From a virus (taxonomy: Duplodnaviria > Caudoviricetes): a stretch of 64,000 bases of DNA. This document shows, piece after piece, positions 1 through 64,000 of this stretch. The translations under genes were made by a program, and so were the position numbers. Numbering within the stretch: position 1 is the stretch's first letter; every line of letters begins with the position of its first letter. The notes under the pieces are model-generated. The model searched no databases. It had not been told where the DNA came from and was given only the letters and a program-made list of their open reading frames with translations. The stretch covers positions 17,434 to 81,433 of IMG/VR virus record IMGVR_UViG_3300021255_000136, one strand, 5' to 3'.

Positions 1-1125
1 AAGTCAGACAGGATAGCGGCACTGGATGCAGATGCTGATATCTATGTTATTAACCGCGAGAATGTCCAGTGGCTTGTGGAATATACGAACGGGATCTGGC
101 CGTTTGATATGGTTATCATAGATGAGCTGTCCAGTTTCAAATCCCCCCAGGCTAAGAGATTCAAGATGCTGAAGCGAGTGATCAAGCAGTGTGATTATGT
201 TTGGGGTCTGACAGGTACACCGGCATCGAACGGATATATGGACCTATGGGCTCAGATTTATCTGATCGATAATGGCGAGCGACTGGGTAAGTTTATCGGT
301 TCGTATCGGCAGGAGTTCTTTTACGCCGGTGCTCACAATGGGTTCATCGTCTATGAGTACAAGCTGAGAACCGGAGCAAAGGAGAAGATAGACAGAAGAC
401 TTTCGGACATCTGCCTATCGATGAGTAAAGAAGATTGGCTGCAGATACCGCCGCTTATCTTTAATGAAGTCCGAGTTAAGATGACGAAGAAAGAACGGAA
501 AGTATATGAGCAGTTCGAAGTTGATAAAGTCCTGCCTCTTCTCGAGAGCAAGCTGGGATCAATTGATACCATGGACTCCGCAGTTGTTGGGGAGACAGCA
601 GCAACGCTCTCCGGGAAGTTATTGCAGATGGCAAACGGAGCAGTCTACGATGACAACGGAGGGGTCTTTCACCTCCACGATCAGAAGCTGGATGCGCTCG
701 ATGAAATCGTAGAGGCGTCACAGGGCCAGCCGATCCTAGTGTTCTACAGTTATAAGCATGACGTAGACAGGATAAAAGCGCGGCATCCGGAAGCAGTTGT
801 GCTGAAAGACAGCGCGGATATCCAGAGATGGAACAACGGAGAGATACCAATGTTACTCTGCCATCCTGCTTCTGCAGGTTACGGTATCAACCTGCAGGAA
901 GGATCACATATCATGGTGTGGTTTGGCCTCCCCTATTCATTGGAGAATTATCAGCAGTCTATCGCCCGTCTGCATCGGCAGGGGCAGGAGCATCCGGTTA
1001 TTGTCCATCACATTATCTGTGAGGGTACGCTAGATGAGAAGGTGCTGAAAGTACTACAGAGTAAGAACGCAACACAGAAATCATTATTAGATGCACTAAA
1101 GAGGTACATTAAACATGACGATTAA
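1..1125 (+). CDS. SNF2-family (SF2) phage helicase, 5'-truncated by the window edge
   Basis: Frame 1 is open from base 1 (KSDRIAALDADADIYVINRENVQWL). Motifs DMVIIDELSSFK (Walker B), GLTGTP, GYGINLQ and QSIARLHRQGQ. Confidence 0.9.
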   Translation, partial: KSDRIAALDADADIYVINRENVQWLVEYTNGIWPFDMVIIDELSSFKSPQAKRFKMLKRVIKQCDYVWGLTGTPASNGYMDLWAQIYLIDNGERLGKFIGSYRQEFFYAGAHNGFIVYEYKLRTGAKEKIDRRLSDICLSMSKEDWLQIPPLIFNEVRVKMTKKERKVYEQFEVDKVLPLLESKLGSIDTMDSAVVGETAATLSGKLLQMANGAVYDDNGGVFHLHDQKLDALDEIVEASQGQPILVFYSYKHDVDRIKARHPEAVVLKDSADIQRWNNGEIPMLLCHPASAGYGINLQEGSHIMVWFGLPYSLENYQQSIARLHRQGQEHPVIVHHIICEGTLDEKVLKVLQSKNATQKSLLDALKRYIKHDD

Positions 1126-1486
1126 AAACATTTATATCGCAGACGACGGCGAAGAGTTCGAGACCGAGGAAGAATGCCTCGAATATGAGGAACAGCTGAG
1201 ATGCATCGACGGTGTGGATATGTTCACCTACACATTCGAAAAATGTAACCAGGGTGGACTCGAAGCATTTGAACATGCGACGTATATGTTCATCAGTGAT
1301 CCGGATAGAGCGGAGAAGTACTTTGAATATGTACAGAGGGAAGGTGGCTATGATACACCAGGCTACTTTATTCCCGGGGACTGTCTCAGATATGATGAGC
1401 GTTCTGATAGCTGGGTCAACATGCGTGATGAGATCCAAGAGCTGCAGGACAATCTTCTCAAGCTGATGATGCAGGTGGACAAATGA
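1115..1486 (+). CDS. hypothetical phage protein
   Basis: 123-aa ORF overlapping the stop of the previous gene and the start of the next; typical phage N-terminus IYIADDGEEFETEEECLEYE. Confidence 0.75.
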   Translation: MTIKNIYIADDGEEFETEEECLEYEEQLRCIDGVDMFTYTFEKCNQGGLEAFEHATYMFISDPDRAEKYFEYVQREGGYDTPGYFIPGDCLRYDERSDSWVNMRDEIQELQDNLLKLMMQVDK

Positions 1487-1908
1487 AAGACCTGCGTCTA
1501 TATGAGAAGCACAACGGCAGTAATCCAGTCGAGTACGGTTTCGGCCGGGAGTGGGTAGCAATGGCAATGTACATGGACGACTACCCCAGGTTCTACAACG
1601 AGGACGACGCTGTCCTCTACTGGTTCCGGACAGTCAGGGAAGAGGATGTCCTCGACTGGTACCACAACGACTATAAGAAGTACATGGAGGAACAGTATGC
1701 AAACAATAAAGCAGCCGATGATCCAGATCAACTCGACGAACCCGGCAGTGATCCAGGGGATGAAGCTGATGGCTCAGGCGAAGAAGCAGAAGGAGAAGCG
1801 GGAGAAAGAAGCGGAGAAGCAGAAGACGAAGAGTCCGCAGACGTGGGCGATAGACTTCGACGGGACGATTACTACTGGCGGGGCTTGGCCGAATATTGGG
1901 AAGCCTAA
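1483..1908 (+). CDS. hypothetical protein with an acidic tail that overlaps the next gene
   Basis: ATGA coupling to the upstream gene; the last 212 nt overlap the HAD gene in another frame. Confidence 0.55.
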   Translation: MKDLRLYEKHNGSNPVEYGFGREWVAMAMYMDDYPRFYNEDDAVLYWFRTVREEDVLDWYHNDYKKYMEEQYANNKAADDPDQLDEPGSDPGDEADGSGEEAEGEAGERSGEAEDEESADVGDRLRRDDYYWRGLAEYWEA

Positions 1909-2188
1909 CGTCAACCTCATCGAGTTGCTGAAGTTGGCCCGGACTATGGGAGTCAAGCTGATCCTGTGGACGAGCCGAGAGGGACACTACCTTGACGAGG
2001 CAATTGAGTTCTGCAGGGACTACGGTCTGGAGTTCGACGCAATCAACGACAACCTTCCAGAGACGAAGGAGCATGTCGGCGGGAACCCACGGAAAGTGAT
2101 AGCGCATCTGTTCATCGATGATCGTGCGTTCCACTTCTGGGGTGAAGAAGGAGAGAGAAAGCTTTGGGAGTTAGTGCAGAAGCTGTAA
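1697..2188 (+). CDS. HAD-superfamily phosphatase (phage PseT/BT0820-like)
   Basis: GGAGG RBS upstream of ATG 1697; motifs AIDFDGTI (DxDGT), ILWTSR and FIDDRA. Confidence 0.8.
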   Translation: MQTIKQPMIQINSTNPAVIQGMKLMAQAKKQKEKREKEAEKQKTKSPQTWAIDFDGTITTGGAWPNIGKPNVNLIELLKLARTMGVKLILWTSREGHYLDEAIEFCRDYGLEFDAINDNLPETKEHVGGNPRKVIAHLFIDDRAFHFWGEEGERKLWELVQKL

Positions 2189-2631
2189 GATCTTTCCTCG
2201 AATCCGCCCTCCTGTTCTCTTCCCTATCCGAAGACCAGCGGAACAGATACCTCACAATGTATGAGGCAGCTACCAAAACCACCACGGCTATAACAGGGAT
2301 GCCGGGTGGTGGAGGATCTGATCGGAACATGACGCTGGCCAACCTCGGTGACGCCGAGAGTAGTCTGCATCGGTGGGAAGAGATCGTTGAGAAAAAACGA
2401 AATGTAATTCGGCAGTTTTTAAAAGATGCGGAAATCGATTCATATTATAAGGACATCCTCTGGCGAAGGTACATCATGGGAGCTAGCTGGGATATGATCC
2501 TTCTGATACTAAGGGATAAGCATGAATTATCCCAGCGAAAGTTATTCTATGACCACAACAAAGCCCTCGAAGCTGCAGCTGCCTGGGTGAATGAAACTGG
2601 TAAATATAAAGAAGAGGTACTTAACAAATGA
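2164..2631 (+). CDS. RinA/ArpU/DUF1492-like late transcription regulator (start uncertain)
   Basis: C-terminal sigma4-like HTH pattern ILWRRYIMGASWDMI...SQRKLFYDHNKALE, typical of this family. Confidence 0.6.
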   Translation: MGVSAEAVRSFLESALLFSSLSEDQRNRYLTMYEAATKTTTAITGMPGGGGSDRNMTLANLGDAESSLHRWEEIVEKKRNVIRQFLKDAEIDSYYKDILWRRYIMGASWDMILLILRDKHELSQRKLFYDHNKALEAAAAWVNETGKYKEEVLNK

Positions 2632-2939
2632 CAAGACAAGAGATACTAGAGAACGCGCTTCAGTGTGTGAACGGTGATCGCGAGCAAGACTATGGTACTC
2701 CGGAAACAAATTTTCTTTCCATTGCTGCTATGTGGAACATTTACATAGCCAGGATCGGGCATCGGCTTTTGGATGCTAAAGACGTTGCTGCCATGCTTTC
2801 CATGCTGAAGATCATCCGCATCGCATCTGGCCATGCTAAAGCTGACAACTGGATTGACCTCGCAGGATATGCAGCTTGCGGTGGAGAGATCGAGATCAGC
2901 GCACTGGAGAATATGGCAGAGGTTCCTGCCGATGAGTGA
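2628..2939 (+). CDS. DUF6378-like phage protein
   Basis: Pattern A..CVNGDREQDYG.PE.NF..IA.MW...LK.IR...DNWIDLAGYAA. Confidence 0.7.
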   Translation: MTRQEILENALQCVNGDREQDYGTPETNFLSIAAMWNIYIARIGHRLLDAKDVAAMLSMLKIIRIASGHAKADNWIDLAGYAACGGEIEISALENMAEVPADE

Positions 2940-3090
2940 GCCTCATTACATGAGCTACGGTAAGCTGGAACTTTTGCCAGAGCCTGGAGATAAGTTCCGC
3001 CTACTGATCGATGGCAAAGAGGTACGGCGCGGAATTCGTAGGAAGGATGTGCCGAAAGCAATAGCAGAGGAGTTGGAGAAGTATGAGTAA
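2932..3090 (+). CDS. small hypothetical protein
   Basis: Overlap-coupled start at 2932, in frame with the 2833..3090 ORF. Confidence 0.55.
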   Translation: MSEPHYMSYGKLELLPEPGDKFRLLIDGKEVRRGIRRKDVPKAIAEELEKYE

Positions 3091-3442
3091 GTTCAGCGGT
3101 AAGTGTGATCTGTATGATTGGTTTGGCATGATCGCCTGTGAACCTGGGGAGACTCCGTTCGAATGTTACAAGCGTTTAGGCTCAGAGATTTTTTATTCAT
3201 ATGGTGGGGATGATCGTCCTGTTCGAATTGAGAAGCCCTCCGATCTGGTTATGTTCTATCCGTTTATTGCTGGCGCACACATCTATTCAAAGGACGGGGA
3301 TGATATACACTGGATATCTAAGGGGAGTTATCTTGCAGACATTTGTATGTATGCTCCTGCTACAGCAGCCAGGTACTTACAGGATCTTCTGGATGAGTAC
3401 TGGAGGGTAAGAGATGCCGAAGACCCGAAGTACACAGGATGA
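3083..3442 (+). CDS. hypothetical phage protein
   Basis: GGAG RBS; translationally coupled 119-aa ORF (MSKFSGKCDLYD...). Confidence 0.7.
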   Translation: MSKFSGKCDLYDWFGMIACEPGETPFECYKRLGSEIFYSYGGDDRPVRIEKPSDLVMFYPFIAGAHIYSKDGDDIHWISKGSYLADICMYAPATAARYLQDLLDEYWRVRDAEDPKYTG

Positions 3443-3776
3443 GATAGAAGAGTTTCTGACCGTCGAGGAATACAAACCGATGGTCGAGAAACTGGAAGAG
3501 CAAGTAAGGAACAGAGAAGTAAAGATAGCTGCTCTCGAGTCAGAGCTGAAGGCCCAGCAGGACAAAGAAAAAGAGCACAGGCAAGCGGATCTCAACAACA
3601 CCTATGCGTGGATGAGCGAGGCCATGAGACTGAGGCGGCTGTCGGAAATGCTAGGTGAGGACTTAATGGAATATAAGAAACGAGCGGAGAAAGCGGAACG
3701 CGGATTGCGTAATATGCAGAAGTGGATCGAGATCTCCGGCGAGAAAGGAGCGCCCCGTGGACCAGAATATCTCTGA
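3414..3776 (+). CDS. coiled-coil hypothetical protein
   Basis: 120-aa E/K/R-rich heptad ORF filling the operon gap. Confidence 0.6.
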   Translation: MPKTRSTQDEIEEFLTVEEYKPMVEKLEEQVRNREVKIAALESELKAQQDKEKEHRQADLNNTYAWMSEAMRLRRLSEMLGEDLMEYKKRAEKAERGLRNMQKWIEISGEKGAPRGPEYL

Positions 3777-3951
3777 AGAAGTATGGATCGGCCCATACGA
3801 TGACGCTCCGGATTGCGTATATAACGATTGTGTTGGTTGTTATTACCATCATTGTGAGGATTGTGGATGGAACCCCTTCGTGTCCCTTGCCCGCGTCACA
3901 GTAAAATACGGTGAGAAAGCTGCGGACCATTTAACGATGAACGCAGGCTAG
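3757..3951 (+). CDS. small Cys-rich hypothetical protein
   Basis: GGAG RBS; C..C....C..CGWNP pattern. Confidence 0.55.
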   Translation: MDQNISEEVWIGPYDDAPDCVYNDCVGCYYHHCEDCGWNPFVSLARVTVKYGEKAADHLTMNAG

Positions 3952-3961
3952 GGAGGTATTC

Positions 3962-5920
3962 GTGAATATTACAATAACAGAATTCACGAGCAGGAGAAAT
4001 CCTAACGGTGTAGTAAAGAACACCACCTGGTCTGACCTGGTCAAGCGGCTGAAGACTCCGGTCTATACTGAGGAGTCAATCGATGAATACTGGGCGATGT
4101 CAAACGAGGATCGCACAGACGCAAAGGATGTAGGCGGATATGTAGCCGGTGAGTTTGAGGGCGGCAAGCGTGAGAAGAAACTGCTGAAGAGCAGATACAT
4201 TCTTACCATCGACGCGGACGATGCAACCGATCATGACGTTGAAGACTTCCAGTTCATGAACGAGCATGTGATGTTCTTCTGTCACTCCACCCATACCAGC
4301 ACCGAAAAGAATCCTAGACTCAGGTGGCTGTTCCCTCTGGCTCGTCCGGTAACAGCAGAAGAGTATAGAGATCTGGTAGGAATCGTGGCCTCCTGGGTTG
4401 GTTCGAGTACCATAGACGAAACGACAGACCAGCCTGAGCGTCTGATGTTCTGGCCATCCGTTTCATGGGATGCGCACTACGCATACTGGGAGGGCGGAGA
4501 TACTCCCATCGATCCGGACGAGATACTGGTCGAGGTAGATCCCGGAGAAATGCAGCCTGTCGAGTACTCCCCCACAACATCATCGGATACTACAATAGTT
4601 TTTGATGATGACGGGAAGATCCCCCAGGGTATGAGGAATAGAACAGTGTTCCGGTACGCATCCAAACTCCGCGAGGCCGGGCTTGATGCAGATATCATTC
4701 TTGAGTCGATCCGTCTGTTCAATGAGAAGTATTGCGATCCTCCCCTTCCAGACACCGAGCTGAAGACTATCACCGGCTCTACGAATAGATTCCCCAAAGG
4801 CGAGAAGATCACAGCGGATATGTACACCGCTGATGATGACTTCAATGATATGGGCGAGTCTAAGAAGAGGCAGCTCGCTCCTCCTCTGGAGAACGGCAAC
4901 CAACTTCTCAGCAGGTACATCCAGCCAGCAGTTTTCCTCGTGGAGGACATGGTGACTACGGGACTGGGAATGGTGGTAGCTCCTCCGAAGTTTGGCAAGT
5001 CGTGGTTCGCACTTGACCTGGCTATCTCTATAGCAACAGGCCGAGAGTTCTTCGGGAAGAAAACAGTTAAGTCCGGGGTTCTGTACTATGCCTTGGAAGA
5101 TAACGACCGTCGAATTCAGAATCGTCTGGACGAGGTATCCGGAAAGGATAAGGAGCTTGCGTGGTTCTATCATAAAGAAGAGGCCCCGACTATGGACGAA
5201 GGACTATTCGATGAGATCGATGCCTACCTCAAGATGTATCCGGAGATTAAGTTCATCGTGATCGATACCCTGCAGAAGGTCAGGCCACCTGCCAAAAGAT
5301 CTGAGGGCGCATACTCCAACGACTACAATGACGCAGGTAAGATTCAGAAGTACGCGCTGAAGAGAGACATCTCGATTCTGCTTGTCCATCACACGAGAAA
5401 GATCATAGATCCAAACGATCTGATCGGAAACATCAGCGGCACGAATGGTCTGTCCGGTGCTATCGACTATGCGTTTGGTATGTCCAAGAAGAAGTGGGAT
5501 GATGACGAGGCAAAGCTTGAACTCACAGGCCGAGACATCAATAAGCAGACGTACATGATGACCTTCAACCAGATTTCTTACCGCTGGGAGAACCTCGGAT
5601 CAGAGAAGCAGGTAAAAGAGTCCGAGGCCGATAGGATGTATAACGAAGATCCTGTTGTGAAAACTATCAAGTATTACCTTGATCTCGTTGAAGAAGAGAC
5701 AGATGAAGACCCGGTAGTCTGGAATGCTACAGCCAAGGAACTATATGACAACTGCTTACAGCTGTACCATACAGCCGGAGAAGGCACAGACTCGAAGCAG
5801 AAGCTTGGTATTAGAGTAAACGCTTTAGCCGAAACTCTCCAGCGTAGAGATGATATCGTTGTGTCGAAGGGGCATGACCGGAGCGGTAACTATTACATCT
5901 TTACCAGAGACCGTTTATAA
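3962..5920 (+). CDS. primase-helicase (VirE-type N-terminal primase domain, PriCT-1, AAA_25/RepA-like helicase)
   Basis: GGAGG RBS and GTG start; KDVGGYVAG...TIDADD and FWPS primase motifs; GMRN...FNEKYCDPPLP.EL (PriCT); Walker A APPKFGKS; Walker B IVIDTLQ; LLVHHTRK. Confidence 0.85.
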   Translation: MNITITEFTSRRNPNGVVKNTTWSDLVKRLKTPVYTEESIDEYWAMSNEDRTDAKDVGGYVAGEFEGGKREKKLLKSRYILTIDADDATDHDVEDFQFMNEHVMFFCHSTHTSTEKNPRLRWLFPLARPVTAEEYRDLVGIVASWVGSSTIDETTDQPERLMFWPSVSWDAHYAYWEGGDTPIDPDEILVEVDPGEMQPVEYSPTTSSDTTIVFDDDGKIPQGMRNRTVFRYASKLREAGLDADIILESIRLFNEKYCDPPLPDTELKTITGSTNRFPKGEKITADMYTADDDFNDMGESKKRQLAPPLENGNQLLSRYIQPAVFLVEDMVTTGLGMVVAPPKFGKSWFALDLAISIATGREFFGKKTVKSGVLYYALEDNDRRIQNRLDEVSGKDKELAWFYHKEEAPTMDEGLFDEIDAYLKMYPEIKFIVIDTLQKVRPPAKRSEGAYSNDYNDAGKIQKYALKRDISILLVHHTRKIIDPNDLIGNISGTNGLSGAIDYAFGMSKKKWDDDEAKLELTGRDINKQTYMMTFNQISYRWENLGSEKQVKESEADRMYNEDPVVKTIKYYLDLVEEETDEDPVVWNATAKELYDNCLQLYHTAGEGTDSKQKLGIRVNALAETLQRRDDIVVSKGHDRSGNYYIFTRDRL

Positions 5921-5938
5921 TTTTCAACTAAAAGTTTG

Positions 5939-5990
5939 TTGACTTTGTCCGTATGTGTAGGTTACAATGTGGAGGAAATCAATCCTCCAC
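5939..5990 (+). promoter_or_regulatory. sigmaA-like promoter and 5' UTR hairpin of the integrase gene
   Basis: TTGACT (5939)-18 nt-TACAAT (5963), followed by the inverted repeat GTGGAGG...CCTCCAC. Confidence 0.5.
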
Positions 5991-6021
5991 TAAGCCTGCA
6001 AGCTAACAGGAGGAAAAACAA

Positions 6022-7125
6022 ATGGCCAATAAAAAATTAGTTAAAGTATCTCTTCAGCTCCCGGACAAGAGCAGAAAGTACTTTTACGGAAAGACAAAGA
6101 AGGAGGCAGAGCAGAAAAGAGAAGAAGCAAAGCGGAAGCTTTTTATGGGATTCGATGTGGGCAACACCACCACATTCGAGGAACTGGCTGACCTCTGGCT
6201 CACAGAGTACAAGGCCCAGCGCAAACTCCATATACGGACAAAGGAATCCACTGAGGACATAGTCAAGCGGTACATCCTGCCAGAGCTTGGAAGCAAAAGG
6301 GTAAAGGATATCAAGCCAGCAAATATCGACCGCATGCTGCTGAACATCTCTCACCTGTCCAAGAGTACACAGGAGAAGGTTCTGACGTATACGAACAAGA
6401 TCTTCAACAAAGCTGTAGAGAACGATATCATTCCTCACTCCCCCGCGTTCAATAAGAAGCCTACAGCGGATAAGCCAGAGAAGGTAAGGCCGCTCACCGA
6501 CGCACAGTGCGAGGCTTTACTGAAAGCAACAAAGGGAACCAGGGTGTACCCGTTCATCGTTGTCTGTCTGTTCAGTGGTCTGCGCAAAGGCGAGGCAGCC
6601 GGACTGATGTGGAAGGATCTGGACTTCGAGAACCGGATGATCCATGTTGAGAGATCTATCGTATGGCCGAAGTCCAATCGCCAGGGCGAGATCAATACTC
6701 TAATGAAATCTGATGCAGCCCATAGAAAGATCCCGATGGCACCGGAGATCTACCAGGTTCTGAAGCCACTGAAGTCAGGAAGCAAATCCCTGTACGTGTT
6801 CCCCTGCAAGACCGGCGGCTTCATGACAGCGGAATCCATCCGTAGTATGTGGAGCTTCGTAACGAACCGGACAGTCGGTGGGCCGAGTACAGGATATCAT
6901 CTCAAGCCAACACTGGACTTCCATGTTACACCGCATGTCCTGCGCCACACCTGCTGCACGAGATGGATCGCCAATGGGATGCAGCCTAAAGAAGCACAGT
7001 ACCTCATGGGCCATGCCTCGCCGGATATCACGATGGCTATTTATGCAGAATATATGGCTGAACAGGAATTGCCTAAGACCGCAGAAAAAATTAATTCCGA
7101 GAATCTCCGGCTGGCTCTGGGATAA
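6022..7125 (+). CDS. int: tyrosine recombinase (phage integrase)
   Basis: N-terminal arm-binding-like segment; SGLRKGE (catalytic R), KS, HVLRHT, MGHASPDITMAIY (catalytic Y). Confidence 0.95.
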   Translation: MANKKLVKVSLQLPDKSRKYFYGKTKKEAEQKREEAKRKLFMGFDVGNTTTFEELADLWLTEYKAQRKLHIRTKESTEDIVKRYILPELGSKRVKDIKPANIDRMLLNISHLSKSTQEKVLTYTNKIFNKAVENDIIPHSPAFNKKPTADKPEKVRPLTDAQCEALLKATKGTRVYPFIVVCLFSGLRKGEAAGLMWKDLDFENRMIHVERSIVWPKSNRQGEINTLMKSDAAHRKIPMAPEIYQVLKPLKSGSKSLYVFPCKTGGFMTAESIRSMWSFVTNRTVGGPSTGYHLKPTLDFHVTPHVLRHTCCTRWIANGMQPKEAQYLMGHASPDITMAIYAEYMAEQELPKTAEKINSENLRLALG

Positions 7126-7310
7126 AAAATTTGTACCACATAAATGTGGTACTCCTGTGGTAGTACTACCACATAACCACCACACGGCAGCGAACTCTGG
7201 CTTTGTACCACGTAAGTACCACGCAAAAACGACAACAGTAGCTATACATTCGCAACATTTGTTTACTATATTTTATCATGTTTGCAACAAATGTGAAATT
7301 AATATAGTAA

Positions 7311-7357
7311 AAAAAGTTCCCAGATTCAAGCGATTTACTTAAATCTGAGAACTTTTT
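7311..7357 (-). terminator. intrinsic terminator downstream of the tRNA fragment (can act on both strands)
   Basis: Inverted repeat AAAAAGTTCCCAGATT...AATCTGAGAACTTTTT with T-runs on both strands. Confidence 0.7.
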
Positions 7358-7361
7358 GAAG

Positions 7362-7405
7362 TGGCAGCGGGAGAAGGATTCGAACCCTCACATACGGAGT
7401 CAGAG
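7362..7405 (-). tRNA. 3' half of tRNA-Gln(CUG), serving as att core; not a complete tRNA
   Basis: Minus strand reads CTCTGACTCCGTATGTGAGGGTTCGAATCCTTCTCCCGCTGCCA: anticodon loop CTG, T-loop GGTTCGAATCC and CCA end. No D-arm or 5' half. Confidence 0.85.
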
Positions 7406-7587
7406 GAAGCCTGTCCTAAACCTCCAACTGCCAAGTAATCACTGGTGGTTTAGGCATGTAACAATTTGTAATACCACATAAATACCACAGCAAAAGTTTA
7501 ACATAAAGATTTATTTATAAAACAGCAGATGCTTAGTTACGGATTGATTTCATTTTGTAGTATTTATATTCTAAGAAAGGAACGTTT

Positions 7588-7848
7588 TTGATGGAATTCA
7601 ATAAGAAATATACACTCGTAATGGAAGTTTATTCAAACGTAGAAGGGCTTCCGGGGGCTTATGCCACTGCGAAAATTGAATCAAACGACGGTTCGATAAG
7701 CAAAAGCAGAGCCTGGATCGACAAGGAATTTCCCACAAAAGAAACAATTGGAGATTTCTTTCACGAGCTTTTCGACGAATTCGTCCCCCGAAAAACGGCG
7801 GAAGAACCGGCGAAACCTGTAGTAAAGAGAGGTAAAAAGAATGGTTGA
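7588..7848 (+). CDS. hypothetical protein
   Basis: AAGGA RBS; 86 aa; coupled to the next ORF. Confidence 0.65.
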   Translation: MMEFNKKYTLVMEVYSNVEGLPGAYATAKIESNDGSISKSRAWIDKEFPTKETIGDFFHELFDEFVPRKTAEEPAKPVVKRGKKNG

Positions 7849-8086
7849 TCGTATTCCGAAACAGGAGATAGCTTTACATCATGAGGAGGATGTGTGGCCA
7901 CTTGTAAAGGTGCTGATTGATAACAACTATGTCGTGATGGTAAGCCAGGAGGAAGAGCTCTGGATTATCAATTATATATGGGCAACGTATTCAAGCCAAG
8001 CAAATAGGAACGATGTTGTATTCATGCCGATAGACGATTTCGAGATGAATTTCTACGAGCGGTGTGACGACGAGGATGAGGAGTAA
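7841..8086 (+). CDS. hypothetical protein
   Basis: GAGG RBS; 81 aa. Confidence 0.7.
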   Translation: MVDRIPKQEIALHHEEDVWPLVKVLIDNNYVVMVSQEEELWIINYIWATYSSQANRNDVVFMPIDDFEMNFYERCDDEDEE

Positions 8087-8103
8087 ATTTTTTTAATTTT
8101 CTA

Positions 8104-8132
8104 TTGACTCGAATTGAGTCATGTGATATGAT
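8104..8132 (+). promoter_or_regulatory. sigmaA promoter overlapped by a palindromic operator
   Basis: TTGACT-17 nt-TGnTATGAT; inverted repeat TGACTC-N5-GAGTCA at 8105-8121. Confidence 0.65.
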
Positions 8133-8166
8133 TCATTTAGAAACATACGAATGAGGAGCAAATGCA

Positions 8167-8565
8167 ATGCAGGAAGAATGGCGCGTTATAGAAGAGTATC
8201 CGATGTACTCTGTGAGCAATACATGGAAAGTCCGGAACAATAAAACCGGAAGGATACTGAAGACAAGTGGAAAAGGAACTGTGGTTCTGTACTCTGGCAG
8301 TAGAGACACGCGTGTCGATAAGAGTGTATATGGTCTGTACCTTAAAGCTTTTGAGGGCTATCCGAGTGAGACGCGTGGTCGAACCAAGATCCGGGTTATT
8401 GAAACGGACGAGATATACTACAGCTATAGAGAGACTTGCGAAGGACTTGGCCTCCCCAGCTGCTATGCCAACTCTATCTGTACCGCTGTGTACCATAAGC
8501 GAAAGGATGGAACGAAGCGAACGGTGAAGGGATATACCTTTGAACTTGTGGAGGATGTTGCGTAA
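8167..8565 (+). CDS. NUMOD4 plus NUMOD1-like DNA-binding protein with no HNH motif
   Basis: EEWRVIEEYPMYSVSN..KVRN (NUMOD4); IRVIETDEIYYS..E....LG...KGYTF (NUMOD1/IENR-like HTH); no H-N-H residues between them. Confidence 0.6.
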   Translation: MQEEWRVIEEYPMYSVSNTWKVRNNKTGRILKTSGKGTVVLYSGSRDTRVDKSVYGLYLKAFEGYPSETRGRTKIRVIETDEIYYSYRETCEGLGLPSCYANSICTAVYHKRKDGTKRTVKGYTFELVEDVA

Positions 8566-8985
8566 ATGTATAAGAGTCCGTTGATATTTGATAAGAGACC
8601 GGACCAGGGTGTAATCGATCTGTGCGAGAGGATGGCTCAGGAAGCTCTGGATATGGCAGTCGGTGAGCAGGTCAGCCAGTTGGTAGGCATACGCGTAGAT
8701 GCTGTAGAACTTCGTAAAGCTCTGAACTATGACCGGGATATGTATAACAAGGGCTATCAAGACGGTGTCGAGTATGCAAAACACAAACAAGTCGAAGCCG
8801 AGTGGGAGCCAGAAAAGAAAGAAGAGCCAAAGCCGGAGAAGCCGAAGCCTGAAGGATACGGGGAATGCTGGGCCTGTCGGTATGCGGCATGGGATGGTAA
8901 GGAGAAAGACTGGTTGTGTAATAGTGTAGTACTCTGCACTGGCGGTCAGTGTTGGAAGAGCAGGAAGGTTGAGGAAGATGGCTGA
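8566..8985 (+). CDS. hypothetical protein with C-terminal CxxC
   Basis: GGAGG RBS; 139 aa. Confidence 0.7.
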   Translation: MYKSPLIFDKRPDQGVIDLCERMAQEALDMAVGEQVSQLVGIRVDAVELRKALNYDRDMYNKGYQDGVEYAKHKQVEAEWEPEKKEEPKPEKPKPEGYGECWACRYAAWDGKEKDWLCNSVVLCTGGQCWKSRKVEEDG

Positions 8986-9268
8986 GTATTGGAAAAAAGA
9001 AGACGTGCTAAAAACGATAAGTGATCTGAGAATAGATACTGTCGATCCAAGAGTTCGATATGCTTTCTGCAGATTGCAGGAGATGGCCAGTAAGTATCTT
9101 TGGAATGTGATCCCAGCCGCTGATGTCGTCGAGCGGAGATCGTGTAATACGTGCAAATACTATGAAGGAGTACATAATGCCCAAGGCTGTGCGCCATGCT
9201 CATTTTTAAATATTGGCTGTATTATGTGGAATGATTTTTGCTCACGATGGGAGAAAGAAAATGGCTGA
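8978..9268 (+). CDS. hypothetical phage protein (MAEY...PAADV...CxxC family)
   Basis: GAGG RBS; IPAADVV motif and CNTCKY. Confidence 0.65.
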   Translation: MAEYWKKEDVLKTISDLRIDTVDPRVRYAFCRLQEMASKYLWNVIPAADVVERRSCNTCKYYEGVHNAQGCAPCSFLNIGCIMWNDFCSRWEKENG

Positions 9269-9554
9269 GTACATTGATCGAGATGCTTTGCTTGCCGAGG
9301 CGAAAAGAATATCTGGCCCAATGACAGGAGATGGTTGGGACAACTGGGGTGTGTATGCATTAATTAACAGACAACCTGCCGCTGATGTGCGGCCTGTGGT
9401 GCTGTGCCGTGATTGTAAACACAAAGGATGGGTACAAGAGCCGGAGCACGGGAAAAGCGTTGATTATTGCCGTTTGTTAGAACGATGCGTTGACAAACAA
9501 TTTTTTTGCGCTGCTGGTGAACGCAAAACCAACTGCGGGGCTGATATGAGCTGA
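9261..9554 (+). CDS. hypothetical phage protein (MAEYIDR...PAADV family), paralogous to the previous gene
   Basis: MAEYIDRDALL...QPAADVRPVVLCRDCKH...FFCAAGERK. Confidence 0.7.
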   Translation: MAEYIDRDALLAEAKRISGPMTGDGWDNWGVYALINRQPAADVRPVVLCRDCKHKGWVQEPEHGKSVDYCRLLERCVDKQFFCAAGERKTNCGADMS

Positions 9555-9569
9555 TATGAGAGGTGAAAC

Positions 9570-9740
9570 ATGAACATCCGTGATTGTTCCGGATGCATAT
9601 ACTTTGCAAAGCATTATGGGAATAAAAACAAGTTAGGAGAACTCACGGTAAGTAATTACTGGTGTGTTAAGAAGCAAGGTTTCATCCGTTCTTTCCCTAA
9701 GAAATGTAAATTTAAAGCAAAGAGGGAGGAAACATGCTGA
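9570..9740 (+). CDS. small Cys-rich protein (below the ORF-track cutoff)
   Basis: GAGGTG RBS; MNIRDCSGCIYF...KKCKFK, read by hand. Confidence 0.5.
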   Translation: MNIRDCSGCIYFAKHYGNKNKLGELTVSNYWCVKKQGFIRSFPKKCKFKAKREETC

Positions 9741-10030
9741 CTTTACCGATCAAGAAGAAATGGTTTGACATGATCCGATCCGGTGAGAAGAAAGAAGAAT
9801 ATAGGTGTATTAAAGATTACTACGGCACAAGATTCAGAAATGTTTTTGGTTATCCCGCATATTGGGGAGAACCTCATAAGATCAGACTCAGAAACGGGTA
9901 TTCTTCTAAGTCCCCTTCAATTATCGTAACCTGCACTCTGAGTAAAACCAAAGGGAAACCAGAGTGGGGAGCAGAACCCGGCAAGAGGTATTTCGTGCTT
10001 ACAATTTTAGAGGTGGAGGACGAAACATGA
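9734..10030 (+). CDS. ASCH-domain protein
   Basis: LPIKKKWFDMIRSGEKKEEYR signature. Confidence 0.75.
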   Translation: MLTLPIKKKWFDMIRSGEKKEEYRCIKDYYGTRFRNVFGYPAYWGEPHKIRLRNGYSSKSPSIIVTCTLSKTKGKPEWGAEPGKRYFVLTILEVEDET

Positions 10031-10227
10031 CTATTGAGAGATACAGACTTACTCTCGAACATGAATACATCGACGGTAATGGAGAAGTGCATAAGATCGA
10101 AGATCCGATTCGCACTGATTACAGTGTCGTAGTAGATAGGCTTGCTCCGCCAAAAGCCATAATAGTGAATGAGATGATAGAAAAACTAAAACACTTTATG
10201 CTCAACATCATATACCAGGAGGGCTAA
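10027..10227 (+). CDS. hypothetical protein
   Basis: GGAGG RBS and ATGA coupling. Confidence 0.6.
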   Translation: MTIERYRLTLEHEYIDGNGEVHKIEDPIRTDYSVVVDRLAPPKAIIVNEMIEKLKHFMLNIIYQEG

Positions 10228-10229
10228 AG

Positions 10230-10526
10230 ATGAGTGTCATAATAAAGAATGTGGAAGTACCGCAGTATTGTGGTGCTTGCCATGTAGGATTCTGCAAACA
10301 GATTGGATGTGAGCTGTACATTGGATTCGATGACTATGCTACAAGTAGACATCCAGATTGCCCTATCAGTAATATTCCTACACCGCACGGCAGATTGATT
10401 GATGCGGATGCTTTAGCAGATAATTGGTACTATGCTTCCGCTGCATTACAACAAGATGATGTAAGAAAAGTGGTTTGCTTGGATGATATTGATAGCGCAC
10501 CAACCATCATCGAAGCGGAGGAATGA
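10230..10526 (+). CDS. hypothetical phage protein (PTPHGRLIDADAL family)
   Basis: CPI....TPHGRLIDADAL...APTIIEAE pattern common in Clostridia phages. Confidence 0.7.
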   Translation: MSVIIKNVEVPQYCGACHVGFCKQIGCELYIGFDDYATSRHPDCPISNIPTPHGRLIDADALADNWYYASAALQQDDVRKVVCLDDIDSAPTIIEAEE

Positions 10527-10903
10527 GCATGACAAAGGAAGAACTGTTAGCCTACCCGGAACGCGAAATGGATGAAGTACTTCACAATGTCACTGGAGTA
10601 TGGGTGATTCCAGCACAGCAACAGCATGAAAGTGGTTGGGGATGCATGAGTTTTCTAGCTACATTCAAGGATAAAGGAAAAAAGCCTGTACGTTTTGGTG
10701 GTGGATGTGACGATGTGATGTTCGAAGGAGATAAATTCAGAATGGATTGTGATTACCCAAGTGGAATAATTCATATCTGGAGTAATAAGCCGTTCTCCAT
10801 AACTTCGGATGTTTCGTCTATCAGTTTCATCGACGAGGAAATATACAGGAGATCTACAGGAGGTATTAATGAAGACATTACAGCCCTGCCCTGGTTGTGG
10901 TAG
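10523..10903 (+). CDS. hypothetical protein
   Basis: GGAGG RBS; 126 aa. Confidence 0.65.
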   Translation: MSMTKEELLAYPEREMDEVLHNVTGVWVIPAQQQHESGWGCMSFLATFKDKGKKPVRFGGGCDDVMFEGDKFRMDCDYPSGIIHIWSNKPFSITSDVSSISFIDEEIYRRSTGGINEDITALPWLW

Positions 10904-11231
10904 TGAGCGCGTAAAGCTAAATAAGAAGAGAGATAAGTTTCGATACGAATGCGACGGTGATTGCTGGACAACAACCAACAAGTGGTATATGACCAGAGAA
11001 GAAGCCGCCGATGCTTGGAACAGCCTAGTAAACGAAAGGGAAAAGAAGGGTACGAACTTTATCAGCAACGGAGAAAAAATACGACAGATGAGTGATGAGG
11101 AACTCGTGAGTATACTTAGATGTCCGGGGAACATAGATGTGGAGTTTGGATTGGATGAATGTGCATTTAGCACCTGCGGTGAGTGTAAGCTTAAATGGCT
11201 GAAAGAGAAGAACAAGCATGGAAGCGATTGA
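10869..11231 (+). CDS. Lar (restriction-alleviation)-like zinc-finger protein
   Basis: GGAGG RBS; LQPCPGCGS...C...C...TREEAADAWN pattern. Confidence 0.55.
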   Translation: MKTLQPCPGCGSERVKLNKKRDKFRYECDGDCWTTTNKWYMTREEAADAWNSLVNEREKKGTNFISNGEKIRQMSDEELVSILRCPGNIDVEFGLDECAFSTCGECKLKWLKEKNKHGSD

Positions 11232-11529
11232 ATTTTTGAAAGAGTACAAACGGATGTGCACAGAATGCAAAAGCTGTCTCGAATGCCCATTGGCAGGAAC
11301 TACTTGTTCAATAGATTCTGAATTGTCTGAAAGACAAATGATCAACATTATAGACGCAACTGAACGGTGGAACAAAGAGCACCAAATAATAACAAATGCC
11401 CAGAAGTTCAAAGAAGTGTTTGGTTTCTTGCCAGACGGAGACGTTATATTTAGTAAAGACTATTTTATAAACGCTGTAAAAGGACCCGTTCTCAAATGGG
11501 ATGAACCATACGAAGGAGCAGAAATATGA
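11218..11529 (+). CDS. hypothetical phage protein
   Basis: MEAIEFLKEYKRMC...ITNAQKFKEVFG family-like pattern. Confidence 0.65.
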   Translation: MEAIEFLKEYKRMCTECKSCLECPLAGTTCSIDSELSERQMINIIDATERWNKEHQIITNAQKFKEVFGFLPDGDVIFSKDYFINAVKGPVLKWDEPYEGAEI

Positions 11530-11753
11530 AACCTATAATCTTAAGAGCAGACCAGGATGGAAATCTTATGATCACAGCGGATAAGATTCAGGAGATGGTA
11601 GAGGACGCATATAACGAAGGCGTTGCGGATGGGAAAGCAAGCGTTCAGAATAGGCCATCACTGACCCAAGGTGATCTGTGGCAGAATACAACGCCATCCA
11701 CAATTCCGGTTTACTATGGAACCGAAATAACGTGCGGACAAGATTCGAAGTGA
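11526..11753 (+). CDS. hypothetical protein
   Basis: GGAG RBS; ATGA coupled. Confidence 0.6.
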   Translation: MKPIILRADQDGNLMITADKIQEMVEDAYNEGVADGKASVQNRPSLTQGDLWQNTTPSTIPVYYGTEITCGQDSK

Positions 11754-11756
11754 GGA

Positions 11757-12443
11757 ATGAATATGAAAACACAAGACGAAGTAATTAACGACTATCTCGA
11801 ACGGCATACTCCTTTTGGCCCGGCGATCCGGTCCGAGCTGAGCGGTATCTGGAATAACGGATATTACCATGGTTATGAAACTGCTGAGAGAAAGGCCAAA
11901 GACAAGTACGAAGTGGATACTAACATGCAGTACAACCTTGGGTATCAGCATGGCTATGATAGCGGTAAGGACGTAGCCTACAAGGAACTCTCCGGCTTGA
12001 CTTCTGAGGAAGGCAAGGCAAAATTCGACGAGGCCTATCAGGAAGGCTATGACAAAGGCGCGGATGATGCACGTTCCGAACTGTGGTGGGCAATAAAGAA
12101 GCTGTATCTAGATACTTCGGAAGGCGGGCTTACAATTGCGGATATGGCTAAAATATTTGGAGAATTCGATCTAGTCAGTGATGTCCTACGGAAGTTTACT
12201 CCAGAGGAATTTATCGAGAAGATCAAGGCCTACGAAGAATCCAAGAAATCCGCGCCTACTAACCGGGATAAGTTTGAAGAACTTTTTCATGAGCAGTTTC
12301 CCAGACTATGGCATAGCTATCAAATTGCCAAGAACGGCTATACCTCAGATAACGGCTTCTTCATTCCGGACTCTTGGTTGGATACACCTTATAAAGCCAC
12401 TTGGTTGGACAAGCCATATGAGGAACCGGCAGATGGGAACTAA
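11757..12443 (+). CDS. hypothetical protein with repeated AYxxGYxxG motifs
   Basis: GAGG RBS; GYYHGYETA, GYQHGYDSG and AYQEGYDKG repeats. Confidence 0.7.
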   Translation: MNMKTQDEVINDYLERHTPFGPAIRSELSGIWNNGYYHGYETAERKAKDKYEVDTNMQYNLGYQHGYDSGKDVAYKELSGLTSEEGKAKFDEAYQEGYDKGADDARSELWWAIKKLYLDTSEGGLTIADMAKIFGEFDLVSDVLRKFTPEEFIEKIKAYEESKKSAPTNRDKFEELFHEQFPRLWHSYQIAKNGYTSDNGFFIPDSWLDTPYKATWLDKPYEEPADGN

Positions 12444-12789
12444 CTACTACGCAGTTCGTACCAGACCTACGGTTGGGGAGCCTGTTCATATCGGTAAGTC
12501 CTCATGGGGCTGGCTGTTTCTGTTCCAGGCGCAGGACAACCAATACCATGATCCGCCCATTGTATGGAACAGCTATGACGAAGTGAAGGATTGGTTACGG
12601 AAATACACAGTGGAACGCAACGATTATGTTATCATGGATGAGTACGACAACATAGTCCAGCTCGATGAGTTCATTGATATAGTGGACAGCAAACAGAACG
12701 ATCCGCACAATCTGGAAAACCCAGACAACTTCCGGGAAGGTGTAAGGAACGTGAACGGATATCGATTCGATGATCGGTGGTTTTGTTAG
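12433..12789 (+). CDS. hypothetical phage protein (MGTNYY...HIGKSSWGW family)
   Basis: GAGG RBS; conserved-looking HIGKSS.GW.FLFQ motif. Confidence 0.7.
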   Translation: MGTNYYAVRTRPTVGEPVHIGKSSWGWLFLFQAQDNQYHDPPIVWNSYDEVKDWLRKYTVERNDYVIMDEYDNIVQLDEFIDIVDSKQNDPHNLENPDNFREGVRNVNGYRFDDRWFC

Positions 12790-12973
12790 GAGCAGTTATG
12801 ATTAACATTAAATCAATTTTGCTTGCTATATCGCCTGCAATGATTATGCTGTTGGCACATTTGCTATCAGATTAACTGGAGCAATTCATCCGAAAGGAAA
12901 CAACAAATGTCAATATGGACAGGTGATAACTCAAGCGAATGGAGTTGGATCGATAATGAAGAGGAGAACGAAA

Positions 12974-13159
12974 ATGAACAATAACAATTCAAACACTGGG
13001 GGTAGCGTTGGCTTCGCTGGACTACTAACCCTCTTATTTATTGCATTAAAACTTATGAACGTAATCACTTGGTCATGGGTCTGGGTACTCTCCCCTGTCT
13101 GGATCACGCTCCTGCTTATGATCCTGGTTAGCGTCGCAATCTATTTTGGCACGAGGTAG
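12974..13159 (+). CDS. small two-helix membrane protein
   Basis: GAGGAG RBS; GFAGLLTLLFIALKL..VITWSWVWVLSPVW signature. Confidence 0.75.
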   Translation: MNNNNSNTGGSVGFAGLLTLLFIALKLMNVITWSWVWVLSPVWITLLLMILVSVAIYFGTR

Positions 13160-13161
13160 TA

Positions 13162-13464
13162 ATGGAGAATTTATATGAGAAGTTTTTAGAAATCCTGGAA
13201 GACCATCCGGAAATAGACGAGATGTTCTACCCGTGGAGTGAATGCCAAGTTGGTATATATGAGATTCCACGGGGAGAAACAGAAATAACAAGATCCCCCG
13301 TAGATCTTTCGCCGAAGATACCACCGGAGAAAGCTCTGGAACTCGCCGAAGCCAATGCCCGTATCCTAGGCTATGTACTCCCTTTATGGCTTGTCGATCC
13401 ACCGGGTACTGAAAGGTTCTTCCCTAGGCATCCTAATTCTATGATAGAGGTAAAAGAAAAATGA
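13162..13464 (+). CDS. hypothetical protein
   Basis: GAGG RBS; 100 aa. Confidence 0.6.
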   Translation: MENLYEKFLEILEDHPEIDEMFYPWSECQVGIYEIPRGETEITRSPVDLSPKIPPEKALELAEANARILGYVLPLWLVDPPGTERFFPRHPNSMIEVKEK

Positions 13465-14090
13465 TAATAGTTGATAACATAATAACACCGAGCCAGTATC
13501 AATGGGCGACAGTTGTTGCTGGCTGCAGAAACCCGTTCAACAGCTGGCATAAGTCCGACAGCAAATGGGGAGAAAGCGAATACTACATTGGCGAACAAGA
13601 TTACACACTGATGAAACGCCTAGCACATGCGGGCGATGATCATGGCAAGTTCATGCGTATGTTACCGGTTATCATGGATATAACCGCGCCTCTCTACTGG
13701 TGGAAACAAATGAGTCAGTACAAGGTAGGCACGGTTACCAACTCCACTTCGACCATGCACCGACTCCTTGCCGACCCGTTTACTGTGGATGATTTCTCTT
13801 TCGACCACACCCCTATGTATGTGCAGGACAATATACTGGCACATCTGAACACATTAAGGGGTCAGTACTTAGCAGAGAAAGACCCAGATAAGAAGGCTGA
13901 GATCTTTGCCGAAGCTAATGAATTCCTCCCCCAGTCCTTTATGCAGCTTCGTACATGGAGCGGAAACTACCAGGTACTACGGCATATCTACCACGCAAGG
14001 AAGGACCACAAGCTGGATTGTTGGCATAAGTTCTGTGCAAAATTAGAGACACTTCCCTACTCTGAATTGATAACAGGTGAAAAGATATGA
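13461..14090 (+). CDS. ThyX-like (flavin-dependent thymidylate synthase-related) protein
   Basis: RNPFNSW.KSDS, HGKFMR, DITAPLYWWKQ...YKVGTV.NSTSTMH, LPQSFMQLRT...NYQVL pattern of the phage ThyX-like group. Confidence 0.6.
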   Translation: MIIVDNIITPSQYQWATVVAGCRNPFNSWHKSDSKWGESEYYIGEQDYTLMKRLAHAGDDHGKFMRMLPVIMDITAPLYWWKQMSQYKVGTVTNSTSTMHRLLADPFTVDDFSFDHTPMYVQDNILAHLNTLRGQYLAEKDPDKKAEIFAEANEFLPQSFMQLRTWSGNYQVLRHIYHARKDHKLDCWHKFCAKLETLPYSELITGEKI

Positions 14091-14257
14091 CAACTCTTGA
14101 TATACTAACTTTGTTTAGAACCTTGGAAAAAGCTGAAAAGAAATTAGATGCGCTTCGAAATAAGTTAACCGATTACGATGAGAAAGATGAGCTGGAATGC
14201 CTTGTCGAAGACATACGTTCTGCACAGCGAAACTTCCTCCGAGCGGAGTGGCATTAA
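14087..14257 (+). CDS. small hypothetical protein
   Basis: ATGA-coupled 56-aa ORF read by hand. Confidence 0.5.
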   Translation: MTTLDILTLFRTLEKAEKKLDALRNKLTDYDEKDELECLVEDIRSAQRNFLRAEWH

Positions 14258-14271
14258 GGCGCGATTATCCT

Positions 14272-14315
14272 AAAAAAAGATACCCCCTACTACATTTCTG
14301 TAGTAGGGGGTTTTG
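14272..14315. terminator. bidirectional intrinsic terminator between the convergent arms
   Basis: CCCCCTACTAC-ATTTCT-GTAGTAGGGGG with an A-run before and a T-run after. Confidence 0.85.
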
Positions 14316-14319
14316 TCGT

Positions 14320-17300
14320 TTATTTGCGACGGTTGTTCGTGATCTTTTCGTAGTCCGACCAGTGCATGTTGTAGTCGAGTTTTCTTCCGTTAGAGGAGGT
14401 GGCTCTTGAAGAACTGCTCTGGGCGGGTGTCGTGGTGGAACTCGCCTGGGTATTGGGCGGGATCACAAACGGAGTGGTCTGGGTGCCGGATGTTCCGAGA
14501 TCTCTGGTGAAGTCCAGAGGCTGGCTCATCCAGCGGTTGAAGCCCCAGTTCGGATCTGCCTTATTGGCGCGATCCTGTTCGTCAGAAACCTTCCTGACGA
14601 TGCCGAAGTCACGAGCCGTCTGGTTACCGGATGTGGACATACCGGACTTGTGCAGGCTTCCTTCGAATGCGGATGCGATCCTGTCGATCATAGCCACTTC
14701 CTGATCATCAGTAAGATACTTGGAAGTGAACGCATCGAAGTTCTGCTCCATGTAGTCCATGTATGCTTCAACACGGTGTGCGCGTTCAACATAGCTGAGA
14801 GTGTTGTTCTTTACACTTGTACCGACTTTGCTGGTGTAGCGCTGTTGCAGGAGATCGAACTGCTCCTCTCTCGTCAGCTTGTCGTTGAACAGCATGGAGA
14901 AGAACACATCGTTGCGGCTTGCTGTAACGTCGCGCTTATCTTCATAAGGTATGCTGTTATCGATAAGCCACCTTGCGTACTTCCCTTCCTCAAGCTTGGC
15001 TACAGCATTGTCTAGATCACGGAGAGCACCGGCCTGTTCGTTGAAGGACAGAGCCTTGAATTCGGCGCTGTTCATCATCTGGATAGCTACATCGATGAAT
15101 CGCTCCTGTTCATGTCTTGCTTCTGTGTTCTTCTGGTCTGTACTGAGTACCATCTTGTGCCCGATCTGATCCGGGTTGTCAATGCTGGACGCGCCAGTCA
15201 TCTTCCCGGCCATCCACCTGACCTGCTCTTCAACAGTAGAGAAGTTGTCCAGCGCGATCTGGTATGCCTCGGTCCACTTGTATCCGGCCTTTACATCCGC
15301 CAGCGCTTCGACTGCGTACTCATCAGCGTCGTCTTCGATGAAGAAGTCTCCATCCTCTCCGGCCTGATCAGCGGTCATAGTGAACTGCGTCTTCACCTGC
15401 CCGGTTGCAGACAGATTTCGTGCGAAGGCTTCTTCGACCTTAGATGCTGTCGCATTGAATCGGGCTGCTACTATGGCTTCCCTATCTTCCTCGGTCTCTG
15501 CCAGACGGTAGGCGCTGGAGTTCAGGGTTTCCGCATACTCCTTATCCCATGCAGCAGCGAATTCCTTATCGAGGTCTCGCTTCTGTGCATCGGTGAGGTT
15601 AATGACGAAGCCCTTCTTGTCCGGGTTGTCGATCTTGCTCGGTACAGCATAACTGTCAGCGAGGTAAGCAGCCTGCTCTGCAACAGTTCCGTCCATGTTG
15701 ATCGCGACATTGAACTTCTCCTTACCAGCCTGGGATGCTCTGCCAACTTCCATAGCCCTGCTGGAGTTGTCCAGTATCTCGCTGTACCTCTCCTTCGTAG
15801 TCTCACGAGCTCTGTTGTAGGCGTCGTTGATAAGATATCCGCGCTCACGATCATCGGCCTCAGCATAGTCCTGGCTGTTCTCCAGCTTACGCATCTCTGC
15901 TCTGATCTCTTCGTTGAAGATGTCCCGCATCGCCGCCTTGTCCTCATCGGTTATCTCATAGACATACCCGACGTTGCCAACACTGGAGAGCTCTCTCGGA
16001 GGAGCGAACTCTGCTGACACCATGTCAGCTATCTGCTCGGTAGTAAGGCTCGGAGTTACGGCCAACAGCTGGAACAGATCGTCATTGGAGTAGGCATTGG
16101 GCAGGTTGTACTTCGTGGTGATGTAGTCTGCCGCACCAACCTTCAGTGCTGTCTGCTTGGTCATATCCAGTGCGTAGTGATCAGATACCGTGTGCCGTCC
16201 GAAGTCTTTAGCGATATCGAACGCCTGCTGCATCATAGCCAGCTTCCCTGCGTCGTCTGCCTGGATGTACACCGGATCGGTCATAACCTCGAAGCAGATC
16301 TGGTACGCAGCGCTACCGGCTACTTTCATCAGCTGTTCGAATTCTTCAGCCGTGAGATCCTTCAGCCCCTCATCCGTTTTGAAGCTCTTGGACAGTTGTT
16401 TCGGGATTATGCTGTTATCTCCGGTGGCCTCGTACAGTCTCATGAGCTCTGCGTCTACCGGAGTCTCGTTGATCACGTTGGCATAACCAGGCGACAGGAA
16501 GTTCTCCAGTGCTCTGAGGAACCAGCTGTCATTAGTATCCGTACGGCCCCACGCATCGACATATGCCATCTTCTGACTTGCCCAGCCGGGTACCTTGCTC
16601 TGGATCGAGTTCTGAACGAACCGCTGCAGAGCTCCGGGCATCGGGCTGTTCTTATCCGTATAGGTCGCCCTTCTATCCGGGTCTGCCGTTCTGGCGATCT
16701 GGCCGAAGAATGTAGGCATACCCTGGGCGAAGTAGCTCGTGGTCATTGCCGCCAGCAAAGCGGAGATACCGTTGACATCAGAGCTGTAGGCCAGTGAGGA
16801 CAGCGTGTTCTCGAAACCATCCAGCATGGACATTGCCAGCATAGGATCCGCAATACCCATCAGTGCTGTCCACAGATTGGACGGGGTACTGAGATCAACC
16901 TGGCCGCTGACGAGATTATAGATAGTCGCGCCTACGAACAGCGGCATCGACATCGGTGCCATCCAGTCCATAGTGTAGCTAACTTTCTTCCCGTCTACTG
17001 TAAACTCCACTGCCCAGTTCTGATGGCCTTGGAGTTTTTTCATCTTATCCTTATCATCGTCTCCGGTCCCGCCACCACGGAGTAATCCTGCGGAGGCAAG
17101 TAATGCACCGAGGATCATGACGCCGGTACCGGTAAGTCCAGCTGCCATGTTGTCAAGGATCTGCATGGTGTTGCCGTCGCCATTCTTCAGTGCCGCCTTC
17201 AGGTCAACCAGGGACTTGATGAATCCGGGGAGTGAATACTTAGCTGCGCCCAGTACGAGGATGTTGGCCGGGGTGCTGACGAACGGTAACAGTCCTTCCA

Positions 17301-20300
17301 TCAGTACGTTGCCAATAGGTCCGGATGTACTCTTGAACCGGTTCAGTGCCATAGCGAAGGTGTTCAGCTCATGGTAGGTATCACGCTGGGCCTGCATCGT
17401 CGCGTACTGTCTGGCCTTGTTTAGCATCTCTCTGCCTTCTCTGGTGTTGAAGATCGTCGGTTCTTCAGAGTTCTCTTCGCCTACTTCCATAGCCTTCAGG
17501 AGATCTTCTTCAGATACGCCCTGAGCCTGTAGTGCTTCTGCCAGTGCTCTGACATAGTAGCGCTTCTGGAATGCGAAGTCAGATTTCTCCAGGAACTCGC
17601 CATTCTTCTTCGACAGTTTGTCAAGTGGAGCCCAGCCGAAGATGTCGCGCTTGTTCAGGATATCACTGATGTCGTTGAACTTGTTGCCAGTACGCTTGCC
17701 TGCTACGACGTCTTGCATAGTTGCGTAGTCGCGCTGTGCAAACCGGACATAGGTGTTGTCGGACTCTTTGCCAAACAAGCCTACCCAACCGGTAAGTTCA
17801 GCACCGGGTACGTGCATCTTGTACTCGGGGTCAATAATGCCGGGGATCTGTTCAAGACGTCGCAGGATAAGATCTTTCATGAACACTGCGGGCATGAAAG
17901 CTGCATTACCAACGAAGTTCCTTATGTGGGTTCTCGGATTGCCTAGCATCGCCAGATATCTCCAAGCGTTCCACTTATCCATGATCGTTGCGGGGATCTG
18001 GTCAGCAATATCTTTCTTGATCAGTTCCATGATATCGCTGATCTCCTGACGGCTTGTTGCGGCCATCAGTCTCTCTGCCAGTTCCTGGTTCAGAGTGATA
18101 CGCTGCATCTTGTTCTTCGGGTTTTCTATCCTCTTTGCATACGTTGCATTCAGGTGGTTGATAACACCGTTGATGTAGTAGAGCTGGCCTTGCGGTGTCG
18201 CCTTCTTAATAATCGACATCGCCTGTACAGCCTGACCTAAGTTGGTACCCAGGATAGACAGATCGGCTGCTACCTTGACTGCCTTATCATAGGTGTTAGG
18301 ATCAGAGCTGAATTCCTGGATGAGGAGTTCTGCCAGTGCGATCCACTCAGCTCTCGGCAGTTCACCACTCTCGACCATTGCGCTGAATGTGTTCATTGCC
18401 TGATCGAAGTTGCCGTTGAAGCGATTTGAAAGAATGCTACGCGCCAGTCGGATAGACCTTGCGTTGGACTGAGGGGTATATCCCAGCAGCTCATTTGTCA
18501 TACCTTCATACAGCATGCGCTCGGTGAGGTGTTCGTTCTCGACGTTTGCCGCTACGGTCTGCATGTGCTTCCGCACAGCGGTGTTGTCAGCGGACTTCTT
18601 CGGGAGATGTACATCATCCTTCTTGTCGCCTCTACCTTTCGGGAGCTTGCCGTACTTCTTTATAGCGGAGTCGATTGCTTTGTGGAGTTGTTCCTTCTTC
18701 TCCTCGGTCAGGTCGTCGGCGTAGTCAACTACACCCTTCAACCGTTCAAAGCTGTCGGCCAGAGCCTGTGGTCCGTTCCGGTTGACATACTCGTTAACGA
18801 TGTCCTCCAGCTTGAACGGGTCGTTCTGGTTGGCGTTGAGCAGGTAGTTGTACTCGAAGGAGTTGATCGGGAACGTGTCCAGTGTGGTGATCTGCTGGCC
18901 GCTAGCGTTGCGGAAAGTGAAGGTCTGGTCTCCTGTTGCGTTCTCCCTCATCGGGTTCTCGAAGCCAACGGAGAATTGTTTGCTTACACCTTCCTGCGCT
19001 TCACTCTGCGGTTGACTCTGTTCATACAGTTCTCCATTGTCTCCTGTGCGTCGAGATGTTCCTTCTTGATCCTGCGCAGGAACTTCTTCCGTTCCTCGTC
19101 GTAAGCCAGCATCCTGTTCACGGAGACGATATCCAGTATCGACATCCCGATTTGCAGGAGGTATTGTATAAGGTTGCGTTGTGGTTCGGTCAGTACTGTT
19201 GGCATTGTTCATCGCCTCCAAATAATTGATGTATTGTGCTTCGGGGGAATCTCCTCCTACGTTCTCCATGACCACCGTCTCACCAGAGTCGAGCTGGTAG
19301 TATGCGGTATCGTCGGAGTAGTACAGGTTCGGAGAAAGTTCGGACTGAGTAAGGTCTGTTGGGTTGGTGTTGGAGATTTCAACTTCATCGCCGAATGCGT
19401 CGTAGGCAGCATTGGGGTCGATGGAGAGGGAATAGCTACCAGCAACCCCCCAGGAATTTACGGTATTGAAAATTGCGTCTCTGGAGTACTTCGGCGCATT
19501 TCTCCGCCTACGTTCGGCTCCCCATTCCAATCTGCTTTGAACATCTCTGGCCTCGATTTCTCCGGCTGTATTCCTATAGAGATCGTAGTCGGAGTCATTT
19601 TTGTGAGACCGGTTCCTGCTCTGGGAAAGATCGTAGTTACTCAAGAAGTCTGCTACTTCGCCGAGACCATACTCGCCTATCGCCCACAGGAGCTCTTTCT
19701 GATAGTCCTCGCGCTTTTTCTCATAGTATAGCTGGCCATTCTTCTGGAAATCCTGCAGCGTCAGATGAAGCATTTCGTTGCGGGTTTCTGCCATAGCATA
19801 GAGCCGATTCAAGCCATCTGCTGGGATGTACAGTTTCATGGCTTCTAAGGCTTTCTTTGCACGGTCCTTCGGTGTGTACGGCACTCGTTTCCCGTTTACG
19901 TCGATCTGGTCGTCCCAGGCTTCGAGATTTGAACCGCTCGCAAATCCTTCCATATACTGGATAGCGTGCTGTATTTCATGCATCAATGTACTGCGTACGT
20001 CTCTCTCGGCCTCTGATAAATACCCGACGAGGTCATCAAGAGCAATTGTGATCGTGAAGCTGGAGGGATCAAATTCGCCGCGTACATTACTCGGCATTTC
20101 TGTGAAAACAACGGTATAGTTTTTAAGGTCAGGATAGTTAGCAAATAACATCCCGGCGTTTCTTAAAACTTCTGGGAGCTTATACTCGGACCTGTAGTTT
20201 TCTGCGTTACCAAGAGAACTTTGTATAGCCGCGTTCCATTCCTGATCAAGTACAGCAGGACGTATGGTAAAGTCCTTATCATAGATCTCCCACTTCCATT

Positions 20301-23300
20301 TGCCGTCAACGCCACGGAACCATCCAGTATCTTTCCAGATTTCATCCCGGCTGTATCCAGCTATTTCCCTCTGCTCAGCTGATTCGAGTTTACCGAGATC
20401 AGCGCCTTTTGCAGCTGGGCCAGCGAGGCTAAATCTTTTCTCAATTCTGTCTACTTCATCGCGGACAGCTTGAGCGCTCTTCCGTTCTTTCTTTGCCGCA
20501 TCTCTTTCAGCTTTAGTCTGATAAGAGTACGGGAACGGTTCAAGACCTGCCTCTTCACGAGCGGCGTTTACTTCAGAAAGATATTTTCTGTAGTTAGCTT
20601 CAGATAGCCCTGTACCAGTAAGGTCAATTGGAACGCCAACTTCCTGAAGAGCAGAGAGCAAACCGGAAGGTACAACATTGAAAGGCACACCAAGACCGGG
20701 TGCTTCCCTGTCGAGGATCTCCTTGTACTGCTGGGCAACTTCGATGTTGGACAGCTTACGTACCGGCATGAGCCACCGAGAAAGATACACATGTCTTTGT
20801 GTGTTTTCTAACTGGCTTGCTAGGGAGCCGCTCTTCCAGTCGTGCATACCAACAGCATCTTTTGCAGTAACAATATCTCCGTCAGAACGAGTTGCCTTTT
20901 CAGGATCTGTTACACCGAAGTGATAGCCGCTGGTCAGCTCACTCTTTGGAATGGCGCACATATACGTTACCAGGTTGGGACGTTTGTACGCAATGGAGAA
21001 CTGGTCATTGAGAACTACATCGCTAGAGTGCTGGTACGGGTTATACGCAGCCGGTACCACGGAACCATCTACGTCGCTCTTCTCAAGTCCATAAGTCCAG
21101 GATACTTCACCGGTCTTGTCATTGACTTTCTTACCGAGGCTCTTGGAGTTTGGATTGCCTACTGACTCTTCCCACACCCCGGGACGGAGAGCATGCGATT
21201 GGCTCTTCTTGCCTGTCTCGTCTTTCTGCACACCGGCCATAGGAGCAATAAGATATGGATCTCCGTTCTCGTCTTCGTACTCAAGGAATGATTTGTATGT
21301 GTAAACCACATCACCGTTCTCGAGCTGATCGTTAAGGAAGTTCAGCGTATCTGGATCGGAAACAGCGATGGAATACATCGGGTCCATGTCACGCTGTTCA
21401 GAAGTTTTATATCGGTCTATCCTTCTATTATCTTCATCAACAGCTTCGTTCTTAGCTGCTATCTGCTCGTCGTCGAGGAACTGGTTCGGTATATACTTCA
21501 AGAAATGCCCGTCCTGAGGATTGACATTTTTAAAGATATCTGCTATACTATATGTAGCTGATACCAGGGCCGATGCAGGAGTCTTAGATTCCTCCGTCCT
21601 CCCCGTGACGTCAGCTTTTATTTTTGCCAACGCGACGGTCATATACAATTTGCCTCCATCATTGGAGGTATTTTTTATTTCAAATTGTACTGGGACGAGG
21701 CTGTTCTCATCTTTGAAAACACTAAGTAAAACCTTTGTGTCTATTAGATTTCGGCTTTCTCGTTTCGTACCGGCGTATTTATCCGTATGCGCTTCAATTA
21801 GAACTGCCGAATTTAATAAGTCATCGATGTTGATTAGCGCTTTTGCAAAGTCTAAGTAAGTCCCGCCTGTTCTGAGTTGCTTGTGAAGACTCTCCCTTAA
21901 ACCACCGTTTTTAGAAAACAGAAATTCGATTTCTACTTCAGGAGAGGATAAGGCCCGATTTAGTATTCCAAGCTTTTCTGCTAACGGATAAATGACTTTC
22001 TCCGCTCTGCTCTTGGCTATACTCTCTGCTTCCAGCTCGCTAAGTTCTTCTGCATAGTCCTGAGATTTTGTATCGACAACAGCAGTAATAGTACGGTCTT
22101 TAAGTTCCTCGTAGCGCTCATCTTCGGTCATCCCGGCAGATATAGAATACTGCTTATTGACACCCTCACCGTCTTGTGGTATACTATTATTCGACGCTAT
22201 GGGGTGCCGGGCGAACCAATCTTGGTTTTCGCCATTGAAGTCGATGTTCGGATTATTTCTGGATGTCGGCTGGAACGCGACTCCCACGGCGTTATTTTTT
22301 TGCATCATTGCATGGTACAAAATACTACGACCGTCATCAGCTTGCGCTATGCTCAGGATTACAGGATATATATTCTGCCTGTCCATGACGTAAGCTTTTC
22401 TATATTCAAATCCGTTCCTATCCATCCACTGGTGGTTCTCTCTCGGGTCGGTGTCCTGCTCGGAATAGCCCTCGAACTTGGAGATCTGCACTACTTCCGG
22501 AGCGTTGAGGTAGACCATACGAGTCGTGCGGTTCCTGCCTCTACCATACGTTAGCTCTGTCAGAGGATGGTGCGCGTTGCCATGCTTTGATACGTCCTTA
22601 TCTTTGGCATCTGCAAATACAATAGTCTCCGGTACGCCGTAGTCGGATACTGTTCCGATCTCCATACCAGCGAAGTTATTCATAACGAAGTTATTAAACT
22701 CAGCGTTTCTGAAGTACCTGCTCTTGAGGTCAGTATCCATGTAGACAACTTCGTCATAGGTCTGGCCGTTAACGTCTACAACATTCTTTGCGACGGAGAA
22801 CCGCATATCTCGATTACTATCATCAAATCTCTGAGACAGAGGAATAATATTGCCGTCGTCGTCATATGTGACTGCGTCGGCTCTTTTTATATTCTCTGCG
22901 TTCAGCATGATGTAGGACTCGTTACCGGCGTCTTCCATCTCATTGATGTACCGGATGCTGTCGTAACCCAGACCGAGTAAATACTTCTGTGCGGACAGGT
23001 TGGCGATTCTTCCGAGGTCATCGAGATCGTCGTCCGTCACTGCCGCGCCTTCAAATTCGCCCTCGTTGTACAGAGCATCCTGCCAGCGTTGCGCATCCGC
23101 TTCGTACTGGTCATACGCCTCGTTCCTTACCAGAGCCTCTTTGAGTTTCTTCGAGTTGGCCTTGGTCCACTTGGTATTAACAGCGCGTCTCGGAATGTAC
23201 CCGTCCTCGATCCAGTCATCGACGTCGTCCATCATGTTCTTCAGGGCCATAGGATCGCCCCACACATCCGGTGTACGGAGTGTGTTCTCCATCTTGAGAT

Positions 23301-26300
23301 ACACATCGTAGATGCCAGGGTTGTCACCGAGGTTGTTGTACAGGTTGTTGTAGAATGCCTCAGCTGCAGCTCGCGTACCGAAGTGAACACCAAGTTCGTT
23401 CGCAGATATCATACGGAATTCATTGAATCCGAATGACTGCGTACCGTGGAATGCTTCCTTCTTGTACCCGGCTTTCTTCGCTGCCTTCTCTACCATAGCC
23501 TGCGCTGTTTCCATGTCGTCGCTCTTTACAGCGTCCATGTACTGCTGGTCGGATTTGCTCAGGCTGTACTGCATACCGGGGTGCTGCTCCTTATACTGGG
23601 CAACGAACTTGTCTACGATACCGTGGGCGACCGGGAATACGTTCGGGTTCTCGTCGTAGCTGTTGAGCATACGATTGACCTGATCCATATTGAAGATAGG
23701 ACGTACCGGCAGCTGGGGTGAACCGTTACCGTTGTTGTCGTACATCTTGAAGTCGATCAGGAGTTTCCAATACCCATCCGTGCTTCCGTCTTCCTTCAGG
23801 GAGTAAGATCCATCCTTATTATCAGTAAGGAACTTGTAGAACTTAGGCCTCTTACCATCCCTTGCACACATCCCGAGATACTTCTCCGCGTTCTCTTTCC
23901 CGGACTTACTGAAGTCCCAGTACTCGTTCGGCATGTAGTTCGTGCATTTGGTTGGGACGTCTCTACCCTGCCATTTGTGCGTGTGCTCTTTGGGATTAAG
24001 CCACTTCTCGTTCTGCTGGTATGTGTAGTCCTTTGTAGTAGCCGGAAGGCCCATAGCTTTGTACTGGGCTTTCTTCCACTGGCTGCGATGGAATGGAATA
24101 ATAAAGTCGATCCGATCATCGGCCAGAGCAGCAAGCAGCTGGGCGTCATCATAGACGCAGCAGATCGTACCGACGTTCCTCGGGTATGCGTTCCTCAACT
24201 CCATAGCTGTGTCGAAGTTCATACCTTCTTTATTATTAAAGACTAATTTACCGTTCTCATCCACAGACCATGCGTCAATACTCAGGTTGATCTTCAGCCC
24301 TGTATCGCCAAGCGCCCATGCGAAGTCAGGTACTTTCGTGTAGGCCTGACCCTGCAGTCCTACTCTACTCATATCCGTTATCACTTGCATAGCATCTATG
24401 AGATGTACGATTTCAAAGTCTGAGAAACTTTGCATGCGGATACCGCCGTTCCGGTTCTTCTCCCGGATCATATCAGCGTCTTCGAAATGCTGACGGATCT
24501 CGCCCTTGTACGCGCTTCTCATCTGGTACAGCTTCGGCTTCTGCTGACTTGCGAACAGGTTCTTGTCGCCCTTCCGTAACGTACCATAGTGGTTCCAGAA
24601 GTACTCGTACTCTTCATATACTTCCGGGTGGTTCTGCCGTACCCACTCAATACCGTCCGGTGTATTCATCTGGGCCATGTTCGGTACCCACTCACCCGGA
24701 TGATATTTCTCGTACAGCTTGAGGAACTCCTTGGTGAAGATGCCCATCGTAGCGCGTGAACCTTCGACGTAGCATTTACCGCAGCTTACTTCGAGCCCGG
24801 CGTCGTCCATCATTGCCCTGATACTCAGAACATCGAACGGAGTCAGTACGGTATTCGGTAATGCGTTCTGGATAGCGCTGAACGTACCGGTGAGCAGTCT
24901 GCGTTTTTTGCACAGTGTGGTGAAGTCAAAGCTTCCGCCATACTCTGCATTGCTTACGAACGGAGACTTGCCGGTGTCTTTATAGTCCAGACGGCCTTTG
25001 TCTTCAGCGATCATCTTGGCCACGCTGTTAACGTCATCAACCCACTTCTCAGCCTGTTCGTAAGTGACACCGAGCTGTTCGACAAGCGCGGTGATGGCCT
25101 TCTCCCTGTCGGTTACGTAGTCGCTTGCGTTCCATGTAGATAGTGAATAAAGTTTATTGGCGCTGTCACCGTTCGTCTCTATCTCGGATGCACCGGAGCT
25201 GAGTGAGAAGAACATCGAAAGATTGGACACATAGTTCTTCTTCGGGGATGCCGCCTTCTCTTTAATATCCATAACGATGGACTCGGGGCTGGTGCTGAAG
25301 TCATAGAATGTGGTTCCGTATCCGCCGTTTATCTCAACCGTGAGCTTCGGATCTTTGGCCCATTGTGAAGAACCCGGCCAGTCCTTGTGCGAGAATACCC
25401 ACTTAATATAATCGAGTAGCTTTTCACACTGCACATCGGTTAGCTCCGCGCCAGCAGACGCCTCGATTGCCGGACCTTCTGCCGCGATACGGACATTGCC
25501 TCTCTCGATGAAGTCCGAGCGATAGTTATTGTTATCGGGTAGCAGCTTAACTCCTGATTGTTTATAAGCCTTTTCGACTGTACTGTGCGTAGCACCACCG
25601 GTCCGCATCCCGTTAGGGTTGTTCTTCATCCAAGTGCGCATTTCCTCCACTTCTTCTGCCGGTTCGCCCATTGCGAGCAAGCTGTCCATCTGCTGGTCAA
25701 TACCGGAGAAGTCCAGCATATCGCCGTATGGTGTGATGTACCCGCCATAGCAAAAGTATGGTGTGGTTCCGAAGATCTCAGTGGCCGCGTCTACTACCTT
25801 GACTGTACTGGATCTGGTAGAATCTTTCCAATCGTCAACGGAAAGGCTGAAGAACATCGCAAACGGTGAGACGTACTTCCGTTTGAAAGAACCGTGCTCA
25901 TAGTAGTAAGCGATCTCGTCTGTTATGTCATCCGCGCTCTGGCCCAGCTTGAATGTCTTGGACTCAGCATTGTTTCCGTTGTCGTCCATGATATCCACCA
26001 TGAATGTATCGGAGCCATGTACGCGTCTGTTCTGCTGTGCCCACTCGATGTATTTCTCGATTGTGGCAAGCTGTTCAGTTGTCGGCGCTGTTGTTTTGAA
26101 GAGGTGAACACCCGGTGCTTCAGGCTGCATACGGATGTTGCCCTGCCTCATGAACTCCACCATGCCTTTATCCTGCATGTTGGTGCCGACGTCGATACCA
26201 ACAGACTTATAGACATTAGCGATTTCACGATGGTCAACAGTACGGTTTTCCTGGAACTTTTCATACGTCTGACGGTCCTGAGGTCTGAGCTCATGGGAGC

Positions 26301-29300
26301 CGGAGAAGTTAAGCATCTGGCCCTGCGGAATAATGTATCCGCCGTGACGATAGTTAGAGGTGATACCGAACGTTCTGATCGATGCCATCTCTACCTTGCG
26401 CTCGTCTTCTGTAGCGTTCTCGTACCAGTCCTGAGCAGAGGAGATGCTGAACCGGAAGTCAGGATCATTGGTCGGGTTTTTGTTGTCCGGGTCCTTGAAC
26501 TGGTTGGACTCGAAGCCGACAACAATCGTGGCGAGCGTTCCGTCCAGAGTACCATCGTCTTTGCCACCTACATCTTCAATGTTTCGGAAGATAACGCCGT
26601 CATAGCCATGAGCATGTGCCCAGTTTACAACGCCGTTAGTGGTCATAGTTCCCGGTATGTCTTCTCTAAACAGGAAATTCTCCTGCTGCTTCGGGTTTCC
26701 TATTCTCTCCAGATATGCCCGGATGCCGTCCTTATCGGAGAGTCTACTCCATATTCCGCCTTCAGCGTCATAGATATACGGATTCTTCAGATTCGCGTAT
26801 AACGGTCTGTTGCCTCTGGTTGTGAAGTCCTCTACCGTCGGCGGTGCAAATTGTTGTGCCAGTTCGATTGCGTCTTCTCTGGACACCATCTCGCCATCGA
26901 ATTCGAATACGGACTCGTTATTCTCATAGGCGTCATACAGTTCGTCGTAGAGGTATTCAAAGTTATCGAGTTCTTCCTCGAGCTGGTTCATGATCTTGTC
27001 TATGAACCTCTTCAGCGATGGCGCGATTTCTGCAATCTCCGGAAGATGATCCCGTGCAATCTTAGCCTGCTCGATAACACCTTCGAAATAGTTATCGGCA
27101 TCACCAGCCGCCGCCTCCATAAGATTCCGTATCCTTTGCGCTGCGTTTAGGAAATCCTTAGAATACGGGGCCAAAGCCATTAGTGTATCGAGACTGTGTG
27201 CGAGAGTATACAGGTTCTCTACATTGTCATACAGTTCGTTCTCGACAAATACTCGACCATAGCCGTCACTGTACCCGGTCTCTTCCTCTGCCCTCTTAGC
27301 AAGGAAGTCGCCCAGCTCGTTGTCGTCCATTTCCTCTATACCCGGTACCTCAGTCATCTCACGCATGGGGTTAACCTCACGCATGGTACCTGAGTAAGAT
27401 CCGGCTATACGAGGATCGTCCACCGCAAAGAAGCTCAGATGGTCTGCCGCCCACTGCGGGTCGAAGATGTTCTGGGTGGCGTGTGTAATAGATCCGTGCC
27501 ACAGCTTCAGCAACCGGCCCAGATTATCTCTGACTCTGGAGCCTTTGAAGTACTCCAGCTGACCTCTGGACAAGCTGGCACCTTGGTTGTCCTCAGCTAC
27601 ATTATCGCCGTCCATAGTTACCGGCTGGCTAAGACTGTACTGCTTGCCCTTCACGAAATCACTGTAGTCCTGCGTCTGGGCTGCTTCGGATGTAGCGTAT
27701 TCTACCAGCTTGTTGTCCAGCTCGAACTTCTGGGCTAGGCGCTGGTATGTCGGCATATCGGACTGAATAAGCGAGACACCATGCATCCACGACATTCTAT
27801 CTATGCCATTTACTAGATCGGCGTACATCTCGTTGAGGACGGCCTGCTCGAATTCCTCTGGGGATTTATTGGCATAGGCGTCTTTGTAAAGGCCGCTATA
27901 ATAGTCGTAGAGCCGGTCGAACAGGGATTTCTTTCCTTTGAAGATTGCTCCTATCGCCTTCTTCAAATACTTAGACCGTTCAGCGTCGTTGAGCTTCTTG
28001 AGCATCTCGTGGGATATCTCGTGGTGCGCATTCTTAATATCCCTGTTGACGTTAATGATCATGGTATCCATGCCGTGATTATTAAAGACCACGCCATCAA
28101 ACGGAGTTCTATTTATTACCTTTCCGTTCTCGTCACGGATCAAGCTGTATAGACCATCCGCGTCAACAAAAAAGACCCGTTCTACGCCAGCGCTTTGTGC
28201 GCGGCGTACAGCAGATCTCTCCTCATTAGTAAGTACGGACTCGTCATCCGAGAAGGAATCGTAGACAACGAAGCCGTGGTTATATTCTATTGTATCTCTC
28301 TTCTTCTCGCCTGACAGGTCGAGAAGAGTTGCGTTTACTCGTCGTCCCCGAAGATCTCGTCCATCAGAGCTTTCTTCCGCCCCTGATATTCCTTCTCCTC
28401 CTCCGCTGTTCTGGGCTTCGGATTCAGCGGATCCCACTTGCCCTGCTGATACAGTTCCAGCTGCTCCTGAGTCATCGGGATTGACGCTCCGTTCGGCAGG
28501 CGTACTATCATTCGGTCGAATATCATTATCTGTTCCTCCATGTCTGGATTGTAGTGTTGCAAGGTCTTCCTGTGCTGCAGCTAACTTACGCTCCACTTCC
28601 TGCAGACGTTCAGCGTTGCCTTTGGGATCATTATATATCCTGTCACGCTCTGATGTCAAGCTAGCTATTTCACGCTGTGTGGACTCGACAGTAGCGCCGA
28701 CATTAGGCACACGGAACGGTTGAGGTGCTGTCTGGGTCTTAGGCGCGGATTTCTTCGACGTGGATTTCTTGGGCTCGCTTTTTGTGCTCTTCGCCTTCTC
28801 TGCAGTCTTGTTCGACGCGGTACGGTCTGGTTTGGTAACGGTGATTCCGTACTCCACTTCCATTGTGCCAAATGTATCGTTGGCTGCACGGTCCATCATC
28901 ATATCGAACTGGAGATGCGCCTCTTCTGCGGATTTGCCCTTCGACACCTCGCTCTCGACAAACTCACGACGTGTCTTCCACGGGAATGACGGATTGAGAC
29001 GTACCTTATCCTCCCAGCTTCTGGGATGGACTTCTCTGGCCCCGAGCTTCTTCTCCAGCTCCTCATCGAGGTTCTTTACCTTCTGCTCTTTGGGGTTCTT
29101 CGGCTTCTCTGTGGTATCCGCCTTGTCGCCCTTCTTCACGACTGCAGCGCCAGTGTCAGTACCCTCAGTCTTGGCCACCCAGTTTATAGCTGCGTTCTGT
29201 CCTGCGCCGTCGAGGATAAGTTTAAATTCTTTCGCCGCTACGTCCAGAGTAACATTAGAGTTCTGAGCGTGGCGCATATTATAATAAGAGTAGACATTGT

Positions 29301-32300
29301 AAGTCCTGCGCCCGATCTTTATCTGACGACCGGCCACATCCTTTGCACTCTGCGGTATAGACGCCTGATAGGAAGCTATCCTGGTCTGCGGGTCCAGACG
29401 AGGTGCTGGCTGTGCCGCCTTGGACTCAGTCTTCGTCGTGGTCTTGGAGGACTGTACACGCGGTGCTCTATTCTCTGTAGCCGCACCTGGCATTGAAGTA
29501 TTAGCCGGAGGGATAACGTCCATACGGAATGCTTCGATATTCGGGTTGTTCGTACCACCAAGCTGAGCCTGTTGTCTTGCCTGCATCAGCTGCGCAAGAT
29601 TGTCATTTGCATGAACGGGTGTAGGAGTAGGACCATAGGAGCCTTGTGTATACCCCATGGACCTGTTCATCTGTTGCTGGCCACGATACTCGCGTTCGTT
29701 GTTCTGGCTAATACCCGCGCTTCTGGCTTCCCGCTGTTCAATGTTGGCATTAGCAAGACGGAAGAATTTCCATGTGTTGTTCAGTACGTCGTTGATATCC
29801 CCGGTCTGGATAACCTTCAGGAGATCCTCAGACTGCTGGCCTACCGTATTAAGAATGTAGTTGTAGATCGCATTCCTCGTATTGTAGTCCTTCATGAAGT
29901 CTTGCGCTGCGAACTCCTGTATGCTCTTATAAGTAATACGAGCAGAACCTTTGAGTATTCCTTCTAGGAAAGACTGTACATCCGCTGCTGTACCTGCATC
30001 CAGACCATATTTGTCATGGAGCGTGGTACCGATATCCGAAAGAACAATACTATTCGGATTTTGAGTCTTGGCATAGAGGTACGCCATAGACTCCGTATTC
30101 TGTCTGGCCTCGTGGTCAAACTCGTTAACAGCGTTGAAGAACCAGTTCGGCATGGTTTTGAACATACCCTCGCCGTTCTCGAGGACAATAGCGTTGAACA
30201 TACCCGGATCGAACTCACGAACCATAAGAGCCAGCTTACCGATATCTCTTGCAATATCTCCGGTCTTGGCCGTGTTGTTGGCCTGTTGTTGCTCCAGATA
30301 CTTCAGTCGTGATGCGTCGTTCGGTCGGCTCTGGTTGTTCTTCATCCGCTCATAGATCTCTGCGATCTCGGCTTGGATTCTAGTACCGTTCTCAGCCACC
30401 GCCTGCATTCTACTGTTCCAGCGGTTACGGATGTCCTGAGCAAGTGATGTAATCTCTCTTGCCTGCTCGCCTTTGTCGAAACCTCTGTAGTCCGTCTCGC
30501 CGTTCCCTTCAGTCGGGCCCGGAGTAGGAGTACCTTCTGTGTGAGTTCGTGCAGTGGTTCCTTCTGTAGCGGTTTCTGTATCGGTGGTCGTGTCCTGCGG
30601 GTTCTGTACTCTAAGCGGCTCACCTTTCTGGGTATCGGCACTCGGTTCGCCATTCCGGGAAAGCTCGGTGCCGTCTACCGTAGACTGTTCCTGCTTGGTA
30701 TCTTTGCCCACAGAGTATTGCTTGCCATTGCTGCTATCGGCCATCGCTGCCCTGTAGTCTTTTAGATACTGGCGGGCATCGTTTCTCTCAGTTTCTGCCT
30801 GCTGGCGCATAGTTTCAAAGTTGCCCATCGCTTCATCTACAAAGCTCTTGGTCTCCGAGTGTTTATTGAGCTCGTGGAGTACAAAGTCTATGCCGTACCA
30901 TAGTGTGGCATAGTCGGTTTTTTCGCTTACTCCTTTTTTCCGGTTGCCCGCGTCACCGAGGTCAATAGTCGTCCCATCGCTGAAATTAATCCAAGCTTCG
31001 ACGGCTACATCTGTAGGCGCCTTCGTGGCCTTATCAAGTCCGCCATTAAAATATTTCTTACGCTGCTTGTCTATTTCTTCTCGCGAGAACCCAGATTCTG
31101 CGAGAGCACGAAGATCGTATGGGGAATCAACATGAATTACCGTGCCGTCGGCAAGAGTCCATTCGTAACCGAAGTTGTTCGAGTTAGTCCAGTGATCGAC
31201 GTCTTTGGCTTGGTCCATCATACTGAACAGTGCGAAAGCATCTTTAGCGTCATTAAGCCGCGTAAATTTATCGGATGCATTATACACATTATTCTGTGCT
31301 TCTTCTAGTCCCGCAATCCGTTCTGCTTTTGTCTTTCCGGTAAGATCAATTGGCTTCTTATCTTTACCGGGAGCAGACGCGTCTTCTTTGCCGCTATTCT
31401 GCTGATCGTCAAATTGTTCCTTCGTGGGGATTACAGGTGTAGCAGGCGCCTCGTTTTGTTGCTCCGCTTCGGCAACTTCCGGTGCCTGCTCTGTAATCGG
31501 ACTAGCAGGGGTCTGGTCTACTGATGCTGGCTCAACTGGGGCCGTGGCTTCTTCAGTCGTCGTTCCGGTTGTTTCACTTGTCGCGCCGGAGGTTACTGAC
31601 GGGGCATCACTAGTATGCGCGAGAAGGTACTGCATCGCGTCATTGTATTTGCCGCGTACGTCGTTAAGTTTATTCTGTAGTTTTTCAACCGCTGAATCAT
31701 ACCAGCCATTTAGAATATCGGCGACATCTTTATTTGCATTTCCTATCTTCTCAATGGTCTGATCTATTCCGTCTTCTTGTTTATAATTATAACTTGCGAC
31801 GTACTCTGCCTGAGATTTAAATGTCTGTGTCTTTCCCTTTGCCCCCGCATTGAAACCGGTGATTGTTCCGTCTCCGTTGTATATAAACGCTCTCGGGAAG
31901 AGATGATGTTTATCCCCGTCTGCGAATTCAATGTGGATGTTCTTTCCGTTTGCAAGCTGTTTTTCATAGGCCACGCCATTACCAAAGATTGTAGGTACCT
32001 TCTTACCCGTTCTTGCAATGGTAGAGAATATTGTCGCAGCTCTGCCATTCTGCTGCAGCTTCTCAAGCCTATCTTCAAGCCCTGTCTGTTCCTGATTCAG
32101 CTTGACAAGGTTGTCGTAGTTCTCGTTATATTTCTGCTGCTCTGGCGTTAGCTCTTCTTTTGTGACTTCGGGAGCGTTCTCCGATACTCCTTCTGCTTCA
32201 GAGCTTCCGTTCTTCACTTCAGCAGCAAGTCCAGCCTTAGCTGAACGGATCTGGTCAGCCATGTTCTTGATCGTACCAGTGAGCTCTATGCCGGTGATAG

Positions 32301-35300
32301 CTTTAAATGCATCACGCAGGCCTTGGTCTCTTGCGATCTCTCTGGCTTCCTTAATAGTAACAGAGTCCTGCTTCCTGTTGAGGATGGCCTTTACACGACT
32401 CTCTTCTTCAGTGTCGTCAGGAGATGACGGGAACTTACCGTTCTCATCAGCCTTTGCACGAGGTATAGCCAGAGGTTGCTGCTGTTCTGCTCTCTCTTCC
32501 CCGTGGCGATTCGGTGCTGGCCCTGTAGGTGTTGTGTTTGCGGGAGGAATAATTGCCGGTGCCTGATTCTCCTCGGGAGTACTACCTTCCTGTGCAACCG
32601 GTGCTGCAGGAGCAGCGGGTGTTGCATTCGCAGGAGGAATAACTGCCGGTGTCTCAGGTGCTGCAGGAGCCGCGTTTTCAACTGTAGTCGTCTCCGTATC
32701 ACCAGTGGTTTCTGACGGAGTATACCCAGCCTCTGCTGCGCGTTGTACAGCAGCAGCCACAGGTGTTACGGGAGACTCGGCAGCGTACTGCATCATCACC
32801 GGGTCTTTGGAATGGTCTAGAACAGAGTTGGTAAAATCTATACCAAGACCGCTTTTCAGCATATCGTTACCGATCTGCCTGTACGTTTGGTTGGTCTTGC
32901 CTTCTCTTACGGCATTACCGAAGCCCATCAGTGCACCACTGGCAAAACTGTCTGTTACAATGTCAGCGAGTTTTTTCTTTTCTTCCTGCTTCAGGATATA
33001 CTCGGCTTCTTCTGGAGTAATGTCAGATTCTTGAAGCAGTTCATTCTTTCTGGTGTGATACTCACTTCTCTCGCCTTCAATCCACTCCGCGATAGCATTT
33101 GTGAGTTTTTCTGTATTGAATTCTTCACTGGCCTCAACGAAGCCGGACGTAGACGTTTTTAATACGCCGTTAACTATATCGTTAAAGAGCCCGTTACTGG
33201 AGAGTTCAATATCCGGGATCTTATCGAATATGATATCAAGGGATACAGCTTCACTAAAGCCATCTGCAAAAGCACTGGCAAGAGCGTATTGGTTGGCTTT
33301 ATTTACATCTCCGGTACGTGCAAACGATTCTTGGAATGCATTTGCATAAGAAGCGCCGCCATAAGCCAGTGTCGTATACCCCCAGGAAATAGCTTTTGCT
33401 GCGGCTTCTGTAGCCAGCGCGGGAGCTGCAACCCCGGCAACTGATGCAAGAGCGCCAGCCATGCCAACAACGTATGTCGATTGCATAGCACTCTGTAAAG
33501 CTTTAGGCAATGTAGCCGCTGAAAGTGTAGTCTCACCGAAGAACGGGATATTAATATTTTTCTGCCAATGTTCTCCCAGTTCGCCATAAAGCCCGGCATT
33601 AACAGCGTCCATAAGTTCCATAACAGTTGGATTAGCATAAATCGGAACTTCGCCGGTACGTTTGGCCTCATTATAAAATCCGATTGAATCAGTTATGCCA
33701 AAGCCTAGAGCTGTTGGTATACCGGTGACAAATATTGAGCCCAGCAGATATGCCGCTCCAGCCGCATCGCCCCAGTTGCGCTTCCCGTCGAACAGATTAC
33801 CGGCCATTGCTGCGGAGAAGTCCTGTACCGCTTTGACTCTGGCCTCATGCGTTTCACCGTCATGGAGTCTGTTCTGGTCCTTTGCATACTCGAGAGCCGT
33901 CTGCAGCTCACCGTTGCCGATGTAGTAGGCATAGGTCTGTAACTCAGTATAAGACCACGTATCATTCGGGAGTACGTTGCCTACACCGAAACGCGCTATG
34001 TACTGTTCCGCTTCTTTCTTCTGAGTATCGGTCAGTCCAGGGATGACATCCAACAAGCCAGTTACGCCCTTTAGTTGCTGCTGGTATGCCTGCTGCGCGT
34101 TTGGATTGATAGTATCTTGATCGATCCTCTTAGATCCGCGAATAGCCATAGCCAAGTCAGCGAATCGTTCACCGGCTTTTACTTTATCCTGATAATTCTT
34201 ATCACGCTGGATATCTACGCCATAAACCCCGTGGCCTTGTTCGTCCACGCCGACCTGTACCTGAATACCACGGAAAGATTTCTGATAGCCAAGCTCTTCG
34301 TTCTTCTGGTCGATGGCCTTCTGATACTCTGGATGTGCTGCGTCAAAATTTGTCCAGAGCGTATTGAGAGTGGACTCGTTACCGGATTCCCACCAACTCG
34401 AGTTAGGCTTATTTCCGTTGCCAAGAAGATAGTTAGCGTACTCTGTTATAGACTGGTTCAGTCTGGCGTCGTATTGTCCGGACGCCGCAGTATCAAGCAG
34501 ATAGTTTGCAAAAGCCTGTTCTCTTTCACCAACCAGCCCGCGATTACCGGAAGCGTATTCCGGATAGGCTTTAAAGAAGTCCATGTCCAGCTGTTCCTGG
34601 AACCGACTATTAAGCCCCTTAGCATTTCCAAGTCCGTGCTCCTCTTTCCATTGCTCAGAGAAGTCGGTGTAATCCGCGTTCCAGTCATCCATGCTGTAGC
34701 CGAGTTCTGCTTTTGTCTGGGCAATTATATTCTCCAGACCACGGCCAGAGTTGTCGCTGATAAGGCCTATTGCCGAGTTGTAATAGTCACGGGCCTTCTG
34801 AGTTTGTAATTCATTCTGGAAGAACTTAGCTCTCTTGGTCTGCTCGTCTGTCAGCTTAGTATCGTCTTGAGAAGAACTATATTTCTTTTTCTCTTCCAGA
34901 ACTGCTTTCTGCTGAGCAATCAGATCGTTATAGAGCTTTACGTTCTCGTCATTCGGATCTAGGACATCATCTATCTGACTATCCAACGCAACGATCTGCT
35001 CGTCAAGTTCGTTATACTGTCGCGTCCAGTATGACTCATACAGGGTGTCGCTGATTTCGTTCTGAAGCTTATCTCTCGCAATGCGGGACTCGGTGAGCGT
35101 GTCGTATTTACCGAAATACTCTCCGGTTTCACGATAATGTTTGGCTGCTTCTGAACGGGACAAGTACTGCCATTCGCCGTTCTCGTCTTTAACCATAGCC
35201 GGGACGTTGACATATTGCCCGTCGTCATAGACCATGTACGCATCGAAAGCATCTTCCAGCTCGATATCGTCGTCTTCCTTGTCCGGTCCGAAACCGACAA

Positions 35301-37611
35301 AGCGTTCATGAAGATTTATGTTGCCATCGCCGTAGACGACGCCCATTCCGTTCTCCATGGCATTGTAATCCGCTACCTGCCGCTGGAGATAATCCGCATA
35401 TTCCTGCGCAGCTGTCTCCGGATTAGCCGCATAGAGATCGGCCTTCACCTTATTGAGTTCTGCATCCCACAGCTGTGTGTTTGCATAGTCCAGTGCTTTC
35501 TGTAGGAATGCCGGATCGGATTCATCACCGAAGGCTTTTCCGTAACGACGGGTTGCATCCTGCAGTTGATCGCTTGCATCATTCCTCGCCGTTCTTGCTT
35601 CGCCTAATGCCTTCTGTGCTTCGTTCGACGCTGTTATGGAAGCTTCATACTGCTCCCACAGTACATTATAATCATCAACCATCTGCTTGGTGATCTGCCA
35701 CTGCTGGAGACTGTTGAACTTCTCATTCTCTGCTATTATCTTTTCTTCGAGCTCCTTATAGGCAGTGTACTTGGCGTCGGCATCTGCTTCTAAGGTATCG
35801 TATGCCGTAGCCGCAGTATCGTATCTTACCTGGGCTTCATCAAGAAGTTTCTCTGCAGCGGTATCGTGGTAGTAGTGTGCCTGGTCCTGCTCGATCTGGA
35901 ATGCATACATTTCTGCGGAAGACTCGCTATCAAACTTGCCAAGCTGTTCGCCTGTAGCCTTGTAGTGGTCCTCTGCTTCCTTTTGGGATACATGCTTCCA
36001 CTCCCCATCTACTTCGATCACAGTGGGGATAAGCACGTACTGATCGCCATCCTGGATAACTACAGAGTCTACAGTAGAGTACGTGCCGTCGACATTCGTC
36101 AGTACAGGGCGGGCGTTAAGATCTATGTTACCGCCAGCCGTACCGTAGTCAGCTTCTGTTGATGCAGGAGTGAAGTACCCAAGAGCAGACTGCAAAGACT
36201 CTACAGTAGCCTGCCAATCTTCTACCGTTTCGTTACCAAGGAATGCAGCCTTGATCTTTCTGTCATTATTCAGATTCGTTGCAGTATTCAGGTCGTTGGT
36301 GTACTGCTCCTCAATACGTTTCCGCTCTGCAACAGCCTCATCAAGATCAGCCTTTGCTTCTTTCTCAGCGTCCAGTACGCCGAAGTCATACTCCGCGCCG
36401 CTGTTCCTATAATTATCTGCGTCGAGATGCGCCTTGTCATATGCGGCCTGTGCCTTATCTACAGCATCGTTAGCGGTCTTTATGTCCGCCTGATACTGAG
36501 TAGTAAGCGGAGTCGTATCGATCATGTCGTACTGCCGCATTTCATTGTCGTATGCAACGAGAGCATTGAACAGGCCTTGAATACTAGGCCAGTTTTTGTC
36601 AGGATCGCCTTGGGCCAGCTTCTGGATATCCTCAAGAGTATACCCGGCTTCTTCAGCGCCCTTCATTTCGTCCGTGCCCCACTTGGACCCGAATTCATTT
36701 GCATCCGCTAGAACATTAGCCGCCCACTTAATAACTTCTTCGCGCTTCTCAGGAGTGTTGTATTTGTCGCCCTCATTGACAATGAAGTCAATAACAGCAT
36801 TAACCTGAGGCGTCATAGCGTCCTGCCATTTTTCGATACCAGTTTTCCCGCCTGGGTCGTTGGTATAGTTCCGGACATCGCCTTCAAGAACTTCGTCCTC
36901 TCCGGTAGGCATTATCCAGTAGTTAGGATCACTCTCTGGGGGGAAAGACCTGCCGCCATTCTGGAAGTACTTCTCATATCTGGCCTGCTCTGCGGCATTA
37001 GCCTGAGCAATCTGGTCGGCTTCTTTCTTCTTTTCTTCGGAGAAAGTATCACCGTCCATATTCGCCACGACGTTCTTGAGCCAGTCGGGCCAGGTATCCA
37101 TACCTTCCATGATCTTCTCGCCGTTCGACTCCGTGGCTTTCTCGGTCTGAGATTCAGTGGCCTTCTCCCCTGCGTGGCTGGCAGCTTCAGTATTCTTGGT
37201 CTCTTCTGGCTGCGTTACAGTATTATCCTCAGTCTCTTCCTGGATTGGAGTTTCTGGAGCAGACGTCTCGGTATTGGAAACCTCTGATCCGTCCCCATCG
37301 TAAGAGTCATCGATAGGATTAGTATTAGAAGGGGTATCTGTTTCCCATGAATAATTATCGCTATCATTCGAACCGTTATCACTTGGGAAAAGAGTCTCCG
37401 GCGCATTAGATGGGTCATAAGAATTCGTAATCGGATTAATCTTATCCGTACTGTTATAATCCGCAGTTGGGGTATACGAGTCCGCCCGGTCCATTGCGTC
37501 GTAGTCTATATCATACGACTTCGTCTCAGGAGTTGGAGTTACGGAAGGTACTGATATATTATGGTTACCAAAATCTTTTTCTTTACCTAGTTCATCTTTT
37601 ACTAGCGCCAT
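14320..37611 (-). CDS. giant (7763 aa) polyvalent virion/ejection protein: two ART-PolyVal-like, two HExxH metallopeptidase, LPD23-like, RelE/PBECR-like and Gp88-like modules and a helical C-terminal region
   Basis: Uninterrupted 23.3-kb ORF with AGGAG RBS. Motifs LWHGS...LYANLKNP...GYDGVIF and AFHGT...VYLKMEN...GYDSI; HEISH (28009-28023); HEIQH (19966-19980); TGWFRGVDGKWKWEI; WRYLAMLGNPRTHIRN. It is the last gene of the virion operon. Confidence 0.9.
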   Translation of the reverse strand: MALVKDELGKEKDFGNHNISVPSVTPTPETKSYDIDYDAMDRADSYTPTADYNSTDKINPITNSYDPSNAPETLFPSDNGSNDSDNYSWETDTPSNTNPIDDSYDGDGSEVSNTETSAPETPIQEETEDNTVTQPEETKNTEAASHAGEKATESQTEKATESNGEKIMEGMDTWPDWLKNVVANMDGDTFSEEKKKEADQIAQANAAEQARYEKYFQNGGRSFPPESDPNYWIMPTGEDEVLEGDVRNYTNDPGGKTGIEKWQDAMTPQVNAVIDFIVNEGDKYNTPEKREEVIKWAANVLADANEFGSKWGTDEMKGAEEAGYTLEDIQKLAQGDPDKNWPSIQGLFNALVAYDNEMRQYDMIDTTPLTTQYQADIKTANDAVDKAQAAYDKAHLDADNYRNSGAEYDFGVLDAEKEAKADLDEAVAERKRIEEQYTNDLNTATNLNNDRKIKAAFLGNETVEDWQATVESLQSALGYFTPASTEADYGTAGGNIDLNARPVLTNVDGTYSTVDSVVIQDGDQYVLIPTVIEVDGEWKHVSQKEAEDHYKATGEQLGKFDSESSAEMYAFQIEQDQAHYYHDTAAEKLLDEAQVRYDTAATAYDTLEADADAKYTAYKELEEKIIAENEKFNSLQQWQITKQMVDDYNVLWEQYEASITASNEAQKALGEARTARNDASDQLQDATRRYGKAFGDESDPAFLQKALDYANTQLWDAELNKVKADLYAANPETAAQEYADYLQRQVADYNAMENGMGVVYGDGNINLHERFVGFGPDKEDDDIELEDAFDAYMVYDDGQYVNVPAMVKDENGEWQYLSRSEAAKHYRETGEYFGKYDTLTESRIARDKLQNEISDTLYESYWTRQYNELDEQIVALDSQIDDVLDPNDENVKLYNDLIAQQKAVLEEKKKYSSSQDDTKLTDEQTKRAKFFQNELQTQKARDYYNSAIGLISDNSGRGLENIIAQTKAELGYSMDDWNADYTDFSEQWKEEHGLGNAKGLNSRFQEQLDMDFFKAYPEYASGNRGLVGEREQAFANYLLDTAASGQYDARLNQSITEYANYLLGNGNKPNSSWWESGNESTLNTLWTNFDAAHPEYQKAIDQKNEELGYQKSFRGIQVQVGVDEQGHGVYGVDIQRDKNYQDKVKAGERFADLAMAIRGSKRIDQDTINPNAQQAYQQQLKGVTGLLDVIPGLTDTQKKEAEQYIARFGVGNVLPNDTWSYTELQTYAYYIGNGELQTALEYAKDQNRLHDGETHEARVKAVQDFSAAMAGNLFDGKRNWGDAAGAAYLLGSIFVTGIPTALGFGITDSIGFYNEAKRTGEVPIYANPTVMELMDAVNAGLYGELGEHWQKNINIPFFGETTLSAATLPKALQSAMQSTYVVGMAGALASVAGVAAPALATEAAAKAISWGYTTLAYGGASYANAFQESFARTGDVNKANQYALASAFADGFSEAVSLDIIFDKIPDIELSSNGLFNDIVNGVLKTSTSGFVEASEEFNTEKLTNAIAEWIEGERSEYHTRKNELLQESDITPEEAEYILKQEEKKKLADIVTDSFASGALMGFGNAVREGKTNQTYRQIGNDMLKSGLGIDFTNSVLDHSKDPVMMQYAAESPVTPVAAAVQRAAEAGYTPSETTGDTETTTVENAAPAAPETPAVIPPANATPAAPAAPVAQEGSTPEENQAPAIIPPANTTPTGPAPNRHGEERAEQQQPLAIPRAKADENGKFPSSPDDTEEESRVKAILNRKQDSVTIKEAREIARDQGLRDAFKAITGIELTGTIKNMADQIRSAKAGLAAEVKNGSSEAEGVSENAPEVTKEELTPEQQKYNENYDNLVKLNQEQTGLEDRLEKLQQNGRAATIFSTIARTGKKVPTIFGNGVAYEKQLANGKNIHIEFADGDKHHLFPRAFIYNGDGTITGFNAGAKGKTQTFKSQAEYVASYNYKQEDGIDQTIEKIGNANKDVADILNGWYDSAVEKLQNKLNDVRGKYNDAMQYLLAHTSDAPSVTSGATSETTGTTTEEATAPVEPASVDQTPASPITEQAPEVAEAEQQNEAPATPVIPTKEQFDDQQNSGKEDASAPGKDKKPIDLTGKTKAERIAGLEEAQNNVYNASDKFTRLNDAKDAFALFSMMDQAKDVDHWTNSNNFGYEWTLADGTVIHVDSPYDLRALAESGFSREEIDKQRKKYFNGGLDKATKAPTDVAVEAWINFSDGTTIDLGDAGNRKKGVSEKTDYATLWYGIDFVLHELNKHSETKSFVDEAMGNFETMRQQAETERNDARQYLKDYRAAMADSSNGKQYSVGKDTKQEQSTVDGTELSRNGEPSADTQKGEPLRVQNPQDTTTDTETATEGTTARTHTEGTPTPGPTEGNGETDYRGFDKGEQAREITSLAQDIRNRWNSRMQAVAENGTRIQAEIAEIYERMKNNQSRPNDASRLKYLEQQQANNTAKTGDIARDIGKLALMVREFDPGMFNAIVLENGEGMFKTMPNWFFNAVNEFDHEARQNTESMAYLYAKTQNPNSIVLSDIGTTLHDKYGLDAGTAADVQSFLEGILKGSARITYKSIQEFAAQDFMKDYNTRNAIYNYILNTVGQQSEDLLKVIQTGDINDVLNNTWKFFRLANANIEQREARSAGISQNNEREYRGQQQMNRSMGYTQGSYGPTPTPVHANDNLAQLMQARQQAQLGGTNNPNIEAFRMDVIPPANTSMPGAATENRAPRVQSSKTTTKTESKAAQPAPRLDPQTRIASYQASIPQSAKDVAGRQIKIGRRTYNVYSYYNMRHAQNSNVTLDVAAKEFKLILDGAGQNAAINWVAKTEGTDTGAAVVKKGDKADTTEKPKNPKEQKVKNLDEELEKKLGAREVHPRSWEDKVRLNPSFPWKTRREFVESEVSKGKSAEEAHLQFDMMMDRAANDTFGTMEVEYGITVTKPDRTASNKTAEKAKSTKSEPKKSTSKKSAPKTQTAPQPFRVPNVGATVESTQREIASLTSERDRIYNDPKGNAERLQEVERKLAAAQEDLATLQSRHGGTDNDIRPNDSTPAERSVNPDDSGAAGTVSAGQVGSAESEAQNSGGGEGISGAEESSDGRDLRGRRVNATLLDLSGEKKRDTIEYNHGFVVYDSFSDDESVLTNEERSAVRRAQSAGVERVFFVDADGLYSLIRDENGKVINRTPFDGVVFNNHGMDTMIINVNRDIKNAHHEISHEMLKKLNDAERSKYLKKAIGAIFKGKKSLFDRLYDYYSGLYKDAYANKSPEEFEQAVLNEMYADLVNGIDRMSWMHGVSLIQSDMPTYQRLAQKFELDNKLVEYATSEAAQTQDYSDFVKGKQYSLSQPVTMDGDNVAEDNQGASLSRGQLEYFKGSRVRDNLGRLLKLWHGSITHATQNIFDPQWAADHLSFFAVDDPRIAGSYSGTMREVNPMREMTEVPGIEEMDDNELGDFLAKRAEEETGYSDGYGRVFVENELYDNVENLYTLAHSLDTLMALAPYSKDFLNAAQRIRNLMEAAAGDADNYFEGVIEQAKIARDHLPEIAEIAPSLKRFIDKIMNQLEEELDNFEYLYDELYDAYENNESVFEFDGEMVSREDAIELAQQFAPPTVEDFTTRGNRPLYANLKNPYIYDAEGGIWSRLSDKDGIRAYLERIGNPKQQENFLFREDIPGTMTTNGVVNWAHAHGYDGVIFRNIEDVGGKDDGTLDGTLATIVVGFESNQFKDPDNKNPTNDPDFRFSISSAQDWYENATEDERKVEMASIRTFGITSNYRHGGYIIPQGQMLNFSGSHELRPQDRQTYEKFQENRTVDHREIANVYKSVGIDVGTNMQDKGMVEFMRQGNIRMQPEAPGVHLFKTTAPTTEQLATIEKYIEWAQQNRRVHGSDTFMVDIMDDNGNNAESKTFKLGQSADDITDEIAYYYEHGSFKRKYVSPFAMFFSLSVDDWKDSTRSSTVKVVDAATEIFGTTPYFCYGGYITPYGDMLDFSGIDQQMDSLLAMGEPAEEVEEMRTWMKNNPNGMRTGGATHSTVEKAYKQSGVKLLPDNNNYRSDFIERGNVRIAAEGPAIEASAGAELTDVQCEKLLDYIKWVFSHKDWPGSSQWAKDPKLTVEINGGYGTTFYDFSTSPESIVMDIKEKAASPKKNYVSNLSMFFSLSSGASEIETNGDSANKLYSLSTWNASDYVTDREKAITALVEQLGVTYEQAEKWVDDVNSVAKMIAEDKGRLDYKDTGKSPFVSNAEYGGSFDFTTLCKKRRLLTGTFSAIQNALPNTVLTPFDVLSIRAMMDDAGLEVSCGKCYVEGSRATMGIFTKEFLKLYEKYHPGEWVPNMAQMNTPDGIEWVRQNHPEVYEEYEYFWNHYGTLRKGDKNLFASQQKPKLYQMRSAYKGEIRQHFEDADMIREKNRNGGIRMQSFSDFEIVHLIDAMQVITDMSRVGLQGQAYTKVPDFAWALGDTGLKINLSIDAWSVDENGKLVFNNKEGMNFDTAMELRNAYPRNVGTICCVYDDAQLLAALADDRIDFIIPFHRSQWKKAQYKAMGLPATTKDYTYQQNEKWLNPKEHTHKWQGRDVPTKCTNYMPNEYWDFSKSGKENAEKYLGMCARDGKRPKFYKFLTDNKDGSYSLKEDGSTDGYWKLLIDFKMYDNNGNGSPQLPVRPIFNMDQVNRMLNSYDENPNVFPVAHGIVDKFVAQYKEQHPGMQYSLSKSDQQYMDAVKSDDMETAQAMVEKAAKKAGYKKEAFHGTQSFGFNEFRMISANELGVHFGTRAAAEAFYNNLYNNLGDNPGIYDVYLKMENTLRTPDVWGDPMALKNMMDDVDDWIEDGYIPRRAVNTKWTKANSKKLKEALVRNEAYDQYEADAQRWQDALYNEGEFEGAAVTDDDLDDLGRIANLSAQKYLLGLGYDSIRYINEMEDAGNESYIMLNAENIKRADAVTYDDDGNIIPLSQRFDDSNRDMRFSVAKNVVDVNGQTYDEVVYMDTDLKSRYFRNAEFNNFVMNNFAGMEIGTVSDYGVPETIVFADAKDKDVSKHGNAHHPLTELTYGRGRNRTTRMVYLNAPEVVQISKFEGYSEQDTDPRENHQWMDRNGFEYRKAYVMDRQNIYPVILSIAQADDGRSILYHAMMQKNNAVGVAFQPTSRNNPNIDFNGENQDWFARHPIASNNSIPQDGEGVNKQYSISAGMTEDERYEELKDRTITAVVDTKSQDYAEELSELEAESIAKSRAEKVIYPLAEKLGILNRALSSPEVEIEFLFSKNGGLRESLHKQLRTGGTYLDFAKALINIDDLLNSAVLIEAHTDKYAGTKRESRNLIDTKVLLSVFKDENSLVPVQFEIKNTSNDGGKLYMTVALAKIKADVTGRTEESKTPASALVSATYSIADIFKNVNPQDGHFLKYIPNQFLDDEQIAAKNEAVDEDNRRIDRYKTSEQRDMDPMYSIAVSDPDTLNFLNDQLENGDVVYTYKSFLEYEDENGDPYLIAPMAGVQKDETGKKSQSHALRPGVWEESVGNPNSKSLGKKVNDKTGEVSWTYGLEKSDVDGSVVPAAYNPYQHSSDVVLNDQFSIAYKRPNLVTYMCAIPKSELTSGYHFGVTDPEKATRSDGDIVTAKDAVGMHDWKSGSLASQLENTQRHVYLSRWLMPVRKLSNIEVAQQYKEILDREAPGLGVPFNVVPSGLLSALQEVGVPIDLTGTGLSEANYRKYLSEVNAAREEAGLEPFPYSYQTKAERDAAKKERKSAQAVRDEVDRIEKRFSLAGPAAKGADLGKLESAEQREIAGYSRDEIWKDTGWFRGVDGKWKWEIYDKDFTIRPAVLDQEWNAAIQSSLGNAENYRSEYKLPEVLRNAGMLFANYPDLKNYTVVFTEMPSNVRGEFDPSSFTITIALDDLVGYLSEAERDVRSTLMHEIQHAIQYMEGFASGSNLEAWDDQIDVNGKRVPYTPKDRAKKALEAMKLYIPADGLNRLYAMAETRNEMLHLTLQDFQKNGQLYYEKKREDYQKELLWAIGEYGLGEVADFLSNYDLSQSRNRSHKNDSDYDLYRNTAGEIEARDVQSRLEWGAERRRRNAPKYSRDAIFNTVNSWGVAGSYSLSIDPNAAYDAFGDEVEISNTNPTDLTQSELSPNLYYSDDTAYYQLDSGETVVMENVGGDSPEAQYINYLEAMNNANSTDRTTTQPYTIPPANRDVDTGYRLREQDAGLRRGTEEVPAQDQEGTSRRTGDNGELYEQSQPQSEAQEGVSKQFSVGFENPMRENATGDQTFTFRNASGQQITTLDTFPINSFEYNYLLNANQNDPFKLEDIVNEYVNRNGPQALADSFERLKGVVDYADDLTEEKKEQLHKAIDSAIKKYGKLPKGRGDKKDDVHLPKKSADNTAVRKHMQTVAANVENEHLTERMLYEGMTNELLGYTPQSNARSIRLARSILSNRFNGNFDQAMNTFSAMVESGELPRAEWIALAELLIQEFSSDPNTYDKAVKVAADLSILGTNLGQAVQAMSIIKKATPQGQLYYINGVINHLNATYAKRIENPKNKMQRITLNQELAERLMAATSRQEISDIMELIKKDIADQIPATIMDKWNAWRYLAMLGNPRTHIRNFVGNAAFMPAVFMKDLILRRLEQIPGIIDPEYKMHVPGAELTGWVGLFGKESDNTYVRFAQRDYATMQDVVAGKRTGNKFNDISDILNKRDIFGWAPLDKLSKKNGEFLEKSDFAFQKRYYVRALAEALQAQGVSEEDLLKAMEVGEENSEEPTIFNTREGREMLNKARQYATMQAQRDTYHELNTFAMALNRFKSTSGPIGNVLMEGLLPFVSTPANILVLGAAKYSLPGFIKSLVDLKAALKNGDGNTMQILDNMAAGLTGTGVMILGALLASAGLLRGGGTGDDDKDKMKKLQGHQNWAVEFTVDGKKVSYTMDWMAPMSMPLFVGATIYNLVSGQVDLSTPSNLWTALMGIADPMLAMSMLDGFENTLSSLAYSSDVNGISALLAAMTTSYFAQGMPTFFGQIARTADPDRRATYTDKNSPMPGALQRFVQNSIQSKVPGWASQKMAYVDAWGRTDTNDSWFLRALENFLSPGYANVINETPVDAELMRLYEATGDNSIIPKQLSKSFKTDEGLKDLTAEEFEQLMKVAGSAAYQICFEVMTDPVYIQADDAGKLAMMQQAFDIAKDFGRHTVSDHYALDMTKQTALKVGAADYITTKYNLPNAYSNDDLFQLLAVTPSLTTEQIADMVSAEFAPPRELSSVGNVGYVYEITDEDKAAMRDIFNEEIRAEMRKLENSQDYAEADDRERGYLINDAYNRARETTKERYSEILDNSSRAMEVGRASQAGKEKFNVAINMDGTVAEQAAYLADSYAVPSKIDNPDKKGFVINLTDAQKRDLDKEFAAAWDKEYAETLNSSAYRLAETEEDREAIVAARFNATASKVEEAFARNLSATGQVKTQFTMTADQAGEDGDFFIEDDADEYAVEALADVKAGYKWTEAYQIALDNFSTVEEQVRWMAGKMTGASSIDNPDQIGHKMVLSTDQKNTEARHEQERFIDVAIQMMNSAEFKALSFNEQAGALRDLDNAVAKLEEGKYARWLIDNSIPYEDKRDVTASRNDVFFSMLFNDKLTREEQFDLLQQRYTSKVGTSVKNNTLSYVERAHRVEAYMDYMEQNFDAFTSKYLTDDQEVAMIDRIASAFEGSLHKSGMSTSGNQTARDFGIVRKVSDEQDRANKADPNWGFNRWMSQPLDFTRDLGTSGTQTTPFVIPPNTQASSTTTPAQSSSSRATSSNGRKLDYNMHWSDYEKITNNRRK
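18984..19205 (-). CDS. 73-aa gene nested in the +1 frame of the giant gene
   Basis: GGAGG 9 nt before ATG; amphipathic protein-like sequence; the host frame here is a low-complexity linker. Confidence 0.55.
   Translation of the reverse strand: MPTVLTEPQRNLIQYLLQIGMSILDIVSVNRMLAYDEERKKFLRRIKKEHLDAQETMENCMNRVNRRVKRRKV
28335..28526 (-). CDS. 63-aa gene nested in the +1 frame of the giant gene
   Basis: GGAGG 8 nt before ATG 28526 (MIFDRMIVRLPNG...); the host frame here is a G/S/D/R-rich linker. Confidence 0.55.
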   Translation of the reverse strand: MIFDRMIVRLPNGASIPMTQEQLELYQQGKWDPLNPKPRTAEEEKEYQGRKKALMDEIFGDDE

Positions 37612-37630
37612 TACGCATTATCTCCTTTTA

Positions 37631-39718
37631 TCAATAGAGACTTATTTGCCTTCCAGACGGAAGGGTATAGAGCTGGCTTGAACCGGATGCATTATCCCAC
37701 GCCGTGTTCAGATTCGCGCGATCCATATCAGCGGTTGTAGCTGTAGTAGGTACGCTCCAGTTGGTAGGTAATACATTTCTGTCGGCGGCTAAAGCATTAT
37801 TAAGGTTCGCAAGGTCAGTAGAGGTATCCGCACTAGCCGTAGCTCCGCTCGCCGTTGGCGTCGTAGTCAAACCGGTTAAGCCACCCAGAGCCCCGCCATA
37901 GCCAAGAGCAAACGGGTCAACAACGGACGATGTCGTCTGATTGTTGCTCGGCAGATTAAGCGACGGGTAATAGCTCATTTGCGTTCCGCCGCCAAGTCCG
38001 AACGCACCAGAAAGCGCACCGCCAGCAGCAGACCTGTCGTAACTTGCTGTTGGCATAGACGCAATCGCTGCGGCCTGTTCAGCCAGCATGCCCATAGCCG
38101 AGAGCTGTTCAGCCGTTGGGATGATGCCCTTCTCCAGCAGTGCCTGACCAGATGCCGCAAGGATCTGACGGGCATTCTGCTGTGCCTGATATGTCGGCGT
38201 ACCATCCGCAAAGGAACCCGTTGCCTCAGCCGCTTTAAGTTGTGCCTCAAGTGCGGCATTCCGTGCGTTGATGCCATAGTTACCGGCATTGATCTGGTTG
38301 TTGAGATAGTCATTCGCTGCATTCCTTCTCGCATCGAACATCGCCTGCTCCTGGTTGTATGCAGCATTGAACAGATCAGTAGCCTGATTCCAACGGGCGT
38401 TGTACAAACTGTTCTCCTGCTGATATGCATTCTGCCAGAGCTGCTGTGCCTGATTCCATCTTGCATTGTACAGGCTGTTCTCCTGCTGATACGCATTATT
38501 GAACTGGTTCTGGTTCTGCTCCATCATGACCTTGGCCAGATTAAGATTCGATGCCTGAGCCTCAAGTTGAGCATCCACCAGACTTAGCTTGTAATTCTCT
38601 TCCCACTGAGCAACCTGGAGATTGAACTCGTCAATGCCAACGTTCGCCTCTTTAGCCCATGTGGACAAATCCATCAGCTTGGACAGATACTGCTGCGAAA
38701 TATTAAGCAGCTGATTTGCTTTCTCGAATTCGCCCTGAGCACGGAGATCGGCCACCTGTCTTGCCGTGTCTGTTGCCAATTGCGTCTGCTCGGTCTGTAC
38801 CGTCAGTCGATTAGTAGCCGCTGTATTCTGGATCGTATCATACTGAGCCTGACCAATACCGCCACGGTCACCTCTTGCTTCAGTATACAGTGCCTGGTTG
38901 TCCTTTGCTCTGGCCTCATCAATATCGATCTGCCTCTGCTGAGTCTGGAACTGGCGCTGTGCCTCCTGCATCTGTCTCTGCAGTTGTGCCGTACCTTGCG
39001 CAACATTATAGTCCGCACTGTTAATAGCCTGCTGCCTCTGAGCCTCAGTCAACTGGCCAAGCAGTGCCTCTTCTCTTACGGTGTCTATGTTGTTTACTCT
39101 GCCGACATCGACCCCCGCTTCCTGCATCGCCTGCTGGAAGTTGATCTGATCCGGTAACGCAACCTTATCCGGAAGAGCGATCTCATTCGGAAGATTTACA
39201 TTGTTCGGCAGAGCTACCTCATTAGGCAGCGCAATATTATTCGGCAGAGCTACTTCATTCGGAAGAGCTACCTGCCCAGGTACATTCAATTGAGTCTGCT
39301 GTGGAAAATTAAGCCCCGCATTTTCCAGAAGAGCTTTATTAGCGTTGGCGTTTGCAGGGTTATTATACAGGTTGTCTCTTACTGCAGAAGTATCTACTGG
39401 TTCTGCAGGCTCTGTTTCTGCTGGTGTAGTCATACCCATAAGCATATCCGTGTAGCCTTGCAATCCGCCGATATCTCGTATGCCCGCGCCAGAGTAACTG
39501 CGTCTTGAACTGGATGAACCTGTCCGTGCTCTCTCTGCTGCGAGGTCTGCTGCACTTGGTCTAGGGGTATCGTCTACATAGTAATGATGGCTTCCGGCAT
39601 AACTGTAGCTCGGTTTCCAAGAACTGTCACCGCCCGGAGCGCCGTATGGGTTTTTTACGCCTGAAGGATTGGATTCTGTCGCGGGCACAGTGCCACTACC
39701 AGTACTAGAGACTGCCAT
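37631..39718 (-). CDS. putative DNA ejection/pilot protein (Q/N/A-rich coiled coil)
   Basis: GGAGG RBS; position just before the giant gene; long Q/A-rich helical segments, ALPN hexad repeats and a duplicated NAYQQENSLYNARWNQA. Confidence 0.6.
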   Translation of the reverse strand: MAVSSTGSGTVPATESNPSGVKNPYGAPGGDSSWKPSYSYAGSHHYYVDDTPRPSAADLAAERARTGSSSSRRSYSGAGIRDIGGLQGYTDMLMGMTTPAETEPAEPVDTSAVRDNLYNNPANANANKALLENAGLNFPQQTQLNVPGQVALPNEVALPNNIALPNEVALPNNVNLPNEIALPDKVALPDQINFQQAMQEAGVDVGRVNNIDTVREEALLGQLTEAQRQQAINSADYNVAQGTAQLQRQMQEAQRQFQTQQRQIDIDEARAKDNQALYTEARGDRGGIGQAQYDTIQNTAATNRLTVQTEQTQLATDTARQVADLRAQGEFEKANQLLNISQQYLSKLMDLSTWAKEANVGIDEFNLQVAQWEENYKLSLVDAQLEAQASNLNLAKVMMEQNQNQFNNAYQQENSLYNARWNQAQQLWQNAYQQENSLYNARWNQATDLFNAAYNQEQAMFDARRNAANDYLNNQINAGNYGINARNAALEAQLKAAEATGSFADGTPTYQAQQNARQILAASGQALLEKGIIPTAEQLSAMGMLAEQAAAIASMPTASYDRSAAGGALSGAFGLGGGTQMSYYPSLNLPSNNQTTSSVVDPFALGYGGALGGLTGLTTTPTASGATASADTSTDLANLNNALAADRNVLPTNWSVPTTATTADMDRANLNTAWDNASGSSQLYTLPSGRQISLY

Positions 39719-39742
39719 TTACCCCACCTCCTTATATACGAA

Positions 39743-39779
39743 TAAAGGGGATGACTTATTAATTAAAGTCAATCCCCTA
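39743..39779 (-). terminator. hairpin/terminator between the holin and ejection genes
   Basis: AGGGGATGACTT...AAGTCAATCCCCT inverted repeat, followed by TTT on the minus strand. Confidence 0.55.
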
Positions 39780-39788
39780 TCAAGTCTA

Positions 39789-40070
39789 TTACTGTATAAT
39801 CTCATCGCTGTAATCCCCATACTGTACCTCCCCATTACCGTAATAGTAATTGTATTCTTTCGGGGAGCCGTCTGCGAAACCTTCACCGATGATATATGCG
39901 ATGATCATACCGCCAGCCATAATCATAGCGGTAATTCGCTCAGTTGTGCCGGAGCTTCCACCTGCAAGTACAAGGATGTTCGCGATAAAACCGGCAACAG
40001 CCATCCAGAATTTACGGGAGGTAAATTTTCTTGCAAGGTTCTTTTTCATTTCTTCATTCATAGTTACCAT
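39789..40070 (-). CDS. holin
   Basis: SRKFWMAVAG...IIAYIIGEGFADG: two TM helices, SRKFW-type holin signature, next to the endolysin. Confidence 0.75.
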   Translation of the reverse strand: MVTMNEEMKKNLARKFTSRKFWMAVAGFIANILVLAGGSSGTTERITAMIMAGGMIIAYIIGEGFADGSPKEYNYYYGNGEVQYGDYSDEIIQ

Positions 40071-40164
40071 CCTCCTTACGGTTTCCTGTGATGGTCCTCA
40101 TTACTCACAATACATGCGTAAGTAACGAAGAGAACAAAAACAATAAAAGCCAATGTGTTTTCCA

Positions 40165-40596
40165 TCATGCCGCATGCACCAGAAATCCACCGGTTGTTTT
40201 CATTTCGTGATACGTCTTCTCTATGTATTCCATAGCTACTTCCCCACGGCTGTTTTTAAAATCCGGGTGGTTTATAACGAACCGCTTATAATAACTGACG
40301 TCGTCAAGAATGTCCTCGAAGTGACTCTCCGAGCACGGCATCTCTCCTCGTGACATCGCCCGACATAGTTCGTCATAAAATCTCAATATCCTGACTCGTA
40401 CCTGTTTTGCATTGTCGAATTCATTTTCCTTGATGTGTTTGTCCAACTTCTTGTCGAGACCATCCACCTTATCACCCAGTGCGGCTAGACTCGCTTCTGT
40501 CTTCTTCCTATTAGCGATGATAGTAGGAATGACGCCAACAAGAGCAACAAGAATCGGAGCCAACACCTGGATGAGGGCAATTAAATTTGCCATCAT
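40165..40596 (-). CDS. lysis-cassette membrane-anchored protein
   Basis: N-terminal TM helix plus coiled coil and RVRILRFYDE motif, often seen beside Firmicutes phage holins. Confidence 0.65.
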   Translation of the reverse strand: MMANLIALIQVLAPILVALVGVIPTIIANRKKTEASLAALGDKVDGLDKKLDKHIKENEFDNAKQVRVRILRFYDELCRAMSRGEMPCSESHFEDILDDVSYYKRFVINHPDFKNSRGEVAMEYIEKTYHEMKTTGGFLVHAA

Positions 40597-40599
40597 CGA

Positions 40600-40773
40600 T
40601 CACCCTTTCTGAGTAAAATCTATATCACAGCTGTCAACCCCGCAGGTGTGATCCTTTTTATTGAGCCCCAGCTTCGGCTCATGTTCACAGCACCAGCAGA
40701 GATCTTTCCCTGCCGGTACCGTCTGTCCGCATTTTCTGCACTTCGGCAGATCATTCTCCATCTTCTCTGTCAT
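40600..40773 (-). CDS. small Cys-rich protein (start uncertain)
   Basis: CRKCG...CWCCEH in the 3' part of the 40600..40872 ORF. Confidence 0.45.
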   Translation of the reverse strand: MTEKMENDLPKCRKCGQTVPAGKDLCWCCEHEPKLGLNKKDHTCGVDSCDIDFTQKG

Positions 40774-40924
40774 GTAGCTGCCCCCAGATAGCATCCGCCT
40801 CGCGCTGGGTAGCTTCCCAGTGGGAGTCAACGATTTCCTCAAGATCGACCACTTTCTTAAAAAGCATCGCATCCGTAAAAATTAAAAGTGCAATTGCAAG
40901 AGCCAATAATATAATAGAGATCAT
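40751..40924 (-). CDS. small membrane protein
   Basis: AAGGAG RBS; MISIILLALAIALLIFTDAML..., 57 aa read by hand. Confidence 0.55.
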   Translation of the reverse strand: MISIILLALAIALLIFTDAMLFKKVVDLEEIVDSHWEATQREADAIWGQLHDREDGE

Positions 40925-40926
40925 TT

Positions 40927-42051
40927 TTATTCTCCTTTAATCTGGTCGGGCTTTACCCAACCGTATACATCAGATTCATTCGGGGCCAGGTGATACGGGA
41001 ACTTAGCTCCGAGTTTTATGGAAGTGATTTTCGCTTTGCCCGGTTCATAGCTCTTGCCCATATCTACATTTGAGGATATCCGCGCCTTGCCACCCGTGAA
41101 GGTAACAATCTGGCCGAGCTTCAGTTCCTTGTTCCCTACCTCTTTATACCGCTCGTTCAGCTTGCCCATAGTGTCCGGACCAACTTCGCCATCCATGAGA
41201 AGCCTGTTCCTTTCCTGGAACTTCATCACTGCGGATAGTGTCTGATCACCAAACTTACCGTCAGCTTCACCGGTATAGTAGCCAAGTGCTTTCAGTTTCT
41301 TCTGGACATCCAGCACCTCTTTGCCCCAGTCACCATACCGCATAATATACGGATAGTCGTCGTGGTTGATATGCGTGGGATCTTCATAAGGAAGAAGGTC
41401 AGGATTAACAACCGGATTAATACCATCAGTTGTCTGCGTGTTGTGCGGATACCGGAGAACTACTCGCCACGGGAAATTGTAATATTGCATGACGCGGATC
41501 TCTCTCCCTGTCTGATCACCAGGTTCAGGATGTCCATCAGTACCACCAGCCTGAACGATCCGGCCATTTCCGACGTATATAGCCGTATGATCCCCTGCAT
41601 GCTGCGGAGTCTTATCCTCAAGAAGAATATCTCCTCGGACCATTCCAGCGCAGTTGGCAAGGTTAACCTGATTAGTTACATCCTTAAATCCACAAGCCAA
41701 GAAAGCATCACGCATATTCCCGGTGTACGAAGCACCCTTTTCCATCACAGGAATACCTGCTCGTTGCACCACGTTGCTAACCAGACTGGAACAATCATAG
41801 TCAGGATCGCCGTTGCGCCGTGCCTGAGAATATCCATGAGAATTGTCATTAGCTACGTTCTCGGCGTCTCTAACATAATTCTCTACCTTATCGAATCTAT
41901 CATTGCCACCGGTTATAGGAGCTGTATCGCCTTTCATCCTGCGCTCACACTCTTTACAAAATCCGGGATCTTTTTTACCACGGGAGAGGTAGTCTCTCCC
42001 GCAGTACTTACATGTTAAAGTTTCGGCTGGGCCGTTTATAATAATACTCAT
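40927..42051 (-). CDS. endolysin: N-terminal Zn ribbon, NlpC/P60-type peptidase, PG-binding domain and C-terminal SH3-like domain
   Basis: YSQ...DYDCSSLV, GDILL, HTAIYVGNG; GKEVLDVQKKLKALGY...DGKFG..T..AVMKFQ...DGEVGPDT. Confidence 0.85.
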   Translation of the reverse strand: MSIIINGPAETLTCKYCGRDYLSRGKKDPGFCKECERRMKGDTAPITGGNDRFDKVENYVRDAENVANDNSHGYSQARRNGDPDYDCSSLVSNVVQRAGIPVMEKGASYTGNMRDAFLACGFKDVTNQVNLANCAGMVRGDILLEDKTPQHAGDHTAIYVGNGRIVQAGGTDGHPEPGDQTGREIRVMQYYNFPWRVVLRYPHNTQTTDGINPVVNPDLLPYEDPTHINHDDYPYIMRYGDWGKEVLDVQKKLKALGYYTGEADGKFGDQTLSAVMKFQERNRLLMDGEVGPDTMGKLNERYKEVGNKELKLGQIVTFTGGKARISSNVDMGKSYEPGKAKITSIKLGAKFPYHLAPNESDVYGWVKPDQIKGE

Positions 42052-42066
42052 ATTATGTAATCCTCA

Positions 42067-42690
42067 TTATGTAAGGTAGACTTGATATACTTTTATTCCG
42101 TTACCGCCATTTAATGCGCCTACACCGACTAACTTACTCCCGGTAACAGACGAAATATCCAAGGTAACCGCTGTTTTCGATGAAGCTGCGTTGAGGGCCA
42201 AGCTTTTTTCCAGCGTATATGGGCTCGGCGTTGTACCTGCTTTCCAATAGCCTAAGTGGCCGAGGGTACCAGGGCCGGTAGCGGTATACTGTAAATGCAA
42301 AGTGGAATAACCAGACAGGTCAATAGCCGTCGTAGCATAGCCTACTTCGCGTATAGTCAAGCAATCAGAACCCGCTGAACTGCTGGCATCGTATGTCCAC
42401 GCCACATCCTGTGTGCCATCGTGATACAGATACTTCGTCAGCGTAATCGTCAGATTCACTGTCTGCCCGACTGACGTGACGGATGCGTTCGCGCTCTTCG
42501 TTATAGAACCGGACTTTGCTGTACACACCCATGTACCTATCTTCGGTACGACAAAGCTGGCCACACCGGAACTGTTCGCCGTTGCTGAGAAGGAGTACGG
42601 AGATAATACACAGGTTACCGTAGCACCGGCAGTGGTAGTGACTTTCACCGTGGCCACATGCGGACGACCGGTTACAAGATTAAGTATCAT
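42067..42690 (-). CDS. putative fibre-tip/receptor-binding accessory protein
   Basis: T/S/V/G-rich beta protein directly after the fibre genes. Confidence 0.55.
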   Translation of the reverse strand: MILNLVTGRPHVATVKVTTTAGATVTCVLSPYSFSATANSSGVASFVVPKIGTWVCTAKSGSITKSANASVTSVGQTVNLTITLTKYLYHDGTQDVAWTYDASSSAGSDCLTIREVGYATTAIDLSGYSTLHLQYTATGPGTLGHLGYWKAGTTPSPYTLEKSLALNAASSKTAVTLDISSVTGSKLVGVGALNGGNGIKVYQVYLT

Positions 42691-42751
42691 AGGAACTCAC
42701 TTCCATTTGTTATCAATCTGCGCTGTGATGATCTGCTCAAGCTCATCCCTG

Positions 42752-43051
42752 TCAAGCATTCTCTTCGCCCTCCGGTTCAGGTTCAGGAGTAGGCTCGGGT
42801 TCAGGTTCCGGCTCAGGTTCGGGCTCAGGGATTCTGTCATCGATAGCTACATCAAACGTCATACCTGTCAGGTCGAGGATATGGCAGGCAACATAGTCGG
42901 TGTCTGCGTTGCTACCGTAACCATAGGCACCGAGGTATGCATGGAATGACTGACGCGCTCCATTCAGCGTGTCCTTTACCACTACGCCTTTGTCCCAGGT
43001 GTCAGTGCTTGCAATGTGCTTAATTTCTACGAGAAAATATTTTTCGTTCAT
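42752..43051 (-). CDS. hypothetical protein with a PE-repeat tail (possible fibre chaperone)
   Basis: GGAGG RBS; (PE)n C-terminus. Confidence 0.6.
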   Translation of the reverse strand: MNEKYFLVEIKHIASTDTWDKGVVVKDTLNGARQSFHAYLGAYGYGSNADTDYVACHILDLTGMTFDVAIDDRIPEPEPEPEPEPEPTPEPEPEGEENA

Positions 43052-43066
43052 TTTATTAATCCTCCA

Positions 43067-45382
43067 TTAATTAAGAATAACTATGTTTACAGTTATTGCC
43101 GCAGTTGTATTTGTATCCGCCGTAAAAGTGAGTTTGCCAGCTGCCTGAGCTGAACAACGTACTCTATGGTCTACCCATTGAACCCAGGATGCGGGCGCGG
43201 GTGCAATCAGTACGGTGTTAGACGCCGTAACATTACTATTACTCCAAGTCCATGATTTAGCATTCGTTGCAAGAGTCGCTGTAGTTGCTATCTTTGCTGA
43301 CTGCGCTCCTATATTCGCCGGAGTCAAGTTTACGTTTCCAGTACGATAGCTGGACTCTGAATTACCTTTAACCCCAGTAACTGTATTCACCTGAGCACCA
43401 GAAGCGATGCCGTCCAGCTTCTTCTTATCCGCCGAAGACATCAGGCCGTTAGCGGATTGGGTGGCTGCTGAGTACGTTGTGTTTGTCCAAGGTACATTTA
43501 CGTACATCTTCTCGCTGGATAATTGAACAGCGTAGTTTTTATTCGTGGCGTCAGTCGTAAAACCGACCTTGACACCACCTCTAGTTCCGCTTGCTGCCAA
43601 CGGGAGCGAATACGCATTAGCACCGGCCGCTATCCCATCAAGCTTTGTCTTATCCGCTGCTGTCATTAAGCCATGAGCGGACTGAGTCGCATCGCCATAC
43701 GTGGTGTTCGCCGAAGCAATTGTTATCTTATCATTCGTAGCATCAGGAGTAAGAGTAACATTGTTGCCTGCTACAAGAGTGATGGCATCCGTTTTGGAGT
43801 CGGCATCTATGTTTATTGAACCAACCGTGAAGCGAGAGAACGCATTCTGATTAACCTCCGCCCCGGAAGAAATTCCGGAAAGTTTAGTTTTCTCATCAGA
43901 CGTATAGTCCTCTGTCGATAGTCCTTTCCCATCAACCTTGTCCACCTTTGTATCATCACTCGGATGTACATGGTCCTCTCTTGCATAAAGAATGGACGAA
44001 CCTACAGCAGCAGTTCCGTCCATAAGCGGTGTACTGGCCCCCGGGTTCGCATCCTGCCCGTTATAGACATCAAATGTTCCAGCCGTAGTTCCGTCAGACT
44101 TGTTCACAGTATAGGTGTCAACTGTCCCCGGAGCACCAGTACCGGATGTCTTACTCACGGTAGTTATGCTTACACCTTGGATACCCTGTTCGCCTTGGAT
44201 ACCCTGTTCGCCTTGGATACCTTGTGGACCTCTCAGACCCTCCAGTTGAGTCGGGGTGAAATCGCTATACTCGAACGCATCACCTTTCGGACCTTGAGGA
44301 CCGGTCTCGCCTTGAATACCTTGTGGGCCTCTCAACGCTTCCAATTGCGCAGGTGTAAAGTCGCTATACTCGAACGCATCGCCTTTCGGTCCTGTCTCAC
44401 CTTGAATACCTTGTGGACCCCGAAGTGCTTCCAGTTGAGCCGGGGTGAAATCGCTGTACTCAAACGGATCGCCTTTCGGACCCTGTGGGCCTGTTGCGCC
44501 TTGTATACCTTGAGGACCTCTCAGTCCTTCCAGTTGTTCCGGAGTAAAATCGCTGTACTCAAACGGATCACCCTTTTCGCCTTGAGGGCCAACTTCTCCT
44601 TGAATACCCTGTGGACCTTGAATACCCTGCGGGCCTCGTTCACCCTGGATGCCCTGAAGACCGCGTTCGCCCTGATATCCTCTCGGGCCTTGTTCACCCT
44701 GCGGACCTGTTGGCCCGGTAAGAGCTTCCAGTTGTTCCGGTGTAAAGTCCTCATAAGTAAAAGGATCGCCCTTCTCACCTTGAGGCCCAACATCGCCGGT
44801 ATCCCCCTTCGGTCCCTGCTCTCCGGTATCGCCCTTGTAACCTTTCAAACCATGGAAAGCCAGAGATAGTATTCTGTCCCCAGCTTCTCCTTCAATAGCG
44901 TATTCCACTGTTGGCGTACCATGCGTATCATCAACTGTTACTTCCGCATGCGTTATCCGATCCCGTAAAGCCGCTGTAGCTTTGGCATCGATCTGTTCAG
45001 CAACGGAAGGACCTAAATCCGGAAGATACCCATCGTCCGCTGTATTGGATGGGTCGATCACAATACTCTGTACACTAGTGACCAATCTCTGGGACATCTC
45101 CATATCATCGAGAACTTCTCCATGCAGATACACATCCCATACACCGGAAGGAAGATTAAGCCCGGACTCGGCAGGTATACAGTCGTCTATCAGATTAAAG
45201 ACGTACTCTTCATCCTGGTTGTAGTCTGGGTTATAAAAATGCGCCCACTTAGAAGCGCCGTCCCATTCCGGAGATCGGAACGTGAACTCGGCTGTACAGA
45301 CATTCAGGTTATCTGTCACACCTCTTGTTGGCGTTAGTAAATCTAGTTTTTCTTTAAATACCGCAAATTTAAACTTCGCCAT
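43067..45382 (-). CDS. tail fibre with a collagen-like (Gly-X-Y) shaft
   Basis: BppU-like N-terminus; GPQGIQGE triplets with [12 protein letters not shown] repeats; DKTKLDGIA shaft repeats. Confidence 0.85.
44190..44860 (-). repeat. collagen-repeat tandem array
   Basis: About 5 copies of GD(A/P)F(E/T)Y(S/E)DFTP.QLE.L.GP.G among Gly-X-Y runs, visible at DNA level. Confidence 0.8.
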
Positions 45383-45395
45383 AGAGCTCCTCCAA

Positions 45396-46883
45396 TCAGA
45401 GATCCATGATGATCAGTTCTACAGATACATTAGAACCAGGTGCTGTGTCTGCGGCAAACGTCAGCTTACCTGCGGTCTGACCAGTGCATCTTATTCTGTT
45501 ATCCACCCATAGAGCATAAGATGTAGCAGCCGGAGCGCATATCACAGTATTCGATGCTGTTACAGCAGAAACACTTACCGTCCAGGAAGTGCTCCCGGAG
45601 GATAACGTAGTGGTCGTTGCCGTGTGTTTCTTCTGTACACCGCTTGTCTTTGCATACGTTACTGCTGCGTCTGCGATCTTCGATGTGCCAACAGCCCCGT
45701 CTTTAATCTTGCCGTTCGACACAGCACTGGCCGCTATCTTTCCTTCAGTCACGTTCAGGTCAGTGATCTTTGCTGTAGTTACAGAGTTCGATGCCAGCTT
45801 TGCGTTCGTAACATTCGCATCGACGATCTTTGCAGTAGTAACCGCGCCGTCCTTAATCTTTGCAGTCGTTACAGCACTAGCACCGATCTTTCCCTCGGTT
45901 ACGGCTCCAGCTGCGATCTTCCCTTCTGTTACGTTCAGATCTTTTATCTTTGCTGTCTCTACCGCTGCTGCACCGATCTTGCCTGCAGTTACCGCACCAG
46001 CCGCTATCTTAGCCTCTGTCACATTAAGATCGGCAATCTTATCCGTAGTGACATTAGCATCCTTGATCTTACCGGTGGTTACCGCATTCGCCGCAATCTT
46101 ACCTTCCGTTACGTTCAAGTCCGCGATCTTTGCTGTTGTAACATTCGCATCCTTGATCTTGCCAGTGGTTACCGCATTCGCCGCGATCTTGCCCTCGGTC
46201 ACGTTCAGATCTGTAATCTTCACTGTCGTAACGGCATTAGTAGCAAGCTTCGCCGCAGTTACACTGCCATCCGCCAGCTTTGCATCCGTAACAGCCAGAT
46301 CATTGATCTTTGCCGTTGTTACAGCAAGATCCTTAATCCTCTGTGTAATAACCGCGTTGTTCGCAAGCTTCGCATCAGTTACACAGTTCGCGATCAACTG
46401 GTTCGTTCCAACGGACGTTAGAGCTAACTTCGCTTCGGTAATAGCGCCGTCAACCAGAGCATCGCCGCCCAAAGTGCCAAGTGCCAACTTATCACCGGTA
46501 ACCGCATGATCAGCGATCTTATCGGTTGTGATCGCACCGTCTCTTACAGTAGCGGTTGTTACTGCCTCAGCTCCGGGCTCGGTAGAAAGTTTGTTCGTCG
46601 TAACAGAACCGTCAGCCACAGAGCCCTGCGTCACGTCCTTTACTTCCTGGTGGACCGCTTCAATAGCGTCCTGTACATTGTTCGCCTCTACCGCGCCGGT
46701 AGTTGGTGTGAAGGAAACATTCTCTGCCGTCAGCTCATTCGCCAGAAAGTTATTGAACTGGTTCTTTATACTGTCGAACAGATACTGCATGTCAGCACGG
46801 ACCTGAGCTTCATGCACTTCATACGTAGGGAAGTCAGTCGCACTCGTCCATACTTTATCGAATTTCATCTGGGTTAGACTCAT
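45396..46883 (-). CDS. tail fibre with 10-aa VTxxKIxxxx repeats
   Basis: More than 20 copies of VT(T/E)(A/G)KI(A/K)(D/A)xx; C-terminus paralogous to that of 43067..45382. Confidence 0.8.
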
Positions 46884-49190
46884 TTATCTGTGCCTCCCTT
46901 GGAAGATGTAGTAGATCTGAGCTGATACAATCGCCATGTCCATGTCTTTCATATTGTTCTCCAGCCTCATCGTGAAGTACTGGACTCTTCGACACATCGG
47001 CCTGCGTCTGTACACTTTGCCAAACCCAGATCCCGCTAGATTACGGAAGGACAGATCTCTTGGCACCAGAGCCCAGGATGTAGCCTTGAGCGGTGTAAGA
47101 TCTTTTCTCTCCTCATAATCCGTCATATAAGTAACATCGACCACTGAGTTAGTGGTCGGTCTCATGTTTATTATTACTGAATTAACATTCTTCTTGTTGT
47201 CATAAGTACCGAAGTACTGTGTGGCGAATCTATACACCTTGTCGATAGCCTCGCCGTAATCCGTATACACATCCGTGAACCGGGTCATCCTGCCTAAGCT
47301 GTCGAAGTGCCAGATCGTAGCACCGTCCTGTATGAAGCCCCTGCCGTAAACATTATTAAAGTAGAACCACGCCGGGTTCTTATAGTTGCTTACGTAGTAG
47401 TCCCAGATCCAGACCTCTCCGTCAACCTCCAGCCAGTACCTGTTCCCGTCATCGTGGGATGTGATCTTCTCCGGGTCCTTGGTTCTTACATCGTCCAGTA
47501 AACCGGTAGTCCATCTGCTGTTGGATGACTCTACCTTATGGCTCAGACATACGACGTTGTTCTCGTATGCGGACGATGTATTGGCCAGGAAATGAACACC
47601 CTGTACCGTGTTGCACCATGTCAGGTTGTTCTCGATCAGCTGTACAGTCCACGGCAGATCGCAGCCTATCTTCGCGTTGATAGGTGTGTAAGGAAGATCC
47701 AGTGTAGTTCTCCCCTCCACTGTCTGCGTATCTAAAGATGTCCTGCCGATAGAATTCTTCTTGAACACGATAAGAAACCCCTGCTGTTTGCCGAAGCAGG
47801 TTATCGGGTCAACCATGTCACCGGCAAGCTGGTACTGCGTCATCGGGAAGTACGACGGATCCATCGCCACTGAGTTCTGACCGTTCCAGAAGTACGCATT
47901 CGGCTGAGTCAACGACCCTGCCATTACGATAGCCAGAGCGCCGGTACCGCCATAGACCGCAACCACGTTACAGTCCATAATGTTATTAAACGCCACCGAA
48001 TTCTCCAGCTCATACGTCACATGGATCGTGTTGGTTATCTCCGGGTAGTACACAGTCGGTGCCACGAAGAACACCACCTTGTTACCATCCAGATAGTAAT
48101 CGCCTTTATCGTACACGACTCTGACGGTATCGCCTGTAGCAAAGTTCCTCGTAGCAGATACGCTGATCCCGTAAGCCCCTAAGTCAACTATCGTTCCATC
48201 AAGCTTCCACCCGGCTGACGGTAAAGCGTCATAGTCATACACGAACGACAGATCCGCATCCGTGGTAACTGCCCTACGCCATGTGGGATAGTCCACACTC
48301 GCCTGGATCACAGCGGATGAAGTCGAAACCGAGAACACTTCCTCCTCCTGTACAACGCCCTCCACCGTGATCTCTGTCAGCAGACTGCCGTTGATAGGCA
48401 GCTGGAACTCTTTCACAAAGTTATACTGTACCTTGACCGTACTGCCGTTACTCGGAGATCCGCCAATCGTTATGCCGTAGTCCAGAGGATTAACCGCAAC
48501 CCCGTTGTACTGCCAGCTCGATCCGTTGTACGTGAACACATACTCACCGGGAGTACTGGCGAACATACGGAAATATGCATCCTCTACGACCGCAGAAAGC
48601 CCTGTAGAGGCCACGGCATTAAGAGTATACGCAGCGTCATACCATAACGTCTTCTTCGCACTCAGCCTATTCTCCGGCTGATACACCGTGCCGGAGCCGT
48701 TCATGTAGGAGCAGTTGATGTACGTAACAGGTATGTACGCAGACACATCCGCGCCTTCGAACCCCTCTCCGTCATACTCGATCTCTACAAAGTATCCTCT
48801 GGTCTTGTAATACAGCTTCTCATTGTATGGAAAGAAGGTTCCGTGTACGTCAGACTCCAGCCCTTCATACACAGCCTCTGCTACTCCGTCTATCCCAACG
48901 GCATAAATCTTATCTCCGGCATGGATAAAAGCCTTACCGTTCCAGAGAGTGTCATAGGACGATCTGTACTCCCCCAGCTCGACATCACTCACCCATGCCT
49001 GGCCATTCCTGCAGCATAGGATACCGTCACGCCAGAGGAGGTTCTTCATCTCAGGCGTCTCATCGTTTTGAATGCGGTAGTCGAGTTCCTGCAGATTCAA
49101 TCCACCGTTCAGCTGTGGAAAATCTACAACGTACTCGCGCTTCGCACTCGGCATGCTTCCAAGACTTACATACCCGGCCATTACCACCAC
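46884..49190 (-). CDS. tail nozzle/hub (P22 gp10, T7 gp12-like)
   Basis: LNGGLNLQELDYRI..DETPEMKNL N-terminus, beta-propeller-like composition, position after the adaptor. Confidence 0.75.
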   Translation of the reverse strand: MVVMAGYVSLGSMPSAKREYVVDFPQLNGGLNLQELDYRIQNDETPEMKNLLWRDGILCCRNGQAWVSDVELGEYRSSYDTLWNGKAFIHAGDKIYAVGIDGVAEAVYEGLESDVHGTFFPYNEKLYYKTRGYFVEIEYDGEGFEGADVSAYIPVTYINCSYMNGSGTVYQPENRLSAKKTLWYDAAYTLNAVASTGLSAVVEDAYFRMFASTPGEYVFTYNGSSWQYNGVAVNPLDYGITIGGSPSNGSTVKVQYNFVKEFQLPINGSLLTEITVEGVVQEEEVFSVSTSSAVIQASVDYPTWRRAVTTDADLSFVYDYDALPSAGWKLDGTIVDLGAYGISVSATRNFATGDTVRVVYDKGDYYLDGNKVVFFVAPTVYYPEITNTIHVTYELENSVAFNNIMDCNVVAVYGGTGALAIVMAGSLTQPNAYFWNGQNSVAMDPSYFPMTQYQLAGDMVDPITCFGKQQGFLIVFKKNSIGRTSLDTQTVEGRTTLDLPYTPINAKIGCDLPWTVQLIENNLTWCNTVQGVHFLANTSSAYENNVVCLSHKVESSNSRWTTGLLDDVRTKDPEKITSHDDGNRYWLEVDGEVWIWDYYVSNYKNPAWFYFNNVYGRGFIQDGATIWHFDSLGRMTRFTDVYTDYGEAIDKVYRFATQYFGTYDNKKNVNSVIINMRPTTNSVVDVTYMTDYEERKDLTPLKATSWALVPRDLSFRNLAGSGFGKVYRRRPMCRRVQYFTMRLENNMKDMDMAIVSAQIYYIFQGRHR

Positions 49191-49819
49191 ACCCCAGTAT
49201 TGAAGCCGCCATAGACGTCATCTATCTCGTTCACCTCTGTATACTCAGGTGTCGGAGCCAGCCTCTGAAGCCTCGTTTCAAACTCGTTGTATAGTGCGGA
49301 ATATCTGAAGGGGTCGTCGTACATCACAAGAAACGCCGCTACGTAGAACGGCATGATGTCATTGATCTCATCCGGATTCCTCAGCACATACGTGTCAGGC
49401 GGATTCTCCGGAAGCGGTGTGACCCTCTTTCTGTATTCTAATATAGTAGAATCAGGGAGACCTTTCGGACACAGCAGCTTATTCCCGCCATACAGTCTGT
49501 ATCCGCTGTACCTGTGCATCACCCTCTGCCATGACTTACCACGAGGGATTATCAGGCCGGGTTTCATCTGCATACAGTCATCCGGTAAGTGATAAAGCAT
49601 GTTGTTATCATCCAGCTCTTCACAATCCAGGTCCTTCAGTAGGATGCTGTCCTCGATCTTCCGTATCTGATATATGTAAGATTGAACGCTATCCAGCAGC
49701 GGCGGTATCATCGTTACATAGTCTTCCTGATTGTTATACGTCAATTCGATGTTGTCCCCAGCTATTGAATAGGAGAAGATCAGCTGGAGTACTCTTTTCT
49801 TAAATTGTCCATATGTCAT
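49181..49819 (-). CDS. head-tail adaptor (P22 gp4/T7 gp11-like)
   Basis: Position between capsid and nozzle; YHLPDDC..MK and IMPFYVAA patterns. Confidence 0.65.
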   Translation of the reverse strand: MTYGQFKKRVLQLIFSYSIAGDNIELTYNNQEDYVTMIPPLLDSVQSYIYQIRKIEDSILLKDLDCEELDDNNMLYHLPDDCMQMKPGLIIPRGKSWQRVMHRYSGYRLYGGNKLLCPKGLPDSTILEYRKRVTPLPENPPDTYVLRNPDEINDIMPFYVAAFLVMYDDPFRYSALYNEFETRLQRLAPTPEYTEVNEIDDVYGGFNTGVWW

Positions 49820-49844
49820 TCGGTTCTTCTCCTTACTAAAAGAT

Positions 49845-49876
49845 TAGCGGGAATGCCGCTAAAGACATTCCCGCTA
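49845..49876 (-). terminator. terminator after the major capsid gene
   Basis: TAGCGGGAATG/CATTCCCGCTA 11-bp stem, followed by ATCTTTT on the minus strand. Confidence 0.65.
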
Positions 49877-49888
49877 TAAGTTTGGCTA

Positions 49889-52302
49889 TCAGCCGATGTT
49901 CAGGATGACATCAGCAAATGCGACCGGCTTGTCGGCAGAATCGACTTCGACGATACGTGCCACAGTGTGACCAGCGGTCGGAGTGATCTCCACGTAGTTG
50001 ATCGGATTGTTGGAAGCATCCTTCATCTCGGTCCAGTTTGCAGTGGTGATTGCAGTACCATAGGTAATTGCAGTCAGACCAGATGCAGCAGCAGCGGTCA
50101 TGTAGTACCACTTATTGCCGGTAGCGTTGAGCTGGCCATTAACAATAATGGTGGTCTTACCAACGGCAGTTGCAGCAGTCATAGCGTCCATAGTCTTGAA
50201 CACAGACTGACCACCGTGGTAGTAAATTGCATGCCGCTTTTCGTTAAGAACGAAAACATCATAAATGGTTCTTCCTTCGCATTTAATTTTTTGTTACCGT
50301 AGAGGCTTTTTATCCTCTACTTCTCATGGTTTCCCATGAGGTCAGCGTACATTTTCACCCTCGATATACGGTCGGGTGTTGAGGTCTCTTGGGGGAATTA
50401 TATTTGTTCATCCCCTACGCGTTACGGTGTCTTCCAGCCTTTCGCAATCTGGGAGATTACCTCGGTATTAGCTTGCCACTATGGTTTAGCTTTCACCGAT
50501 TTACCTCAATTCGTTAGGTAGATTACGCTACCCTCTGGCCGAAGGTGTTGACCAGCCAACCGGAGATTCCGGGAGGATCGTCATGAATGCGATACAATTG
50601 TGTTATCCTACAGGCTTTTTATCCTGTAGTTCTTATGGTTTCCCATAAGTTCAGCGTACATCATCTTCCTCTATAATAGTAGGAAGCCGGATACTCTTGC
50701 CAGGATTATCCATCTACTTTTGTAGTTCCACCTGGTACGCGTTACGGTGTCATAGGTGATTTAATTCCTATGCTTACCTCGGTATTAGCTTGCTGCTTTT
50801 TCTTCAACGTATTGCCAATGATAGCCATACATGGTTGGGCGTTTGCCTCGACACACATTCCCTATATTGGAAGGAAAGCCGCCGCAAGCATCTGCCGCAG
50901 CTTTCAATGTCGGGAAGATCTCTCCAGTCTCAACACAGAGAACGCTTCTCGCCGATCCATGATTCGCCCCGCTATTCGCCGCGCTTATCTTCTTTTTAGA
51001 CTCCTCTGTATGATGGTGGCCATAAAAAGTAGCATTCTCTCCCGTATGTGTATGATTAGCAGGATCGGAATAAAATTCTTTCCAGTGCTCACTCATCTTT
51101 TTCCGGGCTTCCTCACTCTGGTGTTTCCCATACATCGGATGGTCTTTCCCGGAATAGTGCTTACCACCTGTACAACCCTCTCCGCCATCGGTCATGTTGT
51201 ATCCATACTTCTTTCCATAGCGAACAACGTTAGTCTTGTATTGGGCGATCAATTCCATCTCTTTCTGGCTTGCTTCTTCGAGTGTAAGGCCTTCATAGAG
51301 GATCTCATGTTCAAAAGAATCCCAACCGTATTTTATAATAGCATTTGCAAAAGCCGGATGATTAAAAACGCCGTAGGTCTTTTTTAAATAACGGCATCCG
51401 TTATGACCCCAGCGTCTCTCAGGCTTTTTATCTGTTATTCCAAAATACTTCTTCCCATTAATTTTGTTAGTATGGCAATATACTGTGTACAATTATCTTT
51501 CTCCTGTTAATTATAAAGCAGTTTAGCCTTCACCGATTTTACCCGGTTTATTTATCGCGGATCACGCCGCGAGAGGACAATCGTGTCTATCCTCGAGCTG
51601 TTTCGGGCCGACAGCAGCATCGGAGTGTGCAATAAGGAATGCAGCACCAGCCGGGAGTCTGCTGGACGGAACCTTAACAATCTTGCATCCATCGATCTCA
51701 CCGAGGATGCCTTTGATTACCATATCCTGGGACTTGTCAGAATATTTGACAAATGCCGGATCCTGCATCATGAAATTCGCGAATTTGTAGGTGCAGAAAG
51801 CCACACGACCTGCTTCAGGTACGTTGTGTTCGCCAAGATACTCCTGACCTGTGAGGAATGCCTCGTAGGCATTTGCCTTAGTAATCGCGGTAGTTGCAAA
51901 GCCACCAGCTGCCTGTGCAGCTTCTGCAAGAACTTTGAATGCATAAGTATCAAATTCAGGAACAACAACTTCCTTCAGCTGACGGGCCAATGCCTGACCT
52001 GCGTCACTAACCATTTCACTTTGCAGTTTGTCACCCTTATCGATGATGAACGTGAAGGAACGGTCCTTCGTCACCGTAAGAGTTTGTACATTTCTTGTCA
52101 AATCATCCGGAGTGCCATAGCGGGCCATGCCACCACGGACGTAGTCATGCATAACAGCAATAGGAATGCTGTAGACTTTGACGGTTTTTTCACCAGTAAA
52201 ATCATATTTTGCGCCAAGCGCGAGCTGGGCTTGGCTGTCGAATGTCCATCTTTCATCTACGATAGGACTATATTTGGTTGCTAAATTAATACCACCGGGC
52301 AT
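49889..52302 (-). CDS. major capsid protein, spliced from three exons (51589-52302, 50551-50594, 49889-50279), 382 aa
   Basis: Joining gives a continuous frame ...GPKQLED|YRIHDDPPGISGWLV|EGRTIYDVFVLNEKRHAIYYHG..., the usual C-terminal HK97-fold capsid pattern; 714+44+391=1149 nt. Confidence 0.9.
50280..50550 (-). ncRNA. group I intron 2 (271 nt, no ORF)
   Basis: P1 CUGGU/GCCAG with U.G at the splice site; P10 CCUUCG pairs perfectly with the 3' exon CGAAGG; P3 UUGAGGU/ACCUCAA; P7 GCGUA/UACGC; terminal G. Confidence 0.9.
50595..51588 (-). mobile_element. group I intron 1 (994 nt) carrying a homing endonuclease
   Basis: The 5' exon ends in U and the intron ends in G. P1 GAGGAU/GUCCUC with a U.G wobble at the splice site; P4 UCGGU/ACCGA; P7 GCGUA/UACGC; terminal P9 hairpins. 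Confidence 0.9.
50785..51492 (-). CDS. intron-encoded GIY-YIG homing endonuclease with NUMOD3/NUMOD1 DNA-binding tail
   Basis: AGGAG RBS and TTG start; TVY.HTNKINGKKYFGIT (GIY-YIG); YGYNMTDGGEG; H.EE.KKKIS repeats; C-terminal HTH VLCVETGEIFPTL..AA...YGYHW. Confidence 0.9.
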   Translation of the reverse strand: MYTVYCHTNKINGKKYFGITDKKPERRWGHNGCRYLKKTYGVFNHPAFANAIIKYGWDSFEHEILYEGLTLEEASQKEMELIAQYKTNVVRYGKKYGYNMTDGGEGCTGGKHYSGKDHPMYGKHQSEEARKKMSEHWKEFYSDPANHTHTGENATFYGHHHTEESKKKISAANSGANHGSARSVLCVETGEIFPTLKAAADACGGFPSNIGNVCRGKRPTMYGYHWQYVEEKAAS

Positions 52303-52360
52303 AATTAATTTCTCCTTTATTAATGTCCTGCGGTAGCGACAGTCACGCGACTGTCAGGGA

Positions 52361-53317
52361 TTAATTGTTGTAGGCGTTAAAACCTTTCATAAACGGATCT
52401 TCCGCGCCTACATTCGTAGCGCCGCCCTTAGCGACGCCTCTGACAGGTGCGCGTCGAGCCGCCTCCGCGTTTTGTTTTAATGTCTTATTCTCTTTGTTGA
52501 GACGGTCGTTGTCGGCTTTAGTCTGCCTCTGAATGTACTTCGTATAAGCTGCGACAAGGGTCTGACCACTCAGAGTTGCATCCACTACTTCCTTAGGAAG
52601 CGTCTGTCCTCGTAACTCGGGATAAGTTTCCAGGAGAACAGCTACCTCAGGTGCGAAGTCACGTTGACCTGCTTTCGTAGTCGTTTCAGTCTCTTCGGGC
52701 TCTTCCTGTTTCGGCTTCCGGTTCTTCAGTACACTGTCTTCCACTTCCTTGATCTTCCGAGTGACGGTATCCTTCGCAATGGTCGGATGCACTTTCTCGT
52801 TGGTCAGTCTCTGGATCTCAGTGTCTTCGTAACTCTTTCTCGCCGCGTCGAGCATAGATTTCACACTGTCGTAACCAAGGATCTTGGCTACTACTTCAGC
52901 CTGTTCCAGTTCGGCATTCTTAGCATTTAGCTTTGTACGGAACTTGTCCGCTGCATATGCCTTCTGGTACAGATCAGGCAGTTCTGATTGATCGATCTCC
53001 ACGCTTTTAACCTTGTGGTTAATGTTTGCGTCGAATCTGATCTTGGTTGGCTGCTCTTCCGGTTGTTCCTGCGTGGTAGGCGGTTCTTCCGTGGTAGCCT
53101 CAGATTCTACGTCCTCTTCAGCTTCTGTACCCGTGGTGGGGGCCTCTTCTGATTCTTCCGTTCCATTTTCCTCAAATGCCTGCTCTAAGGTCGGAGACTC
53201 GTCAGTCTCTTGTCCAGAAGCCCAGGCAAAGAAGTCTGTCGTACCATCCCAGCCGTCCGGAAGGATGACATCGTCCTGAGTAGTAGTGGATTGAACCTGT
53301 TCGTTTTCGTTTTCCAT
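52361..53317 (-). CDS. capsid scaffolding protein (likely start ATG 53317)
   Basis: Acidic N-terminus, long helical body, directly upstream of the capsid gene. Confidence 0.75.
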   Translation of the reverse strand: MENENEQVQSTTTQDDVILPDGWDGTTDFFAWASGQETDESPTLEQAFEENGTEESEEAPTTGTEAEEDVESEATTEEPPTTQEQPEEQPTKIRFDANINHKVKSVEIDQSELPDLYQKAYAADKFRTKLNAKNAELEQAEVVAKILGYDSVKSMLDAARKSYEDTEIQRLTNEKVHPTIAKDTVTRKIKEVEDSVLKNRKPKQEEPEETETTTKAGQRDFAPEVAVLLETYPELRGQTLPKEVVDATLSGQTLVAAYTKYIQRQTKADNDRLNKENKTLKQNAEAARRAPVRGVAKGGATNVGAEDPFMKGFNAYNN

Positions 53318-53339
53318 AAACAAAAATTCCTTTGTATAC

Positions 53340-53600
53340 CTCCCATGGTGAGGGAGAAAATTTATATTCACCGGCATGGTGAGCCGGGATATAGCAAGTA
53401 AAGGCGGTTGTAAACGATTGATTGCAGGAGTTACCCCGTGTCCAAAACAACTGAGCCGCATCAGTTTCTAAGTTGCGGGTGCTAGCTCTGCCCTAGCGCG
53501 CTCCGGTTTATGGGACCGGCGAGATTGACTGACTCCTCTAACCCGCAATAAGTAAGGCAGTGAGCTGGTTGCCACTCACTGCCTTTGTGATTTATCGAAA
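53340..53600 (-). promoter_or_regulatory. structured 5' leader of the scaffold gene with twin UCACCAU-loop hairpins
   Basis: CCGGC-UCACCAU-GCCGG (53371-53387) and CUCCC-UCACCAU-GGGAG (53340-53356), plus further stems at 53477-53545 and 53557-53584. Confidence 0.55.
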
Positions 53601-53623
53601 GAGGGACTTCCCCTTAATCGATC

Positions 53624-53785
53624 TCAATTGTCTTTTACGAAGATCATGTACTTGCCGTGAGGACCGACGGTCTCCACCCAGCGGCCTTTCTCGACTTCGA
53701 CTTCTTCAGCCGGGATCTCTTCAGCAATTACTTCTTCCTGAATAATTTCTTCAACCGGCTCTTCGACTTTCTTTTTTCTAGCCAT
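53624..53785 (-). CDS. small acidic protein (53 aa)
   Basis: GGAGG RBS; MARKKKVEEPVEE..., read by hand. Confidence 0.6.
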   Translation of the reverse strand: MARKKKVEEPVEEIIQEEVIAEEIPAEEVEVEKGRWVETVGPHGKYMIFVKDN

Positions 53786-53797
53786 TTATGTATCCTC

Positions 53798-55906
53798 CTA
53801 CATAGACCCCTTCTGGACCAGCGCCTTCTGAGCTGATCTGGGGAGGTCATTATATTTAGCCTGGATAGCTGTGGGCAGATTACTGATAGCTTTCTCAGCG
53901 GAGATGCTGCCACCCATAGCCGGAGATCCAGCGTTCTGGAATGCTACCGGCGGGGTCTTGGATACCTGCGGCCCCTGCTGCCCGGGCATCATCTGACCCT
54001 GAGCTGCAAGATCCGTCTGCTGCATAGCGGCTGTCTGCTGTGCCACCTCAGCTGTACGCTGCTTGATGGAGTCGATCAGCTCCTGCTTGCGCGTGATAAG
54101 CTTATCAGGTATACGCTCCAGATAGTCAATAATCTCCAGCGTACCATCACGACGGAGGTTATCCAGCGTCTGTACCATAGCAATCTCGGAGTAATAGGTA
54201 GTAGCACCAACCTGAGCATCAACGTTAAGGAACAGATGTTTGAGCTGGTTGAAGTCAAACTCCTCAACCACTCTGCGCTTAACCTTCTGCGTCATCATCT
54301 GGCCGGTGGTCGGATCGATCATAGGTGTGTCCCCATTGCCCATGGAAATATCATCGAAGGAACGCTCCCTGACAAGAGGACGCTTACCGTAGTAAGTACC
54401 CATCATATCCAGCAAAATCGCGCCTATGTCTTCGACCCACTCATGCAGGCCAGCTCTTGTGTTCTCCAACGGCACTTCCGCTGACGATTGCAGAACCATC
54501 AACGCTGACGTATTATCCGGACGGACGTTACCCATCTGAGCGTCCGTAGCACCGAGGCAATCCCTCGTATACTGCATAACCCGGTCAATACACATCACGA
54601 TCTGGTTCGACATGTCAGCAGGCTGCAGGGAGGTAGCAACGTCACGCAAGGACGTACCAGGCTGCAGGTTATGAACACCGATAGCCGCGCCGACTTCGTT
54701 ATTCCAGTTCCCTATCAGATCCGCGTTGTAGATCGTCTTTGGGAATGACTGGAGCTGGAGATGCCGGAAGATCATGGCCATCATACTATTAATGAAAATC
54801 TGGTTCGGAACAATGCCCGTTACCAGAGCTCTGCCATGATACTGGTTCTTCTGCTTCTCCCAGTTACCCCATGCTATTGGGTAACGACTGAGACCTGTAT
54901 CGACATCCTCATAGATGATCCTCGTCTTGGTGGCTTTCGTTACATGCACAGAAGTAACCAAGCGAGTAGCACCCTTCTTCTTGTAAACAGGGTTACCGTT
55001 AGAATCGATTACAGGCGTACCATCCTCCGCAGTCTCCTGGATAGGTTCGCCATTATCATCGAGTACATCGACTTGTTCCTGGAGTCCGGTCTCCTCATTG
55101 ATGACCGGCTTCTCCTCCGTAACTTTGGTGTAGAGAATTCCATACAAAGCCTTCCCAGTCTTATCATCAGTACGAGATATCTCAGTTTTGCCGCCCACGC
55201 CGATCTGCCACTGCCACTCGGAGTCGGAGAGCATACTGTCAATAACAATATCGTCTTCCGCCTTACCGCCGCGCTTCTCGTCGGACTTGGCGAACTGTTT
55301 GGCCTCCCATTTCAGATTCTCAACAGTGTCCCTTCCGAGGATCAGGATATAGGGCTGAGACTCAACATCCGGTGTATTCGGGTTACCAAACATGACGTTG
55401 ATCCCATCCACCAGTTCCATTTCTATCTCGCCCTTATGAAGACCAAACGCACCTCCATACGGAATCGCATCAGGATTCCAATAGAAGTGCGCACAGTAGT
55501 CACCGGACACAGCGCCGTCGAACAATGCCTCGCGGATGCGGTACTCCATCTTGAACTTCTCAAAAAGATTCCGGACCTCCGCTGTAGCAATCACTGCCGC
55601 ATTGGACTCCGGATCTTTCATGTTGTCGCCGTCATAATAGGACAGCGGTTCGAAGTTGATCGTTGTATTCGAACTTGTTAATGATGCTACGAACAGACTC
55701 GTTACACGCTTGATAATGTTAAACGTTGGTCGGGCCAGTCTTTGCATCGCCGGAGTTTCATTTATATGAAGCCACTGGTTACCGGCAAAGAACTCGGTAT
55801 TGGTGTTGACTAGGTTGTACTGATTCGGAACAAGCTGGTTGTTATAGGCACGGCCTGATTCGTAATACGTCCACAAGTCGGTCTTGTTGTTCTTTTCGTC
55901 CCTCAA
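53798..55906 (-). CDS. portal protein (P22-like)
   Basis: 702 aa between terL and scaffold; FFAGNQW, RPTFNIIKR and YHGRALVTG..PNQIFIN motifs; C-terminal Q-rich barrel. Confidence 0.85.
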   Translation of the reverse strand: MRDEKNNKTDLWTYYESGRAYNNQLVPNQYNLVNTNTEFFAGNQWLHINETPAMQRLARPTFNIIKRVTSLFVASLTSSNTTINFEPLSYYDGDNMKDPESNAAVIATAEVRNLFEKFKMEYRIREALFDGAVSGDYCAHFYWNPDAIPYGGAFGLHKGEIEMELVDGINVMFGNPNTPDVESQPYILILGRDTVENLKWEAKQFAKSDEKRGGKAEDDIVIDSMLSDSEWQWQIGVGGKTEISRTDDKTGKALYGILYTKVTEEKPVINEETGLQEQVDVLDDNGEPIQETAEDGTPVIDSNGNPVYKKKGATRLVTSVHVTKATKTRIIYEDVDTGLSRYPIAWGNWEKQKNQYHGRALVTGIVPNQIFINSMMAMIFRHLQLQSFPKTIYNADLIGNWNNEVGAAIGVHNLQPGTSLRDVATSLQPADMSNQIVMCIDRVMQYTRDCLGATDAQMGNVRPDNTSALMVLQSSAEVPLENTRAGLHEWVEDIGAILLDMMGTYYGKRPLVRERSFDDISMGNGDTPMIDPTTGQMMTQKVKRRVVEEFDFNQLKHLFLNVDAQVGATTYYSEIAMVQTLDNLRRDGTLEIIDYLERIPDKLITRKQELIDSIKQRTAEVAQQTAAMQQTDLAAQGQMMPGQQGPQVSKTPPVAFQNAGSPAMGGSISAEKAISNLPTAIQAKYNDLPRSAQKALVQKGSM

Positions 55907-55917
55907 CTAGTCATCAC

Positions 55918-56163
55918 CTACTCCTTATTCTGCGCCAGCCCGTATGCCATATCGGGGTTATAGGCCATCAGTTCACGGAAAGCTTTCTGATCCGCAATAA
56001 GTTTTTCGCGCTCCTCACGGATCTGAGCTATCTCCTCTTCCGTAGCCTCGGAGGCATCGATATCCGGCTTCTTAGCTTCAAACGTGATCTTGCCAAACCA
56101 GAAGCCAAATAAGAAAAGCCCGATACCTACTAAAGCACCGAGCATACCCATTATAGCTTCCAT
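55918..56163 (-). CDS. small membrane-anchored protein
   Basis: N-terminal TM helix; 81 aa. Confidence 0.65.
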   Translation of the reverse strand: MEAIMGMLGALVGIGLFLFGFWFGKITFEAKKPDIDASEATEEEIAQIREEREKLIADQKAFRELMAYNPDMAYGLAQNKE

Positions 56164-56164
56164 A

Positions 56165-56755
56165 TTATACCGGCTTCTTCTTTCTCAGCTGATCGAGCAT
56201 CGGTTCCTCCTCGACATCCGGGAGTTCCGTAGTCTCATCTTCTGTACCAGTGCCTTCTGCCGGTTCATTGCCAGTTTTGTCCACGCCCAGAGGCCCATTA
56301 AGAGGAAAGGGTATATCCTCATCCGGTTCCTCCACTTCGGGCTCTGCAGCACCGCCAACGTCTGCTCTGGCCTCATCCAGTGCTGCGATCACTTCCTCAT
56401 CGGAAGCGCCTTCACCGGGATTGAACTCCTCGTCCAGTCTGAAGGCCTCTGCCTTTGCATCAGCCTCGGCAGTATCGCCCTCATACGTGGTACCGATCTG
56501 AAGTTCCATAGGATCGTCGCCCGTCTTCATCAGAGTCTGTGCATACTGCTCAAGCTCTGTACGGCCATGACGTTCCAGGATCTCATCGCCCACAGACTCA
56601 ACCGGTGTAAGAATAACGGCCTTGTCGCCAGCATCGTTAGCAAACGTCATAAAGAAATCACTCTCAGGAAGAGGACGCACTTCAACAGACAGATCGCCCT
56701 CGTCGCCTAAGCCTCTATTCGCTGGGATAGCAAATCCCTGATTCTCTTCATCCAT
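56165..56755 (-). CDS. acidic hypothetical protein
   Basis: AGGAG RBS; 196 aa, D/E-rich. Confidence 0.7.
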   Translation of the reverse strand: MDEENQGFAIPANRGLGDEGDLSVEVRPLPESDFFMTFANDAGDKAVILTPVESVGDEILERHGRTELEQYAQTLMKTGDDPMELQIGTTYEGDTAEADAKAEAFRLDEEFNPGEGASDEEVIAALDEARADVGGAAEPEVEEPDEDIPFPLNGPLGVDKTGNEPAEGTGTEDETTELPDVEEEPMLDQLRKKKPV

Positions 56756-56769
56756 AATATATCGTCTCC

Positions 56770-58284
56770 TTAACTGAAGAATTGATCCGTATCACCGTAC
56801 GGATTGAATAGTACATCCGGGTTATTGAAGTCGTCCTCTTCCTTCTTGACGGCTATCTCCATCTCTGTAGGTTTGTACTCCTCATACTCGCCCCGGAAAT
56901 AGATCATTCTATGTAAAGCCTGAGACGCAGCATCGACCATATCGTCATGCGCCCCATTCGGGAAAGATGTAAACTGGTCCACGAACTCGTTCACCCACAC
57001 AGCTTTCTCAGGTGTAGGTAAGAATACATGCCCAGACTCTATGGCCGCACTCACTGCGTTAACTCGTGCGACTTTACCACCGGCTGGATTGACCGGGATC
57101 ACGAACATGTCCGGCTCATGCTGCAGGGTACTAACAATAGCAGGACCATTCGCCTTGTCTTCCATCAGGATCGTTCTCGCGTTCGGATACATTGCCTTGA
57201 CCGTTCGCAGCATCTGTATCGTCTGCGGGAAGTCCAGATGTTTATTAAAACTCGCTCTCAGGTAGTAATCGCCTTTACGCTTACCCCACACCTGTATAGC
57301 GACGTAGTCATTTGTATCAGCGCCTTTGAATGTAGCGTCAACGGAGATCAGCTCTGAGCCAAACATAAGCTCCTTGTCGTCCGGATCGTAGAACCGCCAC
57401 CAGTCTCTCTGGACCAGGTTACCGGCTTCCACTCGCGGGGAGCATTGGTACAGAGCAGTCCACGAACGCATACCACCCTGGGCATCATGTATGTACGACT
57501 CCTTGAAGTCGCGCAGCCAAGCCTTATCCTTCCCCAGCTCCGGGCAAAGAGCGTCACCCACTGACCTACCAAGCAAGTCATCTTCTTCCGCTTCGACCGG
57601 TAGTCTGATAAGCCTGCTATTAGGTTCGTTGGTCAGTACTCTGGCAGCCAAATCGTCATAGTGCCATGGCGTCATAATTATAACAATCTTCGCCTTAGCC
57701 GCGAGACGGGTCTTCAGGGATGCCTGCCACTCTTCCCATACATTCGATCTGTACGTAGGAGAATCGGCCTCCTGCATGTTCTTTACCGGGTCGTCGATAA
57801 TGATCAGGTTGGCCGGGTTACCAGTGATACCGGACATGATACCACGGGAGATCAGTCTGCCCTTCGCATTGTCCAGCTCAAACTCGTCAGCCCTGTCTAT
57901 AGCGCCGATGGATATATTAAAAAGATCCGAGCCTAATGCACGGATCTTCTCTTTATTTCTCCTGCAGAACTTCTCAGCGAAGTCCTTATTATAGCTGGCC
58001 AGGATCACATTGTTCGTCGGATACTTACCTAGATACCAGGAAGGAAACGACTCTGTAATCGTAGTTGACTTCCCGTGCTGAGGCGGACACTCCACAACCA
58101 GTATGTCATAGGCATTGTCAGTCGGTGTCTCAACAAATCGCTGGACCTCATTCGCGAGATACTCACTCAGTCTGGTGCGTTTCCACGTAGGCCCCTGAGC
58201 CATAGCCAGATACTCCGCAAAGGATCTCTTGGCCAGTTCACGTATCGCCAGCTCAGCGTATAGATTTCTTAATTCATCATTCAT
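56770..58284 (-). CDS. terL: terminase large subunit
   Basis: Walker A PPQHGKS; IIIDDPVKN; IMTPWHYDDL; RuvC-like ISVDATFK and HDDMVDA. Confidence 0.95.
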   Translation of the reverse strand: MNDELRNLYAELAIRELAKRSFAEYLAMAQGPTWKRTRLSEYLANEVQRFVETPTDNAYDILVVECPPQHGKSTTITESFPSWYLGKYPTNNVILASYNKDFAEKFCRRNKEKIRALGSDLFNISIGAIDRADEFELDNAKGRLISRGIMSGITGNPANLIIIDDPVKNMQEADSPTYRSNVWEEWQASLKTRLAAKAKIVIIMTPWHYDDLAARVLTNEPNSRLIRLPVEAEEDDLLGRSVGDALCPELGKDKAWLRDFKESYIHDAQGGMRSWTALYQCSPRVEAGNLVQRDWWRFYDPDDKELMFGSELISVDATFKGADTNDYVAIQVWGKRKGDYYLRASFNKHLDFPQTIQMLRTVKAMYPNARTILMEDKANGPAIVSTLQHEPDMFVIPVNPAGGKVARVNAVSAAIESGHVFLPTPEKAVWVNEFVDQFTSFPNGAHDDMVDAASQALHRMIYFRGEYEEYKPTEMEIAVKKEEDDFNNPDVLFNPYGDTDQFFS

Positions 58285-58351
58285 ATAAAAATCAGGATAA
58301 TCGCGCCTCTTAAGTGAGCTGCATTAAAAGTAGATATTAGGTTAGAATCTC

Positions 58352-58888
58352 TCAATCCCCGCTATCGTCACAAACGGGATACCCATCCGGCGAGTCTGTT
58401 ACATATACAAAGGAATCGTCGCTTACACTCACGCAATATTCGCCGTTTGATTGAATACTTACATATGAAAGAGGCACAATATTCCCCGGCGTCCACGTTT
58501 CCCCCGATATAGACTCGGGAGAATAATCGTAACTCCCGCAACAAAGAACATACTTACCAGCAACAATCGCATCTCTAATCTCTCGCCAGGTTTTGTTCAG
58601 TGTGTCCGTATTATCATCCTCTGAAAATTCGGAAACAACAACTATCACATCGCCACCACCAGAGCCGGAACTACTGGAAGCGCCATCGCCCTCTATCTCT
58701 CGACCGAGGTGGCTCATCTTGTCCTTCGCCGTAACCTGTACAGCCGGGACTTCTCCAATACCTTCCGGGCCGATTGTCTGCGCTTTCTCTATGGGTCTGG
58801 AAGGAAGAGTGGGTTCTGTATCAGAGGATCCACCGTCGTCGATAATATAATAATAGTCCATCCCAAACATACGATTAAAGCCAAGCAT
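58352..58888 (-). CDS. hypothetical protein between terS and terL
   Basis: AAGGAG RBS; SG linker followed by a TLNKTW.EI..A...G domain. Confidence 0.6.
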   Translation of the reverse strand: MLGFNRMFGMDYYYIIDDGGSSDTEPTLPSRPIEKAQTIGPEGIGEVPAVQVTAKDKMSHLGREIEGDGASSSSGSGGGDVIVVVSEFSEDDNTDTLNKTWREIRDAIVAGKYVLCCGSYDYSPESISGETWTPGNIVPLSYVSIQSNGEYCVSVSDDSFVYVTDSPDGYPVCDDSGD

Positions 58889-58912
58889 ACAGCATCATTC
58901 TCCTTTCAAAAG

Positions 58913-58945
58913 TAAAAGCCCACTGCTTTATCCAAGCAATGGGCT
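58913..58945 (-). terminator. intrinsic terminator directly after terS
   Basis: AGCCCATTGCTT-GGATA-AAGCAGTGGGCT followed by TTTACTTTTG on the minus strand. Confidence 0.65.
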
Positions 58946-58949
58946 CGTA

Positions 58950-59432
58950 TTATTCTTCCGTAGCTTCTATAGGCTTCCTGGCTGCAACCATAGCCTGTAG
59001 CTCTTCCGTCGATAGCTTCGACAGATCAATCGTCTCAAAGGGTTTATCATCGGCATTACCGATATTCAGATTCTCAGTGGGTTTGTAGCCTGCTGTGTCT
59101 CTTACATACTTGGCCGCTTCCGTATCAAGATTGTAAATCGCTTTTTTCATCTGCCCCCAGAACACAGCCGTCTGATAGTCACCTGATTCGAAACCATGGG
59201 ATCTGAGTTCTTCCAAAGCTTCGTCCTCGGTCGGTATCTCGGCTTCCATCATGTACCTGGCCAGTTTGTTGAAGTTCTTGTTCGCCCGGACCGTGGCCTT
59301 CTGCTTCTCAATGGACTCAGGTGTTCTTCGGCGCTCTACCGCTTTGGCTTGATTGACCGGATCAGTTATACGCGCTGTACGTTCCGCATCCAACGCCTTC
59401 TTCTCTTCTGGTGATAAGCCCACCGGACTCAC
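58950..59432 (-). CDS. terS: terminase small subunit (likely GTG start)
   Basis: KKA...DTEAAKYVRDTAGYKP...DLSKLSTEEL pattern; position upstream of terL. Confidence 0.65.
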   Translation of the reverse strand: MSPVGLSPEEKKALDAERTARITDPVNQAKAVERRRTPESIEKQKATVRANKNFNKLARYMMEAEIPTEDEALEELRSHGFESGDYQTAVFWGQMKKAIYNLDTEAAKYVRDTAGYKPTENLNIGNADDKPFETIDLSKLSTEELQAMVAARKPIEATEE

Positions 59433-59467
59433 TTCCTTCCTGGTATGCCCAGTAATTTCTAACATAC

Positions 59468-59496
59468 ATTATATCGTATTTTCAACTGCAAGTCAA
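59468..59496 (-). promoter_or_regulatory. consensus sigmaA promoter upstream of terS
   Basis: TTGACT-17 nt-TATAAT on the minus strand. Confidence 0.75.
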
Positions 59497-59593
59497 GTCA
59501 TGAGCACAAGATATTGTGGTAAACTTGATAACAACGGCAACAGTTTGTTCATAATTTGAATTTTGGAAAAGTGGAGCAGCGAGGCCAGAAAAC

Positions 59594-59636
59594 AAAAAAA
59601 AGACCCCCTATACCCTGTTAGAGGCATAGGGGGTCT
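59594..59636 (-). terminator. hairpin with T-run insulating the terS promoter
   Basis: AGACCCCCTAT/ATAGGGGGTCT 11-bp stem, followed by T8 on the minus strand. Confidence 0.6.
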
Positions 59637-59638
59637 AA

Positions 59639-59785
59639 GAATGTCAGTTGCCTGATGTGGAATGTCTGTTGCAATAGGTGGAATGACAGTTGCCCTAGGT
59701 GAAATGTCAGTTGCCTGGAGAGGAATGTCAGTTGCCTGGAGAGGAATGTCTGTTGCCTGGTGTGAGATGTCTGTTGCCTGGCGAA
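59639..59785. repeat. 7 x 21-bp tandem direct repeats
   Basis: Consensus GAATGTC(A/T)GTTGCCTGG(A/T)G(A/T)G, contiguous, no spacers. Confidence 0.9.
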
Positions 59786-60447
59786 ATAGTTAGTCTGTTC
59801 TAACTTGGTTTTTCGAGGGCAAGTAACATGCGATTTATTTTTTATATATATATAATATATATACTCCCCTCCCCCTCCGGGGGGCATAGGGGGTCAGTAA
59901 CGAGCCGAAGGCTCGTTAATTTTTCGTCGCGGCGGAGTCCCTACCTTTTGAAAAAATTTTTTTCCGCAACACAACACGATATGCCTACCTTCTGTAAAAA
60001 TTCAAAAAAAATTTTTTTGTTTCCCCTTTATAGTGGGGACGCCAGTCTCACAACACACTGACTTCCCCTCCGTAGGTATACGTTCGCCGGAAAGCTAGAC
60101 GACAATAGGCTTGTGCTATCCCTATCTGATACAGGTACCACAGGAATACCACATTCACTTTGTATAACTATGATACAATATACTTTGATGCTATGGTTAG
60201 ATCGGCAGATCAGAATTAGTCTAGGCATACTGATTGCATACATGGATACTTGTATCCGCTAATACTTGGATGCATGTATGCATTGCCGTTCTGAATCCAT
60301 GTGCCCTTTGATATTTGTTTTTTTGGATAGTTGACTTTTGTCAATCGTGCTTATGTTTTCTGAGTCTCTACTTATTTAATAGGAAATCGAGATGGGCAAG
60401 GGGAAAACTTTGTGAAAAAACTAATTAAAATTTTTTGAAAAAAAGTA

Positions 60448-60476
60448 TTGACAAGGCGCATTGTTTCTGCTATAGT
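60448..60476 (+). promoter_or_regulatory. strong early sigmaA promoter
   Basis: TTGACA-17 nt-TGnTATAGT with an A-rich UP element; 14-bp direct repeat GACAAGGCGCATTG at 60450 and 60491. Confidence 0.8.
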
Positions 60477-60482
60477 ACGCAT

Positions 60483-61090
60483 TGTCAAGAGACAAGGCGC
60501 ATTGACAAGTCCACAAGCGATTCCCCAGTTCCGCAATTTCTCTTTTCTAGCGGGCGCGGGAATCAATGATTCCCCTAGCAAATCCGTGAGCGATTCCCCG
60601 TGAGCATCATGGACGTGAGCAGAAACCTAGGCACACTGCTCATGGTGTTGTAGCGAAAAGCAGACGTACCAATGGTACGGGCTGCAGCAGGAAACGAGTA
60701 GCGCATGCATTGCGATCAAAGGACTTTGTCCACCGTCACCCGTGTGACGGCACGTAGCAGCAGATGCATGAAGTGCGAAAGAGGTAGCCAAGAGAGGCGG
60801 GATTTATATCCTCCTGCTGCAGGGCGTAGTCCGGCGATCGTTAACTAAATAGAGAGGCAGGCTTCCGCTTCCACCCTGCAAAACCTAGCAACAAAGGAAA
60901 GCGGTGAGTGCTTCCGTAACACGGGATACGAAAACGAAACACAAAACAAGCTGAAGAAAACAGAGTAGAAAAAGAAAAGAAATTTTCTTACTACTCTGAA
61001 AGCTGATTCAGAAAGCAATCAGTTTTCAAAGTAGTAAGAAACTACTTCAGAAAATCCGGTTAACGTGTTCGAGACGTTAACCGGAAACAC
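60483..61090 (+). ncRNA. candidate large structured ncRNA or leader (~600 nt)
   Basis: No credible ORF; nested helices including CTGCAGCAGGA(60682)/TCCTGCTGCAG(60812) and CCGGTTAACGT/ACGTTAACCGG (~61056-61084). Confidence 0.5.
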
Positions 61091-61135
61091 CACACTAACA
61101 AACCTATGAAAATCTGAAAGGATGGTACATCTATT

Positions 61136-61978
61136 ATGACAAAAGCAAAGAAGAATGTCAAGAGACTTACGAAAAAAGATATCTATGCAAAGCACGGAAT
61201 CGAATTCGACAACAAGACCGGAAAAATCAAGGCTCCCCTTTACGGATGGATTAGTCCCCTGCTGATTAACGGAAACGCCAAAATCGGGAAAGGCGTCTGG
61301 CAATATTCCTCCCTTCCCACAAATGAAACTTTCCGCATTGACATTAACGGCACGACAGTCGAATGCAAAGGAACTTGCGCATGCCATTGTGACGGATGCT
61401 ATGCCACAAAAGGATGCTACAATTTCCATAGCACAAAGGTATCCCTCTTGCGGAAAACCTTCTTACAGAGATTGTACAGCAATTTTGTAAAGCGGGCAAT
61501 CATAGCTCAGATTGAAGCTGACAAGATTAAGCTTTGCAGAATCCATGTCGCCGGAGATTTCGATCCTAGCAATCCGAACTACATTCCAATGTGGCATGAG
61601 ATTGTAGAAACCTGCACCAAGACATTGTTCTGGACATATACCAAGGTAGCTGAAGCAGAACATGCATTTAATGATCTTCCTAACATTAACGTAGTGCATT
61701 CCATCATAGAGGGATACGGCTTCAACTTTGGGCATTGTGATTACATCATACGCTTGTATCACACCCTTGTGGCAATGGGCAAGACAGTACACATCTGCAG
61801 ATGCGGAATTGACGACAATCAGCACTGTGTCAATTGCAAAGGATGTGCGACAAATGCATACGTCCTTTTCCTTGAACACAGCACAAACTACGTAGCAAAA
61901 GACGATCCCCTCTTTCCGGAAGTCGTCAAGCTGATCGAGTCGCAGGAATCTATGACGAAGGATTTACTGGCAGCATGA
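61136..61978 (+). CDS. Gp88-like protein with a CxxxCxxC motif
   Basis: CACHCDGCYA, RIHVAGDF and FWTYTK motifs typical of the mycobacteriophage gene-product-88 family. Confidence 0.65.
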   Translation: MTKAKKNVKRLTKKDIYAKHGIEFDNKTGKIKAPLYGWISPLLINGNAKIGKGVWQYSSLPTNETFRIDINGTTVECKGTCACHCDGCYATKGCYNFHSTKVSLLRKTFLQRLYSNFVKRAIIAQIEADKIKLCRIHVAGDFDPSNPNYIPMWHEIVETCTKTLFWTYTKVAEAEHAFNDLPNINVVHSIIEGYGFNFGHCDYIIRLYHTLVAMGKTVHICRCGIDDNQHCVNCKGCATNAYVLFLEHSTNYVAKDDPLFPEVVKLIESQESMTKDLLAA

Positions 61979-62121
61979 GCATAGGAATATTAGCACTGAC
62001 AATAGGCATCGTAATGTGCAGCATGTCCATACTCGGATATGCTGCACCGGAAGAAAAGCCACAACAGAAGCAGACAAATTACACGGCATGCATGCCGAAG
62101 GAATTTTGATCGGAGGATATT

Positions 62122-62328
62122 ATGGCAAGACAAAAGAAACTCAAGTCGTACATCATATGCTGTGCATGCGAATACGACGACAGACCGGATGATGTTTATA
62201 CATGGACCAATTTCGAACTTGGCTATGACAAAGACGACGCAAAGCAGAGACTCTTCAAGAGACTAGAGGCCGAGGGCGAAAGCACCGACTTTGCGGTAGT
62301 CCACATTACAGAAGGGAGCATATGGTGA
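62122..62328 (+). CDS. small early protein
   Basis: GGAGG RBS; 68 aa. Confidence 0.65.
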   Translation: MARQKKLKSYIICCACEYDDRPDDVYTWTNFELGYDKDDAKQRLFKRLEAEGESTDFAVVHITEGSIW

Positions 62329-62495
62329 TGCACGATCACATCAAAGCGATTGCCGAAGCTGTCAAGGCGAAGGATAAAAAGACAGCAGAATATCACCTGC
62401 ACCTGCTCGAAATGGTAGGCATGGATAGATACACCGCATGTGTACTGGTGAAAGAATACATCCGAAATCCTAAAGAATTTGAAACGGAGGAATGA
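62328..62495 (+). CDS. small early protein
   Basis: 55-aa ORF MHDHIKAIAEAVK..., coupled to its neighbours, read by hand. Confidence 0.55.
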   Translation: MHDHIKAIAEAVKAKDKKTAEYHLHLLEMVGMDRYTACVLVKEYIRNPKEFETEE

Positions 62496-62498
62496 ACA

Positions 62499-62822
62499 AT
62501 GAAGTACAGCGAATGCAACACACGTCAGAAGAAGGCCTTCAAGAACATCCTTTATGCTAGCAGATGGTTACTCGGCGGGCTCGAGAATACAATGCTCGAC
62601 AATCCGGAAGGCTCGGAAGAATACGAAAGAGCAAAAGCAACACTCGCCAATCATGATGGCCTTGTGGCAGAGCTCTATAGCATGGCAACTACAGACGTAT
62701 ATGACGACGGCAGCTGCTGCTTCAACCAAGCCGCCAAGAGCTACCTCAAAGACGTCCGCTTCTGCGGAAAGGAATGGCTGATAGAAAGATGCGAAGCCCG
62801 CATCAGAAAGGAAGGGTATTAA
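62499..62822 (+). CDS. early hypothetical protein
   Basis: GGAGG RBS; 107 aa. Confidence 0.7.
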   Translation: MKYSECNTRQKKAFKNILYASRWLLGGLENTMLDNPEGSEEYERAKATLANHDGLVAELYSMATTDVYDDGSCCFNQAAKSYLKDVRFCGKEWLIERCEARIRKEGY

Positions 62823-63193
62823 TGAAAGCAATCTTTGTTGAACAACCCTATGCCAACTACATAACCCACAATCTGAAGAAGTGGGAAACACGTAGCAAGG
62901 ACGTGCTCGGTAGCTTAGTCGGTGAACGTGTTGGTATCATCACCAAAAGCAAGCCGAGCGGAAAGTATGATACGCTTGTAGGTTATGCAACGATCAAGGC
63001 ATCCGCAAAGGTAGATGCCGAAACACTGGATATGTTCCGTGATTGGACCTGCATCCCAAGAGGTAGCAAGTACGATACCGGAAAAGCAAGACACGTATAC
63101 ATCATGCAGGATGCTTCATGCATCATGCCTAGGTTTGTAAACATCACGAAGCACCACGGCAGATCATGGTGCGAATATGAAACGGAGGATTGA
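62822..63193 (+). CDS. ASCH-domain protein
   Basis: MKAIFVEQPYA..I....KKWETRS...GERVGI...LVGYATI signature. Confidence 0.7.
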   Translation: MKAIFVEQPYANYITHNLKKWETRSKDVLGSLVGERVGIITKSKPSGKYDTLVGYATIKASAKVDAETLDMFRDWTCIPRGSKYDTGKARHVYIMQDASCIMPRFVNITKHHGRSWCEYETED

Positions 63194-63196
63194 ACA

Positions 63197-63538
63197 ATGG
63201 CAAAAGCATACGATGAAAAGAAGAAGGCCTTAAGAATCCTAGCATGGTATGAGGACTTCGATGGAGGACTCGACAGATGGAAGGAAAGTTTCTACACCCT
63301 ATGGAGATGCCAACTGACTTGGGACTTTGCCTACTCGATCACGCTCAGAGAAACAAGAAGCAAAGGTGTGTACGTCAGTCTCTTAATCAAACCTGCATAC
63401 AAGGACAGCTTACTTGACAACATGGAAGACTTCGGATACAGAAATGTCGAAGTACAGGAAGAACCTATAGGACTCATATACGGGTTCGACCGTTATGAAG
63501 AACTGAAAGATATAGAGGAGGTATTCATCGACTACTAA
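63197..63538 (+). CDS. early hypothetical protein
   Basis: GGAGG RBS; 113 aa. Confidence 0.7.
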   Translation: MAKAYDEKKKALRILAWYEDFDGGLDRWKESFYTLWRCQLTWDFAYSITLRETRSKGVYVSLLIKPAYKDSLLDNMEDFGYRNVEVQEEPIGLIYGFDRYEELKDIEEVFIDY

Positions 63539-63644
63539 ACCACACTCGACCATGCGAGTATAAACAGGAGTCAGGCATGGTGCGTGGGCAGGACTCGACA
63601 TCCTGTCCGGTCTCAAAAGAAATTAATTAATGGAGGATATAGAA

Positions 63645-64000
63645 ATGAGAACAATGGAAACCCTGCAGAAGGTACAGGATATCGGTGCGGATATCTACCG
63701 TGAGTACAGAAAGAAATGCCGTGATGCTTGCGCCCTGCTCGACAAGCTTCATACAGATGCCGTCTATGATAATGATACACCGGAGTCCGTCGTGGATTCC
63801 TTTGCAGAAATGTGCGGCGAAAGCTTTGCGGAAATCATCATCGCTTCCCTTGTAAACCAGAGTGCATGGGATGGACGCATCTCCCCCAAGTCGGCCGAGT
63901 GGGCGAAAGGAATAAAGGACTCATGGGATGCGGAATCAAGTAGACGCTGGGGCATCACAACCACAATGCACATGTGCCACCTCGACCAGACCGCAAGATC
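63645..64000 (+). CDS. early hypothetical protein, 3'-truncated (weak DUF3849-like WDGRIS..WA motif)
   Basis: GGAGG RBS; frame open to the window end (MRTMETLQKVQ...SAWDGRISPKSAEWA...HLDQTAR). Confidence 0.6.
   Translation, partial: MRTMETLQKVQDIGADIYREYRKKCRDACALLDKLHTDAVYDNDTPESVVDSFAEMCGESFAEIIIASLVNQSAWDGRISPKSAEWAKGIKDSWDAESSRRWGITTTMHMCHLDQTAR

Follow-up and report, generated by a model that had tools for sequence, protein, structure and literature searches.

A 7763-Residue Polyvalent Protein of a Temperate Podovirus-Like Phage and Its Probable Role as an Ejection Protein

Why would a short-tailed phage devote more than a quarter of its genome to one protein, and what could such a protein do? 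These questions are raised by a giant gene in the window, meaning here the whole 64,000-nucleotide stretch of DNA that was analyzed (positions 17434–81433 of IMG/VR record IMGVR_UViG_3300021255_000136). The source record is a complete virus genome of 81,433 bp with direct terminal repeats. Its portal is P22-like and its gene content is of the podovirus type; the genome is that of an 81-kb temperate, short-tailed (podovirus-like) phage.

Gene Structure and Genome Context

The giant coding sequence (14320..37611, minus strand, as are all features located by residue number below) encodes a protein of 7763 aa with a mass of 868 kDa, a pI of 4.76, and only 11 cysteines. The gene's share of the window is 36%; that of the whole genome is 28.6%. 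The listing of open reading frames (ORFs) showed a single ATG-started frame with zero internal stops over 23.3 kb, in agreement with the original prediction, which had given the same frame, protein length, and share of the window. Since about 3 of the 64 codons in random sequence are stops, 7763 stop-free codons are beyond chance. A Shine-Dalgarno sequence, AGGAG (37622..37626, minus strand), is positioned 10 nt upstream of the ATG at 37611. At the other end, a bidirectional intrinsic terminator (14282..14311) with a 13-bp stem and T runs on both strands begins 9 nt past the stop codon and closes the late operon.

Along the same strand, terminase, portal, and capsid genes are followed by those for the tail and fibres, then by a lysis cassette, a gene of 695 aa, and finally the giant, an order that confirms the earlier statement that the giant ends the virion operon. 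The lysis cassette separates the giant from the tail fibre genes, so the giant is not embedded among head or tail genes. The upstream 695-aa gene (37631..39718, minus strand) could, by position only, occupy a gp15-like slot. It had been labeled pilot-like, a label that found no support, as neither Pfam nor PHROG gave a match to its product. Neither this gene nor a 143-aa upstream gene resembles any ejection-protein family, and an IMG/VR scan with the 695-aa neighbor as the query returned nothing.

Genes of this kind could arise as artefacts of assembly or annotation, either from a chimeric contig or from several genes fused by readthrough, and the metagenomic source and extreme size of this one are what such an origin might produce. 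We regard this as highly improbable, as there is no stop anywhere in the 23.3 kb, an identical protein has been recorded from two contigs, a syntenic IMG/VR genome has a collinear ORF of 5698 aa, other giants of 7010–7231 aa have the same C-terminal domain (CTD), and terminal repeats bound what is a complete genome.

The syntenic relative (G001) has a portal that is 88% identical, and its 5698-aa homologue occupies the same slot. Comparison of the two giants revealed that the N-terminal 3300 aa are only 26–31% identical, versus 62% for the C-terminal region. The middle is a mosaic whose cassettes recur, reordered, in other giants. A mosaic middle had been claimed in the original prediction, with a comparison of cassettes among relatives as the proposed check, and that comparison bore it out. 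The overall layout, a conserved, putative delivery end, a hyper-variable front, and a string of cassettes, is easily read because the syntenic relative differs by whole cassettes. The protein was the largest among the 170-odd relatives retrieved (the runner-up has 7231 aa), in keeping with its earlier description as unusually large, and is over twice the size of the N4 virion RNA polymerase (vRNAP) or H66 gp60. Its extreme size makes it a test of how much protein a short-tailed phage is able to pack and push through its tail. The fit of an 868-kDa chain beside 81 kb of DNA was counted as a point against the ejection explanation considered below.

Domain Content of the Giant Protein

Judged from its sequence, the giant is a polyvalent protein of phage type, with ART-PolyVal (38.9 bits, Pfam cut-off 31.2) and LPD23 (66.7 bits, cut-off 27) both passing their cut-offs. 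In addition, the chain has two HExxH (zincin) motifs, each of which is kept in all aligned relatives. The domains that had been named for proteins of this type were found in part: ART-PolyVal and an LPD domain are present, and the MPTase-PolyVal and PBECR models were unmatched. The Pfam profiles for MPTase-PolyVal and MuF_C had no match in the genome at E ≤ 10. The LPD38 profile also did not match the genome, which is a weak negative since the control genomes gave no match either. LPD38 was the nearest family-bearing Atlas cluster.

Approximately 95% of the chain is unmatched in Pfam, NCBIfam, and PDB sequences, consistent with the earlier impression that several cassettes fit no recognized family. 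PDB sequence searches with both halves of the protein returned low-complexity noise in flanking columns and nothing real, and neither the gene nor the structural block had a megablast match among GenBank phages. At least 10 independent cassettes could be delimited by homology to differing relatives. Structure predictions (AF2) cover two regions, the CTD and the module at residues 4135–4681.

Several known types of giant protein were considered and rejected. The entire chain has no P-loop/Walker A, SNF2, or NPPY/methylase signature and no Pfam methylase or helicase, so that the absence of an SNF2 or methylase module noted earlier holds, and a dyad of the P1 DarB type was rejected. DarB, a capsid-delivered anti-restriction protein and the archetype in the original prediction, is unlike the giant in having a methylase-SF2 helicase core. 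A virion RNA polymerase of the N4-like or crAss-like type was rejected at the sequence level because no Pfam RNA polymerase family matched at E ≤ 1 and there is no DxDGD in the chain. Membership of the PLxRFG group was rejected as well: P[LIVMF]x[RK][FYW]G does not occur in the chain and NCBIfam gave no hit at E ≤ 0.1, while H66 gp60 has one such motif at residue 3108. Finally, a simple repetitive protein resembling a tape measure had been put forward as the alternative to an effector. Long-range internal repeats like those of tape measures are absent from the chain, in which just two local duplications of domains were found, and it has globular, enzyme-like modules; together with the P22-like portal and podovirus gene content, this led us to reject a tape measure protein.

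Polyvalent proteins are, according to passages of Iyer et al. 2017 (PMC5512222), typically >2000 aa in length with 2–15 domains and MPTase processing, and the zincin-like MPTase is the most common hub domain of those of phage type. The giant is similar to the proteins in those passages in being a huge, multi-domain product of the late region with ART-PolyVal, LPD23, and LPD3-like domains as well as zincin motifs, and in its cassette mosaicism, predicted delivery with the DNA, and possible self-processing. It differs from them in being far longer and in having no methylase-helicase dyad, and its zincins and CTD fall outside the Pfam models that derive from that work (MPTase-PolyVal, MuF_C, and LPD38). 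This kind of protein is already known; what is distinctive here is the size and a motif that marks the start of each module.

C-Terminal Domain and Extension

The CTD (residues 6213–7280, 15772..18975) is conserved and mostly helical and probably represents the family-defining delivery or anchor module. Within it is a conserved, Gly-rich hydrophobic helix (residues 6815–6840, 17092..17169), a candidate membrane-inserting segment, and there is a second hydrophobic peak near residue 6769. The CTD is followed by a clade-specific C-terminal extension (residues 7281–7763, 14323..15771) that has 39–62% identity in the closest giants. The CTD matched at least 5047 representative clusters, nearly always at the C-terminus of proteins of 2–7 kaa. 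On these matches, the ~1000-aa CTD is the defining feature of a family that has no Pfam model and comprises at least 5047 clusters.

The AF2 model of the CTD was predominantly helical with a pLDDT of 76.9. In BFVD, this model matched the C-termini of polyvalent proteins of uncultured phages (E 1e-54 to 1e-27), as well as “internal virion proteins” of EXVC018P (Pelagibacter) and S-CBP2, S-CBP3, and S-RIP1 (Synechococcus). The matches to annotated internal virion proteins had E values of 6e-14 to 8e-10 with low TM scores of 0.25–0.38, and the annotations are those of third parties. Comparisons of the CTD with the PDB, by profile and by Foldseek and VIA on the model, produced only generic helical matches or noise and hence no real match, to T7 gp16 or to any other entry. 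HMMs of the CTD, a rough version followed by a clean one built from 137 sequences, gave no hit to H66 gp60, phi24B gp47, or epsilon15-type (Bas106) ejection proteins.

N-Terminal Region and Cassette String

The front of the protein (residues 1–2298, 30718..37611) is fast-evolving, with only 26–30% identity to the syntenic relative, and strongly acidic (net charge ~−190), and the chain start has no signal peptide-like sequence. An IMG/VR scan with residues 1–1200 as the query returned nothing. This region includes a GNIDL domain (residues 494–585, 35857..36132) with 43% identity to residues 61–145 of the DNA transfer protein (830 aa, gp16 slot) that epsilon15-like phages encode. A second, diverged GNIDL-type domain (residues 738–852, 35056..35400) shares 33% identity with this one (E 3e-14). 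The front is followed by a clade-conserved block (residues 2299–3324, 27640..30717; 31% identity to the syntenic relative), which contains the motif HEISH (residues 3197–3201, 28009..28023). As HExxH is kept at this position in 10/10 aligned relatives, it marks the first of the two zincin-like peptidase candidates.

The string of cassettes comes next. Its first member, the ART cassette (residues 3325–3720, 26452..27639), contains the ART-PolyVal match (residues 3603–3714, 26470..26805; Pfam E 1.8e-9, above the curated cut-off), which spans only profile positions 55–139 of 140, i.e., the C-terminal 60%. Next are two tandem paralogous domains of ~200 aa each (residues 3721–4134, 25210..26451; 26% identity, E 3e-16), the Cys-bearing module (residues 4135–4681, 23569..25209), a predicted radical-SAM-like partial barrel, a cassette that is present in at least 15 other giants (residues 4682–4937, 22801..23568), and a further cassette (residues 4938–5154, 22150..22800). 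A tblastn search with residues 3001–5500 gave no match. The AT-rich cassette at residues 5155–5412 (21376..22149) has a weak LPD3 match at residues 5224–5323 (E 6.5e-4, under the Pfam cut-off). Its GC content of 0.425 is the minimum for the gene, and the 19.5–22.3 kb stretch that had been described as AT-richer indeed has a GC content of 0.45–0.48 versus ~0.51 elsewhere in the gene.

The cassette at residues 5413–5726 (20434..21375) is 94% identical to part of a 6128-aa giant (P0015) that is otherwise different. The last cassette (residues 5727–6059, 19435..20433) combines LPD23 (residues 5728–5783, E 1.5e-18) with a second zincin motif, HEIQH, at residue 5878, around which there are weak DUF6782/SprT Pfam matches (residues 5831–5898). 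This LPD23-zincin cassette is missing from the syntenic relative and has 37.5% identity to residues 2152–2326 of gp60 from Pseudomonas phage H66.

Cysteine-Bearing Barrel Module

The Cys-bearing module is common to many phage proteins of 3–4.6 kaa (37–78% identity), and a search for stand-alone copies returned mostly fragments on short contigs. It has three invariant cysteines, C4234, C4277, and C4280. The AF2 model of the module (pLDDT 87.4, pTM 0.86) is a barrel with invariant Cys, Asp, and His. Radical SAM enzymes made up 31 of the 32 top rows when this model was searched with VIA, and the best match was spore photoproduct lyase 4fhc (Z 8.0, rmsd 4.5, 235 residues aligned). PFL-AE and QueE each had a Z of 7.4. 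Z values in this range, that of the best match included, may reflect no more than a common barrel. Foldseek returned nothing for the model at E ≤ 0.001. The CX3CX2C motif is not present in the module, the spacing being C-x42-C-x2-C instead, and the Radical_SAM profile PF04055 left the genome unmatched at E ≤ 10 while matching 14/14 control genomes.

A second possible affiliation is with GP88. The sole evidence for this kinship consists of an Atlas feature score of 0.94 (30/30 hits) and three collinear short motifs. The GP88 profile (PF17338) did not match the module; it matched a separate, free-standing gene at 61136–61978 of the window (E 1.9e-19), and alignment of the module with that gene by hhalign gave a probability of 0.3%. 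Our literature search found no papers on PF17338/GP88. We read residues 4135–4681 as a putative radical-SAM-like/GP88-like barrel.

A Motif at the Cassette Starts

Cassette starts in the giant coincide with the motif [RKQ][YF]S[LIV]. The chain has 18 copies, compared to 6.2 ± 2.4 in shuffled sequences, and family-wide there are 269 copies versus 74 expected. The starts of HSPs were near a motif in 32% of cases versus 11% at random (a value reached by 16/2000 permutations), and HSP ends in 42% versus 12% (reached by 1/2000). Relatives carry the same motif at homologous cassette starts, its positions agree with the sites of cassette exchange among relatives, and there is a conserved context, PT.DPD[IM]R, upstream of it. 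DNA microhomology was rejected as the source of the motif, as its serine is coded by AGY and TCN alike. Selection on the motif at the level of protein makes it a candidate processing site.

We consider the motif most likely to be a processing or boundary signal for a hypothetical cutting of the chain into units. The embedded zincins might make the cuts, or the invariant serine might mediate them. There is a serious possibility, albeit one that falls short of being probable, that the motif is instead the opening structural element, an N-cap or an initial strand, of a frame common to the cassettes and that no cleavage occurs. Such a frame would let cassettes fold independently and recombine, and the chain would remain uncut like the N4 vRNAP. 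In the AF2 model of the Cys-bearing module the motif does open the first helix (model residues 14–20), pLDDT climbs from 61 to 85 across it, so that it is part of the fold, and another copy, at residue 4603, sits within the module and is conserved there. Moreover, passages of PMC5512222 describe the N4 vRNAP as being packaged unprocessed. The word “linker” does not occur in that paper, and the passages on cleavage and processing considered here name no junction motif. What argues against a purely structural motif is that unrelated folds (the ART tail, LPD23, the barrel module, and the CTD) share the same four starting residues, that the upstream context is conserved too, and that the same chain keeps two zincins. 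An invariant Ser behind an aromatic residue may also resemble self-cleaving F/S sites. If the junctions are cleavage sites, they would provide a simple rule by which anti-defence effectors could be parsed and mined from such giants.

Comparison with Known Systems

A parallel by position is H66 gp60 (F116-like, 3787 aa, “PLxRFG domain-containing protein”), a giant podovirus protein encoded near lysis genes that is, according to its GenBank note, a virion component verified by mass spectrometry. As in our phage, it is preceded by a protein of ~700 aa. The identical length of 695 aa of this protein (gp59) and of the gene upstream of the giant is a coincidence, since BLAST shows no similarity. Unlike gp60, the giant has no PLxRFG and shares with it only the LPD23-zincin cassette; the CTD HMM misses gp60, and the giant is twice as large, at 28.6% of its genome. 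A related case is the 495-kDa PLxRFG protein of Klebsiella Lastavirus, again a podovirus giant beside lysis genes and behind a protein of ~700 aa, whose gene represents 19% of the genome (PMC9505181).

Ejection proteins of the gp16 type are helical with conserved membrane segments (PMC8954989). The giant is similar to this T7 gp16/IVP-D class in being the last and largest late gene product with a helical body and conserved hydrophobic segments, to epsilon15-type DNA transfer proteins in its GNIDL domain, and to the annotated internal virion proteins of T7-like cyanophages in the fold match of its CTD. It is unlike T7 gp16 (PDB 7EYB) in that no PDB similarity was detected for its CTD by sequence or fold, and unlike gp16-like proteins in general in being 6–12 times longer and in that no lytic transglycosylase was found in the chain. 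In the Stx phage phi24B, gp47 is a 2811-aa polyvalent protein (LPD5, LPD1, LPD38, and MuF-C) that was abundant in virion proteomics and invisible in cryo-EM, and it has been proposed to be an ejection protein (bioRxiv 10.64898/2026.04.10.717836). Like the giant, gp47 is large and polyvalent, and its gene stands at one end of a podovirus genome, but it has another domain set and is unrelated in sequence to the CTD. The N4 vRNAP (gp50, ~3500 aa) is also giant, capsid-packaged, ejected via a short tail, and has a zincin domain, but the giant here has no detected RNA polymerase domain of any type.

Proposed Role in Infection

The product of the giant gene is probably an internal virion (ejection) protein of this temperate podovirus-like phage, a polyvalent one that has become hypertrophied. 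Four observations point indirectly to co-ejection with the DNA: its gene comes last on the late strand, its CTD has a fold match to annotated internal virion proteins, it has an N-terminal domain in common with the epsilon15-like DNA transfer protein, and one of its cassettes has relatives in virion proteins verified by mass spectrometry (H66 gp60). We infer the packaging, copy number, ejection, and cleavage of the giant. The CTD would pack the protein near the portal and then carry or insert it through the cell envelope along with the DNA. The cargo would be made up, in front, of the acidic, fast-evolving 3300-aa region with its two GNIDL domains and conserved zincin and, in the middle, of ~10 exchangeable cassettes (ART-PolyVal, the paralogous pair, the barrel, LPD3, LPD23 with a zincin, and others). 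Based on the family, the targets of these cassettes may be host molecules, attacked within minutes of the onset of infection for counter-defence or takeover. Counting against ejection are that the CTD has no PDB match, that the clean CTD HMM misses H66 gp60, phi24B gp47, and the epsilon15-type ejection proteins, that the TM scores of the BFVD matches are low, that the gene lies beyond the lysis cassette, that the ART match is partial, and that an Fe-S enzyme would need refolding and reloading after passage through the tail channel.

It is unlikely that the protein is packaged and chiefly structural, as an oversized ejectosome or internal core or a capsid-filling scaffold. In that case most of its mass would go into a conduit across the envelope or into setting internal pressure, and enzyme-like cassettes would be scarce, would be vestigial, or would target the cell wall and not the cytoplasm. 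The resemblance of the CTD fold to internal virion proteins and the GNIDL domain in common with a DNA transfer protein fit this role, no enzymatic signature is seen in 95% of the chain, and the phi24B authors proposed a conduit role for gp47. A structural role is difficult to reconcile with cassettes that are freely gained, lost, and reordered between close relatives, one of them 94% identical in an otherwise different giant, with the presence of ART-PolyVal, two conserved HExxH motifs, and a well-folded barrel in which Cys, Asp, and His residues are invariant, or with a relative that manages with 2000 fewer residues. We also have little confidence that the giant is an unpackaged, late multi-enzyme protein, cytoplasmic or released, that acts as a takeover factory, exclusion factor, or lysis-released toxin. 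The position of its gene after the lysis cassette, away from the head and tail genes, and the failure of the CTD HMM to find any of the proteomically verified giants tested are in line with this. However, the slot is that of H66 gp59–gp60, also beside lysis genes and encoding a virion protein, the CTD fold again points to internal virion proteins, cysteines are very scarce in the chain, its start does not look like a signal peptide, and passages of PMC5512222 give delivery along with the DNA as characteristic of the polyvalent family. Three features of the giant would generalize to thousands of uncultured-phage proteins: the CTD family that Pfam does not model, the junction motif, and the widespread Cys-bearing barrel.

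Embedded Reading Frames

A more elaborate form of the ejection explanation, which we consider doubtful, is that the giant is a self-processing polyprotein whose junctions are cut by the zincins or the serine, delivering a dozen effectors that include a non-canonical Fe-S/radical-SAM-like enzyme. Were this true, the grammar of motif and CTD would extend to at least 5000 protein clusters of gut and rumen phages. In such a scheme, the products of genes embedded in the +1 frame would be chaperones or inhibitors that silence the chain in the producing cell. Two ORFs of this kind, each with its own RBS, were observed on the minus strand. The first (18984..19205) encodes 73 aa and has 74% identity in the relative, where it starts and stops at the same positions, and substitutions at this location are patterned according to the +1 frame. 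The second (28335..28526) encodes 63 aa, and a 60-aa counterpart with an RBS is found at the same place in the relative.

Comparison of the Giant with Known Phage Proteins

The giant belongs with the phage-type polyvalent proteins as defined by Iyer et al. 2017, and is an exceptionally large newcomer to a kind of protein that is already known. It is encoded by a single open reading frame (ORF) on the minus strand (14320..37611) that starts with ATG and specifies 7763 aa, as the ORF listing of the window confirmed for the original prediction. With a mass of 868 kDa and a pI of 4.76, the protein has a net charge near −400. An AGGAG sequence lies 10 nt 5′ of the ATG, and the stop codon is followed by a terminator with a 13-bp stem and T runs on both strands. 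The window covers positions 17434-81433 of the source virus record (81,433 bp), which is rated 100% complete and has direct terminal repeats (a 97-bp exact repeat); the giant gene thus represents 28.6% of the genome. Self-BLAST revealed no long-range internal repeats in the giant; two local duplications were observed, one of GNIDL-type domains (an N-terminal domain type; E 3e-14) and one of two tandem ~200-aa domains (E 3e-16).

Pfam searches of the giant, run on 850-aa tiles, identified ART-PolyVal at residues 3603-3714, passing the cut-off with coverage limited to the C-terminal 60% of its profile, LPD23 at 5728-5783, and LPD3 at 5224-5323 with a score under the cut-off. Weak matches to zincin-type DUF6782/SprT surround an HEIQH motif at 5878. 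A second HExxH motif, HEISH at 3197, lies within a clade-conserved block, and both motifs are present in every aligned relative. Walker A, NPPY and DxDGD motifs are all missing from the giant, as is any match to a methylase, helicase or RNA polymerase, which bears out the predicted absence of a methylase module. NCBIfam and PDB sequence searches with the giant gave no matches, and ~95% of the chain has no family match, in agreement with the expectation that several cassettes would lack one.

Two similarities point to ejection and virion proteins. Residues 494-581 align at 43% identity with residues 61-145 of an 830-aa DNA transfer protein of an epsilon15-like phage, the third gene in that phage's ejection cluster, and the LPD23-zincin cassette shows 37.5% identity to a stretch of H66 gp60 (3787 aa), whose presence in virions is on record as verified by mass spectrometry. 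The interpretation of the giant as a polyvalent virion protein is supported, and we infer that it is ejected. Its nearest cultured analogues include gp60 of H66/F116, the 495-kDa Lastavirus proteins that occupy 19% of the genome (PMC9505181), and phi24B gp47, a virion-borne, proposed ejection protein; the N4 vRNAP is an analogue by principle. The giant differs from all of these in scale and in its cargo set, and its conserved C-terminal domain (CTD) has no sequence link to any of them.

Genomic Setting and the Syntenic Relative

On the late strand, which is that of the giant, the genes run from the terminase large subunit through structural genes (P22-like portal, capsid protein, tail proteins and collagen-like fibres) and lysis genes to a 695-aa gene and the giant. 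The opposite strand carries integrase and primase-helicase genes. Because a tyrosine-integrase family gene is present (6022-7125, plus strand; phrog_1, E 2e-65), the phage is probably temperate. It is podovirus-like. The 695-aa gene directly before the giant had been labelled pilot-like; no family match was found for it, and only its position supports the label.

The lysis cassette (39789-42051, minus strand) separates the tail fibre genes from the 695-aa gene and the giant, an arrangement similar to that of Pseudomonas phage H66. Its members are an endolysin-like gene of NlpC/P60 type that carries PG_binding_1, a 143-aa gene of phrog_37604 and a 93-aa gene with weak holin-like character. Matches to the major capsid protein (49889-52302, minus strand) are split over two ORFs, 51562-52302 and 49889-50203. 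Both correspond to one 383-aa ORF of the syntenic relative, and the arrangement is consistent with an intron-split capsid gene.

This relative, a 71-kb IMG/VR genome, is 88% identical in the portal, 70% in the tail and 80% in the endolysin. Plasticity is likewise high in the fibre region, where the tail fibre with collagen triple-helix repeats (43067-45382, minus strand) corresponds to an ORF of 2291 aa in the relative. In the slot of the giant it has a 5698-aa ORF that is only 26-31% identical over residues 183-3295, is rearranged in the middle, and is missing the ART, Cys-module and LPD23-zincin cassettes. Identity reaches 62% over residues 6048-7720, and this C-terminal part is common to other giants of 5108-7231 aa, at 39-42% identity.

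The C-Terminal Domain

The CTD begins at about 6210-6310 and ends at about 7150-7280. Residues 6504-7703, used as the query of an exhaustive HMMER search, matched 5047 representative clusters (2703 at E<=1e-30), almost always at the extreme C-terminus (median of 94 residues beyond) of proteins mostly of 2-4.5 kaa; short matches were fragments of long proteins truncated at contig ends. No Pfam family matched over the CTD in the giant or nine homologues, and tblastn did not find it in 50,697 GenBank phage records. An AlphaFold2 model from 32 sequences is mostly helical (pLDDT 76.9, pTM 0.59), with a conserved hydrophobic helix, rich in glycine, at 6815-6840, and had no match in a PDB fold search. 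In BFVD, the model matched the C-terminal parts of uncultured-phage proteins that bear names of other polyvalent domains (E 1e-54 to 1e-27) and, more distantly, proteins of a pelagiphage and of T7-like cyanophages annotated "internal virion protein" (E 6e-14 to 8e-10, TM 0.25-0.38). Ejection proteins of the gp16-like kind are helical and mosaic, with conserved membrane segments (PMC8954989). We suggest that the CTD would serve as a packaging and delivery module, the remaining chain being its cargo. As a family without annotation, the CTD is an under-described feature that deserves follow-up.

Exchangeable Cassettes and Their Junctions

The predicted mosaic middle was confirmed. BLAST against 173 collected relatives showed that residues 3300-6060 are built of reshuffled blocks, each of which recurs in different giants in varying order. 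The AT-richer stretch was likewise found, with the lowest GC (0.425) in the cassette at 21376-22149. One block, residues 5406-5731 (20434-21375, minus strand), shares 94% identity with a portion of P0015, a 6128-aa giant that differs elsewhere. By comparison, the core genes of this phage are 70-88% identical to those of the nearest relative, and the block has the appearance of a recently exchanged cassette.

A short motif, [YF]S[LIV], occurs 18 times in the giant versus 6.2 +/- 2.4 in shuffles. Sites at 2299, 3325, 3721, 3921, 4135/4155, 4682, 4938, 5155, 5413, 5727, 6060 and 6213 coincide with block boundaries. When a homology segment boundary was counted at a motif if within -20..+10, 32% of segment starts lay at one versus 11% at random (reached by 16/2000 permutations), as did 42% of segment ends versus 12% (1/2000). 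Homologous cassettes in relatives start with the same motif, often after PT.DPD[IM]R, and family-wide [RKQ][YF]S[LIVM] has 269 copies versus 74 expected. For the invariant serine, AGY as well as TCN codons are used, which indicates selection at the protein level and rules out DNA microhomology as the basis of the motif. Zincins have been proposed to process polyvalent proteins (Iyer et al. 2017, PMC5512222), in a paper whose passages on processing describe no such junction motif. It is plausible, if tentative, that the junctions are candidate cleavage sites; the rival explanation is that the motif would be an N-cap common to independently folding cassettes. The junction motif is under-described and merits follow-up.

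The Cysteine-Bearing Module

Only 11 cysteines are present in the giant, and nine of these fall within residues 3954-4582. The module at 4135-4681 (Cys module) is common to 16 IMG/VR loci at 37-78% identity, always within proteins of 3-4 kaa, and is also contained in many collected giants; C-x42-C-x2-C and several Asp, His and Lys are invariant. Its AF2 model is confident (pLDDT 87.4, pTM 0.86) and gave no significant match in Foldseek. In an exhaustive VIA search, radical SAM enzymes made up 31/32 top rows, the best match being spore photoproduct lyase (Z 8.0, borderline by VIA calibration; rmsd 4.5 over 235 aligned residues). The module has neither the canonical CX3CX2C nor a Radical_SAM profile match, and radical SAM membership is therefore not established.

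A protein-language-model Atlas suggested GP88 (0.94, 30/30 matches). The GP88 profile (PF17338) does not match the module, and hhalign of the module against the free-standing GP88 gene of the early region (61136-61978, plus strand), which the profile does match (E 1.9e-19), was not significant, so GP88 membership is not established either. Only three collinear short motifs are common to the two: CxxCY, R-x5-DF[DE] and YTKV. As modelled, the Cys module is an enzyme-like barrel, possibly binding a metal or cluster, and it too is an under-described feature worth pursuing.

Overlapping ORFs within the Giant Gene

Two ORFs, each with its own RBS, are embedded in the giant gene in its +1 frame. The first (18984-19205, minus strand; 73 aa; RBS TTTGGAGG) has a counterpart with 74% identity and unchanged start and stop in the syntenic relative, whereas the giant frame across it is only 56% identical. 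Of 49 nucleotide differences, 26 fall in third positions of its own frame and only 7 in those of the giant frame. This ORF very probably represents a genuine overlapping gene. The second (28335-28526, minus strand; 63 aa) sits just ahead of the HEISH zincin; in the relative, a 60-aa +1-frame ORF with a GAAGGAG RBS occupies the same place, and the core of the two is 52% identical, compared with ~31% in the giant frame. In all, the giant gene would contain two conserved overlapping genes.

Follow-up and report, generated by a model that had tools for sequence, protein, structure and literature searches.

A recurring Tyr/Phe-Ser-aliphatic peptide at the joints between effector modules of a giant phage polyvalent protein

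Background

The MARTX toxins of Vibrio carry a cysteine protease on board that cuts the effector array at Leu-containing linkers. The protease gp21 of phage T4 cuts at L/I-x-E (capsid-targeting sequences) and gp175 of phage phiKZ at S/A/G-x-E, and the Prp/L27 cleavage site is LQFF↓A. Polymorphic toxins possess the peptides VENN (in CdiA) and DPxGL (in Rhs), the latter being a self-cleavage site as well, and the polyproteins of RNA viruses are processed according to a code such as the Q↓G/S of the 3C protease.

The closest described system is that of the polyvalent proteins, of which the zincin domains were predicted to process the chain into units, with no cleavage site named in the passages searched (Iyer et al. 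2017, PMC5512222). Because no site was named, this idea has been hard to test since 2017, and no published cleavage motif for polyvalent proteins was found in the literature. That account also lists zincin-bearing proteins that travel unprocessed, namely the N4 virion RNA polymerase, ArdC and TraC1 (PMC5512222).

Results and discussion

The giant protein and its genomic setting

The window analysed here is a stretch of 64,000 nucleotides (positions 17,434 to 81,433 of record IMGVR_UViG_3300021255_000136) from a complete 81-kb genome with terminal repeats that belongs to an uncultivated gut phage. Coordinates below are those of the window, and all features of the giant gene are on the minus strand. 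This gene (P0001, 14320..37611) encodes 7,763 amino acids and takes up 28.6% of the 81,433-bp genome. Genes for terminase, portal, tail fibres and endolysin are located upstream on the same strand, a neighbourhood of virion genes, and for many of the phage's genes no family could be recognised. On the one polypeptide, Pfam detected several domains of the effector or LPD kind that are unrelated to one another: two ART-PolyVal domains and LPD23 above the cut-off, and an LPD3-like module that scored below the cut-off but is backed by more than 80 relatives. No match anywhere in the protein was found with NCBIfam, nor any to residues 2281-5154 by tblastn against 50,697 phage records. The protein is a phage polyvalent protein, in which approximately 12 unrelated cassettes (two ADP-ribosyltransferases, two zincin peptidases, the LPD3-like module and others) are arrayed between an N-terminal region of 2,300 residues and a conserved C-terminal region of 1,550, and its length ranks it among the largest examples; about 12 unrelated enzyme modules are joined in a single chain with the same short peptide at the joints.

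The N-terminal region (residues 1-2297; 30721..37611) lacks the junction motif, and contains two hydrophobic segments resembling transmembrane helices (1286-1307 and 1378-1399) and a repeat domain, GNI(D/N)L, that is present twice. The C-terminal region (residues 6213-7763; 14323..18975) shares 39% identity with the C-terminal ends of P0003 and P0006 and has hydrophobic segments of its own (6769-6787 and 6826-6844). By analogy with gp60 of Pseudomonas phage H66, which has an LPD23-zincin module, and with gp47 of phi24B, both identified as virion proteins by mass spectrometry, the giant protein is predicted to be packed into virions and to be delivered together with the DNA. Upstream of the giant gene, a gene of 695 aa equals H66 gp59 in length, with no detectable similarity.

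Enrichment of the motif

A sequence-only reading of this DNA had listed 14 positions of an x[YF]S[LIV] motif, each of which proved to be the low end of a real 12-nt site. Four more matches to [YF]S[LIV] were noted (LYSL at 28141, SYSL at 23797, QFSI at 20992 and KYSL at 17230), so that the whole protein has 18 compared to 6.2 expected from composition, a number that none of 5,000 shuffles attained. In the central 3,950 residues, 17 were observed and 3.5 expected (P = 2e-7). The extended form [YF]S[LIV][SGA] is present 15 times against an expectation of 1.4 (P = 3e-11), or 0.77 for the central part. The three-residue form ranks second among 29,791 patterns (P ~2e-5) and does not on its own survive correction for post-hoc choice; the extended form is the most enriched of 923,521 four-position patterns, with a Bonferroni-corrected P of ~3e-5. 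Permuted and substituted control motifs were without enrichment in the giant protein. A chance origin of the motif is rejected on these statistics.

The motifs had also been proposed to sit where domains end, and this was borne out for approximately 13 of the 18 matches by homology breakpoints, by the ends of Pfam envelopes and by two AlphaFold models; the remaining five are in-core or chance matches. Each joint of the array has [KRQ or other]-[Tyr/Phe]-Ser-[Leu/Ile/Val]-[Ser/Gly/Ala].

In chain order, the array starts at the first junction motif, QYSV(G) (residues 2298-2301; 30709..30720). HEISH of zincin module 1 (residues 3197-3201; 28009..28023), a module with homologues in P0003 and P0006, precedes QYSL(S) (residues 3324-3327; 27631..27642). 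The cassette of ART-PolyVal domain 1 (26455..27639) has a Pfam envelope that stops five residues short of the next motif, RFSI(S) (26443..26454), ahead of which is a conserved tail, NQFKDPDNKNPTNDPDF. Two FFSL(S) motifs (25843..25854 and 25201..25212) close the paralogous cassettes 3721-3920 and 3921-4134, respectively, which are 27.6% identical from motif to motif. Only 20 residues past the second of these, LYSL(S) (25141..25152) starts a Cys-rich cassette of 527 residues that ends at QYSL(S) (23560..23571), a joint at which KFSLK, RFSLK and KFSLS are the most frequent forms among 64 aligned relatives. Kinship of the Cys-rich cassette with a stand-alone GP88-family gene (61136-61978) was considered and is unsupported (BLASTP E = 0.62).

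The second ART-PolyVal cassette (22804..23568) has the tail IIPLSQRFDDSNRDM before RFSV(A) (22792..22803). At QYSI(S) (22141..22152), disorder gives way to order in an AlphaFold model, and the LPD3-like module begins three residues on. MYSI(A) (21367..21378) is modelled as coil (pLDDT ~61). RFSL(A) (20425..20436) coincides with the first residues of Pfam LPD23, in the cassette that combines this domain with zincin module 2 (19435..20433; HEIQH at 19966-19980). SYSL(S) (19426..19437) has a relaxed copy, KYSR (19477-19491), 18 residues upstream, and QFSV(G) (18967..18978) marks the start of the C-terminal region.

The five other matches are LYSL at residue 3155 (28141..28152), in the strands preceding HEISH; SYSL at residue 4603 (23797..23808), in a core segment for which the majority of 108 aligned relatives have [ST]YSL[QK]; TYSI at residue 5354 (21544..21555), in the family-conserved strand 218-221 of the LPD3-like model; QFSI at residue 5538 (20992..21003), in a core segment of which relatives conserve QF only; and KYSL at residue 6792 (17230..17241), which adjoins a hydrophobic segment of the C-terminal region.

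Module boundaries and cassette exchange

Homology blocks shared with more than 260 database relatives were found to break at the motif: 75% of 190 and 79% of 122 block starts are no more than 15 residues from a junction motif (expected, 12-13%). A junction was spanned by 18/190 and 33/122 blocks, compared with 140/190 and 107/122 for the in-core look-alike sites. Cassette order varies among relatives. When viral contigs were scanned with a single protein, a sister phage (L001) was the sole result, and two high-identity DNA blocks in common with it have ends 2-7 codons from MYSI, RFSL and QFSV; the left end of one (92.9% identity) is at MYSI(A) (21367..21378), and the other (83.8% identity) stops two codons before QFSV(G) (18967..18978). 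The breakpoints, the altered cassette orders and the ends of the DNA blocks together show that the motif marks junctions at which modules are exchanged. Cassette shuffling was one of the two roles that had been suggested for the motif; the other, cleavage, is considered below.

The motif is N-terminal of the LPD3-like module, of the 5413 cassette and of LPD23, and is at the C-terminal tail of the 3721/3921 paralogues and of the ART domains. Its flanks are of above-average polarity, and in two AlphaFold models the chain is disordered upstream of the motif and ordered from the motif on. Five stand-alone LPD3-like homologues (P0061, P0112, P0126, P0152 and P0168), start with a Met that aligns three residues past the motif; P0112 was confirmed on its contigs as a gene in its own right, preceded by an upstream gene of its own. 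Because these homologues begin after it, the motif is outside that fold. The hydrophobic position is retained in 82/82 LPD3-like and 22/23 LPD23 relatives, but [YF]S in only 15/82 and 10/23, respectively, which places the hydrophobic residue in the downstream fold and [KRQ][YF]S in the joint. This division is as expected of a P1' residue and of P3-P1 residues. One MAFFT alignment (A2), with long multidomain relatives mixed in, misaligned the 5413 cassette and was excluded from folding.

On-board zincins and predicted processing

Both HExxH peptidase modules that had been noted on board, HEISH and HEIQH, are present, and an HExxH motif with a downstream Glu, as in zincins, was found. In zincin module 2, no variation is seen among 48 relatives at H163, E164, H167 and G302-E303; the best fold matches of the HEIQH module are weak (IrrE/PprI, SPRTN and selecase; Z up to 5.4), and the nearest of these, IrrE/PprI and SPRTN, are activated by DNA. 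The complete genome was searched for head proteases of two types, S78 (PF04586) and ClpP (PF00574), and neither was found. A PHROG match of residues 2226-2429 to a head maturation protease (E = 2.5e-5) is to a low-complexity linker and was not accepted as a protease.

An on-board zincin is predicted to cut the joint motif, which would then be a processing site of the form [KRQ]-[YF]-Ser↓hydrophobic; this best reading of the sequence is judged about as likely as not. The motif would act as a short linear signal at the joints of an effector polyprotein delivered by the virion, one of the two HExxH zincins would take it up as an extended strand, and individual enzymes would be freed either inside the capsid or once they have been ejected into the host. 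We infer cleavage, its bond and its protease alike; the cut would most likely fall between Ser and the aliphatic residue. This reading fits all of the observations made here, and is favoured by the two HExxH modules, by the negative outcome of the S78/ClpP-type search, by the stand-alone homologues that do without the motif and by the assignment of the hydrophobic residue to the downstream module.

Other polyvalent proteins, approximately 200 in number, are also enriched in the relaxed form [KRQ][YF]S-hydrophobic (347 compared to 116 expected, with unenriched controls; 97 compared to 45 when parts resembling the query are masked), an overall enrichment of ~2-3 times. Some relatives have a charged residue after Ser (YSR, YSD, MSR), so that a single fixed specificity cannot cover all joints, and the motif is not enriched in H66 gp60; both observations count against cleavage. 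Among database protein termini, no excess of the motif was found. A more far-reaching version, which is put forward tentatively and with less confidence than the processing site itself, is that the chain may be a self-processing effector polyprotein, a phage counterpart of MARTX, of which the zincins would cut every joint after delivery, with code and zincin co-evolving; co-evolution between phage lineages would explain the YSR, YSD and other junction peptides of relatives.

In the model of the LPD23 joint, the fold opens with FSLA as a beta strand, predicted with high confidence (pLDDT ~89), and this could restrict access by a protease. This strand, the hydrophobic position lying within the downstream domain in two families, and the several zincin-bearing polyvalent proteins that the 2017 account reports as delivered unprocessed (PMC5512222) all count against cleavage or for a delimiter that is not cut, an anchor or insulator at module ends that would allow independent folding, or docking to a common partner such as the capsid interior or a chaperone, in an intact chain. 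Such a delimiter is nevertheless considered unlikely, given that the [KRQ][YF]S part is dispensable in stand-alone homologues, that one peptide is found beside unrelated folds at either end of them, and that the motif is present in only a fraction of embedded homologues and is thus unnecessary for folding.

Predicted processing by an on-board zincin also has to be weighed against cleavage by a protease encoded elsewhere, either an enzyme of the host or a phage protease that has gone unrecognised and acts in head assembly; this alternative seems improbable. Proteins that have an LPD23-type zincin and those that lack one do not differ in motif density (3.0 and 3.1 times expected, respectively), which speaks for an off-board protease and against the on-board one, and the many phage genes without a recognisable family could conceal such an enzyme; however, the genome that lacks a detectable S78/ClpP-type head protease is rated complete, the motif is unlike the sites of Prp/L27 and of the T4 and phiKZ head proteases, and the hydrophobic rather than charged form of the motif covaries weakly with the presence of either zincin type (odds ratio 1.75, P = 0.01, uncorrected for relatedness).

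The codons at the 13 joints are variable, Tyr/Phe and the aliphatic residue each being encoded by several, and Ser by AGY and TCN in the proportions of the rest of the protein, which points to selection on the peptide. A DNA-level signal, in which short common nucleotide stretches would promote cassette exchange, is therefore very improbable despite the breakpoints 2-7 codons from motifs in the sister phage and the differing cassette orders of relatives, since too few nucleotides are in common for a recombination substrate and breakpoints between modules are expected regardless where recombinants within folds are lost; more likely, breakpoints cluster at the motif because only between-module recombinants survive.

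Comparison with known systems

The giant protein has in common with the described polyvalent proteins a giant multi-effector chain encoded in a phage structural region, ART-PolyVal, LPD23 and LPD3-like domains, and zincin-like peptidases; it differs in that its joints have been assigned a specific peptide, the passages of that description that were searched naming neither a junction motif nor a cleavage motif (PMC5512222). A peptide at 13 joints and in hundreds of relatives provides concrete substrates for cleavage assays and mass spectrometry. The motif is also a rule by which giant polyvalent proteins can be divided into real functional units, many of them gut-phage enzymes that act against the host and are as yet uncharacterised.

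The likeness to MARTX toxins is one of architecture only: a mosaic array of effectors, subject to exchange between strains, lies between N- and C-terminal regions that are conserved and have hydrophobic segments, and a protease on board is accompanied by a short linker signal. No MARTX-type cysteine protease domain or glycine-rich repeats were matched in the giant protein by Pfam or NCBIfam; the peptidase here is of the zincin class, the motif is another, and the target is a bacterium reached via the phage tail. As with the head proteases of T4 and phiKZ, a recurring short peptide would mark the cut points of packaged cargo, but the motif differs, the cargo is a single chain here and many proteins there, and an S78/ClpP-type protease was not found here. 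CdiA and Rhs toxins likewise have a conserved short peptide at the border of swapped variable modules, one border per protein, compared to approximately 13 serial borders between unrelated modules here. The RNA-virus polyproteins resemble the giant protein in having a repeated short code at every joint and a protease within the chain, and are distinguished from it in that here the virus is a DNA phage, the protease a zincin rather than chymotrypsin-like, and the cargo enzymes rather than replication proteins.

Giant polyvalent protein and its genomic setting

One gene (14320..37611, minus strand), which encodes a giant protein of 7,763 residues, occupies 28.6% of the record, a complete viral genome of 81,433 bp bounded by direct terminal repeats. 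Upstream on the same strand are genes for the large terminase, portal, collagen-like tail fibres and endolysin; the nearest terminase found (66% identity) comes from an uncultured human-gut Clostridiales genome. The giant protein has Pfam matches to two ART-PolyVal ADP-ribosyltransferase domains, LPD23 and, weakly, LPD3, and therefore is a phage-type "polyvalent protein" as defined by Iyer et al. 2017 (PMC5512222). HExxH strings occur in it exactly twice, as HEISH (residue 3197) and as HEIQH (residue 5878) of the LPD23-linked zincin.

A GNI(D/N)L...IP...G(E)W domain occurs twice in the N-terminal region, at residues about 494-581 (window about 35890-36170) and about 763-844 (window about 35050-35330), with 33% identity between the copies; the relative P0005 ends in this domain too. 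The 695-aa gene directly upstream of the giant gene (window 37631-39718, minus strand) has no family match; it equals in length gp59 of Pseudomonas phage H66, which itself precedes a giant virion protein, and has no detectable similarity to gp59. A GIY-YIG/NUMOD3 homing-endonuclease gene (window 50785-51492, minus strand) lies amid the structural genes, and a stand-alone GP88-family gene (window 61136-61978, plus strand; Pfam E = 7e-18) is not significantly similar by BLASTP to the giant protein's Cys-rich cassette (E = 0.62).

Enrichment of the junction motif

The sequence-only reading had named 14 x[YF]S[LIV] sites in the giant protein and judged them too many for chance. All 14 were recovered at their positions, with four additional matches, and the excess held in a shuffle test (18 [YF]S[LIV] observed versus 6.2 expected; 0 of 5,000 shuffles reached 18). 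The central 3,950 residues contain 17 of the 18 (3.5 expected), and the first 2,298 contain none. The three-residue pattern ranks second of 29,791 (P about 2e-5) and, picked post hoc, would not survive correction for multiple patterns; the four-residue pattern [YF]S[LIV][SGA], observed 15 times versus 1.4 expected (P = 3e-11), ranks first for enrichment among 923,521 four-position patterns (Bonferroni P about 3e-5).

The most enriched three-position pattern of the protein is [LIV]IP. Another linear motif, [VIT]IPP(A)N, is found at five places in linkers rich in proline and threonine (window 32617-32643, 32527-32553, 29491-29517, 19141-19167 and 14440-14466, minus strand) and resembles a vIP(L/P)SxRF element ahead of RYS joints in relatives.

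Joints between cassettes

Residues 4925-6075 were searched against 1.8 billion representative proteins (7,595 matches, E up to 0.001) and residues 3310-4950 against a collection of 5.8 billion proteins (118 matches), and the matches were re-aligned locally to define homology blocks. Of 190 and 122 block starts, 75% and 79%, respectively, lie no more than 15 residues from a junction motif (12-13% expected); only 18 of 190 and 33 of 122 blocks cross a junction by at least 30 residues, versus 140 of 190 and 107 of 122 that cross look-alike sites within cores. Thus, the placement of the motif at domain boundaries stands for about 13 sites, which are real joints, and fails for five: residue 3155, in strands ahead of HEISH; 4603 and 5538, in core segments conserved in the family; 5354, in a strand within the LPD3-like module; and 6792, adjoining a hydrophobic segment. 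The Pfam envelope of the first ART-PolyVal domain stops five residues ahead of the next motif, the Pfam start of LPD23 coincides with its motif, and cassettes 3721-3920 and 3921-4134 are paralogues alignable motif to motif.

Pairs of motifs 7-20 residues apart are common here (FFSL...LYSL, 25141-25212; KYSR...SYSL, 19426-19491) and in relatives, as if each cassette supplied its own copy to the joint.

The motif belongs to the joint and not to the folds. It accompanies unrelated cassettes in relatives regardless of the neighbouring cassette: the LPD3-like module, the 5413 cassette and LPD23 have it in front, and members of the 3721/3921 family and ART domains have it in their C-terminal tails. 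In ART tails it terminates longer conserved elements, for example vIPLSeRFnxxxxDI-RYS-L and iKsxxNxxPTxxPDI-RYS-LS; the giant protein has both of these tails (22792-22848 and 26443-26505). Its flanks are more polar than average. In five stand-alone LPD3-like homologues, including P0112, whose contigs confirm that it is encoded separately and has an upstream gene of its own, the initial Met aligns three residues past the motif. Among embedded relatives the hydrophobic position is kept in 82 of 82 LPD3-like and 22 of 23 LPD23 modules, but [YF]S is present in only 15 and 10 of them, respectively; the aliphatic residue is therefore the first of the downstream module, and the part specific to the joint is [KRQ][YF]S. 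Two AlphaFold models are consistent with such a division: disorder (pLDDT 35-54) is predicted upstream of QYSIS (22141) and RFSLA (20425), with order starting at the motif and FSLA forming the first strand at LPD23; MYSI (21367) is placed within coil (pLDDT about 61).

Met 5161 (window 22129-22131), the start Met of stand-alone LPD3-like genes, is retained at an internal position (xMTEDERY) in most embedded copies, where it may be a start-codon relic or an internal start.

Distribution among polyvalent proteins

In P0003, the giant relative encoded by a sister phage, the motif was observed 15 times versus 5.1 expected; in other giant relatives the code is looser: [KRQ][YFM]S, then a hydrophobic residue, R or D. 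The pattern [KRQ][YF]S[LIVMF] occurs 347 times in 203 large proteins (116 expected) and 97 times in a further 83 polyvalent proteins after masking of their query-like parts (45 expected), in which six permuted or substituted control patterns reach at most 1.13 times expectation. H66 gp60, a virion protein identified by mass spectrometry that carries an LPD23-zincin module, shows no enrichment of the motif. The junction code is therefore widespread but lineage-dependent.

Possible processing or delimitation, and cassette exchange

The junction motif is best read as a putative processing site, at which we infer cleavage. The two on-board zincins are the only recognisable peptidases, and no S78 or ClpP-type head protease was found in the complete genome. 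In the LPD23-linked zincin, H-E-x-x-H and a downstream G-E are invariant in 48 relatives, and the folds that it matches best, though weakly throughout (Z no higher than 5.4), are those of the site-specific minimal zincins IrrE/PprI, SPRTN, selecase and CapP. A putative cut just after Ser, ahead of the hydrophobic residue, would put the aromatic at P2 and fits the divided ownership of the motif; among zincins, a preference for hydrophobic P1' residues is common. Covariation is weak: the hydrophobic form is favoured over the charged one where a protein has a zincin of either type (odds ratio 1.75, P = 0.01, uncorrected for relatedness).

Against processing, passages of PMC5512222 cite some zincin-bearing polyvalent proteins as delivered uncut. 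One rival reading is a structural or docking delimiter that stays intact. Motif density is independent of the LPD23-type zincin, which counts against on-board processing and leaves a protease not on board as another candidate for cutting the motif.

The third alternative is a DNA-level recombination signal. Cassette exchange, one of the two roles offered by the sequence-only reading, does occur at the motif: cassette order varies among relatives, and two DNA blocks shared with the sister phage IMGVR_UViG_3300021400_000136 (92.9% identity over residues 5410-5719; 83.8% over 6101-6210) end 2-7 codons from MYSI, RFSL and QFSV (18967). Codons at the 13 joints vary freely, with Ser encoded by AGY and TCN in the proportions of the rest of the protein; therefore selection acts on the peptide, and the exchange is read as survival of between-module recombinants rather than as the work of a recombination signal.

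The original observation is confirmed, and neither its strength nor its meaning is ordinary. Full-text literature search found no account of such a junction motif. The passages of Iyer et al. 2017 (PMC5512222) that predict zincin processing of polyvalent proteins name no site, nor does a 2026 preprint on phage phi24B name a cleavage site for its LPD-bearing virion protein of 2,811 residues, a presumed ejection protein. The giant protein is a new member of the polyvalent proteins, a class already known; new to the class is the mapped junction code, which renders the standing prediction of zincin processing testable.

Follow-up and report, generated by a model that had tools for sequence, protein, structure and literature searches.

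A probable out-of-frame protein-coding gene nested in a disordered linker of a giant polyvalent-protein gene of a ruminant-gut phage

Introduction

The largest gene of an 81-kb tailed dsDNA phage very likely holds a second, genuine protein-coding gene. The small gene lies wholly inside the gene for a giant polyvalent protein, one base out of frame, in the part that encodes a disordered linker. It is considered real because related phages preserve the nested protein and do not preserve the sequence of the giant protein over the same stretch. The analysis was performed on a window of 64,000 nucleotides (the whole stretch of phage DNA analysed), and all coordinates below refer to it.

Results

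The host gene (14320..37611, minus strand) encodes a polyvalent virion protein of 7,763 aa at the end of the late operon, with terminase, portal and tail-fibre genes upstream. Its product contains an LPD23 domain (Pfam, E 4.9e-18) and a HEIQH zincin motif at aa 5878-5882. The gene thus combines what marks polyvalent proteins: very large size, LPD and metallopeptidase domains, and virion genes as neighbours. The linker that holds the nested gene connects the metallopeptidase cassette with a conserved C-terminal module (from aa 6210). The junction is marked in the giant protein by the motif QFSV (18967..18978, minus strand), which reads KFAV, LYSA, RFSA, RYSV or RYST in relatives. It is at this cassette junction, next to the nested gene, that relatives swap modules.

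The nested gene (P0002; 18984..19205, minus strand) consists of 73 codons and a TAA, with its ATG at 19205-19203 and its stop at 18986-18984. It lies entirely within 14320-37611 on the same strand, and its offset within the giant gene (18406, or 1 modulo 3) places it in the +1 frame. A Shine-Dalgarno sequence, GGAGG (19215..19219, minus strand), which the giant frame reads as Leu-Glu-Ala, is separated from the ATG by a 9-nt spacer, CGATGAACA; this is the spacing found at ordinary genes of the same phage. At the level of sequence, the gene has conserved start signals of its own, as both GGAGG and ATG are invariant in all eight sequences compared below. These start signals and the +1 frame were found exactly as a first-pass annotation of this DNA had described them, and translation reproduced the 73-residue product that it quoted. 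The same annotation had placed the end of the ORF just ahead of QFSV, and the stop indeed precedes the QFSV codons (18978-18967) by 6 nt. The RNA near the start is predicted to be unstructured (MFE -6.5 kcal/mol, z +0.7), and a promoter scan upstream of the nested ORF found no sigma-70-like site on the minus strand. An RNA-library contig covers 19105-19324; it may be carried-over DNA and holds no information on reading frame. Peptides predicted from the nested frame include NLIQYLLQIGMSILDIVSVNR and MLAYDEER.

Within the window sequence alone, the ORF and its ribosome-binding site are not beyond chance. The giant gene contains 11 ATG-initiated ORFs of at least 73 aa in the +1 frame, where 300 synonymous-codon shuffles give an expectation of 6.9±2.0, and three instances of GGAGG-N5-10-ATG, where 4.2±1.9 are expected from synonymous shuffles. 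The probability that the +1 frame is open, given the giant peptide, is 0.13-0.67. ORF length, the presence of a Shine-Dalgarno sequence and openness of the +1 frame were therefore dropped as stand-alone evidence, since none exceeds chance. What places the nested gene beyond chance is the pattern of conservation across relatives.

Eight sequences from ruminant-gut phages were compared: the window, G001, G002, G003, L005, L007, L015 and L016. A further contig, L006, was left out as a chimera in which a DUF969 N-terminus is joined to the nested ORF. The first-pass annotation had proposed an independent nested gene, a claim that lack of conservation would overturn. All seven other sequences keep the ORF, with the same ATG, GGAGG, length of 73 codons and stop position, and where they differ, the changes are silent in the nested frame and not in the giant frame. 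Overall, the giant proteins of these relatives are only 34-44% identical, and the G003 copy of the nested protein is 82% identical to that of the window. Among divergent pairs, dN/dS is 0.11-0.22 in the nested frame versus 0.8-5 in the giant frame, and identity over the overlap is 74-93% versus 55-82%; the eight sequences form one clade and are not independent, so that these pairwise figures overstate the sample size. Variable columns fall at positions 1/2/3 of the nested codons in the numbers 26/13/44 (chi-square p 1.6e-4). Codons that vary yet preserve their residue number 28 for the nested frame versus 1 for the giant frame, and 49 of 73 residues are invariant in the nested frame versus 24 of 74 in the giant frame.

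The borders of this pattern coincide with those of the gene. Directly upstream lies a conserved segment that is read in the giant frame only (19206..19305, minus strand; AYYQLDSGETVV...EAQYINYLEA). Its 33 codons have 12/8/25 variable columns at giant positions 1/2/3, which is normal coding phase. At the nested ATG, the coding phase of variation shifts by one base, and selection on the nested frame begins at codon 2. Conservation of the DNA ends at the nested stop codon and collapses at the QFSV junction. As a control, all alignable 74-codon windows of the giant gene were examined. Over the nested gene, giant position 3 accounts for a fraction of 0.10-0.15 of the differences, versus a median of 0.50-0.77; the next-lowest independent window stands at 0.43, and no other window in the alignable giant gene has an inverted codon-position pattern. 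The coding score of the nested frame lies at the 99.5th percentile of +1-frame windows. Through the dN/dS values, the residue-preserving codons and the sliding control, the comparison shows purifying selection acting on the amino-acid sequence of the embedded frame. A tblastn search of all alternative-frame stretches against the relatives was uninformative and was set aside, as any frame seems conserved where the DNA is conserved. More distant phages that have the same C-terminal module lack the nested gene; it is therefore not essential to that module.

In the giant frame, the overlap (18985..19206, minus strand) is read as aa 6136-6209, an acidic, very hydrophilic linker with a pI of 4.4 and a GRAVY of -1.54. 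Its codon usage lies at the 5th percentile of frame-0 windows. None of the eight sequences interrupts this frame within the overlap, although, with the nested protein fixed, the chance of that is 0.005-0.017 per sequence. Apart from one motif, the comparison shows a giant frame selected merely to stay open. That motif is PYTIPPAN (19150..19173, minus strand), where the nested frame reads (N)LIQYLLQ(I). PY(T/I)IPPA is invariant in the giant frame of the eight sequences, and the 24 nt that encode PYTIPPA hardly vary, even at the seven third positions of the nested codons. The first-pass annotation had suggested that both frames may be constrained at IPPAN. This holds, in view of the near-invariance of these nucleotides and of a giant frame that is open against odds of about 1 in 100; at no other spot than PYTIPPAN do the two readings both look constrained. 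Because the host frame is also kept open across the overlap and retains PY(T/I)IPPA, the stretch is, as judged from the alignment, dual-coding. Four further copies of a [VIT]IPP[AN] motif occur in the giant protein, all without a nested ORF, and paralogous nested ORFs at other IPPAN sites are thereby ruled out.

A second nested gene (P0009; 28335..28526, minus strand) is located 9 kb upstream in the same giant gene. It encodes 63 aa in the +1 frame behind GGAGG-6 nt-ATG and is unrelated to P0002. Its counterpart in G002 has 60 aa and its own Shine-Dalgarno sequence, and the giant frame there is open. The recurrence noted at first pass, of the same frame offset and linker context in another nested gene, thus holds for this one.

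Other explanations of the nested frame were weighed. The small gene could be real and the giant ORF untranslated across it, leaving an upstream polyvalent gene, the small gene and a gene for the C-terminal module, in which case the giant frame would be open across the overlap by accident or as a relic. This arrangement is improbable. It would account for a giant-frame TAG that L015 has 120 nt upstream of the nested ATG, for the callers that on short contigs predict the small ORF and a downstream gene from the next ATG, and for a giant-frame peptide that evolves freely (dN/dS about 1 or more). However, 32 nt separate the TAG of L015 from a contig end, a place prone to assembly errors, and no start codon equipped with a Shine-Dalgarno sequence opens the C-terminal module in the window. 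The giant frame is moreover open in every overlap against the chances given above, and PY(T/I)IPPA is kept in it at the expense of nested synonymous sites. Programmed frameshifting out of the giant frame, which would yield a truncated giant protein with an alternative basic tail of 73 residues, is less probable still. Phages make two products from one gene by frameshifting, as in the tail-chaperone pair G/GT, and such an event would suit the +1 offset on the same strand and a +1 frame without stops over the 16-21 codons that precede the ATG in G002, G003 and L007. Yet in three of the eight sequences (the window, G001 and L005) the ATG is preceded, at a distance of two codons, by a +1-frame TGA. 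The region from -60 to +30 contains no X XXY YYZ heptamer, nested selection sets in at codon 2, and both ATG and GGAGG are invariant.

The conserved island could also be explained by a nucleic-acid element (RNA structure, regulatory site or recombination joint), with the open +1 frame as a by-product. Perfectly conserved runs of 24-36 nt would agree with this, as would the position of the island at the cassette junction where modules are swapped. Also in line with it, about a tenth of the sampled words from the 1-kb stretch recur across many ruminant-gut runs; many runs contain only a small share of these words, and the habitat is given no more narrowly than ruminant gut. Against such an element, variation recurs every third base in step with the nested codons, arginine codons switch between CGN and AGR while the residue is preserved, and conservation runs from the phase shift at the ATG to the stop codon. 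RNAalifold found no covariation (term +0.13; compensatory pairs 1/43). An element of this kind is highly improbable, and the same low probability is given to a functionless chance ORF with a chance GGAGG. The latter draws on the counts in the window alone (11 ORFs and three Shine-Dalgarno-ATG pairs) and on a linker composition that by itself keeps the +1 frame open at P = 0.13-0.67. All of the comparative evidence opposes it, including the lack of an inverted pattern in any other alignable part of the giant gene, and it is already refuted as far as a comparison of relatives can refute it.

The product of the nested gene is a basic protein of 8.9 kDa (pI 10.2). It had been described as three-helix-like; its helical character stands, and the number of helices was only approximate, as the AlphaFold2 model has four (mean pLDDT 67). 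The protein is an orphan with no detectable relative outside copies of its own gene and no known fold. Searches of Pfam, PHROGs, NCBIfam and PADLOC with the 73-aa protein yielded no significant match; the best profile was ExbB TIGR02805 (E 0.0027; 15 bits versus a cutoff of 135). A phmmer search against 1.84 billion representatives returned two true matches, both the same gene on short contigs; a third match, P0006, is a repeat protein aligned on a charged stretch and was rejected as a homologue. A profile search of a 5.8-billion-protein collection added two more copies; no more than four or five copies of the gene are in that collection, each on a short contig in which the giant ORF is cut off. 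No usable match was found in the ESM Atlas, no blastn match among 50,697 GenBank phage records, and no relative in a contig scan of GTDB species genomes.

Fold searches with the model of pLDDT 67 gave VIA-align Z scores of at most 4.4 (top MerR), which were set aside as noise for a helical model, and Foldseek E values above 2 against PDB and BFVD. For a helix-turn-helix of the MerR, ParB or LuxR-like kind, Pfam gave nothing under E 0.01, and a PDB profile search hit P1 ParB (E 0.066). A homodimer prediction scored 0.00 and carries no weight either way. An Rz1-like o-spanin lipoprotein was rejected: there is no N-terminal Cys or lipobox, the N-terminus MPTVLT.PQ is not hydrophobic, and the sole Cys, at position 60, occurs in four of the eight sequences. 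A holin was also rejected by a simple hydropathy test, in which the maximum Kyte-Doolittle mean over 19 residues is 1.02-1.38 in all eight sequences, below the usual 1.6; the most hydrophobic stretch is broken at G20 and contains Q, D, N, E or R. An N-terminal helix-loop-helix followed by two Lys/Arg-rich amphipathic helices led to the guess, from composition alone and somewhat doubtful, that the product may be a DNA- or RNA-binding protein.

Discussion

If the nested gene is expressed as its signals suggest, ribosomes would initiate at its own GGAGG-9 nt-ATG on the late mRNA, and this internal initiation would yield the basic, all-helical protein of 8.9 kDa. Ribosomes already in the giant frame would read the same DNA as a hydrophilic spacer. 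The codon preferences of the phage are met by the nested frame and not by the giant frame. For this reason, the small gene probably existed first and the giant gene was later extended through it; birth of the small gene inside the giant one is less likely. Three broader proposals may follow. Independent, out-of-frame small genes may regularly reside in the disordered linkers that giant polyvalent phage genes encode. The giant gene may have grown by fusing neighbours across a pre-existing small gene, whose -1 reading became a linker. The nested basic protein, whose gene is always followed by the C-terminal module, may act together with that module, for instance when the giant protein is packaged, processed or delivered. 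Taken jointly, as linkers that regularly house nested genes, growth by fusion and cooperation with the module, this reading is rather unlikely.

The closest known arrangement is that of the spanin genes of phage lambda, in which Rz1 is embedded in Rz on the same strand, in the +1 frame and in the late region (PMC5295617; PMC6139136). As in lambda, the small gene is wholly contained in the larger one and has start signals of its own, both frames are maintained, and the setting is the late region of a tailed dsDNA phage; strand and +1 offset also agree. Unlike Rz1, the nested product lacks a signal peptide, a lipobox and a conserved Cys, and unlike Rz, which is an i-spanin, the host is a polyvalent protein of 7,763 aa. 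Here it is the embedded frame that is better conserved, and the host frame is a free-running linker.

Overprinted genes have also been described in small viruses and phages such as phiX174, where E lies in D and B in A (reviewed in PMC8227390; PMC3494269). As in other overprinted viral genes, one stretch of DNA here encodes two proteins, one reading being disordered and fast-evolving. Asymmetry between frames in selection and codon usage is a standard diagnostic of overprinting, which is usually ascribed to pressure on genome size, with a young and disordered new frame (PMC8227390; PMC3494269). In contrast, the present genome has 81 kb; structure and adapted codon usage are found in the small frame, and disorder in the reading of the giant gene.

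Polyvalent proteins of phages and conjugative elements have been described as a class (Iyer et al., 2017; PMC5512222). The host gene resembles this class in being very large and multi-cassette, with LPD23 and an HExxH metallopeptidase, beside virion genes. The class as described does not include genes nested in linkers; in that paper the word "overlapping" is absent and "nested" occurs twice, both times for a hairpin fold (PMC5512222).

The finding indicates that a dsDNA phage of 81 kb, for which genome compression is no obvious driver, can hide a conserved, selected small gene in its largest gene. Gene finders drop ORFs contained within longer ones, and the nested gene is one that annotation misses. 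The unusual asymmetry between the frames points to fusion by read-through as one route by which giant polyvalent proteins grow. The linkers of these proteins are suggested as places where more hidden genes may be found, a second one being present in the same gene. Thus, the annotation of polyvalent and giant phage genes should add a comparative scan of the alternative frames.

The phage and its giant polyvalent gene

The window corresponds to bases 17434-81433 of an 81,433-bp virus record. Its minus strand carries a late operon with genes for the large terminase, portal and tail fibres and an endolysin-like gene, and an integrase and a primase-helicase are encoded on the opposite strand, which makes this a temperate tailed phage. 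The last ORF of the operon (14320-37611, minus strand; 23,292 nt) encodes a giant protein of 7,763 aa. This protein fits the polyvalent proteins (Iyer et al., 2017; PMC5512222), since it has a Pfam LPD23 match (E 4.9e-18) and a HEIQH zincin motif (aa 5878-5882). The giant proteins of this phage and its relatives are mosaics of 5,620-7,763 aa, with only 34-44% identity where alignable. The giant proteins of the window and of the related phage G003 are 92-100% identical across about 300 aa (giant aa 5401-5700; window about 20512-21411) and about 35% identical in the flanks, suggesting that a cassette was recently exchanged between giant genes that are otherwise distant.

A conserved ORF in the +1 frame

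A 73-aa ORF in the +1 frame of the giant gene starts with an ATG at 19205 and ends with a TAA at 18986-18984 (minus strand). A GGAGG (19219-19215) precedes the ATG with a 9-nt spacer. The first-pass annotation had proposed this ORF from sequence alone as a nested gene with its own ribosome-binding site, and its coordinates, spacing, length and frame proved exact when re-derived. In the giant frame, the overlap encodes residues 6136-6209, a strongly hydrophilic, acidic linker (pI 4.4, GRAVY -1.54). This linker is 3' of the metallopeptidase cassette, and 6 nt separate it from the QFSV junction motif. In every relative, an x[YF][SA]x motif is found within a few codons 3' of the nested stop (QFSV at 18967-18978 in the window; KFAV, LYSA, RFSA, RYSV and RYST at the same place in the related sequences L001, L002, L004, L007 and L015).

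On the window sequence alone, the nested ORF is not beyond chance. Across the giant gene, 11 ATG-initiated ORFs in the +1 frame reach at least 73 aa, compared with 6.9±2.0 in 300 synonymous-codon shuffles that held the giant protein constant. The longest is 141 aa (shuffle mean 137), and GGAGG-N5-10-ATG occurs three times against 4.2±1.9 expected. When the linker peptide is fixed and its synonymous codons are random, the +1 frame is open across 73 codons with P = 0.13-0.67. A one-sequence reading could thus not set the ORF apart from its ten equals.

Relatives were searched for first with the segment of the giant protein and afterwards with the 73-aa protein, and seven other sequences were usable: the IMG/VR phage genomes G001 (84.9 kb), G002 (71 kb) and G003 (80 kb), the metagenome contig L007, and the short ENA contigs L005, L015 and L016. 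The 73-aa protein of a further metagenome contig, L008, is the same as that of G003. Sequencing runs holding the stretch are labelled as sheep, goat or bovine gut. In all eight sequences the ORF is 73 codons long, its ATG and stop codon occupy the same positions, and GGAGG precedes the ATG by 9 nt. The first-pass annotation had stated that a lack of conservation would refute the gene; the ORF is conserved in these relatives. Retention of GGAGG requires a giant-frame Leu codon ending in G and Glu encoded as GAG, as is also true of all eight.

The nested Shine-Dalgarno sequence is spaced like those of most genes of this phage, which have AGGAG or GGAGG 8-16 nt ahead of the start codon. The RNA around the nested start is unstructured. 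A sigma-70-like promoter was not detected on the coding strand 5' of the ORF, so the ORF is assumed to be translated from the late polycistronic mRNA. A poly(A) RNA-seq library from a gut metagenome yielded a 220-nt contig with 99% identity to window positions 19105-19324, taking in the nested start plus 120 nt upstream; it is indistinguishable from DNA carry-over. In a 706-bp ENA contig (L006:123-395), the nested ORF from codon 20 onward follows the N-terminus of a DUF969 membrane protein in frame; the contig is most likely a chimeric assembly.

Substitutions follow the nested frame

Between divergent pairs, identity over the 73 codons is 74-93% in the nested frame and 55-82% in the giant frame, and dN/dS (Nei-Gojobori) is 0.11-0.22 and 0.8-5, respectively. 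Among the eight sequences, variable columns at nested codon positions 1, 2 and 3 number 26, 13 and 44 (chi-square p 1.6e-4), and the giant frame's third position is the least variable codon position in the overlap. Variable columns in the 33 giant codons directly upstream (12/8/25) follow the giant phase; therefore, the nested ATG marks a one-base shift of the coding phase. The residue is kept in all eight sequences at 28 DNA-variable codons in the nested frame versus one in the giant frame, and 49/73 nested residues are invariant compared with 24/74 giant residues. Switches between Arg codons CGN and AGR, involving two or three base changes, leave the nested residue unchanged. Directly 3' of the nested stop, DNA conservation collapses, with indels.

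As a control, a 74-codon segment was slid over all stretches of the giant gene with a reliable alignment in three genome comparisons. Giant position 3 accounted for 0.10-0.15 of the differences at the nested segment, against a median of 0.50-0.77 and 0.43-0.45 for the next lowest independent segment. No other segment with an inverted codon-position pattern was found in the alignable 2,300 residues of the giant protein. Searches of alternative-frame stretches by tblastn were uninformative, since conserved DNA makes every frame look conserved.

A conserved RNA or DNA element does not explain this variation: its period of three in the nested phase would be left unaccounted for, and RNAalifold found no covariation. 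Access to the +1 frame by frameshifting is unlikely, given a TGA two codons before the nested ATG in three of the sequences, the absence of a slippery heptamer, and selection on the nested frame that starts at codon 2. A giant ORF split into separate genes at the nested gene has one point in its favour, a giant-frame TAG in L015 (L015:32-34) located 120 nt upstream of the nested ATG, where this contig reads LY*SEDG and the others LYYSEDG. Only 32 nt separate the TAG from the end of the contig, and beyond it the giant frame continues open. The TAG may reflect either a genuine split of the giant gene or an error of assembly.

Maintenance of the giant frame and origin of the overlap

The giant frame is also maintained. 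It is open across the overlap in all eight sequences, and in only 0.5-1.7% of trials that kept the nested protein and redrew its synonymous codons. The first-pass annotation's suggestion that both frames may be constrained at IPPAN holds: the 24 nt that encode PY(T/I)IPPA in the giant frame (NLIQYLLQ in the nested frame) show almost no variation, the seven nested third positions included (44/72 such positions vary overall). The giant protein has five copies of [VIT]IPP[AN], in linkers and near the C-terminus (aa 1658, 1688, 2700, 6150 and 7717; window about 32638, 32548, 29512, 19162 and 14461). The other four lack a nested ORF, so the motif is one of the giant frame. The giant proteins of G002 and G003 also carry it near their C-termini; it could be a processing or docking signal. 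Outside PY(T/I)IPPA, the giant peptide drifts freely in the overlap.

Scored against phage codon usage, the nested frame is at the 99.5th percentile of +1-frame windows, with a synonymous-codon score equal to the frame-0 average. In the overlap, the giant frame falls at the 5th percentile of frame-0 windows. Judged by codon usage in the usual way, the native frame would be that of the small gene, and the giant frame would read through it. The C-terminal module of the giant protein (aa 6210-7764; window 14323-18984) has hydrophobic Gly-rich stretches, matches nothing in Pfam or PHROG, and forms the end of giant proteins in at least 27 further IMG/VR contigs (L022-L048). Neither the small gene nor the linker was found in 27 more distant IMG/VR phages that share this module (27-38% identity; proteins of 1,400 to more than 3,000 aa), so the overlap belongs to one clade.

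The nested product and related architectures

The nested protein is 8.9 kDa with a pI of 10.2 (16 Lys+Arg, nine Asp+Glu). AlphaFold2, run with six sequences, predicts four helices (7-18, 23-32, 36-50 and 53-72; mean pLDDT 67). No transmembrane stretch, signal peptide or conserved Cys was found, ruling out a spanin or holin. Family, solved-structure and fold searches gave no match. Its composition, a helix-loop-helix front half and an Arg/Lys-rich amphipathic back half, makes nucleic-acid binding a possible but doubtful role.

A second nested gene in the +1 frame (28335-28526, minus strand) encodes an acidic 63-aa protein, has the start signal GGAGG-6 nt-ATG and occupies a different linker of the giant gene; its sequence is unrelated to that of the 73-aa gene. 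The G002 counterpart of this second gene (L017:1480-1662) encodes 60 aa, has its own Shine-Dalgarno sequence and leaves the giant frame open; the two share the motif LPNG..PMT.E.L..YQ.G.W.P. The gene is absent from G001 and G003.

In the polyvalent-protein paper (PMC5512222), the word "overlapping" is absent and "nested" is used twice, each time for a hairpin fold. The architecture works like that of lambda Rz1 inside Rz (PMC5295617, PMC6139136) and of overprinted viral genes (PMC8227390). Unlike in those systems, the host gene here is that of a giant polyvalent protein, the host frame would be the passenger, and the product is an orphan.

Follow-up and report, generated by a model that had tools for sequence, protein, structure and literature searches.

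An apparent small protein-coding gene nested out of frame in the giant polyvalent-protein gene of an uncultured phage

The DNA analysed here (the window, 64,000 nucleotides) comes from the complete, 81-kb record of an uncultured phage. On its minus strand, downstream of the terminase, portal and tail-fibre genes and in the same orientation as these, lies a single ORF of 7,763 codons (14320..37611) that makes up about 29% of the 81.4-kb genome. LPD23 (E 4.9e-18) is the sole Pfam match in the encoded giant protein, and the homologous giant ORFs of two other sequences, L002 and L003, likewise carry LPD23. Being very large and multi-modular, located in a mobile element and equipped with an LPD-type domain, this is a polyvalent-protein gene.

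Wholly inside the giant ORF, on the same strand and in its +1 frame, is a much smaller one (28335..28526, minus strand) of 63 sense codons and a TAA stop (28337-28335). Its ATG at 28526 is preceded, after an 8-nt spacer, by the Shine-Dalgarno sequence GGAGG (28535..28539, minus strand, read at 28539-28535), as the first-pass annotation had described, and the translated peptide is exactly the one quoted there. Two other starts were considered: ATG 28541 overlaps the Shine-Dalgarno site itself, while TTG 28562 would give a 75-aa ORF; both were rejected, with the family alignment described below and the position of the Shine-Dalgarno site favouring ATG 28526. In an AF2 model of the 63-aa product (mean pLDDT 75) a beta-hairpin is seen together with a short helix, which carries an invariant W-D-P motif, and a C-terminal helix that is acidic.

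Over this dual-coding stretch (28335..28541, minus strand) the giant frame, at about aa 3024-3093, reads as a low-complexity linker rich in G, S, E and R, and the earlier description of it as a linker just ahead of the HEISH motif is borne out, the motif following at 28023-28009. On either side are modules that can be aligned with L002 and L003. The upstream one (giant aa 2864-3023; 28542..29022, minus strand) has a normal coding signature, with the giant third positions the most variable (0.66), and closes with a helical segment, '...DLAxLQxR', directly ahead of the start of the nested ORF. The downstream one (aa 3094-3330; 27622..28332, minus strand) contains HEISH. The H, E and H of this motif do not vary among three homologues, and in the model they fall on helix 99-111. 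This HExxH module has no match in Pfam or among PDB sequences, Foldseek returned nothing for it at E up to 0.001, and VIA-align comparisons with lethal-factor-like, PPEP-3 and PprI chains were weak (Z 3.8-4.8); it is a putative peptidase, with a predicted fold that weakly resembles the zincins.

The length of the nested ORF is by itself unremarkable and within chance expectation, ranking 12th among the 20 +1-frame ATG-initiated ORFs of the giant gene that reach 50 aa; the gene also has longer open runs of 89-142 codons. The combination of GGAGG and ATG is more informative. Only two out-of-frame GGAGG-N4-10-ATG sites occur in the 23.3-kb giant gene, each heading an ORF of at least 60 aa, and just 7 of 300 codon shuffles gave two or more such sites. 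The comparative evidence is decisive.

The nested product was compared exhaustively by phmmer with 1.84 billion proteins, which gave four true matches, all of them small: P0004 (139 aa, 56% identity, E 1.6e-10), P0005, P0008 and P0009. A profile search brought in P0010, and a tandem paralogue was found in the sequence L005 (L005:6286-6492). Three other phmmer matches (P0003, P0006 and P0007) are tandem-repeat proteins matching over short pieces and were rejected as relatives. The resulting family is tiny: it has seven members, of which two are near-identical, and no more than three are nested copies. An L, G, M, L, Y, G, W, D and P are invariant in it. It is a previously undescribed family. 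Its members have no Pfam match at E up to 10, the TnpV model included, and searches for a function of the small protein through Pfam, PHROGs, PADLOC, PDB sequences, the ESM Atlas and Foldseek produced nothing over the conserved domain; the only matches were coiled-coil ones to the C-terminal extension of P0004. Neither the family profile nor a degenerate DNA pattern derived from its invariant positions found further members in the viral and genome contigs, and tblastn found nothing in plasmids. A tblastn match among phages at E 0.9 was taken as chance, as was a weak one within the window (61475-61627, E 0.002) that lies in frame within a 280-aa Cys-rich protein.

Two of these homologues are themselves nested, P0005 in the +1 frame of a 2,394-codon ORF and P0008 in that of a 1,889-codon ORF. 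The two giant proteins concerned are distant relatives of the one in the window, homologous to it right across the nested site (29% identity, E 3e-32), with flanking identities of only 29-35%, and both nested copies are complete, with Shine-Dalgarno site, ATG and stop in the same +1 frame. The first-pass annotation had reasoned that a spurious gene would show stops in the +1 frame or a lost ribosome-binding site in its relatives; nothing of the kind is seen in L002 and L003, which keep both ORF and Shine-Dalgarno site. Every copy whose DNA was read (window, L002, L003, L004 and L005) has a Shine-Dalgarno-like site 5-8 nt before the ATG, the sequences outside the window being GGGGGAG, AAGGAG, AAGGAG and AAGGAG, respectively, and the site is kept in the relatives although the giant-frame residues there differ. 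The giant coding region of these relatives is split into several ORFs, at other places. Since the three nested copies share one ancestral arrangement, the nesting is to be counted as a single event of evolution that three lineages have retained. Further relatives of the giant frame were sought in phages by blastn, and in viral and metagenome contigs with a 433-aa giant segment and with the giant-frame alignment, and none were found; word-indexed protein searches with giant residues 2880-3380 returned only the protein itself and a 29-aa repeated motif in P0002.

Other members of the family are free-standing genes in other mobile elements, and the search for homologues and stand-alone copies suggested in the first-pass annotation has thus produced both. 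The gene for P0004 lies between genes of the opposite strand, and its product bears an unrelated coiled-coil extension at the C-terminus. The two copies in L005 sit among the small genes of an element with an integrase, ParA and an excisionase-like gene; L004, a contig of 522 bp, is near-identical to the first of them over 150 nt and diverges thereafter. The free-standing protein homologues begin with Met at the same alignment position as the nested product, and no HExxH module is found near the free-standing copies in the DNA available.

Wherever DNA is dual-coding, both frames constrain the choice of codons. In the comparison of the three giant genes, differences at giant-frame third positions amount to 0.66 and 0.70 in the two flanks (flank level about 0.68) and to 0.37 in the nested stretch, and are lowest, at 0.23, over its N-terminal 30 codons; the drop coincides exactly with the nested ORF. 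The value of 0.23 was matched by none of 100,000 random sets of flank columns, nor by any contiguous flank window, of which the lowest stood at 0.62. When synonymous codons of the giant frame were redrawn, +1-frame identity averaged 17%, against the 47-59% observed (0 of 5,000 redraws reaching it), and when those of the small frame were redrawn, giant-frame identity came to 22-25%, against 39-48% (at most 70 of 20,000). The conservation of each frame is thus not accounted for by the other, and both are constrained over roughly 190 nt.

Of 22 open runs in alternative frames that fall within giant-gene segments homologous to L002 or L003, just two are conserved in the alternative frame, and these are also the only two headed by GGAGG-N4-10-ATG. 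One is the nested gene at 28526. The other, which is a separate finding and corroborates the nesting at 28526, lies at 18984..19219 on the minus strand, again in the +1 frame of the giant gene, with GGAGG, a 9-nt spacer, ATG at 19205 and 73 codons. The same +1 ORF is present in L002 at 77% identity and with the same Shine-Dalgarno site, and giant third-position differences drop to 0.00 over giant aa 6164-6203.

When the small protein was co-folded with the downstream HEISH module (aa 3094-3330), the ipSAE score was 0.87 against 0.25 for the best control, a score that expresses the model's own confidence and was obtained from shallow input alignments (3 and 7 rows). The individual runs gave 0.89, 0.87 and 0.87, with contact agreement of at least 94% and a partner pLDDT of at least 87; the mark used for such predictions was reached by 58 of 80 solved complexes and by 2 of 110 mismatched pairs. 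In the predicted complex, residues 6-9 of the small protein meet chain-1 residues 76-84, and there are further contacts on the HExxH helix (chain-1 residues 97, 101, 104, 105 and 108), so that the interface comprises this helix and an edge strand.

Taken together, sequence comparison shows the ORF at 28526-28335 on the minus strand to be a genuine coding gene inside the giant one, as had been proposed earlier; the ORF with its Shine-Dalgarno site, ATG and stop is kept in two other giant genes and has free-standing homologues. The explanation that best fits the whole, to which we give a probability of about 0.8, is as follows. Ribosomes very probably initiate internally on the giant mRNA, at the conserved Shine-Dalgarno site and ATG, and would thereby make a separate 63-aa protein. 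The small gene is probably the older of the two readings: a pre-existing gene through which the giant ORF would have come to extend, stops being purged from the giant frame, with the linker as the small gene read out of frame. The existence of free-standing relatives makes the linker the probable derived reading, and the comparison together with the purging of stops makes it most likely that a pre-existing small gene was read through. The first-pass suggestion of an ancestral small gene through which the giant one grew is in keeping with this, as well as with the family's independent genes, with the 2-3 stops that the free-standing copies checked at the DNA level carry in the giant-gene frame, with the linker's character and with the several ORFs of the relatives' giant gene.

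Whether the product binds the HExxH module encoded immediately downstream we judge, from the modelled complex, to be an even question. If it does, its N-terminal strand would join the edge strand and the HExxH helix would be covered. It may then, as a tentative extension, maintain the fold of the putative embedded peptidase or hold its activity in check inside the cell that makes it, an effect that would last until the giant protein is packaged or delivered without the small one.

The principal alternative accepts the nested gene as real and has its product act elsewhere than on the HExxH module, as a small regulator or as a host-directed protein involved, for example, in counter-defence, whose gene by chance lay where the giant gene came to fuse across it. 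This is a distinct possibility, if short of a likely one. It draws on the mobile-element settings of the free-standing homologues, which show no HExxH module in the DNA available, so that a dedicated partnership with this module is not general, and on the unrelated extension of P0004. It also draws on the single inheritance of the arrangement in the three giant genes, by which their shared adjacency adds no independent support for a partnership. Against it, the co-fold passed clearly and placed its contacts on the motif helix and the edge strand. The earlier idea of a chaperone or inhibitor for a neighbouring module gains from the predicted interaction with the adjacent HEISH module and is as yet a putative role; the free-standing copies seen have no such module nearby.

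It could also be that the small frame alone is translated, the 'giant ORF' being in fact two genes with the small gene between them that merely happen to lack an intervening stop. The low-complexity text of the giant frame across the overlap does resemble an out-of-frame reading, and in relatives the giant coding region is split into several ORFs, albeit elsewhere. However, the giant frame is free of stops in all three nested copies, where 4.3-7.6 would be expected (P 0.0001-0.005 for each); for the copy in the window, synonymous redrawing of the small gene gives an expectation of 4.4 giant-frame stops (P 0.005). The free-standing L005 copies, by contrast, have 2 and 3 stops in the equivalent frame. 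Giant-frame identity also exceeds what the small frame imposes, and past the small gene's stop no start codon is conserved from which a downstream gene of its own could be read. We consider this arrangement quite improbable.

Hardly any more room is left for a third reading, in which what is conserved is either a nucleic-acid element (a regulatory or recombination site, or a structure in the RNA) or a signal for frameshifting; the +1 reading would then be added by +1 frameshifting to the C-terminus of an upstream product that is cut short. An RNA element would suppress synonymous variation in much the same way, and internal Shine-Dalgarno-like sequences can stimulate frameshifting, as in prfB and dnaX. 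But it is the amino acids that are conserved, stops occur in the other frame of the copies checked, the common Met start of the free-standing homologues fits an independent protein, and the copies share no slippery sequence or stop-codon shift site between Shine-Dalgarno site and ATG. As for a functionless chance ORF behind a chance GGAGG, its modest length rank and the existence of longer open runs would permit it, but the homologues (to E 1.6e-10), the retained Shine-Dalgarno site, ATG and stop, and the codon redraws refute it as far as sequence comparison allows.

The nested pair, with an inner ORF that has its own kept initiation signals and with both frames under selection, belongs by these sequence features to the class of embedded genes represented by Rz/Rz1 and comS/srfAB. 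To our knowledge, few long same-strand overlapping genes in bacteria and phages come with comparative proof of dual coding. As in the lambda spanins, a larger phage gene encloses, on its own strand and in the +1 frame, a small gene that is complete and starts independently; the Rz and Rz1 products form a complex, which for the small protein and the giant module is a prediction only (PMC6139136). The inner gene of such embedded Rz/Rz1 pairs is routinely missed by gene callers (PMC6139136). The host here, however, is a 23-kb polyvalent-protein gene rather than a lysis gene, and the small-protein family has both nested and free-standing members, for which the spanin survey found no counterpart among the embedded families (PMC6139136). 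Unlike Rz1, moreover, the small protein has no Cys, no lipobox and no signal peptide or other hydrophobic signal sequence, and is thus not an o-spanin.

The resemblance to comS of Bacillus subtilis lies in the placing of a small gene in another frame of a very large multi-module gene, srfAB, from whose large transcript comS is expressed (PMC12915044). ComS is a competence regulator, whereas the small protein here is predicted to bind the adjacent module; the host in the present case is a phage, and the two families are unrelated. We know of no binding of ComS to surfactin synthetase. As for the giant protein, its size, its many modules, its mobile-element setting, LPD23 and the embedded HExxH module are all features of the polyvalent proteins described by Iyer et al. 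2017, who propose that embedded peptidases release polyvalent domains (PMC5512222); unlike those described, most of the 7,763-aa protein matches no Pfam family. The text of that paper does not contain the word 'overlapping', and never uses 'nested', 'embedded' or 'reading frame' for an out-of-frame gene within a polyvalent gene (PMC5512222).

The locus makes the likely direction of events visible, with the small gene first and the linker derived, and so points to one way in which giant multi-module genes assemble. It also adds an undescribed family of small proteins with a testable predicted partner, and shows that genes within polyvalent ORFs are overlooked or wrongly resolved by standard gene callers. 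A more general reading, which we regard as speculative and on balance doubtful, is that polyvalent giant genes grow by reading through resident small genes and that the survivors encode dedicated partners, produced from the same place on the mRNA, which keep the neighbouring enzymatic module folded or inactive until delivery; within it, and no less conjecturally, the small protein would inhibit or chaperone the HEISH module and the second nested gene would serve another module. If true, restraint by nested partners would be a general and hitherto unannotated layer of regulation in the 'weapon' proteins of phages and conjugative elements.

The phage record is complete (81,433 bp with direct terminal repeats, according to IMG/VR), and genes for terminase, portal, tail fibres and an endolysin-like protein lie upstream of the giant gene, a single ORF of 7,763 codons (37611..14320, minus strand). 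In Pfam the giant protein matches only LPD23, a domain that belongs to the "large polyvalent proteins" found in phages and conjugative elements (Iyer et al. 2017, PMC5512222). Within it, on the same strand and in the +1 frame, lies a small gene with a Shine-Dalgarno GGAGG at 28539-28535, 8 nt to the ATG at 28526, 63 codons and a TAA at 28337-28335. Across the small gene the giant frame reads as G/S/E/R-rich text (giant aa about 3029-3093), and the HEISH motif of the giant protein is encoded downstream, at 28023-28009 (minus strand). This layout, first noted by a first-pass annotation, proved exact on re-reading the sequence, and its proposal of a real same-strand overlapping gene is upheld by the existence of homologues, by retention of the Shine-Dalgarno and ATG in relatives and by constraint on both frames.

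The length of the small gene is by itself no more than chance would give: the giant gene's +1 frame holds 20 ATG-initiated ORFs of at least 50 aa, among which it is 12th by length, and open runs reach 142 codons. The ribosome-binding site is more informative. GGAGG occurs 12 times on the sense strand of the giant gene, twice with an out-of-frame ATG 4-10 nt beyond it, and each of those ATGs (28526 and 19205) opens an ORF of at least 60 aa. Of 300 codon shuffles, 7 produced two or more sites of this kind. As a specificity control, 105 alternative-frame open runs of at least 35 codons were counted in the giant gene, 22 of them within segments homologous to two related contigs, L002 and L003. Alternative-frame conservation was found in only two of the 22, the small gene and a second candidate (nested gene 2), which are the same two that bear GGAGG-N4-10-ATG.

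When 1.84 billion representative proteins were searched exhaustively with phmmer, the 63-aa product had four true homologues, every one a small protein: P0004 (139 aa; 56% identity, E 1.6e-10), P0005 (63 aa), P0008 (61 aa) and P0009 (51 aa). Three more matches were dropped as tandem-repeat proteins. A profile search added P0010 (62 aa), which is adjoined on contig L005 by a tandem paralogue. The seven sequences share the motif M-x-H-Y-x-V-x-L-P-N-G-x3-P-M-x-E-E-x-L-E-x-Y-x2-G-x-W-D-P, followed by a variable acidic helix, with M, L, G, M, L, Y, G, W, D and P invariant in the alignment. The conserved part has no family match in Pfam, PHROG, PADLOC, PDB or the ESM Atlas, and the viral, genome, metagenome, phage and plasmid collections searched yielded no further copies. 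The known sample is thus three nested and three or four free-standing copies; protein databases under-sample nested ORFs because these are seldom called as genes.

The stand-alone copies that the first-pass annotation had suggested looking for do exist. P0004 is flanked by opposite-strand genes on a bacterial genome contig whose gene table includes primase, sigma-factor-like and HTH genes, and P0010 and its paralogue (L005:6001-6189 and L005:6286-6492, plus strand, in tandem) sit amid small genes of an element with an integrase, ParA, an Arc-like repressor and an excisionase-like gene. The two paralogues are 59-63% identical across their first 41-44 residues, and uncharacterised proteins of 562 and 371 aa are encoded downstream of them. 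A 522-bp metagenomic contig (L004:1-522) is nearly identical to the first L005 copy over 150 nt; the few single-base differences include a synonymous GAT-to-GAC change that abolishes one other-frame stop. Past that point the contig diverges completely, and it is a rearranged variant or else an assembly chimera.

P0005 and P0008 are nested, in the +1 frames of a 2,394-codon ORF (L002:693-7877) and a 1,889-codon ORF (L003:1212-6881), respectively. The giant proteins of L002 and L003 and that of the window are homologous over this region (29% identity, E 3e-32; window aa 2864-3282), so the nested arrangement was inherited by all three from a common ancestor and was kept while the flanking giant-protein sequence diverged to about 30-36% identity. 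A Shine-Dalgarno stands 5-8 nt ahead of the ATG in all copies read at the DNA level, and the giant-frame residues at that spot vary (GG, GR, RS). Public automatic gene calls on both contigs contain the small nested ORFs and omit the enclosing ones, calling short antisense ORFs in their place; these loci appear to have been mis-resolved.

Third codon positions vary most in any ordinary gene, and when the three giant genes are aligned by codon this holds for the flanks (0.66 differences per position upstream, 0.70 downstream). Over the nested stretch the third position is instead the least variable of the giant frame (0.37), falling to 0.23-0.24 over the 30 conserved N-terminal codons of the small protein, a value that no random set of flank columns reached in 100,000 draws, nor any contiguous flank window (minimum 0.62). 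Identity in the +1 frame is 47-59%, against a mean of 17% when giant-frame synonymous codons are redrawn (0 of 5,000), and giant-frame identity is 39-48%, against 22-25% when those of the small frame are redrawn (at most 70 of 20,000). By this comparison, neither frame owes its conservation to the other. Redrawing the small gene synonymously also predicts 4.3-7.6 giant-frame stops in each nested copy, where all three have none (P of no stop 0.0001-0.005 per copy); in the free-standing pair on L005 the same frame is broken by 2 and 3 stops.

Several features suggest that the small gene came first and was later read through by the giant ORF: the family also exists as independent genes, a free-standing copy read out of frame gives linker-like G/S/R/T-rich text, other-frame stops are absent only in the nested copies, and the giant coding region is split elsewhere in relatives. 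The "read-through fusion" of the first-pass annotation matches all four, though the direction of change is an inference, seven short sequences not sufficing for a rooted tree. In place of the window's single 7,763-codon ORF, the homologous regions carry consecutive large ORFs of 754, 2,394 and 2,510 aa (L002:693-12192) and of 879, 1,889 and 5,047 aa (L003:1212-12186), successive ends overlapping by a few codons, so polyvalent genes do fuse and split within this lineage.

Nested gene 2, also picked out by sequence inspection, is conserved like the small gene. It occupies 18984-19219 (minus strand, +1 frame of the giant gene; GGAGG, 9 nt, ATG 19205, 73 codons) and recurs at 77% identity, with the same Shine-Dalgarno context, in the +1 frame of the second giant ORF of L002 (about 10664-10885). 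Over giant aa 6164-6203, third-position differences in the giant frame drop to 0.00 from 0.6-0.8, while its first positions still differ (0.30-0.37). Pfam gave nothing significant for nested gene 2 (a single match at E 0.05 missed the cut-off), and PHROG nothing at all.

The AlphaFold2 model of the small protein, built from the family alignment (mean pLDDT 75), has a beta-hairpin (6-9/15-18), a helix (20-28) and a C-terminal helix (41-59), and no structural neighbour was found for it. Co-folding with the adjacent HEISH module (giant aa 3094-3330, module alignment A5), as the first-pass annotation had suggested, scored 0.87 (0.89, 0.87 and 0.87 in three runs on shallow alignments) against 0.25 for the best control, the score being the model's own confidence. 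Of 80 solved complexes 58 reached the co-fold mark, and of 110 mismatched pairs 2 did so. The runs share at least 94% of contacts, with partner pLDDT at least 87. The best-defined predicted contacts join module residues 76-84 to small-protein residues 6-9 as strand addition; others involve module residues 97, 101, 104, 105 and 108, on the helix that carries H-E-x-x-H. Zincin peptidases bind substrates and substrate-like inhibitors by strand addition beside the motif helix, and the predicted pose would therefore suit an inhibitor, a pro-peptide-like chaperone or an obligate subunit. We put the probability that the small protein binds the HEISH module at roughly one half. The earlier suggestion of a chaperone or inhibitor of a neighbouring module thus gains a predicted complex with that module, while either role specifically is a more tentative proposal, drawn from the pose. 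The module, a putative peptidase, has no Pfam or PDB sequence match, and its fold only weakly resembles those of lethal-factor-like, PPEP-3 and PprI zincins (Z 3.8-4.8); no module of this type was seen near the free-standing homologues in the DNA available. The small gene lies directly 5' of the region for the predicted partner, which would favour assembly on the same mRNA, given the known behaviour of operon-encoded complexes. Further along, the giant protein contains the roughly 29-aa motif D-x-x-G-x-S-L-S-x-x-Q-x-x-[FY]-F-x-x-S-x-V-x-D-x-x-G-x-L (aa about 3341-3369; window about 27505-27590, minus strand). The motif also occurs at least five times in residues 1093-2196 of P0002, an unrelated polyvalent protein of 3,670 aa, and may mark module boundaries or serve in processing.

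Lambda Rz1 is likewise embedded in Rz in the +1 frame; the products of that pair bind each other and the inner gene is missed by gene callers (PMC6139136). The design is the same here, with binding of the products predicted only. The small protein is not an o-spanin, having neither Cys nor a signal sequence, and identity with TnpV was rejected for want of a Pfam match. The design is shared as well with comS, a small gene in a distinct frame inside the giant multi-module gene srfAB (PMC12915044). The text of the polyvalent-protein paper (PMC5512222) makes no mention of an out-of-frame gene inside a polyvalent protein. The present case brings in a new small-protein family, a phage host gene and a predicted partner that is open to test.
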